A stretch of 62,579 nucleotides of DNA, filler included, from Rhabdomonas costata (taxonomy: Eukaryota), in NCBI GenBank assembly GCA_019059605.1. It is 27 parts of 27 records of this genome, joined end to end, with 100 filler letters (N's around TTAATTAATTAA, not from the genome) between each part and the next. Parts side by side here need not be neighbours in the genome. Positions count along the whole stretch, not along the records: positions 9,295 to 11,514 come from JAHMHO010004739.1; positions 11,615 to 13,837 come from JAHMHO010004740.1; positions 13,938 to 16,161 come from JAHMHO010004741.1; positions 16,262 to 18,480 come from JAHMHO010004742.1; positions 18,581 to 20,803 come from JAHMHO010004743.1; positions 20,904 to 23,124 come from JAHMHO010004744.1; positions 23,225 to 25,443 come from JAHMHO010004745.1; positions 25,544 to 27,766 come from JAHMHO010004746.1; 19 more parts are not named here. One strand, written 5' to 3'. Positions 1-62,579 of this stretch are shown here, one piece after another (the first letter of the stretch is position 1; each line of letters starts with the position of its first letter). Both the position numbers and the translations under genes were made by a program. The notes beneath the pieces were generated by a model, which ran no database searches, was not told where the DNA came from, and worked only from the letters and a program-made list of their open reading frames with translations.

Positions 1-1257
1 AACCAAGGCCCTGGAAGGTCGCATGCCGCTTAGCCAACCTGCACACGGTAGTTGTTCCTCCTTCTGAACCGGATTATATTGTCAGACGGTTCGGCGGACC
101 AAATCCGTGGCTATACGTGGCCATAATGTCACGTGAAAAGCGCCCTGGGTGGTGTAACTCGGTTCCAGCGTGTTTGGACCACCAAAACGGAAGTAAAAAA
201 ATAAGGCCCCACCACCGCGTACTCTTATCAGAAACATGTTGATCGGTACCGGAACCCAGTTCGCCGGCCACTCGTCAGCAGCTCTGTTAGCGGAGGAGTG
301 GGGGTAAGCAAGTCGGGGTTTGTGCGCCCAAAAACCCCCTTCGAGGGGCTAAATGCGGAAATGCAATGGCGGGGTCCGTGGGTTCAGCCGTCATAGGTAG
401 AACGGCTGAGGCTTTGCAAGTGGTCCGCTGCTGGATCGGCGGCTTTGGCCACGCAAGCCGGCCAACCTCACGCACAACCAGAATCAGCGCAGACCAGGTC
501 TTTTCGGTCTCAGGTTGCCCGCTTCATCGCCTACGCACTGACTGTAACTTGTGCTGCTAGCCGGTGTATGTTTCAAACTTCCCTTGTTTTAAAAGCCTTC
601 GCCTGTCTTCCTCCTGCTATGGACAGAGTTAAAACGCGTTTGCCACCTTTGAGCGCCCGGTGCCGCAGAGAAAAAAAACCAGAACTTACTGTCTGAAACC
701 GCCCTCAGTTCGCAAAGAACAAACCACCATCCCCAAGCTTTGCTTGAATATGCGGAGTGGGAATGCGTATCCACAACATTCAACTGAAGCTTTGCTTGAA
801 TCCAACGTCCACGGCTGCTGCGGCTACGATTCGAGACACAACAGGCGACCACGGGATCCATCCCACTCTCAGATGCTCAGCAGAAAACGACGTACAACAA
901 TAGGAGGGACAATGCAGGATGAGTGTCCCAGGTTGTCCATGCCACTACAGAGAAGCTGATCCGGACCATACAACCACATAGTCCACCACAGGCGAACGCT
1001 ACGTAAGGGGCTCAGCTTCTCAGTCCATGATCCAACGGCCAACTACCTCCCCTTCCTCCTTTCTCCGGATAGGACGATAGCGGAAGGGAAGAGACACAAA
1101 GAAAGTGCTGAGGCTATCGGCATGCCAAAAAGGGACGGCAAACAACGGTAGACGGTGGAGTGACAGCAAACCACAACATACAGCATGGTAGTGTTGCGGT
1201 GGGGTCTTCCCAAATAATGACAGTGCACACCACGTGATGCCATGAACGACCCAGACA

Positions 1258-1567
1258 TCACCAGATTATCCCCGAGGAGATGACCTTCATCCGGTACTTC
1301 GTCTCGTCGCTGGAGATGATAGGGAAGCGGGTCTTGGTTGTGCTGCTCAGAGTGAGCCCAGGGGCGGGTGGGGAGATGATCTTCGCAGACAGAGAGGAAT
1401 GGGCCTGGCGCAGGAAGGCCTCGCGCTCTGGGGAGAGTGAGCGGGCCCACCCGACCTCGTGGCTGGAGAGTACAGGGGTGTGCCACTGCAGGTTGGGGTC
1501 GGCGTGGTCCCGGCAGTGGCCTTGGGTCTTCTCGTGGTGCAGCTTGCGGTGGGAGCGGTACAGGCTC
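1258..1567 (-). CDS. Terminal exon of a putative axonemal microtubule-inner protein (CFAP144/FAM183-like motifs)
   Basis: Acceptor TTTTCCCAG, then an open frame SLYRSHRKLHHEK...QWHTPVLSSHEVGW...TRFPIISSDETKYRMKVISSGIIW* (not in the ORF track). The PxxSSxExGW and SxETKY motifs resemble FAM183-type MIPs (recall). Confidence 0.5.
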
Positions 1568-2223
1568 CTGGGAAAAGAAGCCCCAGTCCTTTAACTGACG
1601 CAGACCTCTTCCAAATAGGACAACTCTAGGACAACTAGGCTCTGAAGGTATGAGGAGGTACCCTACACCAAATTTGAAGGTGATGCAAATCAAAGCACAG
1701 GTATGGAATGTTCGCTAAAAGAGTCGGAGGCATCAAAGCCCCTTCGCGCAATCCAAACCTTGAAAGACCTCATCCCATCCACCTATCCACCCCACCGTTG
1801 GCTGGCTTTCGCCAGACCTGCTGGGGGACTGCGAGGATGCAGTGGCCTGCAGCGAAGGGAAATTGGAGCTGGACGATTGAGCGGAAGAGGCCGACAGAGT
1901 CTTCGACGTCAGCAGCAAATTCTAAATGTAAAAGGCAACGGTTCAGGACTACACCATCCCAATACCGAAATCGAAACCGAAACCGAACGAAATCAACACC
2001 ACAAAAAAGTGTATAAAGTCCGGAGCTATGCAGGAAACTCTGGAAAATGTCTGGTCTGGTCTTTCAAACGGGCCAAGATGCATCCTCGCAAGCGTTGTTG
2101 TTGTGAGGATCAAGAGATTCTCACAACAACAACGGACCAAAACATGCAGAAGAAAACCTTGGGACCCAACACCCTTACATTCACGAAATGAGGTAGAGAT
2201 AATGTTCATTGCTACACAAACAC

Positions 2224-2323
2224 NNNNNNNNNNNNNNNNNNNNNNNNNNNNNNNNNNNNNNNNNNNNTTAATTAATTAANNNNNNNNNNNNNNNNNNNNN
2301 NNNNNNNNNNNNNNNNNNNNNNN
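2224..2323. other. Artificial scaffold spacer (first of 26): N44-TTAATTAATTAA-N44
   Basis: An identical 100-nt spacer with stops in all six frames recurs 26 times. Contigs: 1-2223, 2324-4547, 4648-6872, 6973-9194, 9295-11514, 11615-13837, 13938-16161, 16262-18480, 18581-20803, 20904-23124, 23225-25443, 25544-27766, 27867-30088, 30189-32410, 32511-34732, 34833-37054, 37155-39376, 39477-41697, 41798-44016, 44117-46338, 46439-48662, 48763-50983, 51084-53303, 53404-55623, 55724-57940, 58041-60260, 60361-62579. Confidence 0.99.
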
Positions 2324-2583
2324 GGGTGTGTGGGTGAAACGGTTGCGATTGTTGCGGGCTACCAGTGGAATGTGTGCTTGCGTAGAACCCCCGAAAACAA
2401 CCCGCGACATCTGTTTTGCTGCTTTTTCTGGACTTTTGATGCTCTGCCCGGGACTGTCTGTATGGGGAATCCAGCGCGGTCATCATGGCCACGAAAGGCA
2501 TGCGGCACAACAGAGGCGCAAAGGCTGCCATTGTCACCGAGGGGCTGGTGTGTGACGCGCATGGGCACGAGCACGCGCAGTAC

Positions 2584-4447
2584 CGAAAGGCTACTCCAAT
2601 GCTCTCGTCGTAGCGCTGCAGCTCGTCCCACATCGCCATTGCATCCTCGACACGATTGTTCTCAATGTAAATCTGCAACCCACCAGAAAAGAACATTCCT
2701 CTCCCCCTGTCAACCCGGGGCGGACTTACCGATGTGTGTGTGTGTGTGTCTGTGTGCGTTTGTGAGTGAGTGAGTGAGTGAGTGAGTGAGTGAGAGTGAT
2801 TTTTGAGCACCTGCTGGGCCAAAGGAAAGTTCTGGTTTAGGATGGCCATCGCGGCCTGCACACTGAAGTGGGCGTAGCCGTTGACACGTTCCCGGCCCGC
2901 CTGCTGGGCAGCCTGCTCCGCAGAGGCCGCCAGGTCGTTGATCTCATTGAGTGCCCGGGCCTTCGCCACATCCCCTGCCCAACAAAAAAATACAAACCCC
3001 ACAGTGCTTAGCACAAGGCAGTGGGTTGGGGTGGGCTTCCTGGTCAACTTTTTTTCTCGGTCTTCTTCCCTTAGTTCTTTTTTTCTATTCCGGGCTGTGG
3101 TCATTGGGAAACCATATCATATATCGCCAAGGAGACACGTTTATTCGGATAACCCAGAAACCTGAAGCAAAGAGCTATATGATCTGAAAGACAGCAAGGC
3201 AAATAAACTAATAAAGGTACAGACACACACAGATAATCGTTTCGTAGTTCGTCAAAATCACCACACGATTACTGCATCATTGCCCAGAGAAACTTGATTA
3301 TGATCGACCTGCGACGGAGACGAAATTTAACAACATAAAAAACCAAAAAGGAGAAATCCCATGCAAATTTTTACCCCCCCCCCCCAAAAATATTCCTACA
3401 CAGGTTAACGTCGTCCGAAATTGGCAAAATTTTTTTCGCACAGTTATTTCCGCACTTATCTACATAAACGCGTCCACAGCGATAAAAATGGAAGGGAACA
3501 AGAGCCTGAGGGGAAATGTCCTCACCGGGGCAGTATGCTACAATTGCAAGATTGAAGCAAAGGCTCTGGATTAATGGTTTACATGCATGTTAAACCATGG
3601 GTTAGGGCCTGCCGACAAGAGCAGAGCGCAAAGGAGGGGGAACACGCTGCAGACCAAGGGCGGCGTAGCACCGCTCAGCAATGGTCATTCGGCCTTCCGC
3701 GGTGGCGACTCGAGAGAGGTGCATCCACATTGCTTCCGTCTCCGGAGTCAGTGCGATCTGCTCCAGCAGCTCGCACGCCCGCTCGTACTCCCTGCAGGGA
3801 AAAAGTTTGCATGGGGTTGGAGTGCGATATAATCTTGAGCAGATTATGATAATAAATAATGAGATTCATGTGACAGTGGGGACAAGTATTCCAACAGGGT
3901 GCCGCATCCCCTCCTGGCTGGATTACGCTCGCAGGAGAGGAGGAGAGGGTGGGGAAAGGCAAGTTCCTGTTGTCCATGGCGTTGCCGAACTCGATCAGGG
4001 CCTCATCCAGAAGGTAGGTCACGGTGTGCACCCCCTCGTCGACCACCACCTCAGTCTTGCCCGGGGTGCGCTCGATGTCCTCAACTTGGCCTTTGAGACA
4101 GAGAGAGAGACCGAGACAGAGAGCACTGCAGAGCGTTGCAGCCTCGCCGGAAAAGAAACCTGCCCCCTCGTCCGCCTAGTCCACTCAGCAATGACAATTC
4201 CATTGGTCCAAAGCTGAAAAACGTTACGACAATGCTAAACAATAGCTCCCCACCCAAACCCAGGGGCAATTGCCCACCAGTGGTGGGGAGGGCATCATGG
4301 GGTACCTTTGATGGGCACCACGGCCACTCGGTCGGGGTTTTCGATGGAGTACCACACGCACAGCTCGTTGCGGTTCTGCGCCACTGCGACGTCCGAATCG
4401 GGCACCCACTGCACGTAGGAGCAGTACGACAGCAGCGTCGTGCACAC
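2584..4447 (-). CDS. IFT172: Intraflagellar transport protein 172, internal fragment (5 exons)
   Basis: Exons 4447-4306, 4090-3967, 3791-3655, 2974-2811 and 2672-2584 join in phase: [132 protein letters not shown]. This is colinear with known IFT172. Intron 3792-3966 is GA-AG. Confidence 0.95.
2733..2793. repeat. Compound microsatellite (TG)n/(TGAG)n in an IFT172 intron
   Basis: Directly visible. Confidence 0.9.
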
Positions 4448-7400
4448 CTGCGAAAAGGCAATAAAAAAGGCACTCCTCCCGGTTCAACGCCTCGGTGTCT
4501 GGCATTACGAGGGTCAACACCTTCACGGTGTGCGGCAACACACAACANNNNNNNNNNNNNNNNNNNNNNNNNNNNNNNNNNNNNNNNNNNNTTAATTAAT
4601 TAANNNNNNNNNNNNNNNNNNNNNNNNNNNNNNNNNNNNNNNNNNNNGTGTTGTTGGGGGTGGCGAAACTAACACAACACTCTGCAACCCACTGCGTGCA
4701 AGAGCCGTGCCGGGCCCAGGCGGCGCACTAGCAAACTCGGAACCCCAGGGAGAACCGCTCACAGGCAAGTAGGTTGTCCCTTCATTTTATTTCACAACGG
4801 CGTCCCGTTGCTCCGCTTCGTTTCGGGAAACGCCCTGTTGGGGTTTAAAATAGTGCAGGAGACCACAAGGACTTAGAACCAGAATTTCAATTTTCACAGA
4901 CGGGTTTCACAGTCATAACAGAGAGGTCACAGAATATCCGGCCGAGACTGAAAATTGCCATCTACCCGTGAACAAAGCACTAGCATTGAACAAACGATGT
5001 CACCAGCGCGCAAGCGCACGAAAAGAGGTCCGATGCCGAAAACGAACACACGCACACACACACACACACACACACACCAACACATACTCGGGGCACCTTC
5101 TGGTATTCTCATCTATCTCGTCTACAATTGAGGCGGAGAGCTTCTTGAAGTTAAGAGAGAGAGGAGGAAAAGACCAAGGGTCTCCCGCTACCAGGAACGC
5201 AAGGGTAAAATGACCACATCAAACAGCATTACGGTTAAATTAAACAGAAAACTCACATGCGGGTCAGCAATGAGTGTGGGAGGTCGAAAACGTCAAAATG
5301 AAAATGCAAGCCCCGCGTCACCTTCGCGTCAGTGGCGAAGGTCGATTCCTACTGTGCCATTCCGACCGAAAAATCTGCGAACATGAAACTCTGACATGTC
5401 TTGGTGAACTTCACTTCACTTCAGAAACATAATAATCACCGGCATTGACTGGGAGATCTAAATGATTCCAATGGGAGAAACCACACTCTTTCCCATTGTG
5501 CGGAAAAGGTACACTAATCCGATTGCTCTGCTCAAATTGATCAAGAAGAGCGGCGTTTGGCACACCTTCTCAACTTCCGCAGGAGGTTCACTTCGGTGGT
5601 GAAGTCCAGTGCCCTTGCCATGTGCGGAAGGATGGGCGGTTGGGGAGTAAAGAGGGCAGGGAGGGCACGGAGAAAGTCACTGCACGAAGATGATGACGAG
5701 TGGCAAAAAACCGCTGTGTTCTTGTCAATCCAAAAATCACAATCATCTGCCCCCCACCCCCACCCCACCCCACACACACAAAAAGACGCGAGCCGTCCAC
5801 AATGGAGAAAGGAGTATGAGTTCAACGTCGCACACACTGTTGGCGCCTGATTGGGAGACCTGGGGAACCCAAGCCATCCACACGTGAGGGGTCGAAATTC
5901 CAAAAGACAGGGAATCTTGCAGAACCACCATTCCCAACCGGCCAATACAATACAATGCTACTCAATTTATTCAAATTCACACACAGGGGCAAAGTGGGTA
6001 CGGGAGGCGAACACCGTTGAAAAAAATGTGCGAGCACCTCGTTTTTGACCTGGTTTAATTTCCAAATAAGGGGTGACACAATTTCAAAAAAAATCCACAA
6101 CACGGGGTGCCACTTGTGGAAAATGTGTGTGTGTGGGGGGGGAGTACCAGTGCTAAACGTTCGTAAGTTTTGTGAACCCCGCTCCCGCTTCAATTCTGTC
6201 TGTCTGTCTGTCTAGAGAATGAAAACACTAGGAGGGCAGCACTGAACGTTTAACAGCGCGAAACGGAGCTTCGCCCAATCCCAATCCAACCGCCGTGGCG
6301 CTGGCCTTTGACACTAAATTTTATCGCAAACCTGTCTGCCAAAGCTCAGCAGCTGGAATTCCAAAAAAAAATAAATCCACAAAGCCAAAAACGGTTGGTA
6401 GTGACTAACGTTGAAAGCCCCCCCCACACACACAATTGTCCCCACTGGGGGCCACAGTTGTCTCACCACTTTAATTTTTTGAGTTTTCAGGCGGACACAA
6501 ATGTGGTTCATATTTGTGTCAGAATTCTAAAGAACAAAACAAAGCGAGTGAAAACCTTCTCGCAAATGGGTGAAAGACAAAACAAAGCACGAGCAAAGAG
6601 TCTTTGTACAATCCGAAGGAAAAACGCAAACATCAGTCCAGCACAGCGTGCAGAGAGAAATGCGACTGGTGACGACGGTGGCCACGGTGCAGGCGTACCA
6701 ATTCAAACGCAGCGTGTTCCAAATCGCACAACTGTCCTCTCTTGTATTCACAAAGCATCCGTCGTCGATGCCTGCAAACGGCTTTTGATGAGGCCGTGCC
6801 AACAGGATGAAAATGCGCGGGCGACACAGCAGCAGGAAGAGCAGAATAAACAATCACTTTATCCACAAAAACNNNNNNNNNNNNNNNNNNNNNNNNNNNN
6901 NNNNNNNNNNNNNNNNTTAATTAATTAANNNNNNNNNNNNNNNNNNNNNNNNNNNNNNNNNNNNNNNNNNNNATCAGCAGCCTGAGAGATAGTGGGAAGG
7001 AGGGAAGGAGGGAAGGAGGGCTTCGGCTATTTCAGAAGCAGCGCGTGGTATGACGGACGACGAAGAGCAATCACAACACGTGCGCACACTTCAGGGAAAG
7101 AAAAAGCAAAAAGCAAGCGGACGGCACACAGTGCGGTCCTGTAACAAAGCAAAGACCGACGACGAAGCAAGCAGCAGAAGGTATTCCTCATGGCGCGACA
7201 CCTGTACACCTTGGCAAGAAAGTGGGTGGGTTGAGTGGAACTTGAAACCAAACACCAGACCAATATCGACAATGACCTGTCGATAAGGCGAATCCATAAG
7301 ACACCATGGCACATTAAGAACCCCGGGGACGGGGGTGGGGGAAGAATGTACAATTGGGCGAAGTGGATGGGAGGGAACCCAGAATTGCTGGCTGAAACAT

Positions 7401-8070
7401 GTGCGCACGCGCGGGCACATTGTGAAAAAACGAAGAAAAAAAGACAGGAGAGAGCAGAGATGCAAGAAAAAGGTGGCACATGGTCGAGGCAAAGGACTTT
7501 GGGGAATGGGAAGGGAGAGAGCCGCAGTTTTGGGCTATCGTCGGGTTTGTTAGGCACAACGCTGGGCGATATCTCGGGGGCCTTTCGGTGTGTGAGTGTG
7601 AGTGAGTGTGTGAGTATGTGTGTAAGCCTTTCTCCCAATAAGTTTGAGAGTATACGTGAATAGTGAGTTCGCCCTAAAACCCGAAGGGAAGATCACAAGG
7701 TTCCGGGGTGAGGGGAGAAACCCAAACAAAGATGGGAGAGGCTGAAAATGAGGGAGGGGGTTGGTCGTTGCAAGAACGCCCTCCTTCCCAGGAGGGCAAA
7801 ATTCGCGCTTCCGCAGGCTGCGTAAGGCAGGAGCGAAATCTTACCAAAATGTCATTCATGAACGGCAGCCTCCGAGCCCTCCCGTATCAGCCAGCAGACC
7901 ACCCATCCAGAGAACAAAAAAACGACACCAACACATATACAGCATGCTGTCCACCCGCTGGCCATACATCACACAAACGTTCCCTCAGCCTGTGAGCAAC
8001 GTAATAAAAAAACAGGCACAAGACTGGAATCATCAGAAGAGGGACCCAACCGCCATTCCCACGCTACCCA

Positions 8071-8388
8071 CTACAGGGCCACCACGCGGCCCAGCGCCGC
8101 ACTAAAGGACCGCCCGGCACTCTCCAGGGGAGGCTGCCGAACATCCCGAGAAACCGCGTGGGAGGGAGTTCGGGCCTCGATCACCCCAGAGGGTACTCGA
8201 CCGGGCATCGCCGAGGGTGATAGCACAGGGTGGGAGCCCACAACGGCTGAGGCCCCCCCAAAGCTTATCTGAGGCTCCCAGAAAGAGCTGCACAGCTTGC
8301 GGGAGGGCCGGCCAAGGGATCCATCCGCCACGGCGCCGTGGCTACCCATGAGGGCCCCAACCTCCACCAGCAGCCTCCGAGTGTGTCC
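8071..8388 (-). CDS. Possible terminal exon, hypothetical protein
   Basis: CACAG acceptor, then a GC-rich open frame GHTRRLLVEVGALMGSH...AALGRVVAL*. No homology recognised. Confidence 0.3.
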   Translation of the reverse strand, partial: GHTRRLLVEVGALMGSHGAVADGSLGRPSRKLCSSFWEPQISFGGASAVVGSHPVLSPSAMPGRVPSGVIEARTPSHAVSRDVRQPPLESAGRSFSAALGRVVAL

Positions 8389-8996
8389 CTGTGAGGATCA
8401 AACAGGTGCACTGTCAGAAGTTGTTGGCGTCCTATTTCACCTTTTTTGTTTGGTGATCGTTCGACGACCATTTGGAAATCATGGCTCAGCGATTGATCCG
8501 GAAACCACCTAGGTCAGTTTTGGCTGATCTCTTGAAACACGCAGCTGCGCGCTTCGAGACGAGCATTGAACGGAGAGTGCCTCCTTAGCTTAGTCCAGAA
8601 GTACTCTTCTTTTTCCAATGTCTGCATCCCTTTCTTTCCAAGAGGGATACGTAGCCGGTACCTGCTGGCCCACCCAGCAGCAGGCGTGGAGACACACCAT
8701 GGGCGAATTGGGCATTTGGGGACATTTTCTGGACCGCATGGTGAGCGTTGGTTTATTCCTATCTCATCGGGAAGCCTGAACGGGAACCTGAAGCCTGAAC
8801 GGGAAACCTGAAGCCCAACTCAAGCCACGCTGGTGGTGTTGGTGTGAACAGAACCTTCCCCCTTTCACCGCTGTCCTGATCACTCCCATGTACTTTTCTT
8901 TCTCGCTCCTTCCTCCATTTTTGGCAAATCCCACCCTGTAAATCCTCTGTAACTTCTTCTGCTTCCACCAAAACATTTAACATTTTAACATTGCTT

Positions 8997-9031
8997 TTCT
9001 ACAGTTCTACAGTTCTACAGTTCTACAGTTC
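8997..9031. repeat. 8-bp tandem repeat (TTCTACAG)x4; a ~19-20 bp tandem duplication lies at 8772-8815
   Basis: Directly visible. Confidence 0.85.
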
Positions 9032-9294
9032 TGCTCCTTCCGAAAAATATTGTTGCATCGCTTCCAGCCTAATTGTAAACGCTGCACTGTTGCAGTGATC
9101 AACCGCAATAGTTCTTTTATGCTGTTTATCGTTTAACACGACCCCCACAATCCCAAGTGTCCCAGGTCACGTTCTGTCGCAGTGCCCCAAACAANNNNNN
9201 NNNNNNNNNNNNNNNNNNNNNNNNNNNNNNNNNNNNNNTTAATTAATTAANNNNNNNNNNNNNNNNNNNNNNNNNNNNNNNNNNNNNNNNNNNN

Positions 9295-11353
9295 GGGTGG
9301 GGGGTGTTCGTGCGGCTGTTGCCGTTGCCCCCGGCGCAGGACAGCGCGAACACGGAGTCGGGCAGGCGGGCGGCGGCCTGAGAGTAAAGCAATAAGCCAA
9401 GAATGAAAAGAAAGTGAATAAACGAATCGCTCGCTGGGTCAATGCCGGCATCACATCTCAGCACCACAGGCACAGCATTGATGATCCAGAACACCCAAAA
9501 ATTGATAAAGAAGCGCTGCACAGAGCTCGTACGGATGAACGTTACAGGTCTGCCAGGAATGCAGCAGTGCAAAATGCTTGAGGACACCAGCGGTAACACG
9601 AGTGACAACGGACGACGCACGGAATGAGTGCATCTAAGCGAAGGTATATGTCCGTCTGTCGATGTGAGACTAGAGAGACCGGAGCTTGTACCTGCCACGC
9701 GGAGGACTTGTCCACAAGGGACTGGGCCGCCACAAGAAAGATGATGAAGCCGCTCTCAGTGCACAGCGGGGGCTTGTCTTCCTCACAGGACTTTTGGAAA
9801 GCCTAACAAAGAAATAGGGGACGACTTTTTGTGTGATGAAACGTACTGTTCGACAGCCCAAAGGTGCGACCCAAAAACGGCATCATTCCAAGGGGCTGAA
9901 AAAAAAACAGCGCGAAGGGTATTTGGGCTACGCGAATGAGAATATGGAAGAGTGCGCAAAGAAGAGTGGAGAGGGATGGCCCTCGCTGCCCCCCCCCCCA
10001 CATCTTCTCTTTGGAGTCAATTGTGAGTTCGGCTGCGACCGAAGGTGCTGGGGCACGCATTATATCAATATGGTCACCCCGTTGCTCTCAAGTTTCTGAT
10101 GACCTCCACTTCAACCACCGAAGGGTCATTTCTGAAGGACAAAACAATCAGACATACGGGAAGGGCGTCCTTCAGCCAGGCCCTGTCAAAGGCAATGGGC
10201 GCGACGGCGGTCACCGGGATGAACTGAATCCCGTACACGAAGAAGGGGTGATGGCCAAAGAACCTGTGACGCAAATAAGCAACAACGAGGCCCTGCCCCC
10301 ACCGTCACCCTGCAAGGCTGCGGAGAGTGCACACGATGAAATGATGGCTGCAGCAGGCAAACTCCCATCACCAGAACCCCAAGAAAAGAATTGCTTCAAA
10401 ATGGTTGCAAGCGTGCAGGTCCGGAGCCTTCCCGCAAGAAGAAAAGACTAAAAGTGGACGTTTGACATACGTCTGGTACTCAACGAGCCGCTCCCAGGCG
10501 ATCCCAATGAGGTCGTGCTTGTACTCCGGAGGATAAATATCAGAAGGAGTCTTCACCTAAGGCAGTCACCGCAAATTCAAACCGCAAACTCAATAAAAAA
10601 CGGAAAACAAGATAAAATAAGCATGCAACGGGATCTCGAGAAAAAGGGTTATCTGGGTAAGGCTGCTGGTGCTGCGGCTGCTGTGGCTGCTGCTTTGCGG
10701 CGCGCTGTTGCCGGGAAGCTTGCCTGGGTGATAATGAGCGCCGCTGAGGTTGCTGAGAAGACCGCTGGCAAGATGTACATTCATGCCGCAAAGCGGAGAG
10801 TGCACCTGGCATGCCTTTCACATCTTTCAATATCCGATATTCGTGCGCAGTTCAGGAGGTTCACTCGTGTTCACTACTGACTTGAACATCATCACCACCA
10901 CACTCGGAATATTACGCAAAATTGGTGCAGTTTCAAGAACATCAAAACGGTTTTCCAACAGAACCAAGCGGCGAACCCTTTCCCCTATTTTGTGTAGCAA
11001 CTGTATCTGAAGCGAGCTGTGCGACCTGCCAATAGGTCTGGATGCTCTGCGACTCCAGCAGGAGCAGCGTCTCCGCCGTGTACTTCAGGACAGAGTCCCG
11101 GGTGGCGGTCCCAAACAGGAACATTGCGTAGTGCGCTGTAGCAACGCAAGAGCCCATGCCAGGTCACGCCCCATACACGTAGAACAAGTAAGAAACCTGC
11201 GATCCCACTAGAGTTCTAAAGTGCGTGGGCCGAAAGTCCTCAACAAAAAAGGTGAGGGCGGGCGGCGCACCGTTGAGGGCTTCGCTGGCACTCTCCTGGT
11301 TGAGGCCATTGGGGTTCGCGACAATGCCGGAGGCCCATGAGTGACCCGCGTAC
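9295..11353 (-). CDS. Glycoside hydrolase family 81 endo-1,3-beta-glucanase, C-terminal catalytic part (6 exons)
   Basis: Exons 11353-11271, 11135-11026, 10556-10471, 10263-10158, 9802-9692 and 9377-contig end are all GT-AG and in phase: YAGHSWASG..NQESASEALN AHYAM..LESQSIQTYWQ VKTPSDIYPPEY..IGIAW..YQT FFG..YGIQFIPVT..GNSRTNT. GHSWAxG, the catalytic ExxxE and GNSRTN are GH81 motifs. Confidence 0.92.
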
Positions 11354-13109
11354 CTTTGAGTGCGGAAAGAACCGACAAAGCTCGATTTTAACATGCCCTA
11401 TCACACAGTAAAAAGGGTAAATAATTCAAGACATTTTTGCTTCTTTGTCACCAAAACTCCTCTTACCCTCCCCAAGACGAGGCTTACCCTTTTTTGTGTC
11501 GTTACCACCCCACANNNNNNNNNNNNNNNNNNNNNNNNNNNNNNNNNNNNNNNNNNNNTTAATTAATTAANNNNNNNNNNNNNNNNNNNNNNNNNNNNNN
11601 NNNNNNNNNNNNNNTTGTTGGGTGAAGGCGTCGGCCGCAACGGGCCAACAACAAGAACCGAGATAATTCGACGCGGAAGCGGGCCTAGAACCACCAACAT
11701 TGCATTTTGAGAGCGTCGAACTGGGTAGGGTTGTGCCTTTTTCCGCCAAAAAAGCGGGAAATCCCCCTTTCAGCCCCACCCATTTAAACCGAGATTTTAG
11801 GGATGCCCATTTTGGGGTCGGGTATCCCCAAAGAATCGGAAGTGGGTCGATGGAAAGATCGAGAAGGAATCGGGGATTCAAGCAAGTGATGGCTCACCGC
11901 CCAATCCAATACAGCGGCCGGACAACCCTGTTGAGTTGGACCTAATTCCTAGATGTCTTGAAAAATGGGCCTTTAAAAATTAACCAGTTGTATATTGACC
12001 GGACGTGGTCGGGAGTTTCGAAAAAAACGATGGGGTTTGGATGCGGTTTCGCGGTTGCGAAAAACAGTCGCGTGTTTGAGAATTTTCTGAGGCTCTGGGT
12101 TTTGGAGGCAAATGGCCTTGAAAAGGGGGCTTTTAGGCTTTGAAAAGGAACGGCAATGCGGTACTTCGGCCGCATGGACTAAGTCATGATTTCAAACTGC
12201 GCGGGTCCCCTAACTGGACCCCGGACGGCCCGTCGCGCACCGCGCTTGCTTGTTTTCAATCTGAAAGGCGGTGTTATGGGAGGGGCTGGCAACCCTTTTA
12301 TATCGCAGTCCCTATCTATCCCGATCGCAGGCCACCGGAGCGACGGTTTTTTTTTTAAGGACCACCAAACCATCGGTGAGACCTTTTTCGTGCTGGAGTA
12401 ATATTGTCTAAATAGGAAAAATACCATGTCAAAAACCAGTCATGTCCGTCTGATATATGAAAACTGGCCACCCGCTGTTCGAGAATACCAACCCATGAAT
12501 CTGGGTTGTTGGGCGGACAGCCGAATCCCTTCACTCGCAACGCCAGCGTTCGCGATTGTGAAACCATGGACAACACAAGCGAGCAATCCGAGGCAGTTTT
12601 GATCCAATACCAATTAATGTAAGCCGCAGAAGGCGTCTGGAGAGGACGTAAATGAACACATGCAAATCACAATCACTGAGTGGTGTGCAGGAAATGAATG
12701 GGAAAACGCTGTCCAGTTTCTGAAGTAACAGACACACAGACACAACGGCAGGCGGAAGAAGGAGAAAAAGGATGATGGAACAAACACATCGGACAGGCCT
12801 CCCACCCACTCACAGCTATGCGAAACTACAACGACAGGGAATAGATCGCACACAAAAGGCGTTGAGGAGGCAGGAGGGTTGGGATAGGAGTAAGAGAGCT
12901 ACACAAAGTTAGCGTCGAACATAGACGGAACGGAGGTGGACCTTTCAATGTTAAAAACAACTGGCAACTCGTCCGCGGCGAGGGCAGCGGATCGCGCCAA
13001 GGCCACAGCTTGCTCTGTGAGATGGTGGCATAGGCCTCCCCACATTCCTTCTTGCATAAGCCCATTTGAAACGAAAATCGCAGGTGGCGCACCTTCACGG
13101 TCCCTCTCA

Positions 13110-13763
13110 TCATGGCGATGGAGCATCCGTGACAGCAGCGGTGGGTGAAGTGGCTCCGCCCTTCTTGGGTGAAGAGCGACGAGGGCCTTGGGAAATCATC
13201 AGCTGCTTGGCCCGCTTGAGTTCCTAAAAACGTGGAGAGAATTGTGCAGCGCGCCTTTGTCGAAACGCACCGATACTCCGGAGGTCGTAGCACCAACAAA
13301 AAACCAGCTGACTCGAACCCACTTCCATCGTCTCAAATAAACACGCACGTAGATTTAAGTGAACGCAGTTGCTTGGGGAGAGAGGGGAAAAATTACCAGT
13401 GGCAAGTTTGCTTGTTATCTTCTGGTTCAAACACGTGGCCACCTTCCCAACCGCACTTCTCCGCCAAGCTAAGCAATCGGATGATGCTCTGGAACGAGTT
13501 TTGGATGCCAGCCTCTCCCAAATTACAGACCTTCAAACAACCCTAATTACCCTGAATAAAAATATTTTGGCGTGAACCTCGCGCTCGGCGGCGATCTTCA
13601 CCTCCTCCTGCTTGCTCATGTGGGCTCGGTATTCCACCATCTTAGCGCGGCGCTGCAGGTTGCCCTCCTCGACCTCCTCCGTGGGGTGCACGAACTCCAC
13701 CCCGGCCTGCACCAGCGCCTCCTCCGTGGGACGGAACATCTCAAGGGCAGCGATCATCTTGTC
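13110..13763 (-). CDS. PFR2: Paraflagellar rod protein, PFR2 type, last two exons
   Basis: Exons 13763-13578 and 13223-13110 (GT-AG) give DKMIAALEMFRPTEEALVQAGVEFVHPTEEVEEGNLQRRAKMVEYRAHMSKQEEVKIAAERE ELKRAK...SP*. This matches the PFR2 C-terminus (EEVExGN..VEYRAH..EELKR). Confidence 0.92.
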
Positions 13764-14083
13764 CTGCAAGGCCGGCAATTGGGTGCACATCGAGGAGTCA
13801 GAGCACACTCACCGCCCCCCCCCCTCCTTGAATAGGGNNNNNNNNNNNNNNNNNNNNNNNNNNNNNNNNNNNNNNNNNNNNTTAATTAATTAANNNNNNN
13901 NNNNNNNNNNNNNNNNNNNNNNNNNNNNNNNNNNNNNGTGTTGGGGGAGAAGACGGACAGTGTGGTGTGTTACACAGCGGCGGTTTGAAAGGTCATGGTC
14001 CCTTCTTTTGTCTAGGATTTCAAAATTTACGTTAGGTGTTGAAGAAATCCAAAAAGTCGTCAGGTCGTTTGTTTTCCAGAGTG

Positions 14084-14114
<31 letters not shown>

Positions 14115-14156
14115 GGCCCAGCTGTGGATAGGTAGCTTGACCTTGCGTTTTGCCAG

Positions 14157-14319
14157 GAGCTGGCACACGAGAGGCTGAGATCCGTCTCCGCTCACCGCTC
14201 GGCCCTCCGGAATCTGTATCTGCAACGTCTGGAAACGAGTCTCTGGAAACACCTTGATGTCCTGGCTGTCTTCTTCCGGAATGAGGAACACCTTGGTGTC
14301 ATGGACCGTGACCGCCGCG
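14157..14319 (+). CDS. Possible internal exon, hypothetical protein
   Basis: TTTTGCCAG acceptor, open frame ELAHERLRSVSAHRSALRNLYLQRLETSLWKHLDVLAVFF..DRDRR, G|GT donor. Confidence 0.35.
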
Positions 14320-16261
14320 GTCCGCATCCCTCGGTCTTAGTTTCCGGGTTTTCCGGGCGGAGCAGCCAGCACGGCAGCCGGTTTGTGAAAGAAGGTATTG
14401 GCGGGAAGTTGCTTGATCTTCATGATTTTGATATACCTAAAATTTTCCAAATCGCAGATGATTCTGCTGCTTGCGGGCATTTTTTGGCCGCTGGGTTTTC
14501 CATGCGCCATCTTTGCGCGGAAGAGGTCAAAGGCCACCACTCCATAAAGCCACGGCCACCGAGACAACTGCACAAGCCAAACGGGCAGTTCCCGGCCAAG
14601 CAGGTCGAAAGCAGACGGTCAGCCCGCAGGCCGACAAGAGGCCATAAAGGGCCCAATCTGGCGGGAGAGCCAAAAAGCCCGAAAAAAAGGCTCAAATGGC
14701 CCGAAACCCCCCGGGGTTTTAAACCGATGCTAGCGGTCCGTTCTTCGGCCAGCTTGCCGTTTTCCCTCTCGACCCTTTGGTGCGCCGACTGTGGCTGGCC
14801 GAAAGCCTGCGTTCAGCGTGCCGGCCTTAAAAAAGACCAAATCGGGCGTCCCGCGCTCTATATAATGACTTTAAAAAATGGGGACGGGGAAGCGGCCATA
14901 ACACGGCGTAAAGAACCTTTCCGTGGACAGGAACGGCCAACCAACTCATCCCAGGGAAAATACCGCCAAAAACGACGATCACGATAGCGAAGGCTCAAGG
15001 TCCGGTCTGGTGGTCGGATCTGGTTCAGTCTAAGAAGGCACCGGGATGAGATCACCCAGCCTTGACACGTGAGATGCCATCCTCGACGCCGAAGAGGTCC
15101 ACCCCCACAAGGAGGCTGGACGCCCGGCACACCTCCCAGGCCCGGACGTGAACGCTAGAAGGGTGAGCCTGGGGGACGCGCCCCACCACCAAACAAAAAG
15201 AGAAATAGTTGTCAATGGCCAAACCTTGTCTTTTCATTTGCGCTGCGCGAGTTCAGACTTGCCAGTATATTTTCTTGGAGGCAGGCAGGTAGGTCCGACG
15301 ACTATTCCGAAGTTCCAACATGAAGTGCTCAAGGGGTCAGCATCCACAAGTAAACAAAAGGCAATTTGAAGACAAAAACAACAAATGGCCCGAAATGACC
15401 CCAAAACTAGCTTCTGCTGTCCCTGCGTTAAGTAAGTCACAGTACTGTGAAATGTTCACGGTTCATGTCACAATTTCACAATTTCACGTTCCGACGTGAC
15501 ACTCGATCATCGCAGAAGACCCTTGCGCTGGCAAACCTTAGCATCTCATCTGTGGCTGCCTCCTGTGTCACTCAGCGTGAGCTGGGGTTTTGGGGCTGCT
15601 CTACCTGATCAACTATGGCTGATCTGAGCACGGGATCTGTTGTTCTCTGCAAAATTCTTAGCGGCAATGTGCCTGGAGCTCTCTTCACAACACTTGCGCT
15701 GGCCGGCGTCCTGACTGTGGACGAAGTGGGCCTCTTAGGTGGGGCGGGAGTGGCCCTGTCTCCTGACCCCACTAGTCTACACTCTTCTGAAATTCTCCAA
15801 CTGACCCCTTCAGCACACTTCTCTGAACCAACACCGTCTTAGCCAATTCACAATCCCTATAAAAGTGGCTCGTACTTTCAAAATAACTGCACACTCTTGA
15901 ATGAACCTGCGGCTTCGCGTTCTCCAAACTTGAACTCGGAAAAGGTGACTGCTGCCTGATCCCTGTGGAAGTCGGTCTTGGGGGTCGAGGCGGGGAGACA
16001 TCTACACTCCTGTGAAACGAGGGAATTCTGGGTCTACAGCTTCTAGACGGTGTAGGTGATCTGTAACCTCGGCCTCCTCTTCCCGTGTATCCTCGATCTC
16101 TGAAAGCCAACACAAGGATACACGGGAAGAGGAGGCCGAGGTTACAGATCACCCACACCCCNNNNNNNNNNNNNNNNNNNNNNNNNNNNNNNNNNNNNNN
16201 NNNNNTTAATTAATTAANNNNNNNNNNNNNNNNNNNNNNNNNNNNNNNNNNNNNNNNNNNN

Positions 16262-16607
16262 GGTGGTTGGGCAGCCCCCGGGGAGCCCTGTGCACCCGCA
16301 CCCCTGAGCCAGGCAGCTGCGAATCAGCGCAAGCTCTCCGCATCTCTGGACGCTGGGACCGGCATGGCTTCCGAAGACTGGGGTCCTTGGTTGAGCCGGA
16401 ACCGAGGAGGGGTGTGTTGTGGTCAAGGCGCTGTGGTGGCTGCAGGGGCACTCCGGAGAGGAGGGCAGTGGGGCAAGGGGGGCAGTTGGTGCCGGAAACA
16501 GGGGTGGCGATGCTCCTCCAGAACGTCGGGAGACAGGTCGAGGAGTGGCTGGCGGGGAGGGCTTGGAGTCAGGCTGGGCGTACCCAACCACAGCGTGTGT
16601 GGTGGCA
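16262..16607 (-). CDS. Possible Pro/Ser-rich exon, hypothetical protein
   Basis: TTTTTCAG acceptor followed by a long, open, Pro-rich frame. No homology recognised. Confidence 0.3.
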
Positions 16608-18590
16608 CTGAAAAACAAAAATACAGAAAATTCAGGGTTCACTTCTGCACCAGGGTCTGCAGTAACAAAGGTGGAAGACATCAAGAAATCTTAGAAACAG
16701 AAAAGTGAACAATGGCGCTTCAAATAATTTGCATTCTGGGCTCTTTCAGCACGTGTAAAAACAAGATAATCGGGACACCATTTTTTACTTCTCCAGGAGG
16801 CACGGGCAAACAAATCACGAAAGTACTCGATCTCCTCAAAACATAAATGGCCCCGCCTGTTCGTGCGAGGCCTGGTTACCCTACTGCTGTTCGTCGGCCG
16901 CCCCTATTTTTTGCGGTCCTCAAACAGCCGCCGAAAGGGCAGCATAAACGAATTGTCCTTTGGCGAGGTCTCTTGGAGGCCCCCCAAAAGGGTGAAATAA
17001 CTTCCCGTATACCCCGAAAGGTCAATGTTGGGATAATAAAAGAATATTTCCAAACAAATCTCCACCCTGACGCGTTCGCAGCCCCAAAACGCTACCATAT
17101 TATCATTTTAGGATCCTTTTTATTTTGAGTTCTGCCATATGAATTCGGGAAAGTAAGTTGTAAAAACAGAAATACACTTTGGTGCAAATCTACAACCAGC
17201 GTTTTCAAAAGAAAGCCACACTTGGTTCCCGGAGCGCGGGAAACCGAATGCCGGCTGGGGGATGCGATGCCGTTGACAGGGCACCAGAAGGGAGGAATGG
17301 CAACCACCATTCCTGCAAAATCCACACATGCCAGCACGGTATCACACCACTTTCAGAGATCCTCAAACATATCGCATTTTTCGAGGCGCCGTGAAAATCA
17401 GTGTGAGAGGAAAAACCACATTCAATCCGTCCACAGTAACTTGATTTAATGGCAGCAATGAAAGCAGCCGATTCCATCATCGCTCTCCTTCACGTGTATG
17501 TGTTTGTTTGTGCGTGTGTGTGCTTCCCTCAATACGCACAAACAAACCCAAAACCGATAAACAGACACACTTTCCCTAGTTAAATCGCAAAACATGCCAA
17601 CGCAGCGCGCGGATCAGGGCAAAACATCCATACCAAGGGACGAGTAGGGGCAGTGGACAAGACGCGTGGAAGTGTGCGTCTCCATTGTATGAGTGTACTG
17701 GATGGAGACGGTAAGAAGAGTAGCAAGAAGGCGAAAGTTGGGCAGCAGCTCTGAGAAAAAGGGTCCAACGGGAACAAAACATACACCCCTGCGGCGGAAA
17801 CGTCTCGCATAGTAATGCTTGGCTATGCCCCCTCGCCACCTCCCCCACGCCGCCTCCCACTCGCAACCTCACTGAACGGTCCCGATGCATTTTTTGGAGG
17901 CGGGGTGGGTAAAATGGTTTAACGACGTTGAACGGGTACCGGTGGCAGCTGATCTTCGCCCCTTTTACATGGCACCTCCTGGAAACCGTTCATCGCCCTT
18001 CCCGGGTTTAATGTTGTTAAAAATCGGACCGTCATCGAAGCGGCAGGCGGGCGTTAACACCCTAGAAAACTTCCTTTGGACACCAAGAGGACATCTTTAT
18101 GACCAATAGATTAACTCACTTCACCCATTGTTTAGCTTTTGTGCCATGGCCGTTGACAGAAGCAGGAGCGTTTCATCGAGAGGTGTTGTCGTCGCCGTCG
18201 AGAAAAGCATTACCGAGGGGTGACACGACTTTAAAAACACGGGCCACTCAAAAAATCAACCAATTCACAACTAATAATTACATTCTCAGACGTCCGCAAA
18301 TCGCTTCGGTTTCGGACATTAAACGGATAGTAATAAAGTGAACAGCTCCTCAGATAATTGGCGACGCAGCGCCACCGGTTCAAGCCCTTCGTTCAGGACA
18401 ATAGGAAGGCATACCTCAAACTATCGCACAAGCGGTGCTAAAAAAGCACGCGAATGTGGATAAACCGGATACCCAAAAAANNNNNNNNNNNNNNNNNNNN
18501 NNNNNNNNNNNNNNNNNNNNNNNNTTAATTAATTAANNNNNNNNNNNNNNNNNNNNNNNNNNNNNNNNNNNNNNNNNNNNGTGGTGGGGG

Positions 18591-18772
18591 GTGAGGGGTG
18601 AGGCAATGCATAAGTATGCAAAGCTGTATGTCCGCGAAGCATTGGGGAACGATAGAGTGAGGTGCATGCATACAGGACAATGAATTCGCGGGGTGAGGGG
18701 TGAGGCAGTGCGTGAGTATGCAAAGCTGTATGTCCGCGAAGCATTGGGGAACGATAGAGTGAGGTGCATGCA
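18591..18772. repeat. Imperfect 102-bp-period tandem repeat (about 1.8 copies visible, truncated by the contig start)
   Basis: GTGAGGGGTGAGGCA..AAGCTGTATGTCCGCGAAGCATTGGGGAACGATAGAGTGAGGTGCATGCAT starts at 18591 and again at 18693, with a few substitutions. Confidence 0.9.
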
Positions 18773-18811
18773 TCCATACCATCCACCGCAAGTGGGCGGA
18801 GAGAGAGACAC

Positions 18812-19756
18812 CTCCTCCAAATGGAGATGGGACAGCCGCAGCAGGTGCTCCACATGCGCGGCTTTCTCTTCGACTTCGATGGCGCACTGCTGCAGGTCTT
18901 TCTCTGCCTGGCGCTCAATCCGAAGGAAGGCCCCCAGGGCCTCGGAATGCAGCTGAGACACCGCCGCCTTCATCGCCGCTGACTGCAAGAATAAGGCATT
19001 GCTGTTCAGCTCAATATCAATGACAACACGGATACCTTTCACAGCGTTGCGTTCGTTCTTGCCCGTCCAGCGCAATCAAACGGCCTCAGTTCAGGGCTGA
19101 AGAGGAGTTTGGTGCAGTGTTCGGTTCGAAGGTGTAGAGAACCTGTTCCTACTAGGGTGCGGTGGTGCCTCAAGTCAAAGCAGCCTTCACAACGGAGTAT
19201 TGCGGGCATGGAAGTGGGAACTCACAACTGAAAAATGCCGACGAGAAGAAAGCAAAAAAGGAATTCTGAATGAGGAAAAACCGAATGCCATCCACCACAC
19301 CTGTTCCTGAAGCAGAGCAGCTTGCCTCAGCATCAGCTCCGCGTCAGCCTGAGCCTCCTTCAGGAACTGCACAGCCCGTGCAGTTGAGAATAAGTGCAGG
19401 CGTTATGCGATCGGGCAGGAATGCAGCCGCACAAAGCCGCATGAGCATGCTTTAAAACACTTTATTTGGTCTAATGAAGGTTAGGGTTACCCTAACCCCA
19501 GCTGCCACTGGGTTGGAAACCAAAACAAAAGCAAACCATGCCTTCAACAGGCAGGCTGCACAAACAAAACACAAACCTGAGCTTGCCGCAAAACAGCAGG
19601 CTGATCCCCCTGCAGGGCCCGAGCCAGGCCACTCGACGCGGTCGCTTCATTGGGCCCCACTGGCGCCAGCAGCAGCGCTGCGGGGCGACCGAGTCTCGCG
19701 GCATCGATCGACTGCTCCTGTAGCTGCACAATGAGTTCGCGGTCCGTCGCCTCGGC
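18812..19756 (-). CDS. Helical/coiled-coil hypothetical protein (3 exons)
   Basis: Exons 19756-19577, 19366-19301 and 18982-18812 are all phase 0 and GT-AG, and A/E/Q/L-rich (FLKEAQADAELMLRQAALLQEQ; IERQAEKDLQQCAIEVEEKAAHVE). Confidence 0.65.
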
Positions 19757-21442
19757 CTGCACACACGCACATACAAAAGTGGTGCCATGCAAAATTTTCG
19801 ACGCGGTGTGGTTTTCTTGCGTGTTCCAATACAAGTAGCCACCCAATTATCCGTGCCACTCTCTCCTCTTTCGAAAGCCTTGTCAAATGCTTGAAAAACG
19901 AGACACTGGGGGCAACGACCCCCGCAACGCAGTTTTGTTTTTTATTTATCGCTTTTTTGGCTCCCATCGTCAGAATAAAATATGCTGTCATTACGATTTT
20001 GCGAGACATTGAAGTTGTAAAACATGGGGTCTGGTTGCCTGGGAATCGTCTGCAACGCTCGCAGAGAGAAGCAAATTCATAGATGGTTAGAAGAGAGACT
20101 TCCTATAACTGCGCTGAGCAGAAAGGTGCCGGAGTGAGGCTGGCGCGGGGAAGAGAGAACCATTTCAAACTCCCGAAACACGCCGGACGGGACGCTGCCT
20201 GCAGACATCATCTTTGCCTGAAACAGGGCAAAGCACGGGGAGGCGAATCAAAGTATCATTGAAAGTCCCCCCATGTTGCTCAATCCATACTTGCGACAGC
20301 GGTGCGGCGAGTGAGCGGGCGAGCAAGATAAGAGTGAAAAACCACAGAACACATAGAATCCACTGAAAAGGGATACACCGGTGCGAATCAGAAGGGCTCT
20401 TGCAATGGCGCACTTGTGGGTGACATTGCCCAGGTACAATAACACGTAACACTTTTCCCAAAACGTGTGCAAAAACACTCGAGGGTGCATAGCAACGCTT
20501 CTTTAATGGGCTTTCAGCCCAACAAGCCAAGCCTTGCAGTGGTGAAGCGCAAGGCTTTGTGCCGGAACTGGAGGATCGACCATCAGCGCAGCCTAAAACT
20601 GACGCTGTTCATCCTCAAATCAAGAAACGCGCAATGGTTGGAGAAGAGTATTCAAACCTGGCATTAGGCAATGGTGCGCAAGGTCTCTCGGTGGTCTTTT
20701 TCATTGCATGCGACACATTCAATAAAGACAAGTGAGAAGGAAAACACAGGGTTCTGGTGAGTCAGCAGAAGAGAACGGAAAACGCAAAATGCAACACACA
20801 AACNNNNNNNNNNNNNNNNNNNNNNNNNNNNNNNNNNNNNNNNNNNNTTAATTAATTAANNNNNNNNNNNNNNNNNNNNNNNNNNNNNNNNNNNNNNNNN
20901 NNNTTTGGGTTTTCGAATGAAATCAGTCGGGAAGTTTGAAAGAATTTGAAAGAAATGGTTGTGGTGACCGTGGCAAACCTCTGTACTTGTACCGACGGCT
21001 ACATAGATTTTAAACGCAGGTGGTAGTGGCCGTGGGAGCCAAAAGGAAAAACACAACTCGAGGATGACTTGTTTGAGAAAACAGCAGGATTACAAACCAT
21101 CTTCATTTGAGTCTTTCATACATCGCTTCATCTCTTCAGTTCGCTTCATAGAATACAAGTTGGTGCAAGCCAGCATCAAACCCTGTAATAATAGTGTCCG
21201 TCCGTCCGTCCCTTTCTACTCGGTCTGCAGGGAAGCTAATGTTCCAAAGGTGTCCCAAAGCGGGGCGAAGGGTCCAATGAGTTACCAAAATGTCATAGTG
21301 AAAATGCTGATTTTACCGTAATCAAAATGCTTGAAAGATCTTCCAGTTCCAGAACGTGGTGGCAAGAAGTGAGGATAAAAGTTTTGAAATATCCAAAAAA
21401 AAAATTCCAGATTCAGGAAAAGCAAAGAGGGCACTAGCACAC

Positions 21443-23114
21443 CTGCAAGACGGTGAAGCGGGCCTTGTCAATGGTGCAGTCATACGGACTGCCCATGTGA
21501 GAGTACAGCACCCGTGGGCCAGTGGTGTGGTTCTGGAAGGAGGCTTGGAACGACTGCAGTGACGGCGCCTCTCCGGAAGAGGCCCTCCAAAGCAACCGAA
21601 TGGGAAGCCGATATCGCTCGTTGCGCTGCACAACAACGTGGCCCACGGTAACCAAGGAGAGCTCGTACCCCGCCAGGCAGGACCCCTTGCAAAGCCCAAA
21701 GCCCTTCTTGAACTCCGCAGGAGACGGCATCGATGAAGAAGCTTGACCTGCTACAAATACACACCTTCCGAGACTAAAAGTACACGCCGAGATATTCTCG
21801 TCAGCAAGAAACACTGAGCAGAATGGGCGCAGAATAAAGAAAGGCAGAAACAAGCAAGGTCATCAAGTCTAGACTGATCTAGCCAAGCGGTTGAAGATGA
21901 CAAGGCGAGATGACAATCAAATTCCCAGAGACTTGGCCATTGGACATTCCGGACAACTCCGGGACGTTCCTCAGAGTATCCATCTATCGGAACAGCTGTA
22001 GCTCGGGTTCACGATCGGCTGTGACTTAACCGAAGAACTGGCCTCCCGGAACTGGCCTCCGTGGCTCCGCCCTCGCACCTAACTAATGCTGTGACACCTG
22101 TCCGCCCTATCTGTTCGAACTTCTACATTCGAAAAACTTTGCAGAAGATAGCTACCAAACATCGGTCCCCACTGGAAGCGATGACAGATGTCCTGAAATC
22201 GGAGCTAAATTTGGTGTGATAGTCCAAAATGCAACCAGAGATGTGAAACCGCAAGCTCTGTCCACAAAGGGATCGTATACTACAGTGGAAAAAATGAAAT
22301 TCACGAAGTCAACTACATTTACAAAACGTAAAAACATCGCTCTCATAATCCAATTCGAACTGTGAAGCTGCAACATCAAATGTCGCCAAGGTCAACGGTA
22401 CCACCCTTTTGCTTTGCTGCACCTCCGATGGTAAGTTCTGACCCTTCTGGCGTCTCGCCTCGCCTCGCGACTCCCACCCGATAATGTGGGCGCCCGGAGA
22501 ACACTTCGCCTCGCTGCCTATGCCCAGAGGCATTCTGACAGTTAGCCGGGGGCTGTCACTTCAGCGGCGATACCACGGCAGAGCTTAGCTCTTACAATCG
22601 GACGGAAACCTCGTAAGGATTTCGAGAGATCAGTGCAAAGAGCTGTTCGTTGCGGACGCGAGAGAGGTAGTTTTCTGCGAACTGCTCCATGGCGGGCGGG
22701 ACTTTGTCCGCAATCACGTAGGTGCCCTGAATCATAATGGAGTGCAAGGGTGGAAGGAATAACTTGCAAGGAACTCTACCGAGGACCAAACTGGAATCTC
22801 ATCTCAGAGTGAGGATGCGCATCCCCCCCCCCAGAATAAAGCGAGGGATGTTAGGCACATACTTGGATGATCAGGTCGCTTCTTCTTTGGATGGGGCTTC
22901 GATGTGCTGGTCACCGGCCGTTCGCGATGAAACAGCAGCATGAACACACAGCTACAAAACATAACTGCTTCTCAGGGGACGAATGAAGGAATGGGGAAAT
23001 ACACCTTGCCCAGCAGACCCATGTCTTCCAGCACGGTAAGCGCGTCCTCTCCATCCTCCTCATGGCTCAACAGAACGATATCAAACACTGCCCCCGTGGG
23101 AGTCAGGGCCAGGC
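21443..23114 (-). CDS. Protein with a divergent catechol-O-methyltransferase-like segment plus an unknown downstream region (4 exons)
   Basis: Exons 23114-23005, 22726-22610, 22534-22423 and 21747-21443 are in phase and GT-AG. FDIVLLSHEEDGEDALTVLEDMGLLGK GTYVIADKV..YLSRVR resembles COMT LDMVFLDHWK..LLEECGLLRKGTVLLADNV..FLAHVR. Confidence 0.6.
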
Positions 23115-23415
23115 CTGAATCTAANNNNNNNNNNNNNNNNNNNNNNNNNNNNNNNNNNNNNNNNNNNNTTAATTAATTAANNNNNNNNNNNNNNNNNNNN
23201 NNNNNNNNNNNNNNNNNNNNNNNNCTATGCCTTGATGCCTTGGTGTTTTTGACAGCCTGCTATGTTGGCCCATTATTTCGGAAGTGCTACCTTTGATCCG
23301 ATTCTGTCGAGGCCTTTCCGTCGCACACCACAGTTTTCCCTACAATTATGCTTCAATTGTTAGGCCATCTCTGCTGTGGAGGTTGGCGGGTGGTTTACGG
23401 GTGTGTGGGCTGCAG

Positions 23416-25443
23416 GCGAGTGAGGGGCCCTCCCACTTGGTGGAGGAGGTGCATTCGGAGGCAGCGGCGGAGGAGGCGGAGGCCGCGGCCAGGCTGACTC
23501 GGATCAAGCGCTCCGAGGGAGCTGTGGGAACCACGTATGCCATCGCCACCCTTAGAACACGCATTAGTAAAGCCCTGAGCCCGAGTTCGGGAAAACCCTA
23601 AATGCGAAATGCGCAGCACATCAAAGAAAACTGCCGAGGGAGAAAACTGACTCAGTAGTGTGCATTAAGCCTCTAATAAGGTGGCCTGCACAATGTGCTC
23701 GTTTCCTGTGTTTCTTCTTCTCCTTCTGCCTTTTTGAATTGCCGAAAAAAGGCTCAAGTGTCGCTGCCCGCGTCATCGTATTACTTTCTATTTTTGGTGT
23801 TTTCTTTTTTCCAAGACGGAAGCGCGCCCGGGACGTCTCTGATGATAACGCCGACCTCTTCGAAGACACCGCCCGCAACGACGGCGAAGAGGGCCTCTTT
23901 GAATGATGACTCTCGTTTCCTTGACAGTGAACGCCCAGGGGGGGCAGGCGTCACCTGCTATTTTCTACTGTTGTGGCGGCCCTGGGTTGAGTCGGTCTCC
24001 AGAGCGAACATTGTGACTTTCTCACTGTTTCTGAGAATGGAGTATTGGCGCCCCGTAACGGTGCATTTCCCTTCCGGATTACCTCCTGTGGGTCGCTTCT
24101 CGGGGCTCTGAAAAGCCGTAATAGGAAAATGAGAATAAGTACCCAGATACTGAAACTCGCTCGAAAAAAAAAGGTTGCAAGGTTACCGCTGTATCCACAA
24201 CCCATTCCATAATACCCACCCAAGCTTGGCAGCAGCGGTACAACTCAAATTCTGCAGATGGTTTCCCAATTTTTAATAATGGGGTACGAAGACTCTTCCT
24301 TCTAAGATGACGTCACTCTCCCATCTCTCCCATCTCTGCTCCCATTTCTCCAACGCCTCCAATCATTCCGGACATGCTCCACCCCAACCTTCCCATTCCT
24401 GCGCTATCTGTACGACTCGCGCTGGTTCGGCAGCCGTTGTACAAGTGGATCTCAATAATTTGAACAGAGAAATGCCGGTCAAATGTTCATCGCAGGAACG
24501 CTGAGTGATACTTCGCACAGCCATGGGCTTGGGCTCCGACGCCCCTCAAAGAACCATCGCACCTGATACCCGGGACAAAACTTCGAAGGTTGTGTATGCT
24601 CTTCCCCTTCCCTTCCCCCAACTCACTGCGATACCGTTCGATGGATGTGAGAGTTTACCACCTGTTTTTTCAGCCCTCTTTTTTGTGTCTTCCTTTCTCT
24701 TTCCCACTTTTCCCCCTCTCCGGTAGCGCCAGTACTTTCCGGAGAATCCGAGAATTCTTTTCTCAATGTGGCACTGGAACAACCCCGCTGACGGCCTGTG
24801 GTACATGTACAACATAGAGACGCAGGCCGAGCTGTCGCAGGCAGCGAAACGCGGGCGGAGGCTGGTTAGGGTTGTGGTGGACGGCATGGCCGTCACGGTG
24901 GACTTGGTGAAGCTACGGCACACCCTGCACGGGGAAGGGCAACGCCCGATGGAGGGCGCAGTTCGCTACGTCGCGGGTGTTTTACGGCAAGTTTTCTGAT
25001 TTGAGGAAGGGAGGCTGTCTTTTTCCTTCGACCTATACCTTAACGTTTTGACTTCCAAACCGAACCTGCCTGGAATGGCTATCGATGACTTCATAAGCTA
25101 GATTGGTGGGTTAGGATTTTACCGCTTTCTTTTTTCGCTGATACCGATGAGAATCGCAATGTTTTGCTTTCCAGCGGATGGAGTTCTCTATGTGTCGGAG
25201 ACTTCAAGGCGCAGCATTCCTCCACGTAAACCATGGTGCATGTTGCCGCACTTTCGATTTTACCACTGCTCGGAGGGAATCCATAATTATTGTCCGCCCC
25301 AAGTCTCGAGGTTTTTATCTTCTCAACAGCGCCGAGATCCTCGCGCTTTGACAACTCCTCGCGTCCCCGCAGCGACCCCGGCGTGGAGGACCTTGTCCTC
25401 CCCTCGGAAGCCAGAGATCCCCACCCCCGCCGTGGCACTTACC
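23416..25443 (+). CDS. WWE-domain protein, internal fragment
   Basis: Exons 23416-23492, 23816-23892, 24521-24588, 24727-~24955 and probably 25330-end. WHWNNPADGLWYMYNIETQAELSQAAKRGRRLVRVVVDGMAVTVDLVKLRH fits the WWE pattern. The first two introns need GC donors to keep phase. Confidence 0.65.
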
Positions 25444-28240
25444 NNNNNNNNNNNNNNNNNNNNNNNNNNNNNNNNNNNNNNNNNNNNTTAATTAATTAAN
25501 NNNNNNNNNNNNNNNNNNNNNNNNNNNNNNNNNNNNNNNNNNNGGTGTGTGGTGTGATGTGTATATTTGTGTGCGATTCTTGTGGCGCAGGGTGTGTGTT
25601 GCGTTTAGTATGTGTGCACTGTATGTGTGCATGATTTTCTGTGTGCGCTTTTGTGTGTTTTTGTGTTGTTAATGTAGTTTTTCTGTTGTTTGATTTTGTG
25701 TTGAATGCGTGCATTGAATTTTTGTATGCTGTATGTACTATTATTTACTGAATTGGTTTTTACACGTGGTAAATGTGGACAAGTGACGAGTTCTGTTGTG
25801 CATATATAAAGTTGTTTACGCGTATCATTTTCTTAGTCAACCGTGACAATCTTATTTATCCATTTGGTGCGTATTTTGTGTGACCTAAAAGCAAATTATT
25901 AGTAGTATTTGCATACACGTTATCGCTAAAATGTTGAAGAGCGTGGATGCGAGTGACTGTACATGAACCCTAGAATGATTTCGTGACATATAAAGAGGCA
26001 TCGAATGCAGTAGCTACGACATAAGTAAACAATAGCATCGCGAGAACATACAAATATTGAGCTGAAGTGCAAATTTTACATAAACAAACATCGCATTTAG
26101 TATGAATATGTTTCTGATGTACAGTTTGGTAATCAGAGCGTGTCTACATGATCATATATGCTGACGTCGTTGAATTGAATTGTTAACCAAGAAGTGGCTT
26201 TGGACCTTGTGGATGATGTACTATTATGTGTGGTAATCATAATGTTGGTATGTCGTTGTTATTTTTATCACGTTTTTGCGATCTGTTGTTACTCAGCAAT
26301 ATCCCAGCACCATGTATACACTATTGCGGTTTGTATAAAACCTACTTAATAACATTTTTTGTCTGTGCGTGTGGTTGGTAGTAGCCTGGTGTCAACGCCA
26401 GTTTGTCTGCGCTGTTTGTAAACAGTATGATCCGAGCTACTATTGTGTTTATGCTGCAATGCTGATGACGATCAAGGAATGACAAAATACCCAATAGATA
26501 CAAACCTGGCTACAGACCTGGACACTCTACGCATATGTATATGCTATAATATAAAAATATATTTGGCATACATTCAGAAGTGAACTTTTTTTTAGGAAAC
26601 ATGCGCATTGCATACCAACACCCTGCGAGATGAAATATCCTGATCTATGTGGAATGTGTGTTGAAATATAAACGCTCCAACTTTGCTTGTGCGTTTGTGC
26701 ATTCTATTTTTGCTTGTATTGCTTCTGTGTGAAATGTGTAAGCAAACGCCTTGGTAGATGCAAGATATCCTAAACCGCACCTCCACGCTATCAAAAGGGT
26801 GTTTAAATCAGAGATCAATTCCAGCAGAAGCACCCAGCGCTAAACTCATCATGGGAATAATGTCGTGTGAAGAGAAGCTTTTTCAGCTTCCTTTATATGG
26901 GGCCGATTTGCAACTGGAGGAACCCAGGGTTTTGCATTCTTGCTATCATGTGGAAGTCTCTGTTCTCTAGATTTGCCTCTGCCTCTGAGTGAAATGCAAA
27001 TTGGTATTATAAATTTGACGCTTTACTAGTTCGAATCCCGAAAATATGAAGAATTGGAAGTCAACACCATAGCGTATAGTCAGTGCTGGCCGCTTCGCGT
27101 ACAGTCGACCATTTCATTTCGACTGGAACCGGGTGTAACCGTGCTTGAATATCCTTGATTATGATGTCTGTTGAGTGTCACTGGTAAAATGGGAATAAAC
27201 AGGCTGAAAGAGTCTCCGGGTATGCCAAGGGCTTTGCGGAAAACGGTAGTCACAGAGTCTTTAAAATCTTTCATGTGCGAACACTTTTCTTTTGCGGTGC
27301 CCTAGCCGACCCATCAACACTGCACCTAGGAGTTTCCAAAGAACAGTTTGCATTTGTGTGCTTTCGGCTCGAGAACTTTTCATTCAAGGTTTTCATCATT
27401 TGTGTGAACGCCCCGAAACAGTCCATACACAGAAACGCTTTGATAACATAGAGCATTGCCAAGCTCGTCATTTTCATATTAAGGCAAGGAGCCGCGGGTT
27501 TCAACAGGAATCGTTTAGATCATCCGTGACAGCTTTGGTAAGGTTGGCAATGTTGCGGAGAAGGGGCGGCCACGGCGGCCGAAACCTGTCGCACACCATT
27601 TCCAGATCGCGCGGGACATTCGCTTTCCCCATTTTTGCCATCACAACTAACTCTCTTCCAGCCTTGTGGTTTCTTTGTTCGCCCCCGCGCCTTTGTTGAA
27701 ATTTTTTTGGGGAAGTTCCTCCTTTAGAATCTGCTTCCTCGAACCCCTTTGCTGGCCCCCAAAACCNNNNNNNNNNNNNNNNNNNNNNNNNNNNNNNNNN
27801 NNNNNNNNNNTTAATTAATTAANNNNNNNNNNNNNNNNNNNNNNNNNNNNNNNNNNNNNNNNNNNNGTTTTTGTGTGAGGGCCGCCGACGGCCACCAATG
27901 ACTCATACGGCACGATCATAAGTGGCCGTCGGCGGCCCTCATTACAAAATCGCTGTGTTGAACAAAATCGTGTGTGTTTAGCCCAAGGCACGTTGGCCAC
28001 AGTGAAGATGATGCCTGATCATCTGGCCATCCCGTCTTCTGCGATGGTGAGCTGTGTATGTGCCCAAAGTCCGCTGGTAGGTGTGTTGCGTTCGGTTCGA
28101 GCGAACAATAGCTCACAAAAAGAAAAAGGTCAAGAATACGACAAATACACATAATGGCAAAAATGAATGAAATTCCGGTGGGTTGCTTCTGGAAAATTCT
28201 TCCCTCTCTTCATGACGCATGACGAAGGGGCGCTTGAGAC

Positions 28241-29784
28241 CTGCATTGAACGCAGACGCCGGCACGGAGGGCCGGATGCATGGAGGTGGCACCACCATGT
28301 GGGACACGATCAAGTCCCGGGGGTGGGAAAGCGACGGCTTCATGTCCAGCAGCTCGATATCCTCGAGGGGGATGCGGTTGAACAGCTGCAAGCACTCCTG
28401 CGCAAGCGATGCGGGATGACGAAACAACGAGCAAACAGAGCAAGTTTTTTTTACGGCAGACACAGCGGGTACACAGAGAACCCCGCCGTGTGACGCACCC
28501 AAGATATCCAACTTGACCCGATTTTCCACTTTTTCCCAATCGCATTATTTCGGCAACGCGCGGAGCAACAGGAGACAAAGCGCAGCTGGAAGTGACTTTC
28601 AACCACCGCAAGCAGAACAATTACCAAACGCGGGCTCGCGCCCATGCTATTCCTTTTGGATCGCCTAAGAACACAATCTGGAGCGGCAGATGCCCTGCGC
28701 ATGCCAATGGAGTAAGGTCATGCTGAGCCTTGTGGATGTGCGGGCGAAGCTCAGGGTTGGCCTCCAGGGGGTTGGTTAGCTGGGCGTCAAAGGTTTCCTT
28801 GAGCTCCTCGTTCTTCGAAAGCTGCGTCAGACCCCATCCCCAATGAATCACTTCCGATGAAAAAAAAAAGGAGCCTGAGCCCACTTTAAACTCATCACCA
28901 AAGTCAACACCGGAACCTCGCGTGAAAGTACGCTACGGCCCTTGCAAGAGAAAAGCGTTATAGAATCTCGTCGTCTGAATTGCCGAATTCCATGAATGAT
29001 TAATTTTTAATACTCAGATTTCAAGAAGAATATTCTAAATAGATCAAAAACGAGAACGCACACACCGAGCGCTCATGGCAGTCATTAACCAGCGGTTATA
29101 AACAGTGGGGGCTCAACAATCTTGTTGTGATAAATGCAGCCTATACCATTGAAGTTTCACCAAATTACGCCCGCACATACGCTACTTCCTCTGCTCTATT
29201 ATAGAAACGACGAATTCTCAGCACATATCTCAGTCAGAAGCCACGTACAAACGGACCCCCCCCCTGGCCCATTCTGCACACGATTACCAGGGATGTTCTA
29301 ACGGTTCGAGGTTTGACTTATGAATGAATTCAACTGAACGTAATCCTTTTTTCGACGGTGACCCGGATTCCAGACACTTTGCTGACCAAACATCCGACAT
29401 CTGACATCCGTCCGAAGAGAGTGTTTCAAGGGGAAAACCTTTCACAAGTTGGCCGGGAGTGCTGCGCCTCACCCATGTTGGGAGACTTTCTATCTAGTAA
29501 CACGCGCATCGCCCTCCCTAAAGGGAGTCCACAGCCCACCCTCCAGCATCCCAAGGTCTTGCACCCTACCCAGGACAAATGCCACTTCTTTGGCCCCTTC
29601 GCAGACAACAAAAAACAAGAGCGAGAAGCGAACGCCATATGCCTTGTAGCGTTCATGGCAGAGCCTGAGGTGAGGGAGCTTCCGGACATTGCCGTTGACC
29701 GCCCTGCACCACGGGCAGGTCACAACCTTCTTGCACTCCGCCTCAACCTTCTTCCCAATCGCAGCCCGGGCTGTTGAGTGCAGC
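28241..29784 (-). CDS. RPC1: RNA polymerase III largest subunit, N-terminal clamp region (3 exons)
   Basis: Exons 29784-29643, 28821-28705 and 28397-28241 give [85 protein letters not shown], colinear with RPC1/POLR3A. Both introns are GC-AG. Confidence 0.92.
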
Positions 29785-31245
29785 CTGGGTTAGGGGCAGC
29801 GTGATGGAGGATATTAGGACAATGTTTTTAACTGATGCTGAGGATGAGGAAAATTATTGTCTTTAAAAAGCTATAGCGATTCACTTATGCTGGAAAGTAC
29901 TGAAGCGGAAAGACACCACCATTACACAATTCTAATTCGCATCGTTTTTCGTCAAGTATCCCACCTTTTTGAGGCATAAGGAGGACAAGCCAACACACAA
30001 TAAACGAATTAACGGGTTTGAGTCTAATTTAAAGTACCCGGCACCAATCTATTTGCCCCCACCCCGGGCCAACAATGCCCCCCCAACANNNNNNNNNNNN
30101 NNNNNNNNNNNNNNNNNNNNNNNNNNNNNNNNTTAATTAATTAANNNNNNNNNNNNNNNNNNNNNNNNNNNNNNNNNNNNNNNNNNNNTGTGGTGGGTCC
30201 TCTATTGTTCTTTGCTTGAACTTCCTTACTCATCTCCTTTGTACGATAACACTGCATCGGCGCCTGCACCGTCAAAGCAATTAGCACTCGAGTGGTGCCA
30301 CAGAAGCGCAAGGGCCCTCAACCCTTCTGCCGCAGCTGCCGAGGCCTTCTCCAAACAGCTCGGCACAGCCAGCACCACAGCGCGTACGCGTACTGCACCA
30401 AGGGGTTGGCCACCACAAGAGCACGGTAGGCAGAACGCACCAGGCGCACCACGTGGGAAGGCTGCACAACAAGGTATAAGAAACCTGTATGTCAATGGGT
30501 TGGTCACCACAAGACATTATGTCCCAATGCGCCAATTCATTAATAAGCATCGTGTCAACGAGATGAGTAAGGAAGTTCAAGCAAAGAACAATAGAGGACC
30601 CAGAGCAACAGCTCTGACATCTACAAAGTGAAGCGCAGGCTCACAGAGAGAGTTCCCTCACACAACACGCAAGAAAGCATGGTAAACATGGAAAGGGAAA
30701 AATAATATAACTTATATGTAATTAGAATAGAATACATTACACACATCACAATGCAGTCCGGCGGTTCTGGTCTTTGTGTGTATTCTTCTTTGAATCAGTG
30801 ACAGTTGTGTCTGTTTGAGTATTTCTTCTGCCTCTTTCTCCGAGATTTGCTCTTCTGCCCGCAATGAAAAAAAAGGAGGTCGGGCTTTGCCTGCTCCTCG
30901 TTTTTGTTTACTTCGGGCTCCAATCACAACGACCACTGGTCCGTGCTGGCTCGTGCCGCCGCAGAGCTGTGACTTTTTAATCTGTTCTGGGCTCCGCACA
31001 AGACGCAAGACAGTTTACAAAACAAAAGCCAAAGGGCAAAGACAACGGGCAAAGCCGTCCCCAAAGTGTCGATCACCCTTCCAAATCACTGGGCTTGCTA
31101 ATGGCTTATACGAATGAAGCCATGGTTGCAATGCAAAAAAAAGAGCAGCAGCTGTGTATGCTTGTGAACCTTGGTAATCCGTGAAAACGAAATGAGAGCA
31201 GGGAGCTCCATGCCGTTTTCTCCCGCCTGGGTTGCCCTGACTCAC

Positions 31246-31360
31246 TCGTCGGTGAGGCCTCTGCAGAGGAGGGTTCCGGGGGCATCTCCCGCAGCTTTGC
31301 GAACATGTTGTTGAAGCGTCGCTTGTCCTTCTGGTCCTGCTCGCGAATCTTCTGCGTCAG
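31246..31360 (-). CDS. C-terminal helix exon of a TPR-containing immunophilin (FKBP62/FKBP4/Cyp40-like)
   Basis: CACAG|LTQKIREQDQKDKRRFNNMFAKLREMPPEPSS. The KxxY/FxNMFxKL motif follows the TPR in large FKBPs. A GTGAGT donor follows. Confidence 0.6.
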
Positions 31361-32842
31361 CTGTGGAGAAAAGGGAGAGAAACGGCGGAGGCAGGGAAAT
31401 CAAAAGGCAGGAAGGCGCCCAGATTCCAGAGCAAAGCCCCTCCATACGGCAGCATGACAAAGGGGGACAAGTGTGCATTAAAGGGAGCAGACGGCTCAAG
31501 ACATTCATAGGACGGGAACGGGAGGGGGAGGGGGGAAGAGTGAACGCGTTCCCCGTGGTTTGGTTTCTTTTTCGCCGTCAGACCCCAGAGAAAGGTAACT
31601 CGATGAGGGTGGACAACAGCTGGCATACTCCCACGTACATGGCAGACTGTTGCTGCCATGGGAGTGAATGAACCGTATTGAATTACAGCTGAAAGCGATG
31701 CTATGTGATGTTGTCTCAAAAAATGGAATCTTACTTTCTCAGTTTTGTGGCTAGCGGTCGCTTGAACGCCTACCAAGAAACTGGAGTACTTGAAGTTAAT
31801 CAGAACCCAGGTGTACTCGAGTTACGCAGTGTAGCGGTAGAACACCGTGGAACACCGTTATACGGCATGGGGGTGCATGCAAAAACGTTTTTCTGCCATT
31901 CCGTTGTCTTTCATTTTGCTCAATATTGTGGTTCATTCCTTGCAGGGCTTTAGCCAACAAAAAGGACAGGATTAGTTTCGGGGCGGAAGCCAGCCACGGC
32001 GGCTGATGCGGGGACGTTGCCTGGGGTAGATTTCAACACTACGTGGCGATACACGTCAAACCGAAGCATGTACACCAGTGTCTAGGTGGGCCGGGGCCCT
32101 GCGGTTTGGTTTCGCCTGTCATCGTGTATCACCGTCATATCGTGTAACCCCGTTGTGTCTGTGTAACGTCGATATACCGTATCTTAACCCGTTGCAGTTT
32201 AGAACGCCCCCCTCCAAAAAAAAACCAGGAAAAACAACAAGCGCAGCATGAGAGAAGCGACCAGCACGCAGTATAATGGAGGAGGGGCGGGGAAGGGGAA
32301 GGGGGAAGAGGCAGCATGCGTTCCTTGGCAAGCTCCCTGCGTGCGTTCGGAAGTGGGGCCCAGAGTAACGACTACGGCAAGCAGATGCTGTGCGACGCCA
32401 CCAAACCAACNNNNNNNNNNNNNNNNNNNNNNNNNNNNNNNNNNNNNNNNNNNNTTAATTAATTAANNNNNNNNNNNNNNNNNNNNNNNNNNNNNNNNNN
32501 NNNNNNNNNNTTGTTTTTTGATTGCCCTTTCCACAGAAAAATCATCAATCAAAAAATCATCAAATCATTAAACGCAGTGCAGATAATGCCCTGCAGGGCA
32601 TGTTCCGGATGTGCATGCGAAGGTGGGTGTTTTGATATGGGTTTGCATTTAAAGATAATTTGTGGCTACCCTTGGCTCCAACAAAAACCCTTTCCCTGAC
32701 TCACATACATGCTCATCCCGCGTCTCGAGTTGGCTATGAATTGGAATTATTGTACACGCGAAAACTTCAGCTTACCCTTTGCAGCGGCACGCACCACCCT
32801 TGGTGCGCTATTTTCTGTGGTCATGAACGGTTCTTCTCTCAG

Positions 32843-34535
32843 GGGACATCGACGCGGACGGCCGGCTGCACGTGGACATCGACGTGGGCCCCACCCCCAC
32901 CGACCCCACCGCTGGTGCGGTGGCAGGCGCGGGGGGCAGTGTCTCAGCAACCCGACAGACCCATGCGTCGCAGTCTTCCCTCGCCGACTCGGGGCCTGGG
33001 CCCTCGTGGGTTCGCCTGAGTGCCTTTCGTGGGCGTGGGGAGGGGTAGAGGAGCGGGTAGAGGAGCTCTCACATCTGCTTCTGCTCGGACTGGTGCAACC
33101 AACTCACTTCCAGCTGCTGCTCTTTGGGCAATAGGAGGGAAGGGCGTGAGTGATGGTGGTAAGAAATGGAGAGCGATCTTTGAGCAATGGCTGCCTTTCT
33201 CAAGCTGTCGATGGGAGGTGGGTGGGGTGCCCTCTGCATGCCCTGCCCAAGTCTTCATTGTGTGCTTGACCGACCCACTTGTGAAAATAGGGTGGGGTGG
33301 GGAACTGCTTGTGCGTGACTGTTCTGCTGTCCTCACCTTGGTTTGGTGTAATAGAAGGGCGCGTGCTATCCCAGATTGTGTACACTCCCTGCCTGCGTGC
33401 GTGCCTGCCTACCGCTCATCTTGTACTCTGTGTTGAAAGCAGCCCCCTATGGTGCCTTTCGTTCACCTCCTCAAAATGGCTGGAAGAAGACTCCCCGATG
33501 TCTCCCTGGCTTTTGAAGGAGCTTTTCCGAAGGCCCTAACGCAACAAAAACTGCCCTGCTGCAGCATTCTCCCATGTTACCATGTCGGTCGCGATGCTTC
33601 AAAAAGAGATCTGGAGAAGTTGAAGTGAAGATAAACGACCAAACCAATTTTACTCCTTCCCTGAACAAAAACGATGCCTGATGGGGGCGCGCGTGGCAAA
33701 TTTTACTGAAGCTGCGGTTTGAAGGGAAAGTCCCGCCATGTCGATGCCACAAGTAAGGATGGGGCTCCCCATATCAAAAAACAACACGACGAAAAGCAAA
33801 GCCAGAGCCCATGCCAGCAACCAAAAACATTGCGAATGATTTGGACGCGCGTTCTGAACTCTTCTGATTGAGTTCGGAAAGTTTGATTGTTCCGGGATGT
33901 GAACGTTTGTGTGTTTATGCCAGTAATCTGGTTTCCTTCTTGCTTCGAGTGAACAACCACCCATGGGCATTGTGGTCATTCTCCTTGGCAAATCATTTGC
34001 TCAGGCAAATTGGAGAAGCAAGCCTTTCTAACTGATGACTGACCCGGAGGGGTTGAGTGGAGCCGCCCTCCGTCGCATTCCCGTACTCCAGGCCTTTCCC
34101 AACCCCTGATTGTCGTGCCTGCGTTCTCTTCAGTTGGAATTCTTTTTCCTTTGGGATTCTCCGTTTCGTTCTTTTCTCGTCTCTTCCCGGTCCTCTGTAC
34201 TATCCTCATCTCATCTCTCCTCTCTTCTCCTTTTCCACTTTCTGACCAACCTCGACCCCAGTCGGACTCTCTCGGGACGTTCTTTAACCCGTGAGAGCCT
34301 GCCGCTTCCTACCAATGTCGACGCAGCCGTCGCCCCCGGTCGCTCCCCAAGGTCCCCGCCTGGCTGACCTGTTTCAGCCCCGGCCGGACGCCATCCCGGT
34401 GATTGACCCGGATTTGAAGCTCCATGGCCGGGTCTGGGTGCCCCATACCATGGTGGCCAACACCAGCGGGGTGGAGCGCTACCGCGCGGCACACCCCTAT
34501 CCCCCCTCGCTGTGCATCCTGTTCCAGAGCGGAAA
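32843..34535 (+). CDS. Hypothetical protein, several candidate exons
   Basis: Candidate exons 32843-~33005 (GDIDADGRLHVDIDVGPTP..) and 34378-~34535 (PRPDAIPVIDPDLKLHGRVWVPHTMVANTSGVERYRAAHPYP) have YAG acceptors and coding-like GC3. Joins are unresolved. Confidence 0.35.
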
Positions 34536-34999
34536 GTACGCCTCTATCTCAGGGAAGAGGGGGAGGGGAGCGTCTTGTATTTTTTGGCTGAGTTTCCGTG
34601 TTTCCGTGCTGCTTCGGCAGCCTCTTGTGAAGTGTTGCGTGTGGAAAAGCCAGGTCGACCGGTGGCTATGCGACAGTAGGTAACAACGTTAATGGGCGCT
34701 TAGGGCGTGGGCTTGGGCCGAAGCACGAATACNNNNNNNNNNNNNNNNNNNNNNNNNNNNNNNNNNNNNNNNNNNNTTAATTAATTAANNNNNNNNNNNN
34801 NNNNNNNNNNNNNNNNNNNNNNNNNNNNNNNNGTGGTTTTTTTTAGTTGGGGCTTTTTTCCATTGTGTCTTCACCAACATTTTGTCGCTGAGTTCTTCCC
34901 AGTCTGGAAACTGAATAATCGACTATCTCTCTGACCAGAGAAAACGTGTAATTTTGAGTGTCTGCCCTGTGTGGTGCTTTGTGTATTTGCTCACCACAG

Positions 35000-36341
35000 C
35001 TACGACACTGACGGAGATGGCGTGCTGAGCTTGCAGCAGTTCGAGGGCGCCATGAGGGACCTGGGGCTGTTCGAGAGCGAGGCAGTGGCGCTGTACTTGC
35101 ATTGCGACGAGGACAGCTCTGGAAAGGTGCTCGGGGGCTCCCTTGGAATTGGTTTGCAGTTTTGAGGTCGCGGTAAATCACTCAGTCGTGGTTTGTTTGG
35201 GGTGCCAGAAGTGAAACACAACTGGCGGCAACTGGCAAGCGATCTCATGATTCACACATCTATCGCTATCACGCAGGCTTCGTGTGTTTGTGTGTGTGGC
35301 ATACTTGTTGAATGCCCAAAAACGAGAAAATCGGTGGTCTGGATGACGCAGAAGCTAAATAAGACACAAGAAGAAATCCACCACAACCCCATATGAGAGC
35401 GTGGGGAATGCGCCACGGTGCCAGCCACTCCTGTGTTCAGAAGAAGCCGGGTTGACATTCCAGGCAGAAAAGGAGGAAGTCGACGAGCTACCGAAACTAC
35501 CGAAAGAAAGAAAGAAGAGTCAGATCAAGGGATGGGCGGGAAAACAAAATATCGAGGAGCACCTCGAGCCAAGAAACAGCGAGGGCTGAAGAGATCTGCT
35601 TAAACCACACAGATCAGCATAGATGGATTCAGAACGGTCCACAAGTCCCGTGCCGTGGCCTCGAGTGCTTGGGACGGCGCCACGATTGGAGCTCGCCATG
35701 GTCAGTAGGACATGACCTGAGGATCGCAGACATGAGAAGATTGAACTTGAGCAGCAAGCGCAGAGTGGGCCAGCCCAGAGTATTGCAGCTTCCCAGAACC
35801 GTGATTTAATGCCCCATTGCGGCTTACCAAAAACATCTGCCCAGCAGAAAAGATGCCGTTGTATTGGGGTGTGCGTCAGGTTCAGCTGGCGAATTTCATG
35901 AAGCACTTCCACATCCGGGATTACGTCGACGTGGAGGCGGAGGAAATCCAGGCGCTCATCCGCAAGATTGCAGACGGGGTGCACAACTGGTCTGGAGGTA
36001 TCAACTTCCCCATTTTTCACTCCACTCTCTCCTGGGTGTTTTGGGGGGTAGCCAATTCACCCCGCGTGCGGATTGCAAATTAGGTGGTAGGTAGTTATTC
36101 TGAAATGAGTTGGTCGGAGGATTTCCATCGTAGTTGTTGATTGCAGCATCATAAGCTCCCGACCCCCCTCCCCCGCCCTCAACTGCAGGAAACGTGGAGC
36201 CGGTGTTCCAGCAGTTTGACGCGGAGCGGCGGGGCACGTTGGATCTGTTCGCCTTCACGGAAGTCATCAACCACATCTGCGGGCGGGACATCCCCAGCCT
36301 GGAGATCGAGGCCGTGTTCAGCCACTTCGCAGGCGACGAAG
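35000..36341 (+). CDS. Multi-EF-hand calcium-binding protein (3 exons)
   Basis: Exons 35000-35126, 35880-35997 and 36189-36341 are in phase and GT-AG. EF loops: YDTDGDGVLSLQQF, CDEDSSGKVQLANF, FDAERRGTLDLFAF. Confidence 0.85.
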
Positions 36342-37185
36342 GTAAGAACCCCTGCGCCTGTACTCGCTTCCTCCTCATATTTTTAATAGCCCGTGTGTCG
36401 CTCTTCCCACAAACACACAGTCTTTCCTTCAGCCACAGCGAACAGCGCACATGCTGCTTCTGTGTTCAGGGCTACTTCTTCCATGTAGAGCTTCTTGTGC
36501 TGCCGTCTTTCTTCCTCTTTGTGTGTCGTTGCTGATCTCCGCCGCTGCGCTGTTGTTCCATTTCCTGCCCCTCGTGCTCTTCTCGTTCTCGACCCATTCT
36601 CCGACTCTGCCCTTTTCCATAAATCGCGAATGCCCTGTCAAAGGGCTTATTTTTTCGCCTTACCACTTCTCCGACCTCGCATGTGGGCCGTTTTTTTTTG
36701 CATTCCACTCTGTTCTCCCATTGCTTTTTTGTAGGTTTCCTTCGGAAACGTTTGTTATCTCCCCGCACCGCACGAGAGAAGAGACAGCGAGTGGCCATGT
36801 CTGTGGATGGTGGGAGGGCGTGACCTCCAGCACCGCGCGAGAGAAGAGACAGCGCGTTAACACGACTCAGGAGGGAAGGTCTCAAAGTTTTACAGGTGTC
36901 CTCCTAACTCGGGGGGGCCCACACAGCTTGGGGCGTGGAGGCGCCGAAACGGCCAGGGGTGGGGAGTGGCACCAAACAAAAAGTGGAAGAAAACACTGTG
37001 CTGCGGAAAGAGTCCAAAACATCAGTTTGTAGTGGTTGTGCCGAACCCAAACCCNNNNNNNNNNNNNNNNNNNNNNNNNNNNNNNNNNNNNNNNNNNNTT
37101 AATTAATTAANNNNNNNNNNNNNNNNNNNNNNNNNNNNNNNNNNNNNNNNNNNNGTGTGGGGGTGGGCGATAGCCTCTAAATTAG

Positions 37186-39376
37186 GTCAGCCTGACTATA
37201 CCCAGACGCTTGACTTCAACGTCCAAGACGTGCCGACCCCTGACCTTCTCACTGGGGCATGGTTTCGGGTCCCAAGGTTCGGTCGGTTTGCACAAGTGTG
37301 TATTATTAGCCAGAGAGGCGAGAGATTTTTGTGCGATTTATGTCCCATCTCTTTGTAAGCATCGTTTTTGCCATGCATCTTCCTGATTTTTCTGGTCGGT
37401 GGATACGATTAACTCGTGCCGCATTAAGCAAGGTTACTAGAACACACGGCATCAATGGCGGAGAATAGTTTTTGCGATGATTTCCATCCTTCTTCCACAG
37501 CAGTGCGTCCTTCATAGCCTCTTTTTGTGGTTGTGCGGGAGGGCAGTGGCGCGTGACAACAAAGAACAAATGCTGGTGTAAAAGAGATGGGAATACCCGC
37601 AGTTCAAGCTTTCTGCACCACATCTCTCATGGCCGACCTTTGCCGGTTCACCTTTCGCCGGAAATGTGAATGAGAACGTGTTGGTGGAGGTTGGCGTTAA
37701 CCAAACGAGCGAAATGGGAGCGTGAGCGTAAGAGACAGGAGACGAAACTGGTATCTCTCCTGCTCCCACAGGTCAGTCCTGTGCCTTCGCCAGCTGCCCT
37801 GTGCCTTCGTCGTTTCCTGATATTCTCACGGTTTGTCCGCAGAATCCCTGCACCGCGGTAGATGAGTGCTGCACCGAAGGTTCTTAACTCGCGTTCGTTT
37901 TTTTGTTTCATGTCCTTTTTCCTTTTCAGTGCTCCAGCACCAGCAGCTTCTTGTGGCGGAGGGTGCGTCATCCTTTTTGACCGATAGAACTTTTTTCGGC
38001 AGGTTTTATTTAGTAGTCGTGGGCGTGCTTTCGAAGACCTGACCCACCTTCCGTCCTTTTCACTCTCTGTTCACTCACCGTCTTTGTGTGTCTCAGTGTG
38101 CAACATCACTATCTTCGGGAGCTTTGAGATTCACTCTGAGGTCAATGGCCTGTACATCCCATGCGGGCTGCAGAACTGGCGCCCGGTATACTGCCAGAAC
38201 ACCTCTAAGCTTTTGCTCTGGTTCGGCTCCTTTGGGTGGCGTATATGCCGATCCCAGGACGACCCCGGCTCTTTGGTGTGCAACGGGGATCCTTGCTTGG
38301 CCCAGAGTAGTGGCTTCTCGCCCACTCCTGATCTGCTGACCACCGCGTGGTTTGTTCTGATCGATGAAACTGCTTCTGCTCGGGACGACGAGATGCGATC
38401 AATCTGCTCAGGTGTTTTTTCAGGTTTCCGCACCCGTTGCAGAGGCGGCTTTGGTTTTCGCTTTCAATTTTCCGATGCAATTTGCGTAGCCAGATTTCCC
38501 GCGTCAGCTTCTGCTTTGCTCTCGAAATATTTTCCCCAAGCACACTCTCCCACCTCTACGAGCCAACCGATTGTTGGATGTATTGAGTTGAGGCACGTAG
38601 AATAGAAAGATGTAGGTGAAGCGGCATCGGACAAAAGAACAAATTGAACGCGTTCTGTAGAAACTTGTCAAAACGTGTGAGGTTCTAATGTTAGGAGCTT
38701 TCCCCATTTTTTGATCTGTTGGTTATTGGTTACAATAGACTAAATCACGTCACTGCGGCACAGGCATAGTAATTCTTGCAGCGTAGTTCAGCAACAAACA
38801 GACAATCTACAAAAACCCGATGAGGGCGAAGCCGAAGCAGGCTGGGGTGGGGGGTTCTGTCCCAGATCCTGGTTTTACCCTGCTGAAGTTTCGGTCGACG
38901 TTATCTGTCTGTGATCTCTCTTCGTGGACCGTTCCAAATACCAGCCCGTGCGAGGGGAACTGGCTGGGCGTGTCCTGCGACACCGACCTTCGAGTGGTGG
39001 GCCTTGACCTTTCCGGCAAGAAGTGCTTTGGGTTTCTGAATGAGCACGCGTTCATTCTTCTAGGTCAACTACCTCTCCAAACATTAAACCTCAGCTCGAA
39101 TAGGTTTGAAGGCTTTGAGAGTTTGAAATTTTTGCCCCCAACTCTGAGAAACTTTTCCCTGTCTGCGAATCCGCTTCTCACGGGTAGCCTTGATCTGAGC
39201 GTTCTACCTGCCCAGCTGGAAACCCTAGACCTGAGCCAGTGCAAGTTTTATGGCCCGGTGGACCTCAGTCGTCTCCCAGCCTCGGTGCGTAACCTCAGGC
39301 TTTCTTCGAATATGTTCGTCGGGACCGTGGATTTCTCCCAGCTTCCTTCGGGCCTGCAAACGCTCGACCACCACCC
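37186..39376 (+). CDS. Extracellular LRRNT-LRR surface protein (GP46/PSA-like, plant-type LRR) preceded by a repeated Cys/Trp module
   Basis: Exons 38097-38411 and 38866-contig end join in phase 1. LRRNT LSSWT..SPCEGNWLGVSCD is followed by ~23-aa repeats LxxLxLSxNxFxGxxDxSxLP. An upstream exon near 37186-37281 (boundaries uncertain) shares PTPDLLTxAWF. Confidence 0.8.
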
Positions 39377-39499
39377 NNNNNNNNNNNNNNNNNNNNNNNN
39401 NNNNNNNNNNNNNNNNNNNNTTAATTAATTAANNNNNNNNNNNNNNNNNNNNNNNNNNNNNNNNNNNNNNNNNNNNGGGGTGGGGTGTGGGAAAGGCCC

Positions 39500-41016
39500 C
39501 CGGGTTGGTGTGGTCTCGTGCCCCGTCTTCGGCCGCCCCGACGCCGCCCGGGCCGGTGTGCTGCTGTGTGTGCCTGCGGGCAAGCCCGAGCACGTGGACC
39601 GGGTGGAGCCCTTCCTTAGGCCCTTCGCGAAAAAGGGCATCGTCCGTGTGGGCGAGGTATGGTGTGTGCCCCAAGAGAGGAGAGCGCACTGCGGTCAGAG
39701 ATCTTCCATTCATGGTATCGGAATGCTGCGGTGATCGAGTGCGGTAATGCTTTCAATTTTATTTACGAGGAGCTTCCGTTTGTTACCGAACCCGAGGGAG
39801 AGGGCTCCCAAAAGGTTCTTGAAAGGACTAGTGTTATCTTTCTTTCTGGGTGTAGGCGTCGCGGTGCTGGATGCGCCGACAAACGTCTTTCACATTTACT
39901 ATGCATAATACAAACAAACATGGCCCTGACCTGCTTCGGCGTGGCCCTCTTCTACCGTTTGGCAGTATTTGCCTGTTCTTTCTTCCCTTGTGATGGGAAC
40001 CCGCGACATCATCACCGACCGGTTATTTAGCCTCAGGAACACTCTGTTTTCCCTTTTTCATTTCGATTGCATTCGGAAAATTGCGTTCAAGCGAGGAAAT
40101 ACCTTTACACCGCCCTTAGCGCAACCTTCGGATGGTGGGAACCCGGAGTATGAGTCTCACCGGTGGGCGAGACTTTCCCACAGTCCATGTTCAAGATGTT
40201 TCGGTGGTTTCCTTTTTGTCACCATTCAGGATCCAGGGCAAGCTAATGTCTTGAAGCTTACGGGGAACTTCATGATCGCCAGCTCTATTGAGATGCTCTC
40301 CGAGGCGATGACCTTGGGGGAGAGGAACGGCGTCAGCCGTGACACCTTCATGAGCCTGGTGAAGGCCTTCTTTCCCGTCCCCGTGTTCGAGGGCTACGGG
40401 GGTCGTATTGCCAAAGATGACTTCGCGTATGTGCTCCTTTTCTGTTTCTCCGGCCCTCCCTGTGTATCCACCACCGGTCACTTTGACTTTTCGGTTCCCC
40501 GAGGAAGCGCTGGTGCATCCCCCCCCTCCAACTATATCATGTATATCATTCACTGGTGTCTAAGGATGTCATTGTACGCGTGGCTCGTGGCTCAGTGCTC
40601 AAGTTATTACACTAAGCTGAGTGGTAGTGCTGTAAATCAGAAAATTAGAGCGACGCGTGATGTTGAGGGCAAAACCCGACCGAACCCGGACAGCTTTTGA
40701 CATCAAGCTCAAAAAAGTACTCGGAAAACTTTGTATCTTTGTGGTCTTTCGCCTTGGTGGTGATTATGCGTTCTCTGACTGCAACGCTGCCTTTGTGAAA
40801 TTCTTCAGGGCTGGTGGGGGTTTCACGGTGACCCTGGGTCAGAAAGATGTTGGGCACATGCAGACTCTAGCGCGAGCCTCGGGGACGTACCTCCCCACAG
40901 CAGACCTTGTAATGAGCCACCTGGCGCAAGCGCAGGAGGCCGGCCGAGGGGACTGGGACTGGGCCGCCGTGGCCACCGTTGTTCGGGAGAAGTCCAGCAT
41001 CCCAACGAAGCAGTAG
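39500..41016 (+). CDS. Beta-hydroxyacid dehydrogenase (3-hydroxyisobutyrate DH / 6PGD NAD-binding family), 3' part
   Basis: Exons ~39500-39656, 40230-40426 and 40809-41016 (stop) give SCPVFGRPDAARAG..VGE DPGQANVLKLTGNFMIASSIEMLSEA..GFTVTLGQKDV..GRGDWDWAAV, with the catalytic KLxxN motif. Confidence 0.92.
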
Positions 41017-41633
41017 CCGTGGGCTCGAGTGGCTGAGTGGCTGTTGACTTATGTACAACAATTTTCAAACCCTTCAAACTTGGACTTTTCGATAGTCAAG
41101 ACAGCTTTTTTCAGAGCTCTCGCGGTGTGGATCCATTTTCGGATGGTTTTTTTTTGCGGTTCATATACCTGCACAACTGGTGTGTGATAGTGGTGTGATT
41201 TCACATCACTCTCCTGGGCCTGGCGGTCGTTTGATTTTTTTTTACAAGTTTCCAGATTTGTTGTCTCCATGAGGTGGTTGTCTTTGACGAACCGCTTACT
41301 GTGAGCTCAGGACCGGCGATTGACCGGCCGAGCGAGGAGGTGAGCATGTGTCAGCATTGCCTTTGTTTTTTGCAACCCAGCTATTTTCAGGCTGAACACT
41401 GAAACTGGACTCTATTCATATATCATTGCGACCCGCCAGTTTTTGAAGTCACATAGGTGACAGTCACCGCCTTTCTGCGATTGTCCCAGCCAATAGGAAT
41501 TGCGCTGGCGTTCGAACGTGCTGTACGAACGAACAAATATTTTTCAATTTGTAGCTGACGTTTTTACTATCATTGTGCTCAGCTCTGGTTTTTTCCCGAG
41601 TTTTTGGAACTCCGCGGTAATCCACGAGCAAAA

Positions 41634-41697
41634 ATGGCTGATACGGTGATGGCCGATCCGGTGGAGGCTCCGGCGAGCGCTGCGGCCCCTGCGGAGG
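41634..41697 (+). CDS. Probable 5' start of an unidentified gene (MADTVMADPVEAPASAAAPAE)
   Basis: AAAATGG start after a T-rich upstream tract, with GC-rich codons running into the contig end. Confidence 0.4.
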
Positions 41698-43485
41698 NNN
41701 NNNNNNNNNNNNNNNNNNNNNNNNNNNNNNNNNNNNNNNNNTTAATTAATTAANNNNNNNNNNNNNNNNNNNNNNNNNNNNNNNNNNNNNNNNNNNNTTT
41801 GTGTTTTTGCCTCCGGCCGCCTTGCGCATTGTTTTCGGGCGGCCGGAAAGCTGTTGCACCCTCGAAGCTTCGTCTTTCCGGCTTCTGTATGTGTTATCCC
41901 CGTTGCTGTGGTGGGCTTTGGTCTTTTCTCGCCGCCCGCGCCTTGGCGCGAGACCTGCGGTCTCCACCCCTTTTTTGCCCCCAAGCGCCCTGTTCTGCCC
42001 TCCCGCGCGACTCCTGATGCCTGTTTCCTTCGTTTGCCCGCGCGCCTTTCCTAGAAGCCTCCATCTCTTAGATTCGGGCTTTTTGTGCATCGGCTGTGCT
42101 TCAGCATTTTTGCTCCTTTTGGCCGTTTGTCCTTGCGGGCATGAACCCCGCCGAACAAGGACCTTGATATTAGATACCAGTTTGGTCCAGAACTCCTGAA
42201 TTGCAACGTCGGTATTTCCCAACAGCCTCAGTTAGTTCATGTGTTTATCAAAAGGAAGGGTCCGCGCGATTGCGCCCCGAAAGAATTGAGGCAAATTCGA
42301 ATGAAAAAACATACCGTCCAAACCATGTGGAAAAAGGTTAAGGTCAAAACATTTGAAATCAGGTGGGAACAGACAGTGATCCCGGCAAAATGGAAGAAGG
42401 CAAAAAAGAGCAAAGGCGCACATTCGAAATGGCTTTGAGCCCGGGCAAAAAAAAACAAGCAAAAAAGCAAGCGCGGGCCACTAAAACCAAAAAAACGCCA
42501 GCCGGGAAATACAAGCGCGCTCACGGACGCAAAACATAAAGGAAACGCCGCACACGGACAAGCGCAGCAATGCATGTCGTGTTTTGTGGCGCGGCCGCGC
42601 CGGAAGGCAGAAAGAAGTAACAAAGAACACCTCGAAATCCTTGGGCAGATTTTGTCGTGAGCCGTTTTGGCTCTCCCTCATTCGATGGGTTTGTCCCGTT
42701 TGTGTTTTTCAGAAGCGGTAGTTTTTGGAAAGAATCGAGGCCACTTTCCATGCGCGCCCGCGGCCAATTCTTGTTAAAGGTGGGCTTTTCGGGTGCTTTT
42801 GCGCACACCTTTTGGCGGGAAACCAACCATAAACCGGCCAATCTGATGTTTGCACCGGCTTACCGCGGACAAGTTGGTACGGCAATATCGTCGTTTCCGA
42901 AAGCCGGCAGCAAGCAATCACCGAGAAAGCGCTAAACGTGGGCGGTAAAGGTTCATAGTCTTAGTGCCGCGGCGTTTTGGCACAGAGAATGGACAGGGCA
43001 CACGGGGCGGACCGCGGAGCGAAAAGGGGAGGGAAGGGAAGGGAAGAAAAGGGAGCGAAAAGCGCTCGCCCCGCGCTATGCACAACATTTCCAGCGAAGC
43101 ATCGGGCTGGTTAGAACCAAGCTCAAACTTGACCACAATTTTGGGCAACCATACATCCCCATTACGAATGGGACAAGGAAATGTCCGATCGAAGGTTGGG
43201 ATTGGGTTTCCAGGGCGTGCTCTTACATCGGCCGTTCCCATCGAAAGCCTGCTTTTGTGAGCTTTTGTGCTCCTGTACCAGTTTCTCTTTCGTCCTTTGG
43301 GTTCACGCAGTGTGAGCTTTCTTGCGTGCTTTCGTTGCTCTTTGGCATGCGAGCTTTTTGGTGTCCGCGATGATAAGATTCTCCCGGCTGACATTTGATG
43401 CTCAGGACTGTGTGCACCTGGGCAATAAGAAAAGGGAAGTCTTTGCTCCTTGGACTGCTCCCTGAAAATAAATAAAAAGCGAACA

Positions 43486-44016
43486 TCAACGCAATGCGTA
43501 CATGTTCACAGGGTAAAGGTCCTCAGGCCAGTTTTGTTGCTGCTGGAAGTGCACCAGCTGCAACCCACTCCGGCGAAAAAGGCTGCGGTATTGCCGGTCA
43601 CACCTGAGAGGAGGGGTAGGGCGTACAAAACTCATTGCTCCTTTCGACCTCACCATTTTGCTGTCGCAAGAAACATGCTTCTGGTTTCGGCAGGCTGCAG
43701 TGGAGTTACAATGGGCTTAAAGATGCGGATGTTTGGTGAAATTGCTTGCGAGAATTTGTTGTTCATGGATGCTACAGCGATAAAGACCGAGAAGAGCCTA
43801 TGCGTGCGGATCACTTCAAGCGAAAATGCTTGACGCATCAACGAAAGCGATTTCCATACAGCCACCTCACCGCCAAAAAGGTGGCGCACCTCATAATGCT
43901 GTTATCCACTTTGTCAACATGAAAGGTGGAGTCGCGGGTGACGTTCTCCTTTACCAGAATGAAGCCATTCTCACACAGGCCCGCCTTACATCTCTTCAGG
44001 GTCTGCACCACCACCC
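43486..44016 (-). CDS. NTMT1: Alpha-N-terminal protein methyltransferase 1, last two exons
   Basis: Exons contig end-43890 and 43603-43486 (GT-AG) give TLKRCKAGLCENGFILVKENVTRDSTFHVDKVDNSIMR CDRQYRSLFRRSGLQLVHFQQQQNWPEDLYPVNMYALR*, the NTMT1/Tae1 C-terminus. Absent from the ORF track. Confidence 0.9.
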
Positions 44017-44937
44017 NNNNNNNNNNNNNNNNNNNNNNNNNNNNNNNNNNNNNNNNNNNNTTAATTAATTAANNNNNNNNNNNNNNNNNNNNNNNNNNNN
44101 NNNNNNNNNNNNNNNNTGGTGTGGGTCACATGGTGGGAAGAAGTCAAAGCTCAGCCTTAGCTCTGACTTCTTCCCACCATGTGACCCTCTTCCTCCTCCT
44201 CGCTTCATCACACAACACCCTGCCCTCCACCGCTTTGGTGGTCCGTGCCTTCCTTCCATCGGCCCTTGCGTTGTGTTCCTTCCACAAGGGGTGTGTGGGT
44301 TACCCTCGCCGAAAACCCCCCCGGTCAGGGCGGATGAGGGGTGCCTGCGCTTCCTACTGTGCTTTTTGGACCATCCCGCGTTGTTTGCCGCCCGCCCTTT
44401 CTTCAGGAAAGGACGTGCGGTAGCTTTCCTCGCTCCCCTTCCCCTCCCTACGGTGCCAGTATTCACTGGAATGCAGCAAACCTGACTTTCTGGGTTTTTT
44501 GAGGCCCGCAGCTTTTCCCGAAGACAAAATTTGGATGGGCTCCACGTCAGGTTTATCATCCGGGTTCACGGCAAGGCGAGGATGAATTGTCCGCCTTGCT
44601 TCAGCTACTCCAGTTTTACCACACGTTTGGGTATGTGCCACCTTTGTTCTCGAGAACTGCGGGACCGATTTAGATCTGAACGGTTGTTTCATTGGCTGCT
44701 ACCCATTCCTCACCTCGTCTGCAACTGTCTGTGCCTGGTTTGTGTGCGGTTCTTCTGTGGGCAAAGAACTCCGAAACAGTAACAGCAGTAATGATGACGC
44801 ACCCTTGTGCTCGATTCCTCTCCCACGTGCATATCACTGGTATTTCGTTATACCTTTCTTTCGAACGTCAGTACTTTTGTGCTCTGATTGAACAACAAAC
44901 CCTCTCTTTTTGTTTTTTTTCTACTTTAATTGTAAAA

Positions 44938-45828
44938 ATGGTGCTAGACGCGACGTCAGCACTAGCGCCTTTCCTGGAGCAGCTGCTCCAGAGACCTCTC
45001 AGTGACGAGGAGACCACCCTGCTGGAGGCCCTGTCTCCGGAAGGGGTGGCGAAGGTCAACGTTGATATGGGCCGAGGTCCACCTTTCCTGCTCTCCCTTT
45101 CCTCATGTTGGCTGCCGCAGCACTGCCGACCTTGACCGTATTGTACGCTGGTATTGCTCCTTGGTTGGACAGCTGCCATCATACAAAAAATGGCGGTCGC
45201 AAAGCAATATCAGGGGTGTCTCCACTTTTTCCTCCTTTTTCTTTTGGTGGTACACCGGTCCGGTCCCAGCTCGTCTTTGTTCGTTGTTTGTTGTTTGCCT
45301 GCGTGTTGTTCCGCGAAGTGGGATGTCGACTGTGGCAGTTGGGCCACGCCCCCCCCCCCTCCCTTGGACGTGGCGAAGGTCAGTGGACCTAGCCCCATTG
45401 GCATCTCTCTGTGCTTGTGCCTGTGTCGATGCTTTGTTTTTTCATCCGTAGATCCAGTTGCAACAGTTGCATCAGCACAGCTGCCTTCGGTCAAGCGTAT
45501 CAGAAGCTAATCGCCGTGACTTTTTTCACTTCTGCGTGCACCCGCGCATAAGAAGCACTCATCATTCCTCTTTCCTTTCTCGGTCATTCACCAACATCGG
45601 TGTGGGGCCGACAAAAAAGGGGTGGACATCTCCAAGACGCTGGAGCAGCTTCGGACCGCCCACCGTCATCTGAAGCAGAGGCGGGCCACCCTGGAGGCCC
45701 AGCTGTGTTCCAAGGGGAGGTCTGTGGTGGGGCTGTTGTCGAGGCCCCCGACGACGGATGAGCTGGCTCTGTTGGTGGAAACGCCCGTTGAGGAGGTGCT
45801 GAAGAAGCTCCAGGATCGCTTTGCCGCG
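44938..45828 (+). CDS. Hypothetical helical protein, 5' exons
   Basis: MVLDATSALAPFLEQLLQRPLSDEETTLLEALSPEGVAK|GT (44938-45054) and VDISKTLEQLR..RPPTTDELALLVETPVEEVLKKLQDRFAA|GTAAGC (45620-45828). The two share an LLxRPxxxxExxLL repeat. The middle exon is unresolved. Confidence 0.5.
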
Positions 45829-46765
45829 GTAAGCGTTCGTGCTGGGATTGTCTAGAAATGCGTGTGCGGAAATTTGCAACTTCAGCAGGTTGGATGTTAA
45901 TCGGCGAAATCGGCAAAAACGGGACTCCCAAGAACACTCGCATTAGGACCCACCTATCAACAGGGAGTGTGCACGCACTGGGGCCCGCGTAGAGAGGGCG
46001 ATGCGCACATCTCCGGAAGGGCACATCTGTGACTTTGTTATTATATGGTCACGTCGTCCGGCACGGCAGTTTCAGCACTCGTGGACGCTCAGCTGCGGCG
46101 TTGACATCTCCTCATTACCTTATCCTGTCAACTAAGGCTGCAGCTTTCGCAAGTACACAGATACAACCATACCCCACCCCCCGTGATGCGGCCGACCGTC
46201 CCGAGCCACCCAATAGACTTCGGTCCTTTTCGGAGAGAGTCCAGCGCAGAAACATGCACAGACAGATCGAGGAGAGCAAGGCGCACCAATCCATCACCGA
46301 GTTTCTGTGGAGCAGATGTTTTTTAAGATAAGTGAGACNNNNNNNNNNNNNNNNNNNNNNNNNNNNNNNNNNNNNNNNNNNNTTAATTAATTAANNNNNN
46401 NNNNNNNNNNNNNNNNNNNNNNNNNNNNNNNNNNNNNNGCTGTCTTCTTGGAAGTGGAGATTACCGTTCTACTGCTGGCGGTCACACACACATGTGGGCA
46501 AGACTGCCTTTTTCTGGAGATAAAAAAACACAATTACCTCAACAGGTAATTTTCAAAAAGCAACCAAAGAGCAACACACAATCACGCACACACGCTCAAG
46601 CACCACGTGCACAGCAACATCTATGTGGAGAAATACGGGACCAAGATTGCGCTTTTTCTCAGTGGATGGTATGTATGTGAAATGTTTGTCCCCTGGAATG
46701 CACACATGCCACTTGCATCATCAGACGAACACACCAGCATTCTATCGATGTACATCCATGCTCAG

Positions 46766-48402
46766 GGTACCTGCCAGCCCTGTACCGGGGGCCTGGTGTA
46801 CAGCGAAAGCCCTGCCGGGGGGCGGTGCGGACCTCCTGCACCCTCGATGTGGTGGGTCGCTCTGGTCACCGCGTTGCCCGTGGGGTTCGCCGTGCTGTTG
46901 CTGACCGCACTTGGGGTGGCCCTTGTGAGGAGGCTGGCAACGCGGCGGAGACTGCTACAGGCCGTGCCGCAAGGCGAGCTGGCGTTTGTGTTCACAGGTG
47001 TTTGCACTGTCAAACGCTCAGTTGCAAAACGAAGCATATCTCCATCAATCGTTGAGAGGCCCCGTCCTCACCTTTCTTTTTTTGAATGGTTCTCACTCGT
47101 ATGCTTTGATCAGAAGACGAAACGACGTGCTGGCAGAGGTCCTTCAAAAATTCATGCATTACTGGCATTCTGTGCTTGTCTGCATAGGATTCTCGGTTCC
47201 AATTGCAAAGCAGCATTACCTACATTAGCCCGGTGGATTGTCTCCGCTCCAGTCGCGCCGCGGCGATTACAAACGGGCTGTTTCCACTTTGCATATGTCA
47301 AGCACTCACCTGTTATTTCAAATCCTCTGCTCCTTTACTTCCTATTTTTTTCTACTCTGGGGGAACAAACGCCACGCCAGCTGCGGCTTAAGAACGATAC
47401 TCGGAAAGCAAGGGTGTGGGTGTGGGTGTGCGCGCCAAATGTGAGCCTTTCCAGTAGCTGTGACTGTAAAAAGCATGTTCATATCCACCACCATCAACTT
47501 CCATTTGTTACTTGTTTCCCACGCCTCGGTCTGGCTAGTTTCCTTTTTGCTCTGTTTTACAATGTCTTGCTCGCTCTTTGCGTCGTGGCGGTCTCATCTG
47601 TCCTTTTCTTTCCCTCTTTTTGTTCGCCCGTGTGCCGGCCCACCCCAGATATCCAGAACTCGACTCACTTGTGGGAAAGCTACCCAGAGATGTCTCGGGC
47701 CTTGGAGGTCCACAACACCGTTGTGCGGGAGCTGATCTATCGCTTTGGTACGTGCAACTGAGCCCCTCCCTCATTCAGCTCAGCAATCGCTGGTTCTAGT
47801 AGAAACTATGAGGAATTGTGCCGAGAACGTTTTGCAGATGCCTACGAACCCATGCTCCACGAGCCAAGTGAACTTCGTTGAAACCTGTACAAATGTGCAA
47901 GAACGGCCTGAATTGCTTTCTGACCACAGCCTATTACTAACCGCCACGAACAAATACCATGCCCAAATCTCTGTCTTTCACCACCTTACTGGCGCGGGCT
48001 CTTCATTTGGGCTGCGTTCCCTGTCCCTTTCAACCTCCTTTACGCATCACCGTTGTGTTCGGGTGCACGAGCAGCTGACCCGCCTCTGATTTTTTTGATT
48101 CCTGAGCACGGCGTGTTCACAACCTTCTTGACGCATACCATCCCCATAAAGGGGGGTACGAGGTGAAAACCATCGGCGACAGCTTCTTCGTTGCCTTCCC
48201 GGACGTCCCCAGTGCGGTGCGGTTCGCTCTGCAGCTGCAGCTGGAGATGATGACCGCGGATTGGCCGGAGAGTCTGCTGGGGCTCCCGGACGGGCTGCAG
48301 GAGCTGAGCCCCACGGGGGGCCTGATGTGGCGTGGGCTGAGGGTGAGGGTGGGAATTCATCTGGGGGTGGCCAAGGTTGAGGTCGACTACAACACGCTGA
48401 AG
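46766..48402 (+). CDS. Receptor-type (single-TM) class III adenylate cyclase, euglenozoan type (3 exons)
   Basis: Exons 46766-46997, 47649-47747 and 48152-48402 give a Cys-rich ectodomain end, a TM helix (WWVALVTALPVGFAVLLLTALGVALV), then AFVFTDIQNSTHLWE..HNTVVRELI..GYEVKTIGDSFFVAF..WRGLRVRVGIHLG. Confidence 0.93.
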
Positions 48403-48992
48403 GTCAGTCCTTTGCGCCCCTCACAACCCAAAAACTGCCTGATCGCTGTGGTTGAACGACAACCCTGGTCGACATATGACAGGACACTATGCGCGATGGC
48501 TGCAAAGAACAGGAACTTTTTCAGTAAAAATGTTGAAAATTGAATACAGCCCGGGGACCGATGGAAATTGTGCGGGTGGGAGTGGTTACGGTTACCACTG
48601 GTAACAGAAAACTCCCTCGAAACACCCACGAAATGAAAAATTTGTGTAAGGGGGTAAGCTTTNNNNNNNNNNNNNNNNNNNNNNNNNNNNNNNNNNNNNN
48701 NNNNNNTTAATTAATTAANNNNNNNNNNNNNNNNNNNNNNNNNNNNNNNNNNNNNNNNNNNNTGGTTTGGGTGGTAGTGCCCGCTTGCCCCGAGCGCTCC
48801 GCATGGAGGAAACATTTCAATCTTTCCTGATTCACTCCGCTTCGCTGTTTTTACAGCTTGAGAAGCAGCAGCGGGCGGCAAAGCAGTTGACGGACAGACT
48901 CGTGCAGAGATTAATAGTAACGGGTGGCCTGGCTGGGGGCCGGCATAAAAGCTGCACCCTTTGCCGTTGTGCCGGTCAGGATGAGCCAGTGA

Positions 48993-49720
48993 GTGTGGGG
49001 AAAGGACCCCGAATTTCCCAAATACAACGGGAACGCAGCTAATTTTCTCCATTGGTTGGTGGTGGTGGTGGTGGCAGAGCTGGAAGACTTTCATGGGGTC
49101 CCAGATCAAATTGCCATTGTGTATGCGATGGGCGAGCTCGGTCCGTTTGCAAGGAGAATTATCGCTCCAGACCAGAATTTTGCAAATTGGGCGGATTTTA
49201 CTAAAAAATTTTATGATGCGGTTTTGCCCTTCGACGTGGGACTACCATGTTGTAGAACTTGCGAATGAAGAATGGTGTTTTCAATATTATCACCAGCAGT
49301 TTGTGAAATTTAGGACTTTTGAATGGTATGAGATTTGGCTGTGACGCGCAGCTGCAGTACTTGTTTGTGAGTGGATTGGGGGGGTCATCCAGGCAAAGGT
49401 GAGGGCTGATGATCCTTAATCTTTGGAAGAAGCAATTAAAAAAGCTTGGGAATATTATCGCAAGCCGAGACCCCCTCCACAAGTGATTGTAGCAGTTCCA
49501 GAAGCATCGCTTAGAAAGCCCGTCGCAGCTGAGGGAACAGGAGTGGAGTTGGATGCAATGATGTATGGTTATACCCATTCTCAGGAAGCAAACAGTCAGC
49601 TCCGAAGTTATTGTACGATTCAGTGAGAAGCTCAGTGATTCCTGGAATTCCAAATCGTTTTAGGCAATGCCAACAACTGGACCACAGTTAGCGACGACTG
49701 TTCCCGCGCAATCAGTGATG
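48993..49720 (+). mobile_element. Decayed Ty3/Gypsy-type retrotransposon gag (frameshifts and stops)
   Basis: PEFPKYNGNAANFLHWL..NWADFTKKF..YHQQF..YLFVSGL..SLEEAIKKA..GVELDAM and a degenerate CxxCxxxxHxxxxC knuckle near 49660-49700, spread over several frames. No introns. Confidence 0.7.
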
Positions 49721-51451
49721 TTTACCAACCCTCTGGAGCCGCAGTTCAACGCAACAAGAACCCACTCGCCGAGTCGCAGGCCTAGCTTTTAGGTGGTGTG
49801 GAGTAGATTCAAATTAAGAGGCTTTGCAGCAAGTGGTCAAGGATACGGATATGCGAGATAGCCGTCACCAGGACAAGGCTGCAGGCCAAGAATTCCGACC
49901 CCTCCAGTAAAGGTGCCAATGTTGAGACTACAAGTGTCAGCAAGTTCGTTGGAGTCTGGTGAGAGATCTCCGTTTGCTCGATAAGGACTGGAGGACGCCA
50001 GACCTCAGCAGCCTTCGAGGTTTTGTTTTTACTGCGGTAACACAGCGAGCTGGCAAAGGCGGAGCTTTTCTGATGACCGTTGAGTCAGCATGGGAGCACT
50101 GTGTTTGAAAAGACACGAGAGCCCAAAATAGAGGGGGCCGGATGCTGGGCCTCTCCCGCCCCATCCAAAAGTCCAATTAGAAATGTGAATTTCGGAGCCC
50201 CAGAGAACTGCTTTGCGCAGTGAAGCTCCAATTTTACGCGGAAACAAGGAAAGCGTTGTGACTTCTGAGAATTTTAACGGAGGAAAGTCCCAAGCCCATC
50301 AGGAGGTAGTGCGGAGAACTTTGGAGGAGAGTGGCGTCGCCCACCCTGAAGTAGTTTCGGCTAAGCCCTCCAAAAGAATCGGGCAAATGGGAATGTTAAG
50401 ATCACAGGTGGCAACCACAGAGCGACGTACACGAAAGGCTCCTACACCTGCTGCAGAGGTTTCACAGAAGCTTCCTTCGTTTCGTGTGGTTCAGTCCCAA
50501 GCTTCATCAGTGCCGATATGTGTTCCTCTGTGCGCAAGTTCCTCACACATAGCGCCCACCCTGAAATCTGAGGAGAGCTCAGAGAGAGACACTTCGTTGA
50601 GCACTGCAGAGAAAACAGAGGGGAACTGATCTGAAAGGTGCTTTCTCGCCATGAGATTAAGTCAGATGCTTTTGATTAGAGTTCAGAGTTAAGCACACTA
50701 ATGACTACTTCGAGGACAGAGAGGACACCAGTTGGAGACTTGGAAGAGTCTATGTCTTTTCGTGAAGCGTCACAAAAGGTGATGCAGAGTAGATACTCTT
50801 TCCAGCCGGATGTACAAGTGATAGCTCAACCCGTTCTGCACGCGCAGTTGGAAAGTCAATCTCAGGTGGAAGTTGAGTCTAATTCAGATTTGACGCAGAG
50901 TTTGTGAGCATTGCATTTGTCACAGATGAGAGAGGCACCACCACTCGTGAGGGTGGAGTGTTCAGAAATAGCAGAGCCCACAANNNNNNNNNNNNNNNNN
51001 NNNNNNNNNNNNNNNNNNNNNNNNNNNTTAATTAATTAANNNNNNNNNNNNNNNNNNNNNNNNNNNNNNNNNNNNNNNNNNNNACCCGCGGCGGTGTACA
51101 GGGCAAGCTTGCCGATCGGAATGCCCATCCCACCGTACCCTGAGAGTCAAGAGCAGCAAACAGTCCACTGTCCATCGTAAGCGAACCAAAAACCGAACGA
51201 AGGAAAGCACGAAACGAGATGTGCTTTCCTATTTCGCAGGAGGACCTCTCCTCCTTCGCCAACCCTGAACAGGAAGGGCGAGAGGGAGGACGATTCAGTT
51301 GCCTGTCCCCGCAATAGCCTTCTCCCCACGACATCCCGACCTCATCCACATGTCGATGGCATGATATAATCATCATAGCCCGTTCGTAAGGGGGCCAAGC
51401 ACACTAATGGAACTGGGTTCGGAAGGACCGATAAATTGTTCAAACACGCAC

Positions 51452-52948
51452 CTTGGTCACCAATTCCCAGGATGGCCGAGGAGTCCGTGGCGACGATCAT
51501 CCGGATGTCCGTGAGGTAGTAGCTTCCCACAATGTTGTCCGCGTTGTTAATATTGCGCGGAGAGAAGGACAGCCCACGGGCTGTGGGAACCAGAACAGAA
51601 CAGAAAGAGGCTGAAAGAATCAAACTCCAAGAGTGACATAAAGAGGGTGTGTTTGTGTGTGTACCCCTTTCATGGTACTGCTCCTGCGAGAAGGAGTCGC
51701 AGGGTGGCTCAAACGTACTCAACGGCGAAGGTCAGAAAGGTATCCATAGCATATGTTGGCATGCCAAGAAGGTGAGCCAGAGACTGCATTGCTGCTAAAA
51801 GATTTGAAAGCACAGTAATTGGGAAACCCTTTTGGGAACCTGCTGAAGTTGTGCTTTCTTTTTCGTTTGTGGTGTGGTCACAACCCGAATGTGTATGAGT
51901 GTGTCGTACATGTGAGACCTGAAGAGCTAACGAGTTCAGAAAAACGAGGTCCATGTTTCCCAGTCTGTCAGAAATCAGGGAACTCTTACCATCCGCCAAA
52001 CTCTGGTCCGCACAATTGCATCGGTGGACTTCAGACTTCCTTACCTCCGCAGCCGTCGCATTCAGAACTTTAATTTTGTCTCACCCGTGTCTCAACGACC
52101 AGTCCCCTGCTTTTTTTGTCGTAGAACTCGGGGGGGAGACCCCTGGACAGGTTATTTTTAAAGCAGTTTAGGTCAGTTTGTCAGTGGCTCCACTAATGGA
52201 CTTTTTCTTTTATCTTGGGCCGCGGAGCGCAGCTTCGGAGGGGGGAGGTTATGGATATTATGTGTGTGGGGTATAAATAATTTTAAACCCCTGTGATATT
52301 AAACGCACGCCTTCCCGACTCATGTGGGCTTCATGGTTTTTTGCGAAGGGGGTGGGGCAGTTTTATTCAAGCCCCCCGAATCCCCCTACCTAGAACGTAC
52401 CCAGGGCAGGGCAGGGGCAACTTTTGTTTTTGGAACGCCTGAGAAGGGCCTTTTTGAACTTTTGCACAAAACTGAAGTATACAGTTTCTTTGAAGCTAAT
52501 CAGTGGCGTTTCCTGCTCTCGCTGAGAGGCTAGCAGACACCATATTACCCATACAAACTGTCTGTCAGAAAAAAGACAGGGAATTCTTTCTACCGCCGCA
52601 CTCTGGTCACATAAACACGCATACATGCTTCGGTGGACACTCTCACCACCTGTGTCTCAAGGACCAGTCCCCATACCCTTCCCGCGTCTTGCCGCGTCTT
52701 GCCGAGCCATGCTTTTCCACGAGCTGCTGGCGGGAAGGAGGACAAAGAGAGGGGAGAGGTCGGAAGGTACACCGTAGTTGTACATGTAGGAGTACTGCTT
52801 GCACGCGTCCCCCACGGTGGGGGTGTAGATGATCGGCAGGCACTCCTCCAGGTGCTCAATGATCAGGGCGTAGTACAGGTGCTCGTTCCTCTCCTGCAGG
52901 TCGCGGAGGTACTGGTACTTCTCCAGCGGGCTCCGCAGCGACCGGAAC
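51452..52948 (-). CDS. Malic enzyme, N-terminal domain (2 exons)
   Basis: Exons 52948-52773 and 51580-51452 (GT-AG) give [64 protein letters not shown]. Confidence 0.95.
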
Positions 52949-54020
52949 CTGGGCCAAACCCACCGACACATTTTCGCACTATTATATCATTAGGGGTGTC
53001 CCAAAGCAAAGGAAGCATGACAAAAAATCAGTCCTTCCAAGCGCGTGTAAAGGGAAAAAAACACCCAAAGTGGCCCAAGACAGCTGTAACCACAACGGCA
53101 AAAACACCCAAGACGGCTGTAGATTCAGTACGAACTCAAATCCCATCCTAGAATGAGAATAGAGAAGATAATATTAACCTGAAAATATAAGCATACAACA
53201 GCAACAACTCGCATTTGCTTTTTAGGCTAAATTTAAAAAGATCGCAAATTTCACCACGTTCGATATAGTATCCTAAACTTTGATGCTCGTCAAAAACACA
53301 AAANNNNNNNNNNNNNNNNNNNNNNNNNNNNNNNNNNNNNNNNNNNNTTAATTAATTAANNNNNNNNNNNNNNNNNNNNNNNNNNNNNNNNNNNNNNNNN
53401 NNNGGGGTGGGGGCGGCGGGTTTTGGTGAGCCGGATGGAAGCTGCCAGAACCAGAACCGACCGGAGCGCTTTGGTGGTGGGCTGGACGTGGTGAACTTAG
53501 CCCGTGGACTGTGTTTCGTTTGGGTTTGATTGTCTTGTTCGGGCGGGGCTGTTCTGAAAAGTGCGTGGTTCCCCTGTGTCGTGGACAAATGACCAGGTTG
53601 AAGCCACCAATGACCAGTGAATAAACCTCGCGCGATTTTAGTCTTGAATCTCTCGATCCTCCGCGTCGGAAAAATGGATTAAGTCTGCAGTAACGCCGGA
53701 TTAGACTCGGATCGCAATCGGAAAGCACGTTTTCCGTTGTCTTGTGCACCATTCTAAACTCGGTTCTATATAATGTGCTGAGAAGCAGTTCATTTGAATC
53801 CACTTGGAAGAATCATCCAGTTAGTCAACAGTTCGTACAACATGCCTAAGAAAAGGAGCTGGAGCACACCTTGTGTCTGTTTTGGGCAGTGTGCTGGTCC
53901 CATGGATGATCCCACGAACCGTGAAACCCGATGTTTGCGTACCTTTATGATTAGCGCAGTGATCTGCTAGTTTTCTTTTTCGCCTGCTTTTTCCTCCACA
54001 ACTTTTGAGGTGAGTGCCAG

Positions 54021-55623
54021 ATGACGTTGGTGAGGCTTCCCAATGATCTGTTGTTGTTCAGCTTTCAGTTCCTTCGCCTCAGGTCACAGGTAGAGCTTCG
54101 GCAGCTTTGCTTGCGGTTCCGCACTCTTGTGGACGCCTCCCTCGCTCCAAAGTGGAAAGTCGTCCTTCGTCTCCCACAGAGCCTGGAGAGTCCCGGCAAA
54201 GAAGGACATGGCGTTCTTGATAAAATGAAGTTGTGCTGCTCAGCGGCGGAAATCGCGATAAAGGGAAGCAACCTGGTGGTGTTTTTCACCCTTCTCCGGA
54301 ACCCATCCTCGCCGCTCCTCTTCCTTAACCTGATATCCTTGGATGTGGGGAAGAACAATTTCGGGGCCTCGGGAATGCGGGCGCTGTTGGCGTCCCCTTT
54401 TATTCCTGGTTTGACATTTTTGGGCGTGAGCCACAATAAAATCGAGGACGCAGGATTTCGTGCTCTGGCTTCTTCAACTCTCTTTACTAGTCTGACGTCG
54501 TTGGTTGCTTGGGGCAATTTTATAGGGGCGATAGGGATGCACGCGCTGGCGACTTCTTCTTCCTTTCCCGCGCTGACGTCCCTGGATGTTGCCGGAAATA
54601 GTATCGGTGCGCAGGGAATGCACGCACTTGCAACCTCGTCTTGTTTTTCCCAGCTTAGAGCCTTAAGTGTTAACCACAACAAGGTCGAGGATGCGGGGGC
54701 ACAGGCACTTTCCCGCTCGCTCTTCTTCCCAAACTTGAGATCCTTGAATATCTGCCTCTGTCGTCTCGGAGTTTCTGGAATACAGGTGATCGTGTCCTCC
54801 TCGGTTCTCCCGGACCTGACGTGGTTGGATTTGAGCAACAACCCAATCGGGGATGAGGGAGTGAAAGCTCTGGCAGCCTCTTCCTTTATTCCTAGCCTGG
54901 CGCGTTTAGGTTTGCGCAGTACTGATGTAGGCAATGCGGGACTGCAAGCCCTGGCTGCAGCTTCTTTCTTCCCGAAACTAACGTCTTTGGATTTAGGCTA
55001 CAACAAGTTTAGTGGCGCAGGGGTGCAAGCGCTGGCAGCTTCTTCGGTTTTCCTGGAATTGATTCTCACCAACAATTTTGTCGAGGACGTTGGAGTGCAA
55101 GCGCTCGCCTCTTCGGCTTTTTCCTCCACCTTGAAATCTTTTGACATCAGCAAGGGTCAGATCTGCACCCTGGGGATGGAAGCCTTCGCGGCTTCAAAGC
55201 TGTTTTCCAGCTTGACCTCTCTAAATTTCTGTGACAACCAGGTCGGGGCTGAGGGAATGCAAAAACTTGCGACTTCGTCTTTCTTCCCAAAGCTGTCTTG
55301 CTTAAATGTCGGGGCGAATGACATCCGGGATGCAGGAGGCCAGACCTTTGCGGCTTCTTCCTTCTTTCCTGGACTGATGTCTTTGAATGTGAGCATGAAC
55401 AAGATCACTCCAGCCGGAATGACGGCGCTGGCGTCTTCGCGGTTCTTTCCCAGATTGACGTCCCTGGATGTTTTCGGAAATGAAATTGAAGATACTGGAA
55501 TGCAGGCTTTGGCAGGCTCTTCTCATTTTCCAGAGCTGTTATCATTGAATGTTGGCCATAACGGCATCGGGTCGTCGGGAATGGAAGCCCTCGCCGCATC
55601 ATCTTTCTTTACCAACCACAAAC
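54021..55623 (+). CDS. Intronless F-box + RI-like LRR protein (3' truncated)
   Basis: Uninterrupted ORF of more than 530 aa. N-terminal F-box LVRLPNDLLLFSFQFL..LRQLCLRFRTLV, then ~15 28-aa repeats LTSLDVxxNxIGxxGMQALASSSFFP. Confidence 0.9.
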
Positions 55624-55755
55624 NNNNNNNNNNNNNNNNNNNNNNNNNNNNNNNNNNNNNNNNNNNNTTAATTAATTAANNNNNNNNNNNNNNNNNNNNN
55701 NNNNNNNNNNNNNNNNNNNNNNNTTTCTGTCTTGTCTGTATCTGTGTCCTGGCAG

Positions 55756-57249
55756 GTCCGGAACCTCTTTGAGATGGCCCGGGAGTCCCAGCCCTCGATC
55801 GTCTTCGTGGACGAGATCGACTCCCTGGGCAGCGCCCGCGGGGACGGCGACAGCGACAGCACTCGGAGGATCAAGACGGAGTTTCTGGTGCAGATGCAGG
55901 GCGTAGGCCACGGAGGGGCCCAGGAAAGGGTCCTGGTTCTCGCCGCGACGAACTTGCCGTGGACGTTGGACTCTGCGATCCGACGAAGGTCGCTGCCATA
56001 AAGTGTCTGAATCAAGTGCATTCGTTTGTATTGTCAGCTGAAATCGGAAGTGGCGCACTGCAAAACCGATTGAGAGAGAGAAGAAAGAAGAGCTAATCAC
56101 ATCATATTGGGGGCAAGTGAGTAAAACTACTGAAAACAACTGAAGGTTGGCATATCAGTGTGCGAAGAGGCATAGAGATTTCTGCTCAAATATTTGCAAA
56201 ACAGGAGTACGCAAGCACGAGGCTTTCTGCTCCGTGTCCAATGCGGTGCAGGTAATCATATGTTTGTTAATAATGGGAGTAGGAGATTCCGGCTTTATTT
56301 TGTTTTCATTTTGTTTGCGGACATTCCGTCCTTGGTTTCTCCCTCTCCAGCGTGCGACTAAAAAAAGGACATGAATGTCCTTCTCAGCGGTAAATTTTCT
56401 GCAAATGGAACCCATTTCGCACCTTTTGCATGTGACCTGGCCTTTAGGTTTGAGCGGAGGATCTACATTCCCCTTCCCGAGGCCAACGCCCGCGCGGCGA
56501 TGTTCCGCATCCACGTCGGCAGCACCCCACACTCCCTCACCCGGTGCGCCCTCACTTCTGCGTTGTGTTTGCATCACATTTCTGCTCACATCATTCGGAT
56601 TTTTTTTAATTTCACAACGAAAAACAGAAAAACAACGGCATGGAGACGAGGGAATGGACGAGGGCACGAACGCAGAGTAAAAGAAACGGAAGGTGGAGAG
56701 GAACACACGGACGTAAGACCCTCTCATCCATTGCGAAGCACTTTTGTGTTTGCCCAAGATTCCTGTGACAATGTATTTATGCAATATAGCTCCCCGTCCC
56801 AACCACCACCACCACCAATGGACTTGGGAAGCGGTAATTGCTTGCAGGATGGTAAAATAGTAGGTAGTCGAAATTCCTTTAAGAGTTGATCTTTGTGTGG
56901 GTGGGAGGCGACGCAATGCTTACCTGCAGGTGGCGTGTAGATCTGTGAGGAAGACAGGTTGCCCCAGGGTCAAAAGACGAACTCCCCCCCCCTTTTCTTT
57001 CCCGGATGTGCCAATTCTGCCATTTGATCACTTGTTAGAACAGACGGGCGGATAGTTGGATCGCTGGATACAATATCTGTTTTCTGGAAGTGTTTCTGTG
57101 TGTGTGTGTGTGTGTGTCCCAAGGGCCAACTTTGAGGAGCTGGGGCGGCTGACGGAGGGTTTCTCGGGCTCTGACATCAGTGTGGTGGTGCGCAGTGCCT
57201 TAATGGAGGCCGTGCGGATGGTCCAGTGTGCGACCCACTTCAGGCAGAA
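55756..57249 (+). CDS. VPS4: Vacuolar protein sorting 4 AAA ATPase, internal (3 exons)
   Basis: Exons 55756-55988, 56448-56543 and 57124-~57249 give Walker [52 protein letters not shown] and [19 protein letters not shown]. Confidence 0.95.
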
Positions 57250-59940
57250 GTCAGGTTTGCAGCACGGTGCGCTTCAGTGCCGCGTTTGCTCACGTGGCAT
57301 TGTCGTGTCAAGTGTGGTTGGGTTGGTACCGATTTGGATCGCAGCATTGCCGTGAATACCGGAAGTAGATGAGTAAGCGTTTTCGGCATGACTGCATTTG
57401 TGCGCCACCGCTATTAAGTGCATTTATGCCCCACCCCCAACCCGCTGTAACGCGCACAAGCATGTCCAACAAATGAAAGCACCTAGGATCTTGGGCCTCT
57501 CCACTGCGCTCCGCGGCCCAACACATCCGGCAAAGAGTCCCTGCAAAGGCTTTTATTCGAATCCCAGGGGGATCTGTGCATCACCCCCTGACCCCATACA
57601 CCCTACTGGGGGGAAATGCACAGATGGGGGGGGGGGGCATAAATGCACTAGCGCCGCGTTTTTCAAGCTACTTCCGGGAATACCTATGTTGTAAAGAATT
57701 ACTTTTAAAGAATTACTTTTGTCCGAAGTATAGAGTGTATAATCTCAAATGTCAGAATTGTGGACGCAAGAAATCAAAAAACATCACACCGAATGCAAGT
57801 CGGATACACATCGAATGCGCATCATCTTTCATTTCTATCGTCACAAACAATAGCAGATATATGTACTTTTTTTCAGCAAATCTCGGAAACCTCCCGAAAG
57901 GCCAAACTACAGCACTCAATTTGTCAATCTACCAAACCCCNNNNNNNNNNNNNNNNNNNNNNNNNNNNNNNNNNNNNNNNNNNNTTAATTAATTAANNNN
58001 NNNNNNNNNNNNNNNNNNNNNNNNNNNNNNNNNNNNNNNNCGCTGCAGTTTCCGTGCTGTGTCGGTTTGTTATTTCAGTGTCCAGTCCGCACCCCTCCCT
58101 CTTTTCCTCCCTCGCTTGGAATGTGAGTTCACTCTCTTTCCAGGCCCGAACTCGTTCCCGACGCCAAACACGATACCGGAACCCGAAACGCGAACCCTGA
58201 CCCCGAAACACAAATACCGACGCGAGAAATAGCCCCAGGAACAGAAACCGCACCATGCACCGAAACCAGCATAGAAGGGCCTAGGAACACACAAAACCCA
58301 GAATTCACGAAACTTATAAACCCACGCGGAGAATTCCCCCGGGTTAAAAAACACCCTCACACACCAAAAATCACACGTAAGAGCAGATAACCCCACCTCT
58401 GCACCACCTGCACTACCAAATGTCTGTGTTTCTGACGCTACGCTGCCTCTTGTTGGTGTGGGGGGTCACCTGTCGTATTCGCCACCCTTCCGGGATATAC
58501 ACTACCTTTACACCACTAAAGTCATCAATTTATGCACCTTGTACAGAGTGATGGTGAAGAAGGTCCCCCTGATGAAAAAACAGCGTGAAAAAAGGCCAAA
58601 AAAAAACACCCGATTTTTGACCCCTTTTGAAAAAAGCCGTTGCTACCTGGTATAACGCTACTGTTGCTATGGGTGTTAGAATGGAAGCCTAGTGAAAAAA
58701 CGCAAAAATGCCACTTTCTAAAAAAAAAACCCGGAAGAAAAAAGATGACGATTGAATAAAAACGCTGATGTTGGTATCTTTCATTCGTTGATGATACATG
58801 GTAGCGTAGGTATTGCATTGCACACGAATTTCTGCTTCGAAGCATGATGATTATTAGAATTAGGATCTCTCACTGGTCCTAGTGCAAGGCAGTTGCAGTT
58901 CATAGATTTTTCTTTTCTACGTCGGCAGGAGTGGCGGTGGATCGTACTTCTTACAGAAAGTTGTTTCCGTCTCTACGGCGGGTCTTTGTGGGCGGATTTT
59001 TTTCCATGTGCTTTTCACTCCGTGTGCTTTTGAAGTGACTAGGTATGATGGGTGGTGCTTTCAGGTTGGTTACGGAGGGCCCGGCAGAGTTCCTGACGGG
59101 AAGCTCCAGCTCAGAGGATTACCCTTCATATGATGAGCCTGTGTCACAGTGACCTCCGCCCTTCTCTTTCTGTGCGGGTGGGATGATGACGTGCTCGGGG
59201 ATGGCCCCGTCTATACTGTGCCATGTCATTGCGCTTGTTTTTTGGCTCATCTTTTTTCTTGCTGTAGGCCTTTCTGTAAGTGTTTTGCAGGAGCTTTGTC
59301 CTGCTCTGGTGAGAGCCTTGTGATGAGCCAGGGGAGGGGACACTGGGGGGTGATTGTCCGAGGGTTTGCTTGTGCGGAATGTTTCGGTGCTTGTGAAGTC
59401 GCGCTCTCCAGATGGGTGCCCTTTGTTCGCCTCTGCGCTGCAGTTTCCGTGCTGTGTCGGTTTGTTATTTCAGTGTCCAGTCCGCACCCCTCCCTCTTTT
59501 CCTCCCTCGCTTGGAATGTGAGTTCACTCTCTTTCCAGGCCCGAACTCGTTCCCGACGCCAAGCTCCGCGAGCCTGTCATGTGTTTCGTTCTTCTATTGT
59601 CCAGCATTGGTTGAGGCTCAGTGTCTATGGTTTGAGCGGATGACGTGTTTCAACCCCACAAGTCAAAGCCTACAACTGTGGCGCCTTCCCTGCCCTCAAG
59701 TACTCGATCACTCCAACACACGTTGGAACGGCGGAGTCGAGAAAAGGTGGGGATATGAGGGTTCCTATGGGGGTTCCTACATGGTCCCTGTGAAAAACCC
59801 AATTGGACCTACCGGGTATATGTCTGCCCCTGCCCCCGCAGAAGCAGGAATGGGAACCCTGCGGGCATAGGAGGACGCCCCTTGCCAGGAACTTAAGCAA
59901 TGTGAGGTTTGTTTAGTATTTATTTTTACATGCTGCAGTT

Positions 59941-60003
59941 TTCTTTTTTTTTCTCTTCTGCTAATTCGTCTTCACTCTTCTGCTATTTTTCCTTGCACTG
60001 CAG
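59941..60003 (+). promoter_or_regulatory. Polypyrimidine tract + CTAAT + CAG upstream of a start codon (candidate SL trans-splice or 5'UTR acceptor)
   Basis: About 60 nt of pyrimidines ending CTGCAG, ~115 nt upstream of ATG 60118. Euglenozoa trans-splice mRNAs (established); the role of this site is inferred. Confidence 0.4.
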
Positions 60004-60117
60004 TTTAGCAGTTCGGCCTTGCGTTGCTAGATCCCTCCCGTGGGAGAGAGGCTGAGAGGAAAGAAGGAGAGGTCCACAAGAGCATTTGACGTGGCCGCTG
60101 AGCGGGAGAGGGGCGAA

Positions 60118-60260
60118 ATGGGAAACGCACCGGGAGCCCTGACGGAGTCCGATGTGGCCTTTCTGCAGCGGGACAACAGTCTCTCTGCGGAGGAGATCGT
60201 GTTGCTGCACACTATCTTCCGCTCGATCGCGGAGGAGACTAAGGAAAATCGCAACACCAC
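60118..60260 (+). CDS. N-terminus of a myristoylated calcineurin-B/NCS-like EF-hand protein
   Basis: MGNAPGALTESDVAFLQRDNSLSAEEIVLLHTIFRSIA: Gly2 plus the LxxExxxxLxxxxxFxxEEIxxLxxxF pattern of recoverin/CNB proteins. Confidence 0.65.
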
Positions 60261-61007
60261 NNNNNNNNNNNNNNNNNNNNNNNNNNNNNNNNNNNNNNNN
60301 NNNNTTAATTAATTAANNNNNNNNNNNNNNNNNNNNNNNNNNNNNNNNNNNNNNNNNNNNTTTTGCAGCTGCGACCCTGCAGGTCTGAAATCGTGTACTT
60401 GAAGTAAAGCAAAAGTGAGCAGGCAAAATTTTGGTGCAAAGGAATTCTTGATCACCCCTGGGAGCACGGTGTGGGTTGCTTGGCGAATCCTGCTTCCAAA
60501 CCTTCCACCTAACGGTGATGCCATGAACGGCTTACCAACTTTCCCTGCAGGGTCGCAGCTGCAAAAGTTTCATCTCACACGCAACTACAGAGAGTCCTGC
60601 TCACCTCGAGGATATCCCGTGTCCGCGGCGACCGGCTGCTGATCCGCCAGCAAACTGGCGGCGCTAAATGAACAAGGCAAAAAGGGGCAATGGAGGAGGA
60701 CAACTTTTCGGGGACTACGTACGTGTGCTTGTATGGCAATGCGTCACCCTAAAAAGAGATGGCCACAGAAACCGTGCACAATGTAAGCGCCGCTTACCGT
60801 TACGTCTTCTCGACTTGTTGGAGAACACGAGGTGAGAGAGATTGAGAGACAGCGGACTGAGCCAAAAGACAGAAATGTTATTGCCAGTTCCACCTCAAAA
60901 GAAAGAGGAGAAAAAACTGCTTAACAAAACGGAAGCTTTTGTACTTAGAGGGATAGGTATCAGGAACAGTAAAAAAAAAAGTCTCACTTCGGAAACCTCA
61001 CCCATAC

Positions 61008-61749
61008 CACGCATGGGAGACGGCCAGGCAGCCTGCTCGAGGGCCCTGCGGCGCGGATTGTGGCCGGGCCCTTCGCCGGACACCAGAGACTCCAACCTGA
61101 GAGCACAGCAAAGCACCAGAAGCAGCAGAAGCACGCGCACATACTGAAGTGGGTGGAGGGGCCCAACACAGACCATACCCTTCCCCCTTTCCCCCTGGTC
61201 CACGATTTCCCCAAGAAAAAGAAGCCCGAGGGGTTTTGGGAGCTGTGGCTTAGTTTCCAGGACACGAACATCATTCACCAAAAGGACACACCTCCACAAG
61301 CGGGGGTGCTTCGCCTCCAGTCCGGGCTCGCGCACTGCGAAAAGAGCAGCAAAACAACATGTTTTCATCTGATTGCGGGCTAAGCACACTGCACTTCACA
61401 ACTGCTCGAAAAGGTACGACAACGGACGGATGCATCTTTGTCTGTGTGGGAGTGCGCCATGCCTTGTGGCGGGCGTCCTGCGTGAGGTGGCGTTGCTGGG
61501 CATTAACGGAGGGACCCCTGGAGGGCTGTACAGGGTGCTGGTGGGCCGGCACGACCGCCGAGGGGGCGTCTTTAGGGTGCTGTCCGTGTCCCCTGGGCCG
61601 CAGTAGGGGTGACCCAGGGGAAGCCGCAGCCTGCGTGGGCACAGTGGGTGACTCACAGCACCTCCCTCGGGCGGCGGGCAGCCGTGAGAAGGGGCTGCGG
61701 GTTGAGACAGAGGCCCCCCCTTCGGGGATGTGGAAAGGCATCGATAAAC
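61008..61749 (-). CDS. Possible Pro-rich exons, hypothetical protein
   Basis: TTTGCAG acceptor, a Pro/Ser-rich open frame to a possible AG|GC donor near 61461, and a phase-compatible exon LESLVSGEGPGHNPRRRALEQAAWPSPMR. No homology recognised. Confidence 0.3.
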
Positions 61750-62579
61750 CTGCAAAATGTGAGTAGGTAGAAGGACGGACGAGACCAAAAGGCCCAAAGC
61801 TGCTGAGGTTCGGTTCACTTCTTGAGGTGAGCGCTGGCTTTGTCTGTCAAACTCGAACACAGGCGGTGACTATTTTAACGTGGACGAGATGGAAGAAATG
61901 GGTATCATCGGCGGGAGCGATCCGTACAGCTCAACTATCAGGTTTCACACACACACACACACACACAAGCACAAACATATTCCCCGCCCCATGCCAAAAA
62001 TGAAGAGGACGGGGTGCGCCCCTTCAACCACGACCCCTGAGGGCGTGGGCAGCTGAGTCCCAAAGTTCTCAAAGTTCCCAAAGTCGAATCGTGCCCCAAA
62101 ACCGTGCACTCAGCGGCCGGCCTCGGTCAAGGTCAAGCCCTTTCCCTCTCCTCCCTTTTCCTTTGTTGTACTGAAGAATCACCATACTTCAGTAAATAAG
62201 AAAAGTGGCAGTGGCAAAAAAAAAATAGGGAAACACCACTGACCAAAATTCGGATTCGCAAAAACGAAAACCCGCACTGCGGCGGTTCTCCTCAGCAATG
62301 TGTATCTGGATGTTTTCCCTCAATGATGAAATCGCTATGGAACCTTGCTGAGCATGCACACAGCAGCCTCATTTACGCTAACATCTGTAGCATTTGCTCA
62401 TTTCTTCTTCGCCTCAAACACTATCAGAATCTCAAAAGTCTTCAATACAAGAGCGGAGCTGCTCACTTGTAGCCTACAACCACTGAAAACACGAACGCCG
62501 ATGCACAAAAACCCAAATACATACCCGCGCCTTCCCGGGAAGGCCTTGTGAAGGACCTGAGAAAAAGCAACCCCCCCAC

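Follow-up and report, generated by a model that had tools for sequence, protein, structure and literature searches.

The IFT172 gene of Rhabdomonas costata probably contains a real, spliced spliceosomal intron with GA-AG borders. It is found on the minus strand in positions 3792..3966, between two exons which are joined precisely in a full-length protein. The A at 3965, the second base of this intron, rests on one contig of a fragmented amplified draft: the reality of the GA donor hinges on that base.

The IFT172 contig

We will start with the organization of the window, by which we mean the whole stretch of 62,579 nucleotides that was analysed, filler included. It is a pseudo-scaffold and not one locus: 27 stretches of 2217-2225 bp each are split by identical N44-TTAATTAATTAA-N44 linkers. 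The linkers are found at 2224-2323, 4548-4647 and so on up to 60261-60360, and have the form of a six-frame stop spacer. Since the contigs are independent, genes on either side of a linker have no physical linkage.

The search with exon C retrieves a full-length protein of 1735 aa (EukProt id RCo051951, P0002 in what follows) at 100% identity. An exact 5-mer map of P0002 in all six frames of the whole window has long runs in contig 2 only, and the remainder of the IFT172 gene is absent from the window. The features of contig 2 are as follows; residues are numbered as in P0002 and a slash marks a splice border.

2324..4547, minus strand: contig 2, 2224 bp, IFT172 residues about 534-753, from the linker structure and the 5-mer map
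4306..4447, minus strand: IFT172 exon A, from about V535 to the first base of G582; its 5' border is placed from CAG/GTG
4091..4305, minus strand: intron A/B, 215 nt, GT-AG placement AAAG/GTACCC...TCAAAG/G
3967..4090, minus strand: IFT172 exon B, 124 nt, from G582 to the first two bases of R623
3792..3966, minus strand: intron B/C with GA-AG borders in the assembly, 175 nt, ACAG/GAACTTGCC...CTTTTTCCCTGCAG/GGAG
3965, minus strand: base +2 of intron B/C, A; a T there would give the ordinary donor GTACTT
3655..3791, minus strand: IFT172 exon C, 137 nt, from the last base of R623 to the first base of G669
2975..3654, minus strand: intron C/D, 680 nt, GT-AG
2811..2974, minus strand: IFT172 exon D, which ends at Q723 and carries the difference at residue 690
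2673..2810, minus strand: intron D/E, 138 nt, GT-AG
2584..2672, minus strand: IFT172 exon E, from I724 to R753, followed by the GT donor TTTCG/GTACTG; the next exon is outside the contig

Homology agrees with the first-pass annotation in assigning the gene to IFT172. Exons B and C match residues 567-608 (E 5.4e-10) and 611-656 (E 6.9e-12) of Chlamydomonas IFT172 (PDB 8bd7_S), the matches are collinear across exons and between these two there is exactly the split R codon, with zero gap. Over 1689 aligned positions P0002 shares 45-46% identity with three IFT172 proteins of Trypanosoma, and these proteins also align over the exon B/C junction without a gap.

Across this junction P0002 is identical to the contig: NAMDNREYERAC. 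In all the exons of contig 2 there is one difference in about 219 residues, approximately 1 per 660 coding nt. It is found at residue 690 (minus strand, codon about 2912-2910, exon D), which is A in the genome and V in P0002; two alleles may be behind it, or a mistake made in amplification or sequencing. P0002 is presumably derived from transcripts: the proteins of R. costata were predicted from the transcriptome only, the genome being judged unfit for gene prediction (PMC8219788), and for this reason we take P0002 as evidence of the junction at the mRNA level. The evidence is that of a protein sequence, not of transcript nucleotides.

A GT-AG placement is present in the three other complete introns of contig 2 (3/3). 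Intron A/B has a direct repeat TCAAAGG at both junctions and therefore 9 equivalent placements; the repeat exceeds the usual AG/G overlap.

Two other contigs have features of their own. Contig 21 (46439-48662, plus strand, 2224 bp) contains exons of a class III adenylate/guanylate cyclase, with a stretch of hydrophobic residues that is likely to span the membrane. The exons read ...ELAFVFT/DIQNSTHLWE...RFG/GYEVKTIGDSFFVAF...RVGIHLG. Their junctions were placed by eye from the sequence and from what we take to be the cyclase motifs:

46997..47648, plus strand: GT-AG intron of contig 21
47750..48152, plus strand: GT-AG intron of contig 21
48404, plus strand: a further GT donor of contig 21

Within the part modelled, contig 21 has GT-AG introns only and no second GA-AG intron. 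A search of proteins with a length of 2000 aa or less did not recover the transcript protein of this cyclase; the best paralogue in R. costata has 47% identity. Contig 12 (25544-27766) stands out by its GC content, 41.5%, well below the 49-55% of all the rest (26 contigs); an organelle, a repeat or contaminating DNA could be its source. An Rfam search of the whole window gave 0 matches and no snRNA, and a 19-nt piece of the published spliced leader has 0 matches in the window.

Borders and type of the intron

Exon B, read on the minus strand, ends in ...GACAACAG (GAC AAC AG) at 3967. The intron begins with G at 3966 and A at 3965 and ends with A at 3793 and G at 3792; exon C begins at G 3791 and reads G GAG TAC. 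The intron starts with GAACTTGCC and ends with CTTTTTCCCTGCAG, in which a pyrimidine tract is followed by AG. These are the borders of the 175-nt intron that had been described in the first-pass annotation, GA-AG in the assembly, and the 175 nt are absent from P0002 at this place. The junction DNR/EYER, which had been presented as a gap-free match to IFT172, is found identical in P0002 and is aligned without a gap by the Chlamydomonas and Trypanosoma proteins. Keeping the 175 nt (3x58+1) would shift the reading frame.

We have enumerated every donor/acceptor pair that reproduces P0002 exactly; the number of such placements is a property of the sequence and not a statistic. There are five, all of 175 nt: CA-TG, AG-GC, GG-CA, GA-AG and AA-GG. 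They are due to the repetition of CAGG at both ends of the intron, which had already been pointed out, and they slide along this repeat. None of the five is GT-AG or GC-AG, which holds only if the assembly base at 3965 is right. GA-AG is the sole placement with a 3' AG behind the pyrimidine tract. It had also been remarked that there is no in-phase GT nearby: indeed the first 40 nt or so of the intron side have none, and no in-frame alternative is found.

Other ways of obtaining the same protein were considered and rejected. With a GC donor 6 nt downstream the product would be DNRNLEYER, a cDNA reading that the first-pass annotation itself had named as an outcome which would speak against a GA donor. 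P0002 reads DNREYER, which rules out the GC donor for that transcript, and the GC product would have two extra residues when compared with Chlamydomonas and the three Trypanosoma IFT172 proteins. A reverse-transcriptase template switch at CAGG is unlikely, since removal of the 175 nt yields a conserved protein that has no gap.

As to its type, the intron is precisely removed from the mature mRNA, as judged at the protein level from DNREYER in P0002. Its 3' end is that of a conventional U2-type intron, an AG behind a pyrimidine tract (CTTTTTCCCTGCAG/G). At its 5' end the conventional GT or GC is replaced by GA (3966-3965), in the context of the GA-AG subclass, with an exonic AG and an A at +3 (ACAG/GAAC). 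A U12-type intron was rejected: the start GAACTTGCC is unlike the U12-type 5' splice site, which we take to be RTATCCTT-like.

Euglenids commonly have introns with noncanonical borders (PMC11170887, PMC12501133), and one may ask if this is a nonconventional or intermediate euglenid intron, removed independently of the spliceosome and with borders that are ambiguous through the CAGG repeat. Its borders are indeed neither GT-AG nor GC-AG and are ambiguous over five positions. Introns of such kind have been classed as 'ss-variant' nonconventional in E. gracilis (PMC11170887), and at least seven candidates for nonconventional introns are known from R. costata (PMC8219788). We nevertheless find this explanation very improbable. 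The signature of Euglena nonconventional introns, 5'-N3CDG ... CH'GN5-6/R, comes from knock-in work in Euglena agilis / E. gracilis (PMC12501133), and it is absent in all five placements: the triplets at +4..+6 are GAA, AAC, ACT, CTT and TTG, none of them CDG, and those at the 3' end with a spacer of 5 or 6 are TTT, TTC, TCC, CCC and CCT, with no complementary CHG. The absence of the Euglena CAG(+4..6) motif, first noted for a single placement of the borders, is thus extended to all five. In the terminal-pairing fold test that has been used for E. gracilis introns (PMC11170887), here with 10 nt + U7 + 10 nt, the intron gives 0 to -2.6 kcal/mol; this is weaker than the -4.5 and -6.6 kcal/mol of two GT-AG introns of contig 2, in a test which is noisy and on a small sample. 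When compared by eye, the intron has neither the /GC start nor the long complementary ends of the seven R. costata candidates (Table S6 of PMC8219788). The pyrimidine tract and the AG also speak against it, and CAGG on both sides amounts to no more than the usual AG/G at exon ends. From these features we infer that the intron is not a euglenid nonconventional intron.

In the reading that we prefer, it would be a conventional U2-type spliceosomal intron with GA as a donor in the place of GT: AG/GAAC, a pyrimidine tract and CAG/G. The normal spliceosome would recognise it despite the A at +2, and both the CAG/G match at the exon end and the A at +3 would favour this, like in the GA-AG introns of other eukaryotes. 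The GA donor would most likely have arisen from a GTAC-type donor through a T>A change. Ordinary spliceosomal removal of a GA-donor intron appears to be the most economical mechanism.

Relatives of this region were also searched for. A 108-aa ORF in a 923-bp contig (P0001) has 96% identity over exon C. It is a genomic read-through ORF: its coding likeness extends from the same acceptor to the same exon C donor, with the GT retained. Its intron sequence has diverged from that of the window, and it stops short of the position of the GA donor. P0001 comes from a close relative of the organism of the window, which shares both intron positions that flank exon C. A scan of the JGI metagenomes with exon C gave 593 pattern matches and no relative. 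With exon B we obtained a single protein (64% identity) in the 90%-clusters of proteins of 40-130 aa, and 235 matches in a search of representatives, the best of them about 74% identical; no close relative was among them.

An old and widely shared intron position was rejected, as many of 15 IFT172 fragments read straight through the site. In four short ORFs from public assemblies, of one other eukaryote lineage (P0059, P0062, P0068 and P0075), coding stops at ...FGSALDDL and continues as VS/VR. They seem to have a GT donor in phase 0, placed one nucleotide further downstream than the R623 split; either two intron positions nearly coincide here, or one position has slid by 1 nt.

The base at 3965 and the published intron calls

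The window presumably stems from the R. costata draft of Soukal et al. 2021 (PMC8219788), a SPAdes assembly of DNA from sorted cells amplified with the WGA4 kit, which is PCR-based. The draft has an N50 of 1194 bp, an estimated coverage of 10-20x and 51.6% GC (PMC8219788). A peculiarity of the contigs in the window is found at their ends: 15 of the 27 start with at least 90% G/T and 17 of the 27 end with at least 90% A/C, a level which is reached by 1.4% of the internal 12-mers. In contig 2 the first 12-mer (2324-2335) is pure G/T and the last one (4536-4547) pure A/C. Such G/T starts and A/C ends are typical remnants of the degenerate primers of the GenomePlex chemistry. The contig ends are probably untrimmed tails of degenerate amplification primers and not genomic sequence. 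Contig 2 may derive from few amplified molecules, and with its primer-like tails an early amplification error could sit in every read at 3965; read support at this base is a weaker check than the first-pass annotation had assumed. Only two contigs of 2224 bp are present in the intron tables of PMC8219788, and their SPAdes labels give coverages of 0.84 and 0.73; should contig 2 be either of these, its coverage would be very thin.

It may be, then, that the true donor is GTACTT, that the intron is GT-AG and that the A at 3965 is an error of the amplification polymerase, of sequencing or of the assembly. We consider this a possibility of some weight, on the unlikely side. The PCR-based amplification from sorted cells, the very fragmented assembly, the tails at the contig ends and the coverage labels below 1 all speak in its favour, as does the one amino acid mismatch between contig and P0002. 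The other donors of contig 2 are GTACCC, GTCTGC, GTGCTC and GTACTG: two of the four start with GTAC, and one T>A step from GTACTT gives exactly the GAACTT of the intron. Furthermore, the 29 complete introns which were checked by hand in six R. costata genes are all GT/AG (29/29, PMC8219788). If there is an amplification error, the case is a caution on single-base splice-site variants taken from amplified and thinly covered drafts.

The published intron tables of R. costata weigh on the other side. The exonerate introns are given in supplementary file 6 of PMC8219788, and we have estimated the frequency of GA-AG by counting border strings throughout this file. We assume that each noncanonical intron is found in Tables S2 and S3, and some of them also in S5, which fits the parity of most counts. 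The strings GAAG and CTTC are found 90 and 95 times, with 4 and 1 rows in S5, which gives about 43+47 = 90 GA-AG calls. The approximate number of calls among the 11,418 putative introns of PMC8219788 is:

GA-AG: about 90 calls
GT-GG: about 69 calls
GT-TG: about 61 calls
GT-AA: about 53 calls
TT-AG: about 46 calls
GG-AG: about 45 calls
GT-AT: about 45 calls
AT-AG: about 40 calls

GA-AG is the commonest single-base variant counted in these tables, eight others having about 40-69 calls each; every such class is about 0.35-0.8% of the exonerate table, which is a noisy background (PMC8219788). In Table S5, which has 26 RNA-read-supported cases with homologues, 5 are GA-AG (GAAG four times and CTTC once), compared with 1 each for AT-AG, GT-AA, GT-GG and GT-AT; some of the 26 are dubious, with bacterial best matches (PMC8219788). 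Of these classes AT-AG, GT-AA and GT-GG are transition changes from GT-AG. As polymerase errors, transitions are expected to be commoner than other changes. If the errors were random, T>A should not be favoured over transitions, and a genuine GA-AG class in R. costata is therefore likely. The rate of errors leads in the same direction: with about 1 mismatch per 660 nt, one specific substitution at a given base has a frequency of about 10^-4 to 10^-3, which is lower than the apparent frequency of GA-AG.

A different possibility is that the GA allele is real and is poorly spliced or not spliced, the mRNA of P0002 coming from a GT allele that was missed by the thin assembly. The A/V difference at residue 690 between genome and P0002 could be allelic, and a thin and fragmented assembly would sample one allele only. 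We find this improbable: the recurrence of GA-AG among RNA-supported junctions is simpler to understand if GA donors are functional.

The authors of the draft kept seven nonconventional candidates after manual inspection, and the GA-AG cases are not among them (PMC8219788). We found no discussion of GA-AG introns in the main text of this article as available, and the words 'Intraflagellar' and 'IFT172' have zero occurrences in the available text of its six supplementary files. A full-text literature search found no paper which treats euglenid GA-AG introns by title or abstract.

The IFT172 intron itself has no certain match to any row of the available intron tables of PMC8219788. One contig, NODE_5194_length_2224, has only two introns, GAAG and GTAG, with the transcript TR1005; the best blastx match of TR1005 is an Acytostelium hypothetical protein (6e-12) and not IFT172. 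Another, NODE_5223_length_2224, has CTAC three times with TR1522, which fits the three minus-strand GT-AG introns of contig 2, with no fourth entry (PMC8219788).

The first-pass annotation had considered a GA donor in a euglenozoan housekeeping gene as notable. Its novelty was overstated in view of the roughly 90 tabulated calls and of the noncanonical borders that are commonplace in euglenids: GA-AG is a known minor splice-site variant, which is present and undiscussed in the published tables of R. costata (PMC8219788, in the parts available).

Comparison with known GA-AG and nonconventional introns

If the IFT172 intron is real, it is a clean example of a euglenid GA-AG intron, in a conserved gene, with a junction that homology defines unambiguously and with cDNA support. 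Together with the published and undiscussed entries it would suggest that the euglenid spliceosome tolerates an A at +2 more often than that of most eukaryotes. It would bear on the coexistence of conventional and nonconventional splicing in Euglenozoa, and it would matter for gene modelling in euglenozoan genomes, where donor-agnostic aligners would be needed. A more general idea, which we put forward tentatively and with more doubt than confidence, is that R. costata, and perhaps heterotrophic euglenids widely, keep a genuine minor spliceosomal GA-AG class of a few per thousand introns, with AG/GAA context, even in housekeeping genes such as IFT172 and distinct from the nonconventional introns. 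Such a class would imply a relaxed or variant recognition of +2 by U1/U6, as has been proposed for copepods, Oikopleura and dinoflagellates.

The closest comparison is with the published GA-AG calls of R. costata, which share with our intron the border type, the type of draft and, presumably, the species (PMC8219788). With the nonconventional introns of euglenids it has in common that the borders are not GT-AG and that a short direct repeat makes them ambiguous (PMC12501133, PMC11170887).

In humans GA is a rare 5' splice site, the order of usage being GC > TT > AT > GA > GG > CT (PMC6280755, PMC7072748). The GA 5' splice sites of human FGFR demonstrate that the U2-type spliceosome uses GA in a supportive context (PMC6280755, PMC7072748). 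However, use of the FGFR site reportedly requires a canonical site that lies 6 nt upstream of it (PMC7072748), whereas the IFT172 intron has no GT in its first 40 nt or so and no in-frame alternative.

In the copepod Eurytemora affinis and the tunicate Oikopleura dioica, from a few percent up to about 12% of the introns have GA donors (PMC5714493, PMC7072748); in R. costata GA-AG reaches at most about 0.8% of the calls, in a noisy table (PMC8219788). The GA-AG introns of these two species have an exonic AG, an A at +3 and an ordinary 3' AG, and they are supported by RNA (PMC7072748). The IFT172 intron, CAG/GAAC...CAG/G, is alike in its AG/GAA context.

Follow-up and report, generated by a model that had tools for sequence, protein, structure and literature searches.

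The 5′ splice sites of Rhabdomonas costata appear to be specified almost wholly by AG|GT, and donors without an exon-final G appear to carry the full motif GTATGT instead. This reading is drawn from the sequence of one window, the whole stretch of 62,579 nucleotides that was analyzed, and we assign it a probability of about 0.55 jointly with three further propositions: the contigs of the window are pieces of a euglenid nuclear genome; their introns are ordinary spliceosomal introns (GT-AG, some GC-AG, rarely GA-AG); and the bases after GT are only weakly biased, toward a pyrimidine at +4, G at +5, and a pyrimidine at +6. The trade-off between exon end and intron start is probably a known phenomenon, encountered here in a new lineage and in a small sample. 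The window is a chain of 27 unrelated contigs (~2.2 kb; each 2217–2225 bp) joined by 26 artificial linkers of 100 bases that are not genomic (e.g., N44, TTAATTAATTAA, N44 at 11515..11614, unstranded); the interval 10152..40432, handled as one stretch in the earlier note, is in fact made up of 14 unrelated contigs and such linkers.

One gene of the window matches the paraflagellar rod domain PF05149 (Pfam profile, E = 4e-18), and the best matches of its protein are in euglenid transcriptomes, including Eutreptiella (82–88% identity); trypanosomatid matches are ~75% identical, and among all matches a single protein bears the R. costata label (66% identity). The 15 complete introns are spread over seven genes, and kinetoplastids are intron-poor; the combination of a paraflagellar rod protein and intron-rich nuclear genes places the contigs in Euglenida, a group that belongs to Excavata. 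Judged by published features, the window is nearer to the R. costata draft than to Euglena gracilis. The draft (GC 51.6%, N50 1194 bp) had GT/AG borders in 29/29 hand-checked complete introns, and rows in its supplementary file number 9461 for GT-AG, 634 for GC-AG, and 185 for GA-AG, the last probably listed twice (PMC8219788). Shared with the draft are a GC content of ~52%, 1–2 kb contigs, and a wealth of introns, nearly all of them GT-AG and a minority GC-AG or GA-AG; the draft paper treats border dinucleotides only, and −1 and +3..+6 were not analysed there (PMC8219788).

Protein homology or continuous Pfam profile matches gave the positions of 19 donors, with the GT/GC/GA-AG rule applied on top of the protein alignment. 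Ten of these lie inside 10152..40432 (7 with G and 3 with C at −1) and nine outside it. G occupies −1 in 16/19 donors (13 GT, 2 GC, 1 GA), an excess over base composition (binomial 1.8e-07, 19 donors), and C occupies −1 in the other three, all of which read GTATGT. The earlier claim that most donors have −1 G and that all non-G donors are GTATGT holds for these 19 donors, but its non-G half is unreplicated outside the interval, where −1 is G in 9/9 donors and the non-G count is 0. Within the G class, −2 is A in 11/16 donors, +3 is unconstrained (A5 C4 G5 T2), +4 is a pyrimidine in 14/16 and never A, +5 is G in 7/16, and +6 is a pyrimidine in 13/16; to call +3..+6 “essentially degenerate,” as the earlier note did, is therefore right in that these positions are nearly uninformative, but slightly overstated in view of +4 and +6. 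Its remark on a yeast-like +4U agrees with the finding of +4 A in 0/19 donors (P = 0.0046, given the base composition). Matches to ATGT at +3..+6 number 4/4 in the non-G donors (n = 3) and 0 to 3 in the G donors (n = 16), such that the three non-G donors are the top three matches; the exact probability of this is 1/969, which is post hoc, the hypothesis having come from the same data. An anticorrelation between exon end (−2, −1) and intron start (+3..+6) is likewise seen post hoc across the 19 donors, and the intron-side class reads GUAUGU, not GURAG (+4 A, +5 G).

The three GTATGT donors are where they had been reported, each after an exon-final C: 10157..10152 (−), 10470..10465 (−), and 40427..40432 (+). 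Two belong to a GH81 gene on the minus strand. There, CCC|GTATGT (10152..10157) follows exon D, which matches positions 261–292 of the Glyco_hydro81C profile (E = 0.034), the sole family reported at E up to 10; the probable GT-AG intron after this exon (9803–10157) is in frame with an exon starting at 9802, which has the support of codon statistics only and none from homology. Intron C-D (GAC|GTATGT ... TCACAG|G, 10264..10470) is placed by exon C, whose 28 residues bridge the profile gap between exon B (192–233) and exon D (from 261). Homology or Pfam also places intron B-C (CAG|GTCGCA ... CCTTAG|G, 10557..11025), and profile continuity fixes intron A-B (ACG|GTGCGC ... CTACAG|C, 11136..11270; profile 165–193 then 192–233), which has no other GT/GC/GA-AG pair within 9 nt. 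The third GTATGT donor opens intron 2 of a HIBADH-like dehydrogenase gene on the plus strand (CGC|GTATGT ... CTTCAG|G, 40427..40808), where NAD_binding_11 positions 1–44 (the exon continues) are followed by 67–121; intron 1 of the same gene (GAG|GTATGG ... ATTCAG|G, 39657..40229) lies between NAD_binding_2 positions 112–157 and NAD_binding_11 from position 1.

Among the donors that follow G, that of the paraflagellar rod intron (GAG|GTTCAC ... TTTTAG|G, 13224..13577, −) is fixed by homologues that read ...AAERE|E(V/I/L)KRAKQL across the junction; together with ACG|GTGCGC at 11270 (−), GAG|GTTCAC at 13577 (−) bears out, by homology or Pfam, two of the weak hexamers quoted earlier for the interval. 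GC and GA donors after G, also as claimed, number two and one, in an RNA polymerase largest-subunit gene and an IFT172-like gene, respectively, both on the minus strand. In the RNA polymerase gene, one GC-AG intron (AAG|GCATAT ... ACGCAG|C, 28822..29642) is supported by length agreement with two homologues, the alternative GGC|GTTCGC adding three residues; the other (TTG|GCATGC ... GCGCAG|G, 28398..28704) is placed by homology and has no GT alternative within 9 nt, and homology also places the donor CAG|GTCTCA (28235..28240), for which the next exon is beyond the contig end. In the IFT172-like gene, homology places intron 1 (AAG|GTACCC ... TCAAAG|G, 4091..4305) and intron 3 (TTG|GTCTGC ... GGGCAG|G, 2975..3654), and the GA-AG intron 2 (CAG|GAACTT ... 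CTGCAG|G, 3792..3966) is set by the length of AMDNREYERAC, fixed by two homologues, the alternative CTT|GCCTTT adding two residues; intron 4 (CAG|GTGCTC ... TTGCAG|A, 2673..2810) is 138 nt long, in frame, and stop-free, and corresponds to a 46-residue gap against four homologues. A malic enzyme gene (−) has an intron (ACG|GTGTAC ... CCACAG|C, 51581..52772) between Pfam malic profile positions 1–40 and 41–86, and a further donor, AAG|GTGCGT (51446..51451), placed by homology/Pfam. In a VPS4-like AAA ATPase gene (+), the AAA profile match (45–122) stops at the donor of intron 1 (AAG|GTCGCT ... CTTTAG|G, 55989..56447), the AAA_lid_3 profile begins just past the acceptor of intron 2 (CCG|GTGCGC ... 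CCCAAG|G, 56544..57123), which has no alternative pair within 9 nt, and the donor CAG|GTTTGC (57255..57260) is the least certain of the 19.

At the homology-fixed junctions, all 15 complete introns end in AG (12 GT-AG, 2 GC-AG, 1 GA-AG), and the 20 nt before AG contain 8 to 17 pyrimidines (C + T), with T exceeding C in 13 introns, equal to it in one, and exceeded by it in one. In the available text on E. gracilis, conventional introns similarly have GT-AG/GC-AG borders, with T at +4 and G favored at +5; they differ in their consensus GTGTG, all five bases of which pair with U1 (one as a G-U wobble), and in C-rich tracts before the acceptor (PMC11170887), whereas here +3 is unconstrained and 13/15 of these tracts are T-rich. 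That text gives neither exon positions nor logos conditioned on −1 (PMC11170887). We regard it as very unlikely that the weak donors belong to euglenid nonconventional or “intermediate” introns, with ends joined by terminal base pairing in place of U1/U5/U6, and that the GTATGT introns alone are spliceosomal. The organism is a euglenid, 16,151 of 28,337 E. gracilis introns are given as nonconventional in the same available text (PMC11170887), and introns of this kind share with ours weakly conserved 5′ ends and some end-pairing potential (PMC4770533, PMC11170887). Joined 10-nt ends of true pairs also fold more tightly than mismatched ones (means of −3.03 and −2.01 kcal/mol, respectively, with a permutation p = 0.0066; the energy is as low as −10 kcal/mol in one GC-AG intron), although some of these folds use the artificial U7 spacer, and pairing of +4..+6 with −8..−6 is complete (3/3) in 2/15 introns, against 1.9% of mismatched pairs. 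Mean pairs at these positions are, however, 1.33 against 1.06 in mismatched controls, and end-pairing energy is zero in 6/15 introns, which resembles E. gracilis GT-AG introns (35%) and not the nonconventional ones (~3%), as far as the available text reports them (PMC11170887). Unlike nonconventional introns (PMC4770533, PMC11170887), those of the window have GT or GC starts in 14/15 cases (the GA intron also ends in AG), an exon-final G, not a pyrimidine, in 12/15, an intron-final G in 15/15, and no CCAGG/CCTG motifs, CCAGG being absent at +3..+7 from all 15 complete introns.

Among donors checked by homology, the proposed trade-off between exon-final G and intron start can be seen. It agrees with the two published 5′ splice-site classes, AG//GUNNN (U5-leaning) and NN//GURAG (U6-leaning), set out in a review that also describes an earlier 5′/3′ compensation between −1 and +5 (PMC11732430). 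As in the two-class model, a −1 G donor tolerates any intron start, a non-G donor bears the full motif, and both sides rarely fail together; unlike in that model, the intron-side class is GUAUGU (+4 U), +4 is never A, the exon-side class holds 16/19 donors, and GC and GA donors fall within the latter without a fixed +5 G. The exon-side donors also differ in having a pyrimidine at +3 in 6/16 cases, which to our knowledge is rare elsewhere. In Saccharomyces cerevisiae, GUAUGU accounts for nearly all donors and the exon end shows no conservation; the hexamer and its +4 U recur here, but as a minority class.

It is possible but doubtful that there is no true dependence: −1 G would be the usual majority base and GTATGT the best donor, their pairing arising from small numbers and from recognition bias without RNA data, with a non-G donor accepted solely if its intron side is unmistakable. 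Several facts favor this and count against the preferred reading: there are just three non-G donors, the source of the original hypothesis, with none among the nine outside donors, and the exon downstream of donor 10157 lacks homology support. G|GY is expected by chance once per 30 bases and, among the exon pairs listed, 41 to 81 GT/GC-AG pairs stayed in frame, so that G|GY donors without homology support carry little weight. Other GT/GC/GA-AG pairs lie within 9 nt in 12/15 introns, giving small indels (including C|GTTCGC for one GC donor and T|GCCTTT for the GA donor), and there are candidate donors with −1 A and other hexamers, namely A|GTGAGT near 31247 (−), A|GTGTAT near 23001 (−), and A|GTAAAG near 23575 (+). 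Nevertheless, the junctions were first fixed by alignment or profile coordinates, a procedure that would have let a weak non-G GT donor through, yet yielded none; the ranking has an exact probability of 1/969, and such a dependence has been established for many eukaryotes (PMC11732430). We think it rather unlikely that the trade-off is real but read by U1 alone, with −2A and −1G lengthening the exon-side U1 duplex when the intron side pairs poorly and no role needed for U5 or U6 methylation. This was the original reading of 5′/3′ compensation (described in PMC11732430), and in E. gracilis the U1 stretch that pairs with GUGUG would form a full set of pairs with GUAUG (PMC11170887). In most introns, however, near-random +3..+6 would reduce U1 to about four pairs (−2 to +2), and the review argues that U1 pairing is retained in both classes and that U5 and U6 potentials tell them apart better (PMC11732430).

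For the preferred reading, with AG|GT as the main signal and GTATGT after a non-G exon end, either of two interactions would by itself define the cut site: the exon end paired with U5 loop 1 (and U1), or the intron start paired with both U1 and the U6 ACAGA box; a U6 lacking m6A would be in keeping with the lack of A at +4. No snRNA was found in the 27 contigs of the window. In one study, Excavata alone among the eukaryote groups sampled yielded no METTL16 orthologue, and METTL16 absence is tied there to +4U (PMC10581693). The review describes the +4U species studied so far, which are yeasts, as having few introns and no two classes (PMC11732430), whereas the present organism is intron-rich. 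A stronger version is speculative and we consider it unlikely: in an intron-rich euglenid of a METTL16-less lineage with an unmethylated U6 ACAGA box, 5′ splice-site choice would be almost entirely a matter of the exon end (AG|GU, U5 loop 1), with ~85% of donors lacking an intron-side consensus, +3 pyrimidines and GC/GA donors tolerated, and a small GUAUGU back-up class.

Work on animals, plants, and fungi gave rise to the two-class view of 5′ splice sites, and in that work +4U goes with METTL16 loss, few introns, and a single tight consensus (PMC11732430, PMC10581693). With 19 donors as its current basis, our observation is a lead, not a result. If true, an intron-rich protist with no +4 A, dominant AG|GU, and a minority of GUAUGU would show how a complex intron set is decoded with a weak U6 side. 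The stronger version, if true, would let the U5/U6 two-class model be tested naturally in a lineage that is neither fungal, plant, nor animal, and would contradict the association of +4U lineages with few introns and a single tight consensus. The observation would also supply gene finders for euglenid genomes with a usable donor model, in which −2 and −1 are weighted and +3..+6 disregarded except where −1 is not G. Further weak hexamers that the earlier note had quoted are also present after G, namely CGG|GTGTTT at 24977 (+), CAG|GTGTTT at 38412 (+), and CAG|GTTTCC at 38424 (+).

The homology-placed donor sites of the window fall into two groups according to the last base of the exon. Protein homology placed 15 complete introns and four further donors, and in 16 of these 19 donors the exon ends in G (position -1), against a G content of 26% (binomial 1.8e-07); a high frequency of G at -1 is common among eukaryotes. 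The three remaining donors all read GTATGT after an exon-final C, exactly where the earlier note had found them when it counted 28 of 31 donors with G at -1 (exon/intron boundaries are given here with a slash). Two lie in a GH81 glucanase gene on the minus strand, namely GAC/GTATGT at 10470, where both flanking exons are Pfam-supported, and CCC/GTATGT at 10157, where the upstream exon matches GH81; the third, CGC/GTATGT at 40427 on the plus strand, lies in a HIBADH-like dehydrogenase gene, with Pfam support for both flanking exons. Scored by matches to ATGT at +3 to +6, the three non-G donors each reach 4/4, with scores of 0, 0, 0, 1, 1, 1, 1, 1, 1, 2, 2, 2, 2, 3, 3 and 3 among the sixteen G donors. 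The exact probability that the non-G donors stand on top of this ranking is 1/969, for a hypothesis formed on the same three donors. Nine donors outside the interval covered by the earlier note (IFT172-like, malic enzyme, and AAA ATPase genes) all carry G at -1; these replicate the G class and are silent on the non-G class. Candidate donors with A at -1 occur near 31247 on the minus strand (GTGAGT), near 23001 on the minus strand (GTGTAT), and near 23575 on the plus strand (GTAAAG); if used, they would make the non-G class wider than "exactly GTATGT", with an intron side that is still strong. The original observation is confirmed in part.

The G class is varied on its intron side. Its GT hexamers are GTGCGC (twice), GTCGCA, GTTCAC, GTCTCA, GTATGG, GTGTAC, GTGCGT, GTCGCT, GTTTGC, GTACCC, GTCTGC and GTGCTC, and its non-GT hexamers are GCATAT, GCATGC and GAACTT; GTGCGC (at 11270) and GTTCAC (at 13577), both quoted as examples in the earlier note, are among the homology-fixed donors. 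The base at -2 is A in 11 of the 16. Base counts are A5 C4 G5 T2 at +3, C7 T7 G2 A0 at +4, G7 C4 A3 T2 at +5, and C9 T4 A2 G1 at +6. Corrected information is 0.45 bit at +4, 0.27 bit at +6, and approximately zero at the other two positions. Apart from the lack of A at +4 and a pyrimidine bias at +4 and +6, the description of +3 to +6 as essentially degenerate is nearly right.

Two neighboring introns in one gene on the minus strand (28398-28704 and 28822-29642), both starting GCAT, are probably GC-AG introns; the alternative to the GC donor at 29642 is GGC/GTTCGC, at a cost of three additional residues. A probable GA-AG intron, CAG/GAACTT...CTGCAG/G, occupies 3792-3966 on the minus strand in the IFT172-like gene, with CTT/GCCTTT (two additional residues) as the alternative to its donor at 3966; an AGG triplet at both borders allows four placements that yield the same mRNA, only one of which ends in AG. 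The same gene contains a 138-nt intron (2673-2810, minus strand) that is in frame, stop-free, and rich in CACT/CTCA microsatellite; lying inside a 264-codon ORF, it is betrayed only by a 46-residue gap relative to homologues, and its retention would add 46 residues with the frame unbroken. In the second intron of the AAA ATPase gene, a (GT)n microsatellite (57090-57123, plus strand) abuts the acceptor CCCAAG in place of the expected pyrimidine tract.

The evidence for junctions was protein only. Pfam searches covered 150 ORFs of 107 aa or more in the whole window, 423 ORFs of 30 aa or more in pieces 5-18 (the pieces being the joined contigs), 138 ORFs in pieces 5, 20, 21, 23, 25, and 26, and, with matches accepted to E = 10, a further 11 ORFs that were trimmed or repeated. 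Full-length relatives were aligned back to the window for the paraflagellar rod protein, the RNA polymerase largest subunit, and the IFT172-like protein; continuity of Pfam profile coordinates between exons was used for the GH81 glucanase (165-193, 192-233, a 28-residue exon across the gap, 261-292), the malic enzyme (1-40, then 41-86), the HIBADH-like dehydrogenase, and the VPS4-like AAA ATPase. A GT/GC/GA-AG rule was applied on top of the protein alignment. Other pairs satisfying this rule lie at most 9 nt away in 12 of the 15 introns, implying indels of one to six residues, and the models preferred were those that match the length of two homologues. A self-trained codon-usage scan and an enumeration of frame-compatible GT/GC-AG pairs were good for finding exons and far too permissive for junctions, with 41 to 81 such pairs per exon pair among the exon pairs listed; donors known only from the scan or the enumeration were left out of the 19. 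As either strand carries one G/GY per 30 nt and in-frame pairs are many, G/GY donors without homology support are not to be counted.

The GH81 exon upstream of the donor at 10157 matches its family at E = 0.034, and no other family was reported below E = 10. The simplest end for the intron that starts there is 9803, which gives a GT-AG intron and keeps the frame, with codon usage as the only support for the downstream exon. A putative exon at approximately 9840-9897 was rejected, as it has no frame-consistent donor; the exon preceding 10157 can be joined directly to the exon at 9802, GT-AG and in frame. A word-index search with the second GH81 exon (B) returned no GH81 homologues, PDB searches with the ORFs containing the third and fourth (C and D) produced no match to this family, and Pfam at E up to 10 found no GH81 match in seven downstream ORFs. 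Because homologues were lacking for these parts, exons C, F, and the last were placed by profile spacing and codon statistics.

Compensation between the 5' and 3' sides of the donor was first seen in human genes and later recast as two donor classes, AG//GUNNN with strong U5 loop 1 potential and NN//GURAG with strong U6 ACAGA box potential, according to a review (PMC11732430). The pattern in the window is most likely such 5'/3' compensation: the exon-side class is dominant, and the intron-side class reads GUAUGU. The parts played by U1, U5, and U6 we infer from this pattern, and the earlier interpretation, of mainly U5-driven splicing possibly with unmethylated U6, is supported in part. The trade-off may instead be read by U1 alone. 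In Euglena gracilis the 5' region of U1 pairs with GUGUG using one G-U wobble (PMC11170887), so that GUAUG would pair fully, assuming a similar U1 in this organism. As for U6, A is absent from +4 in all 19 donors (P = 0.0046 from composition). Euglenids belong to the Excavata grouping. It is reported that +4A accompanies METTL16 and +4U its absence in yeasts, and that METTL16 orthologues occur in every sampled eukaryote group but Excavata (PMC10581693); the lack of A at +4, taken with METTL16 not being found in sampled Excavata, makes unmethylated U6 plausible here.

A minor rival to 5'/3' compensation holds that the weak donors come from nonconventional introns of the euglenid kind, made to fit a GT frame. 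The two ends of an intron fold together better than mismatched ends (mean -3.03 vs. -2.01 kcal/mol, permutation p = 0.0066, with an artificial spacer used in some), and in one GC-AG intron, the first of the two neighbors, the 5' end can pair with the 3' end at -10 kcal/mol. However, AG closes each of the 15 complete introns, and 14 of them open with GT or GC; the +4 to +6 / -8 to -6 pairing is complete in two of 15 (mean 1.33 pairs vs. 1.06 for mismatched ends), CCAGG at +3 to +7 is found in none of the 15, and the end-pairing energy is zero in six, similar to the 35% reported for E. gracilis GT-AG introns (PMC11170887). As a source of weak donors, introns of the E. gracilis nonconventional type were rejected: a GT/GC/GA-AG solution exists for each junction that homology fixed, and the weak donors have an exon-final G and miss the CCAGG/CCTG and +4 to +6 / -8 to -6 features. 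A CCAGG...CCTG pair in the IFT172-like gene falls outside the intron once homologues set the junction.

An ORF at 13536-13808 (minus strand) matches the paraflagellar rod protein family (Pfam, E = 4e-18), which is not known outside Euglenozoa. The best of its 179 matches, at 82-88% identity, derive from transcriptomes of euglenids, Eutreptiella among them, against approximately 75% identity for trypanosomatid proteins and 66% for the sole match labeled Rhabdomonas costata. These relatives, together with the many introns, point to a euglenid. The organism does not resemble E. gracilis. An RNA polymerase exon shares only 47-74% identity with its two matches. Of 28,337 E. gracilis introns, 16,151 are reported as nonconventional, and the GT-AG introns have a GTGTG consensus and a C-rich tract before the acceptor (PMC11170887), whereas all fixed junctions in the window are GT/GC/GA-AG and T-rich tracts precede the acceptor in 13 of 15 introns. 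The window is closer to the R. costata draft (51.6% G+C, N50 1194 bp), for which GT/AG is reported in 29 of 29 hand-checked complete introns, with only seven likely nonconventional introns, and the supplementary file has 9461 GT-AG, 634 GC-AG, and 185 GA-AG rows, the last probably duplicated across two sheets (PMC8219788).

In the parts of these papers available, the E. gracilis study gives intron-side logos only (PMC11170887) and the R. costata study border dinucleotides only (PMC8219788). The listed titles and abstract beginnings on euglenid splice sites and U5/U6 snRNA yielded no account of dependence between exon end and intron start in euglenids, which weakly suggests that it was not previously in print. 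Among +4U species, those investigated to date are poor in introns and lack the two classes (PMC11732430). An intron-rich lineage with non-A at +4 and both kinds of donor would provide a new data point. The phenomenon itself is probably a further case of known compensation, seen in 19 donors with only three decisive.

The 62,579 bases comprise 27 pieces of 2217-2225 bp each and are not one continuous genome stretch. Identical 100-base linkers (N44, TTAATTAATTAA, N44) stand at 2224-2323 and at 25 further sites (e.g., 11515-11614); the 12-mer stops all six frames, and any feature spanning a linker is an artefact. G+C is 41-55%, mostly 50-54%, and the genes of different pieces are unrelated, so that the interval 10152-40432 of the earlier note takes in 14 separate contigs. 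No Rfam families and no tRNAs were found in the window. Recognized genes throughout have a T-rich sense strand, and the sign of AT skew per contig agrees with gene strand wherever homology set the strand (pieces 2, 5, 6, 13, 18, 23, and 25), with the skew of piece 25 near zero. A single long coding stretch in the window is free of introns, an uninterrupted 538-codon ORF of leucine-rich repeats (54009-55622, plus strand; LRR_6, E = 7.6e-59). Another plus-strand ORF (38787-39374) encodes, in a euglenid, an LRR N-terminal domain of the plant type (LRRNT_2, E = 2.2e-07), after which come LRRs. Directly upstream of a cyclase exon beginning GGYEVKT, the same frame encodes RRVHNLLDAYHPHK (48106-48150, plus strand), which Pfam aligned to the cyclase profile and which is similar to the end of the real upstream cyclase exon, EVHNTVVRELIYRFG (47700-47747, plus strand); this stretch could represent an alternative exon or a duplicate that has decayed.

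Follow-up and report, generated by a model that had tools for sequence, protein, structure and literature searches.

Can two consecutive introns of a single RPC1 gene both begin with GC, and if so, what do such donors say about the machinery that removes them? The question is raised by one contig in a stretch of 62,579 bases (hereafter the window), for which a sequence-only reading had proposed two neighbouring GC-AG introns, both fixed by protein colinearity, and a share of non-GT donors far above the usual, accounted for by a spliceosome with a relaxed +2 position. If true in that form, the claim would make the spliceosome concerned an unusual one. Here we place the two introns by comparison with RPC1 homologs, tally the other introns in the window whose ends are anchored by homology, and compare the outcome with published intron sets from euglenids and other eukaryotes. 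We consider it likely that the contig carries part of RPC1 from a euglenid other than the Euglena species in the databases, with two conventional GC-AG introns of the U2 type between its exons 1–3.

The RPC1 contig and the source of the window

The window is not a single locus but a set of 27 unlinked contigs of 2217–2225 bp each, joined by N44-TTAATTAATTAA-N44 linkers; the contigs are size-sorted pieces of a very fragmented eukaryote assembly. The 31 introns counted in the sequence-only reading are spread over these unlinked contigs. The RPC1 contig occupies positions 27867–30088 and carries the gene on its minus strand in three exons. Identification of the gene as RPC1 stands, as exon 3 matches residues 224–267 of human RPC1 in a PDB search (E=4.4e-9) as well as the Pfam family RNA_pol_Rpb1_1, and the coordinates and dinucleotides originally given for the two introns are likewise correct on the minus strand (AAG/GCATAT...GACGCAG/CTT and TTG/GCATGC...TGCGCAG/GAG, a slash marking the splice site). 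The features of the contig, in the direction of transcription, are as follows.

29785..30088, minus strand: 3' part of the upstream intron, with an ordinary CAG acceptor (...CCCCTAACCCAG/G); a stop codon closely precedes the LHS motif common to the homologs
29643..29784, minus strand: RPC1 exon 1, 47 residues, colinear with P0001, P0152 and P0153
28822..29642, minus strand: intron 1, 821 nt, very probably GC-AG, AAG/GCATATGG ... GTCTGACGCAG/CTT; colinear but tied with a GT alternative, with codon usage in favour of GC
29632..29633, minus strand: alternative in-frame GT donor, GGC/GTTCGC, 9 nt downstream of the GC donor of intron 1
28813..28814, minus strand: alternative AG acceptor, CGAAG/AAC, 9 nt downstream of the CAG acceptor of intron 1; combined with the GT donor, it leaves protein length unchanged
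28705..28821, minus strand: RPC1 exon 2, 117 nt, 39 codons; its 39 residues are the length found in three euglenid homologs
28398..28704, minus strand: intron 2, 307 nt, predicted GC-AG, TTG/GCATGCGC ... CGCTTGCGCAG/GAG; best of the enumerated splice pairs
28695..28701, minus strand: TGCGCAG at +4..+10 of intron 2, which repeats the final 7 nt of that intron in direct orientation and can pair with them
28398..28404, minus strand: final heptamer of intron 2, TGCGCAG, partner of the +4..+10 repeat
28241..28397, minus strand: RPC1 exon 3, 52 residues plus G, with the PDB and Pfam matches
27867..28240, minus strand: 5' portion of the intron that follows exon 3; its GT donor is ordinary, CAG/GTCTCAAG (CAG/GTCTCA)

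Between 28240 and the contig end at 27867 no further RPC1 exon was recognised. A candidate fourth exon reading TIAEDG (~28040–28060) was rejected as a chance resemblance, its frame being incompatible and a stop following it.

Homologs P0001–P0003 were obtained by a word-based search with exon 3, and P0152 and P0153 were added with residues 150–300 of P0001. No RPC1 protein of the same species was found in the word-based searches, and in a search of the representative set for closer relatives identity to P0001 did not exceed 52%. The EukProt record P0153 carries the accession prefix of the Euglena longa transcriptome, GGOE01 (10.1101/573709), and is therefore transcript-derived. The spliced 130-residue fragment obtained under the GC model aligns without gaps over 129–130 residues to P0153, P0001 and P0152 at 57–62% identity, while none of the other 263 proteins compared exceeds 52.5%. 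These three Euglena-type proteins are ~75% identical to one another and only ~60% identical to the RPC1 of the window, which places the source outside the Euglena cluster.

Assignment to the euglenids draws on three observations. A paraflagellar-rod (PFR) protein is represented by its C-terminus on one contig (Pfam PF05149, E=4e-18; the exon had no match in the PDB), and PFR proteins have been described as "phylogenetically restricted to euglenozoans" (PMC8061765). The nearest RPC1 is P0153, from E. longa. The anchored introns in the window are 135–1192 nt long, against median intron lengths of 37–107 nt reported for diplonemids (PMC12621601). Because the PFR gene is present, the nearest RPC1 is of the E. 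longa type and the introns are longer than the diplonemid medians, we take the source to be a euglenid. Dinoflagellates, in which GC and GA donors are common, were also considered and rejected: the spliced-leader motif is absent from the window, in itself weak evidence, and the PFR gene together with the E. longa-like RPC1 points to Euglenozoa. The same lineage assignment separates the window from Oikopleura and Eurytemora, which share with dinoflagellates a high frequency of non-GT donors; GA-AG introns have been reported in both animals (O. dioica and E. affinis; PMC7072748).

Placement of the two introns

For intron 2, all pairings of donors at 28790–28561 with acceptors at 28520–28331 that kept the reading frame open were enumerated, giving 10,592 pairs. 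Splice pairs were scored by global alignment with BLOSUM62 against three homologs. The GC-AG pair is the top solution with a score of 617, equalled only by its +/-1 shifts, from which the same mRNA results, and no other solution is colinear with six homologs. GT-AG options score 561–564 at best and insert 9–10 residues into a conserved segment, and the final 40 nt of exon 2 contain no GT. A variant of the same length with nonstandard ends (TG-AG, GC-GT and others, with Ala in place of Glu) scores 613. The predicted GC-AG form of intron 2 is fixed as well as protein evidence allows. Its donor, TTG/GCATGC, also matches, with its G at +5, a local GTATG type that occurs twice among the 10 local GT donors (as GTATGG and GTATGT), and the 13 pyrimidines in its last 20 nt fall within the range of 12–16 seen in the GT-AG introns.

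Intron 1 presents a different situation, and it is here that the claim of fixation by colinearity, sound for intron 2, does not hold. A GT-AG intron at 29633..28813 yields a protein of identical length in which AYG replaces LSK, and the two models are indistinguishable by score: 303 for the GT-AG alternative and 302 for the GC model against P0001–3, 514 and 516, respectively, against the three euglenid homologs. Were intron 1 truly GT-AG, running from the GT at 29633/29632 to the AAG at 28813 or the CAG at 28822, only intron 2 would be GC-AG, and in published euglenid sets GT-AG introns are ~15 times commoner than GC-AG introns. The version that joins the GT donor to the CAG acceptor (29633..28822) adds three residues and scores 482; it breaks a length of 39 residues, counted from HEKY[KR] to the V[VAT].. 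after DD[LI]TPL, which is kept by P0001, P0152 and P0153 (P0002 and P0003 have 40).

The version that preserves length encounters difficulties of three kinds. It would make GCA TAT GGC coding, although GCA is rare outside the F-box gene and the Tyr codons among 1224 verified-exon codons are TAC in 20 cases and TAT in none, an argument that has just these 20 Tyr codons behind it; the coding-versus-intron log-odds are -3.07 nats for GCA TAT GGC (AYG) and +0.41 nats for CTT TCG AAG (LSK). Its donor, GTTCGC, has a T at +3, absent from all 10 local GT donors; the GC donor, AAG/GCATAT, has an A at +5, present in one of the 10. Finally, the length-preserving version must skip a CAG in favour of an AAG 9 nt farther on, and known patterns of 3' splice-site choice would disfavour bypassing a CAG for an AAG farther downstream, which we count toward the GC model. 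The 3' end of intron 1 is itself purine-rich, with 7 pyrimidines in the last 20 nt compared to 12–16 in the other 11 introns. Since codon usage, donor shape and acceptor choice all favour the GC donor, we regard intron 1 as very probably GC-AG and the GT-AG alternative as unlikely. The proposal of two consecutive GC-AG introns is thus firm for intron 2 and, on codon evidence, probable for intron 1, where a GT-AG form is tied by colinearity.

Intron types in the window and in published sets

To place these two introns among the others of the window we used a Pfam scan of stop-to-stop ORFs of at least 60 aa, of which 450 of 583 were scanned, and limited the tally to junctions with both exon pieces supported by a Pfam profile or by homologs. 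The junctions of the WWE gene, the donor of the third Vps4 exon and the LRR, EF-hand and PFR pieces lie outside the tally, and no examined junction was dropped. The result, from a small sample, is 12 complete homology-anchored introns, 10 of them GT-AG, two GC-AG and none nonconventional, distributed as follows.

Malic enzyme: two introns, GT-AG
Vps4-like AAA ATPase: two introns, GT-AG
3-hydroxyisobutyrate-dehydrogenase-like: two introns, GT-AG
GH81: one intron, GT-AG
N-terminal methyltransferase: one intron, GT-AG
Adenylate/guanylate cyclase: two introns, GT-AG
RPC1: two introns, GC-AG

The proportion of five non-GT donors in 31 introns put forward earlier was not reproduced by this tally. 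For the WWE gene, which had contributed to that count, a homolog search found none longer than the exon, and the one visible exon end has a plausible GT donor, GCGG/GTGTTT; the GA donor of that count was not located. All 10 local GT donors have the form GT[G/A/C][C/T], and eight of them have a G at +5.

Genome-wide data from euglenids provide the relevant base rates. In Euglena gracilis, 28,337 introns were divided into 11,527 GT-AG, 659 GC-AG and 16,151 nonconventional introns, so that GC-AG makes up 5.4% of the conventional introns (Gao 2024, BMC Genomics, PMC11170887). The draft genome of Rhabdomonas costata has an N50 of 1194 bp, a GC content of 51.6% and introns that are nearly all conventional (Soukal 2021, Sci Rep, PMC8219788); in its passages on introns this account pools GT(GC)/AG borders, without comment on the GC-AG share. 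We counted border strings in the accompanying workbook (PMC8219788), where GTAG (4549) and CTAC (4912) give 9,461 GT-AG, GCAG (308) and CTGC (326) give 634 GC-AG, and GAAG and CTTC occur 90 and 95 times, respectively; these are raw strings over all sheets, with transcript isoforms included and the non-GT/GC classes present in more than one sheet. From these string counts, GC-AG amounts to ~6.3% of GT-AG plus GC-AG in R. costata (PMC8219788). By comparison, the GT-AG share is 98.3% in animals, 98.7% in fungi and 97.9% in plants, and GC-AG stands at ~1% or lower in all three (Frey & Pucker 2020, PMC7072748).

Whether the window holds an excess of GC donors depends on which of these rates is applied. 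At a base rate of 1%, two GC-AG introns in 12 have P=0.006 and the four GC donors in 31 proposed in the sequence-only reading have P=0.0003; at 5.4–6.3%, the corresponding values are P=0.13–0.17 and P=0.08–0.13. The excess is real when measured against the 1% expectation but ordinary for a euglenid at the published 5–6%. The absence of nonconventional introns, on the other hand, has P=4e-5 under the 57% share of E. gracilis, and it fits a heterotrophic-euglenid-like species, not E. gracilis or E. agilis, in the latter of which 71.8% of introns are nonconventional (PMC12501133).

Comparison with these sets shows both agreement and departure. With the GC-AG class of E. gracilis the RPC1 introns share their GC...AG ends, lengths of a few hundred nucleotides (published mean 522) and weak donors; that class is reported to have "only G at the fifth position", and intron 2 of RPC1 has this G (PMC11170887). 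The GT-AG consensus of E. gracilis, GTGTG, also resembles the GT[G/A][C/T]G of the window (PMC11170887). The two nevertheless come from different species, with RPC1 only ~60% identical to Euglena-type sequences, and differ in the share of nonconventional introns (0 of 12 in the window against 57% in E. gracilis; PMC11170887) and in the 3' tract of intron 1, which is purine-rich, not C-rich. The R. costata set matches the window in its fragmented draft, its composition and its intron mix, and includes some GA-AG introns (PMC8219788). GC-AG introns of animals, fungi and plants have the same dinucleotides and are presumed to be U2-type, but their rate is ~1% or less (PMC7072748).

The donors themselves had been described as lacking the consensus that usually accompanies GC. 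Near-consensus flanks offset GC donors in animals, fungi and plants. In the window the weakness of the donor consensus is real, and it has been published for euglenids, although the GCATG of intron 2 lies nearer to the local consensus than had been assumed. An elevated GC-AG frequency with weak donors is already known for euglenids.

Mode of removal

Both introns start with GC and end with AG (GCATATGG...GACGCAG and GCATGCGC...TGCGCAG), and removing both restores the frame and colinearity with orthologs, with intron 1 tied with its GT alternative in this respect. Neither donor, GCATATGG or GCATGCGC, has the U12-type 5' consensus, RTATCCTT. We infer that splicing at both GC-AG sites would be carried out by the spliceosome rather than by the nonconventional pathway. 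An ordinary spliceosome could remove both introns, with U1 and then U6 recognising a short, degenerate 5' splice site; given a euglenid consensus of GU[G/A][U/C]G, a C at +2 would cost one base pair, a loss that may be tolerated oftener than in animals, fungi and plants, at ~5–6% of conventional introns against ~1% or less. The GCAUG donor of intron 2 would then differ from the local GUAUG type just by its C at +2. The 5' end of E. gracilis U1 is reported to pair with all five bases of GTGTG, one of them as G-U (PMC11170887). An Rfam scan of the window gave no matches at gathering thresholds, with no U1, U5 or U6 gene, and at E<=1 gave nine weak matches, mostly contig-end hairpins, with no spliceosomal snRNA among them.

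A relaxed +2 position in the spliceosome, as originally proposed, is compatible with the literature. Pooling GC and GA donors under a single spliceosomal explanation is not safe, however, because nonconventional introns, which may not be spliceosomal, account for many of the non-GT introns of euglenids.

The main competing reading of the way in which these introns leave the transcript is that one or both are nonconventional or "intermediate", with GC...AG borders arising by chance and with a structure-dependent, possibly spliceosome-independent removal through pairing of the intron ends. Strongly pairing ends characterise the nonconventional or intermediate introns of euglenids, and the ends of intron 2 do pair: TGCGCA is self-complementary, and an 8-bp helix can form. 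Following the method of Gao 2024, in which the first 10 nt, U7 and the last 10 nt are joined as a chimera, we obtained a terminal pairing of -10.0 kcal/mol for intron 2, a value reached or exceeded by 0.66% of 5000 random and 0.54% of 4630 G[TC]..AG pseudo-introns taken from the window (P ~0.005–0.007), and the same ends pair in the minimum free energy (MFE) and centroid folds of the whole intron. Intron 1 gave -6.1 kcal/mol (5 bp; null P=0.06). The ten GT-AG introns gave 0, -0.5, -4.8, -0.6, -6.5, 0, -3.2, 0, -1.0 and 0 kcal/mol, one of them also reaching -6.5. The observation on pairing is post hoc and concerns two introns, and the fold of the whole of intron 2 is no better than that of shuffled sequences (z=0.57).

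The pairing that defines nonconventional introns is moreover of another kind. In nonconventional euglenid introns, positions +4..+6 pair with -8..-6, usually as CAG/CTG (Milanowski 2016, PMC4770533), and this pairing is absent from both RPC1 introns when compared by hand (UAU against UGA in intron 1, UGC against UUG in intron 2). As to whether either intron is nonconventional or INTERMEDIATE, the code given for nonconventional introns, N3-CDG...CH'G-N5-6/R (PMC12501133), fits neither of them, and both have GC-AG borders, where nonconventional introns have borders other than GT/GC-AG. Shifted registers, also examined by hand, were rejected as they break the frame or create a stop. With none of the 12 anchored introns nonconventional, we consider this reading improbable, and retain conventional spliceosomal removal of both introns as the preferred one.

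Intron 2 does resemble the "conventional/intermediate" introns of Milanowski 2016 in combining canonical borders with pairing ends, while the register of its pairing departs from the +4..+6/-8..-6 rule (PMC4770533). The same source considers end pairing in conventional introns to be probably unrelated to nonconventional introns (PMC4770533), and the end-pairing account of Gao 2024 covers two classes, GT-AG and nonconventional introns, and leaves out GC-AG introns (PMC11170887). It is conceivable, if doubtful, that GC-AG introns form a structurally assisted class, in which paired ends (~10 nt) might keep the two splice sites close to each other and offset a weakened contact with U1, or which might be removed by both pathways. 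If dual removal were true, these would be true "intermediate" introns, whose existence was left open by Milanowski 2016 (PMC4770533).

A very improbable last alternative is an artefact: a base error turning T into C, alleles collapsed into one, or a copy of RPC1 decaying as a pseudogene, in which splice sites would have lost their importance. In its favour, fragmentation of the assembly is extreme, with all 27 contigs 2217–2225 bp long, and near-perfect inverted repeats lie within ~10 nt of a contig end in three of the 27, the RPC1 contig included, suggesting assembly or amplification artefacts. Against it, the three exons are open and conserved (57–62%, gapless) with catalytic-core motifs such as CIRPSV intact, one gene is unlikely to have acquired two independent errors at an identical intron position, and the GC-AG rate agrees with published transcript-supported euglenid rates.

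Taken as two conventional GC-AG introns in a euglenid gene, the locus also shows that protein colinearity alone can mislead, as the GT-AG decoy of intron 1 is just as colinear. Annotation of euglenid drafts must make room for GC donors in its gene models. What raw sequence brings out again here is a property of euglenid genes already on record: 5' splice sites that are short and degenerate, and a GC-AG share of ~5–6% of conventional introns.

Contig make-up and terminal inverted repeats

The window is made up of 27 separate contigs of 2217-2225 bp each, joined by linkers of the form N44-TTAATTAATTAA-N44 (for example at 27767-27866 and 30089-30188). No reading is valid if it crosses a linker or takes genes as neighbours across the window. 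Near-perfect inverted repeats lie within about 10 nt of a contig end in three of the 27 contigs:

27876-27941, inverted repeat, arms of 26 nt
44123-44187, inverted repeat, arms of 32 nt
16049-16159, inverted repeat, arms of 45 nt

Arm complementarity is 92-98%, and the three give weak miRNA-like matches in Rfam. All have the look of hairpins produced artefactually by assembly or amplification, not of genes.

Ends of the RPC1 introns

In the RNA polymerase III largest-subunit gene (RPC1, minus strand), the 3' end of intron 1 (28822-28845, minus strand) is G-rich, GGGGATGGGGTCTGACGCAG, with pyrimidines at 7 of 20 positions, compared with 12-16 of 20 in the other 11 homology-anchored introns. Intron 2 (minus strand) carries a 7-nt direct repeat, TGCGCAG, at +4 to +10 (28695-28701) and at -7 to -1 (28398-28404); the repeat is self-complementary, and the intron ends can therefore form an 8-bp helix.

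Other genes, lineage and codon usage

Further features of the window are:

13536-13808, minus strand, exon encoding the C-terminus of a paraflagellar-rod protein, matching PF05149 at E=4e-18
38787-39374, plus strand, plant-type LRRNT_2 followed by LRRs in one exon (E=2e-7)
54009-55622, plus strand, F-box and LRR_6 repeat protein, a single open frame of 538 codons without an intron
57090-57123, plus strand, (GT)n run immediately 5' of the CCCAAG acceptor of the second intron of the Vps4-like AAA ATPase gene

The paraflagellar-rod exon is the marker that identifies the lineage as Euglenozoa, and the LRRNT_2/LRR exon may point to a green-algal or plant-like affinity for a euglenid's gene. The window's other genes have short exons, unlike the intronless F-box/LRR_6 frame.

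Codon bias is strong in the verified exons across the window (1224 codons, from pieces such as 54033-55622, 52774-52938 and 24766-24975): all 20 tyrosine codons are TAC and none is TAT, and third positions are G in 453 codons, C in 434, T in 216 and A in 121. Such a bias is an aid in separating exon from intron in this genome.
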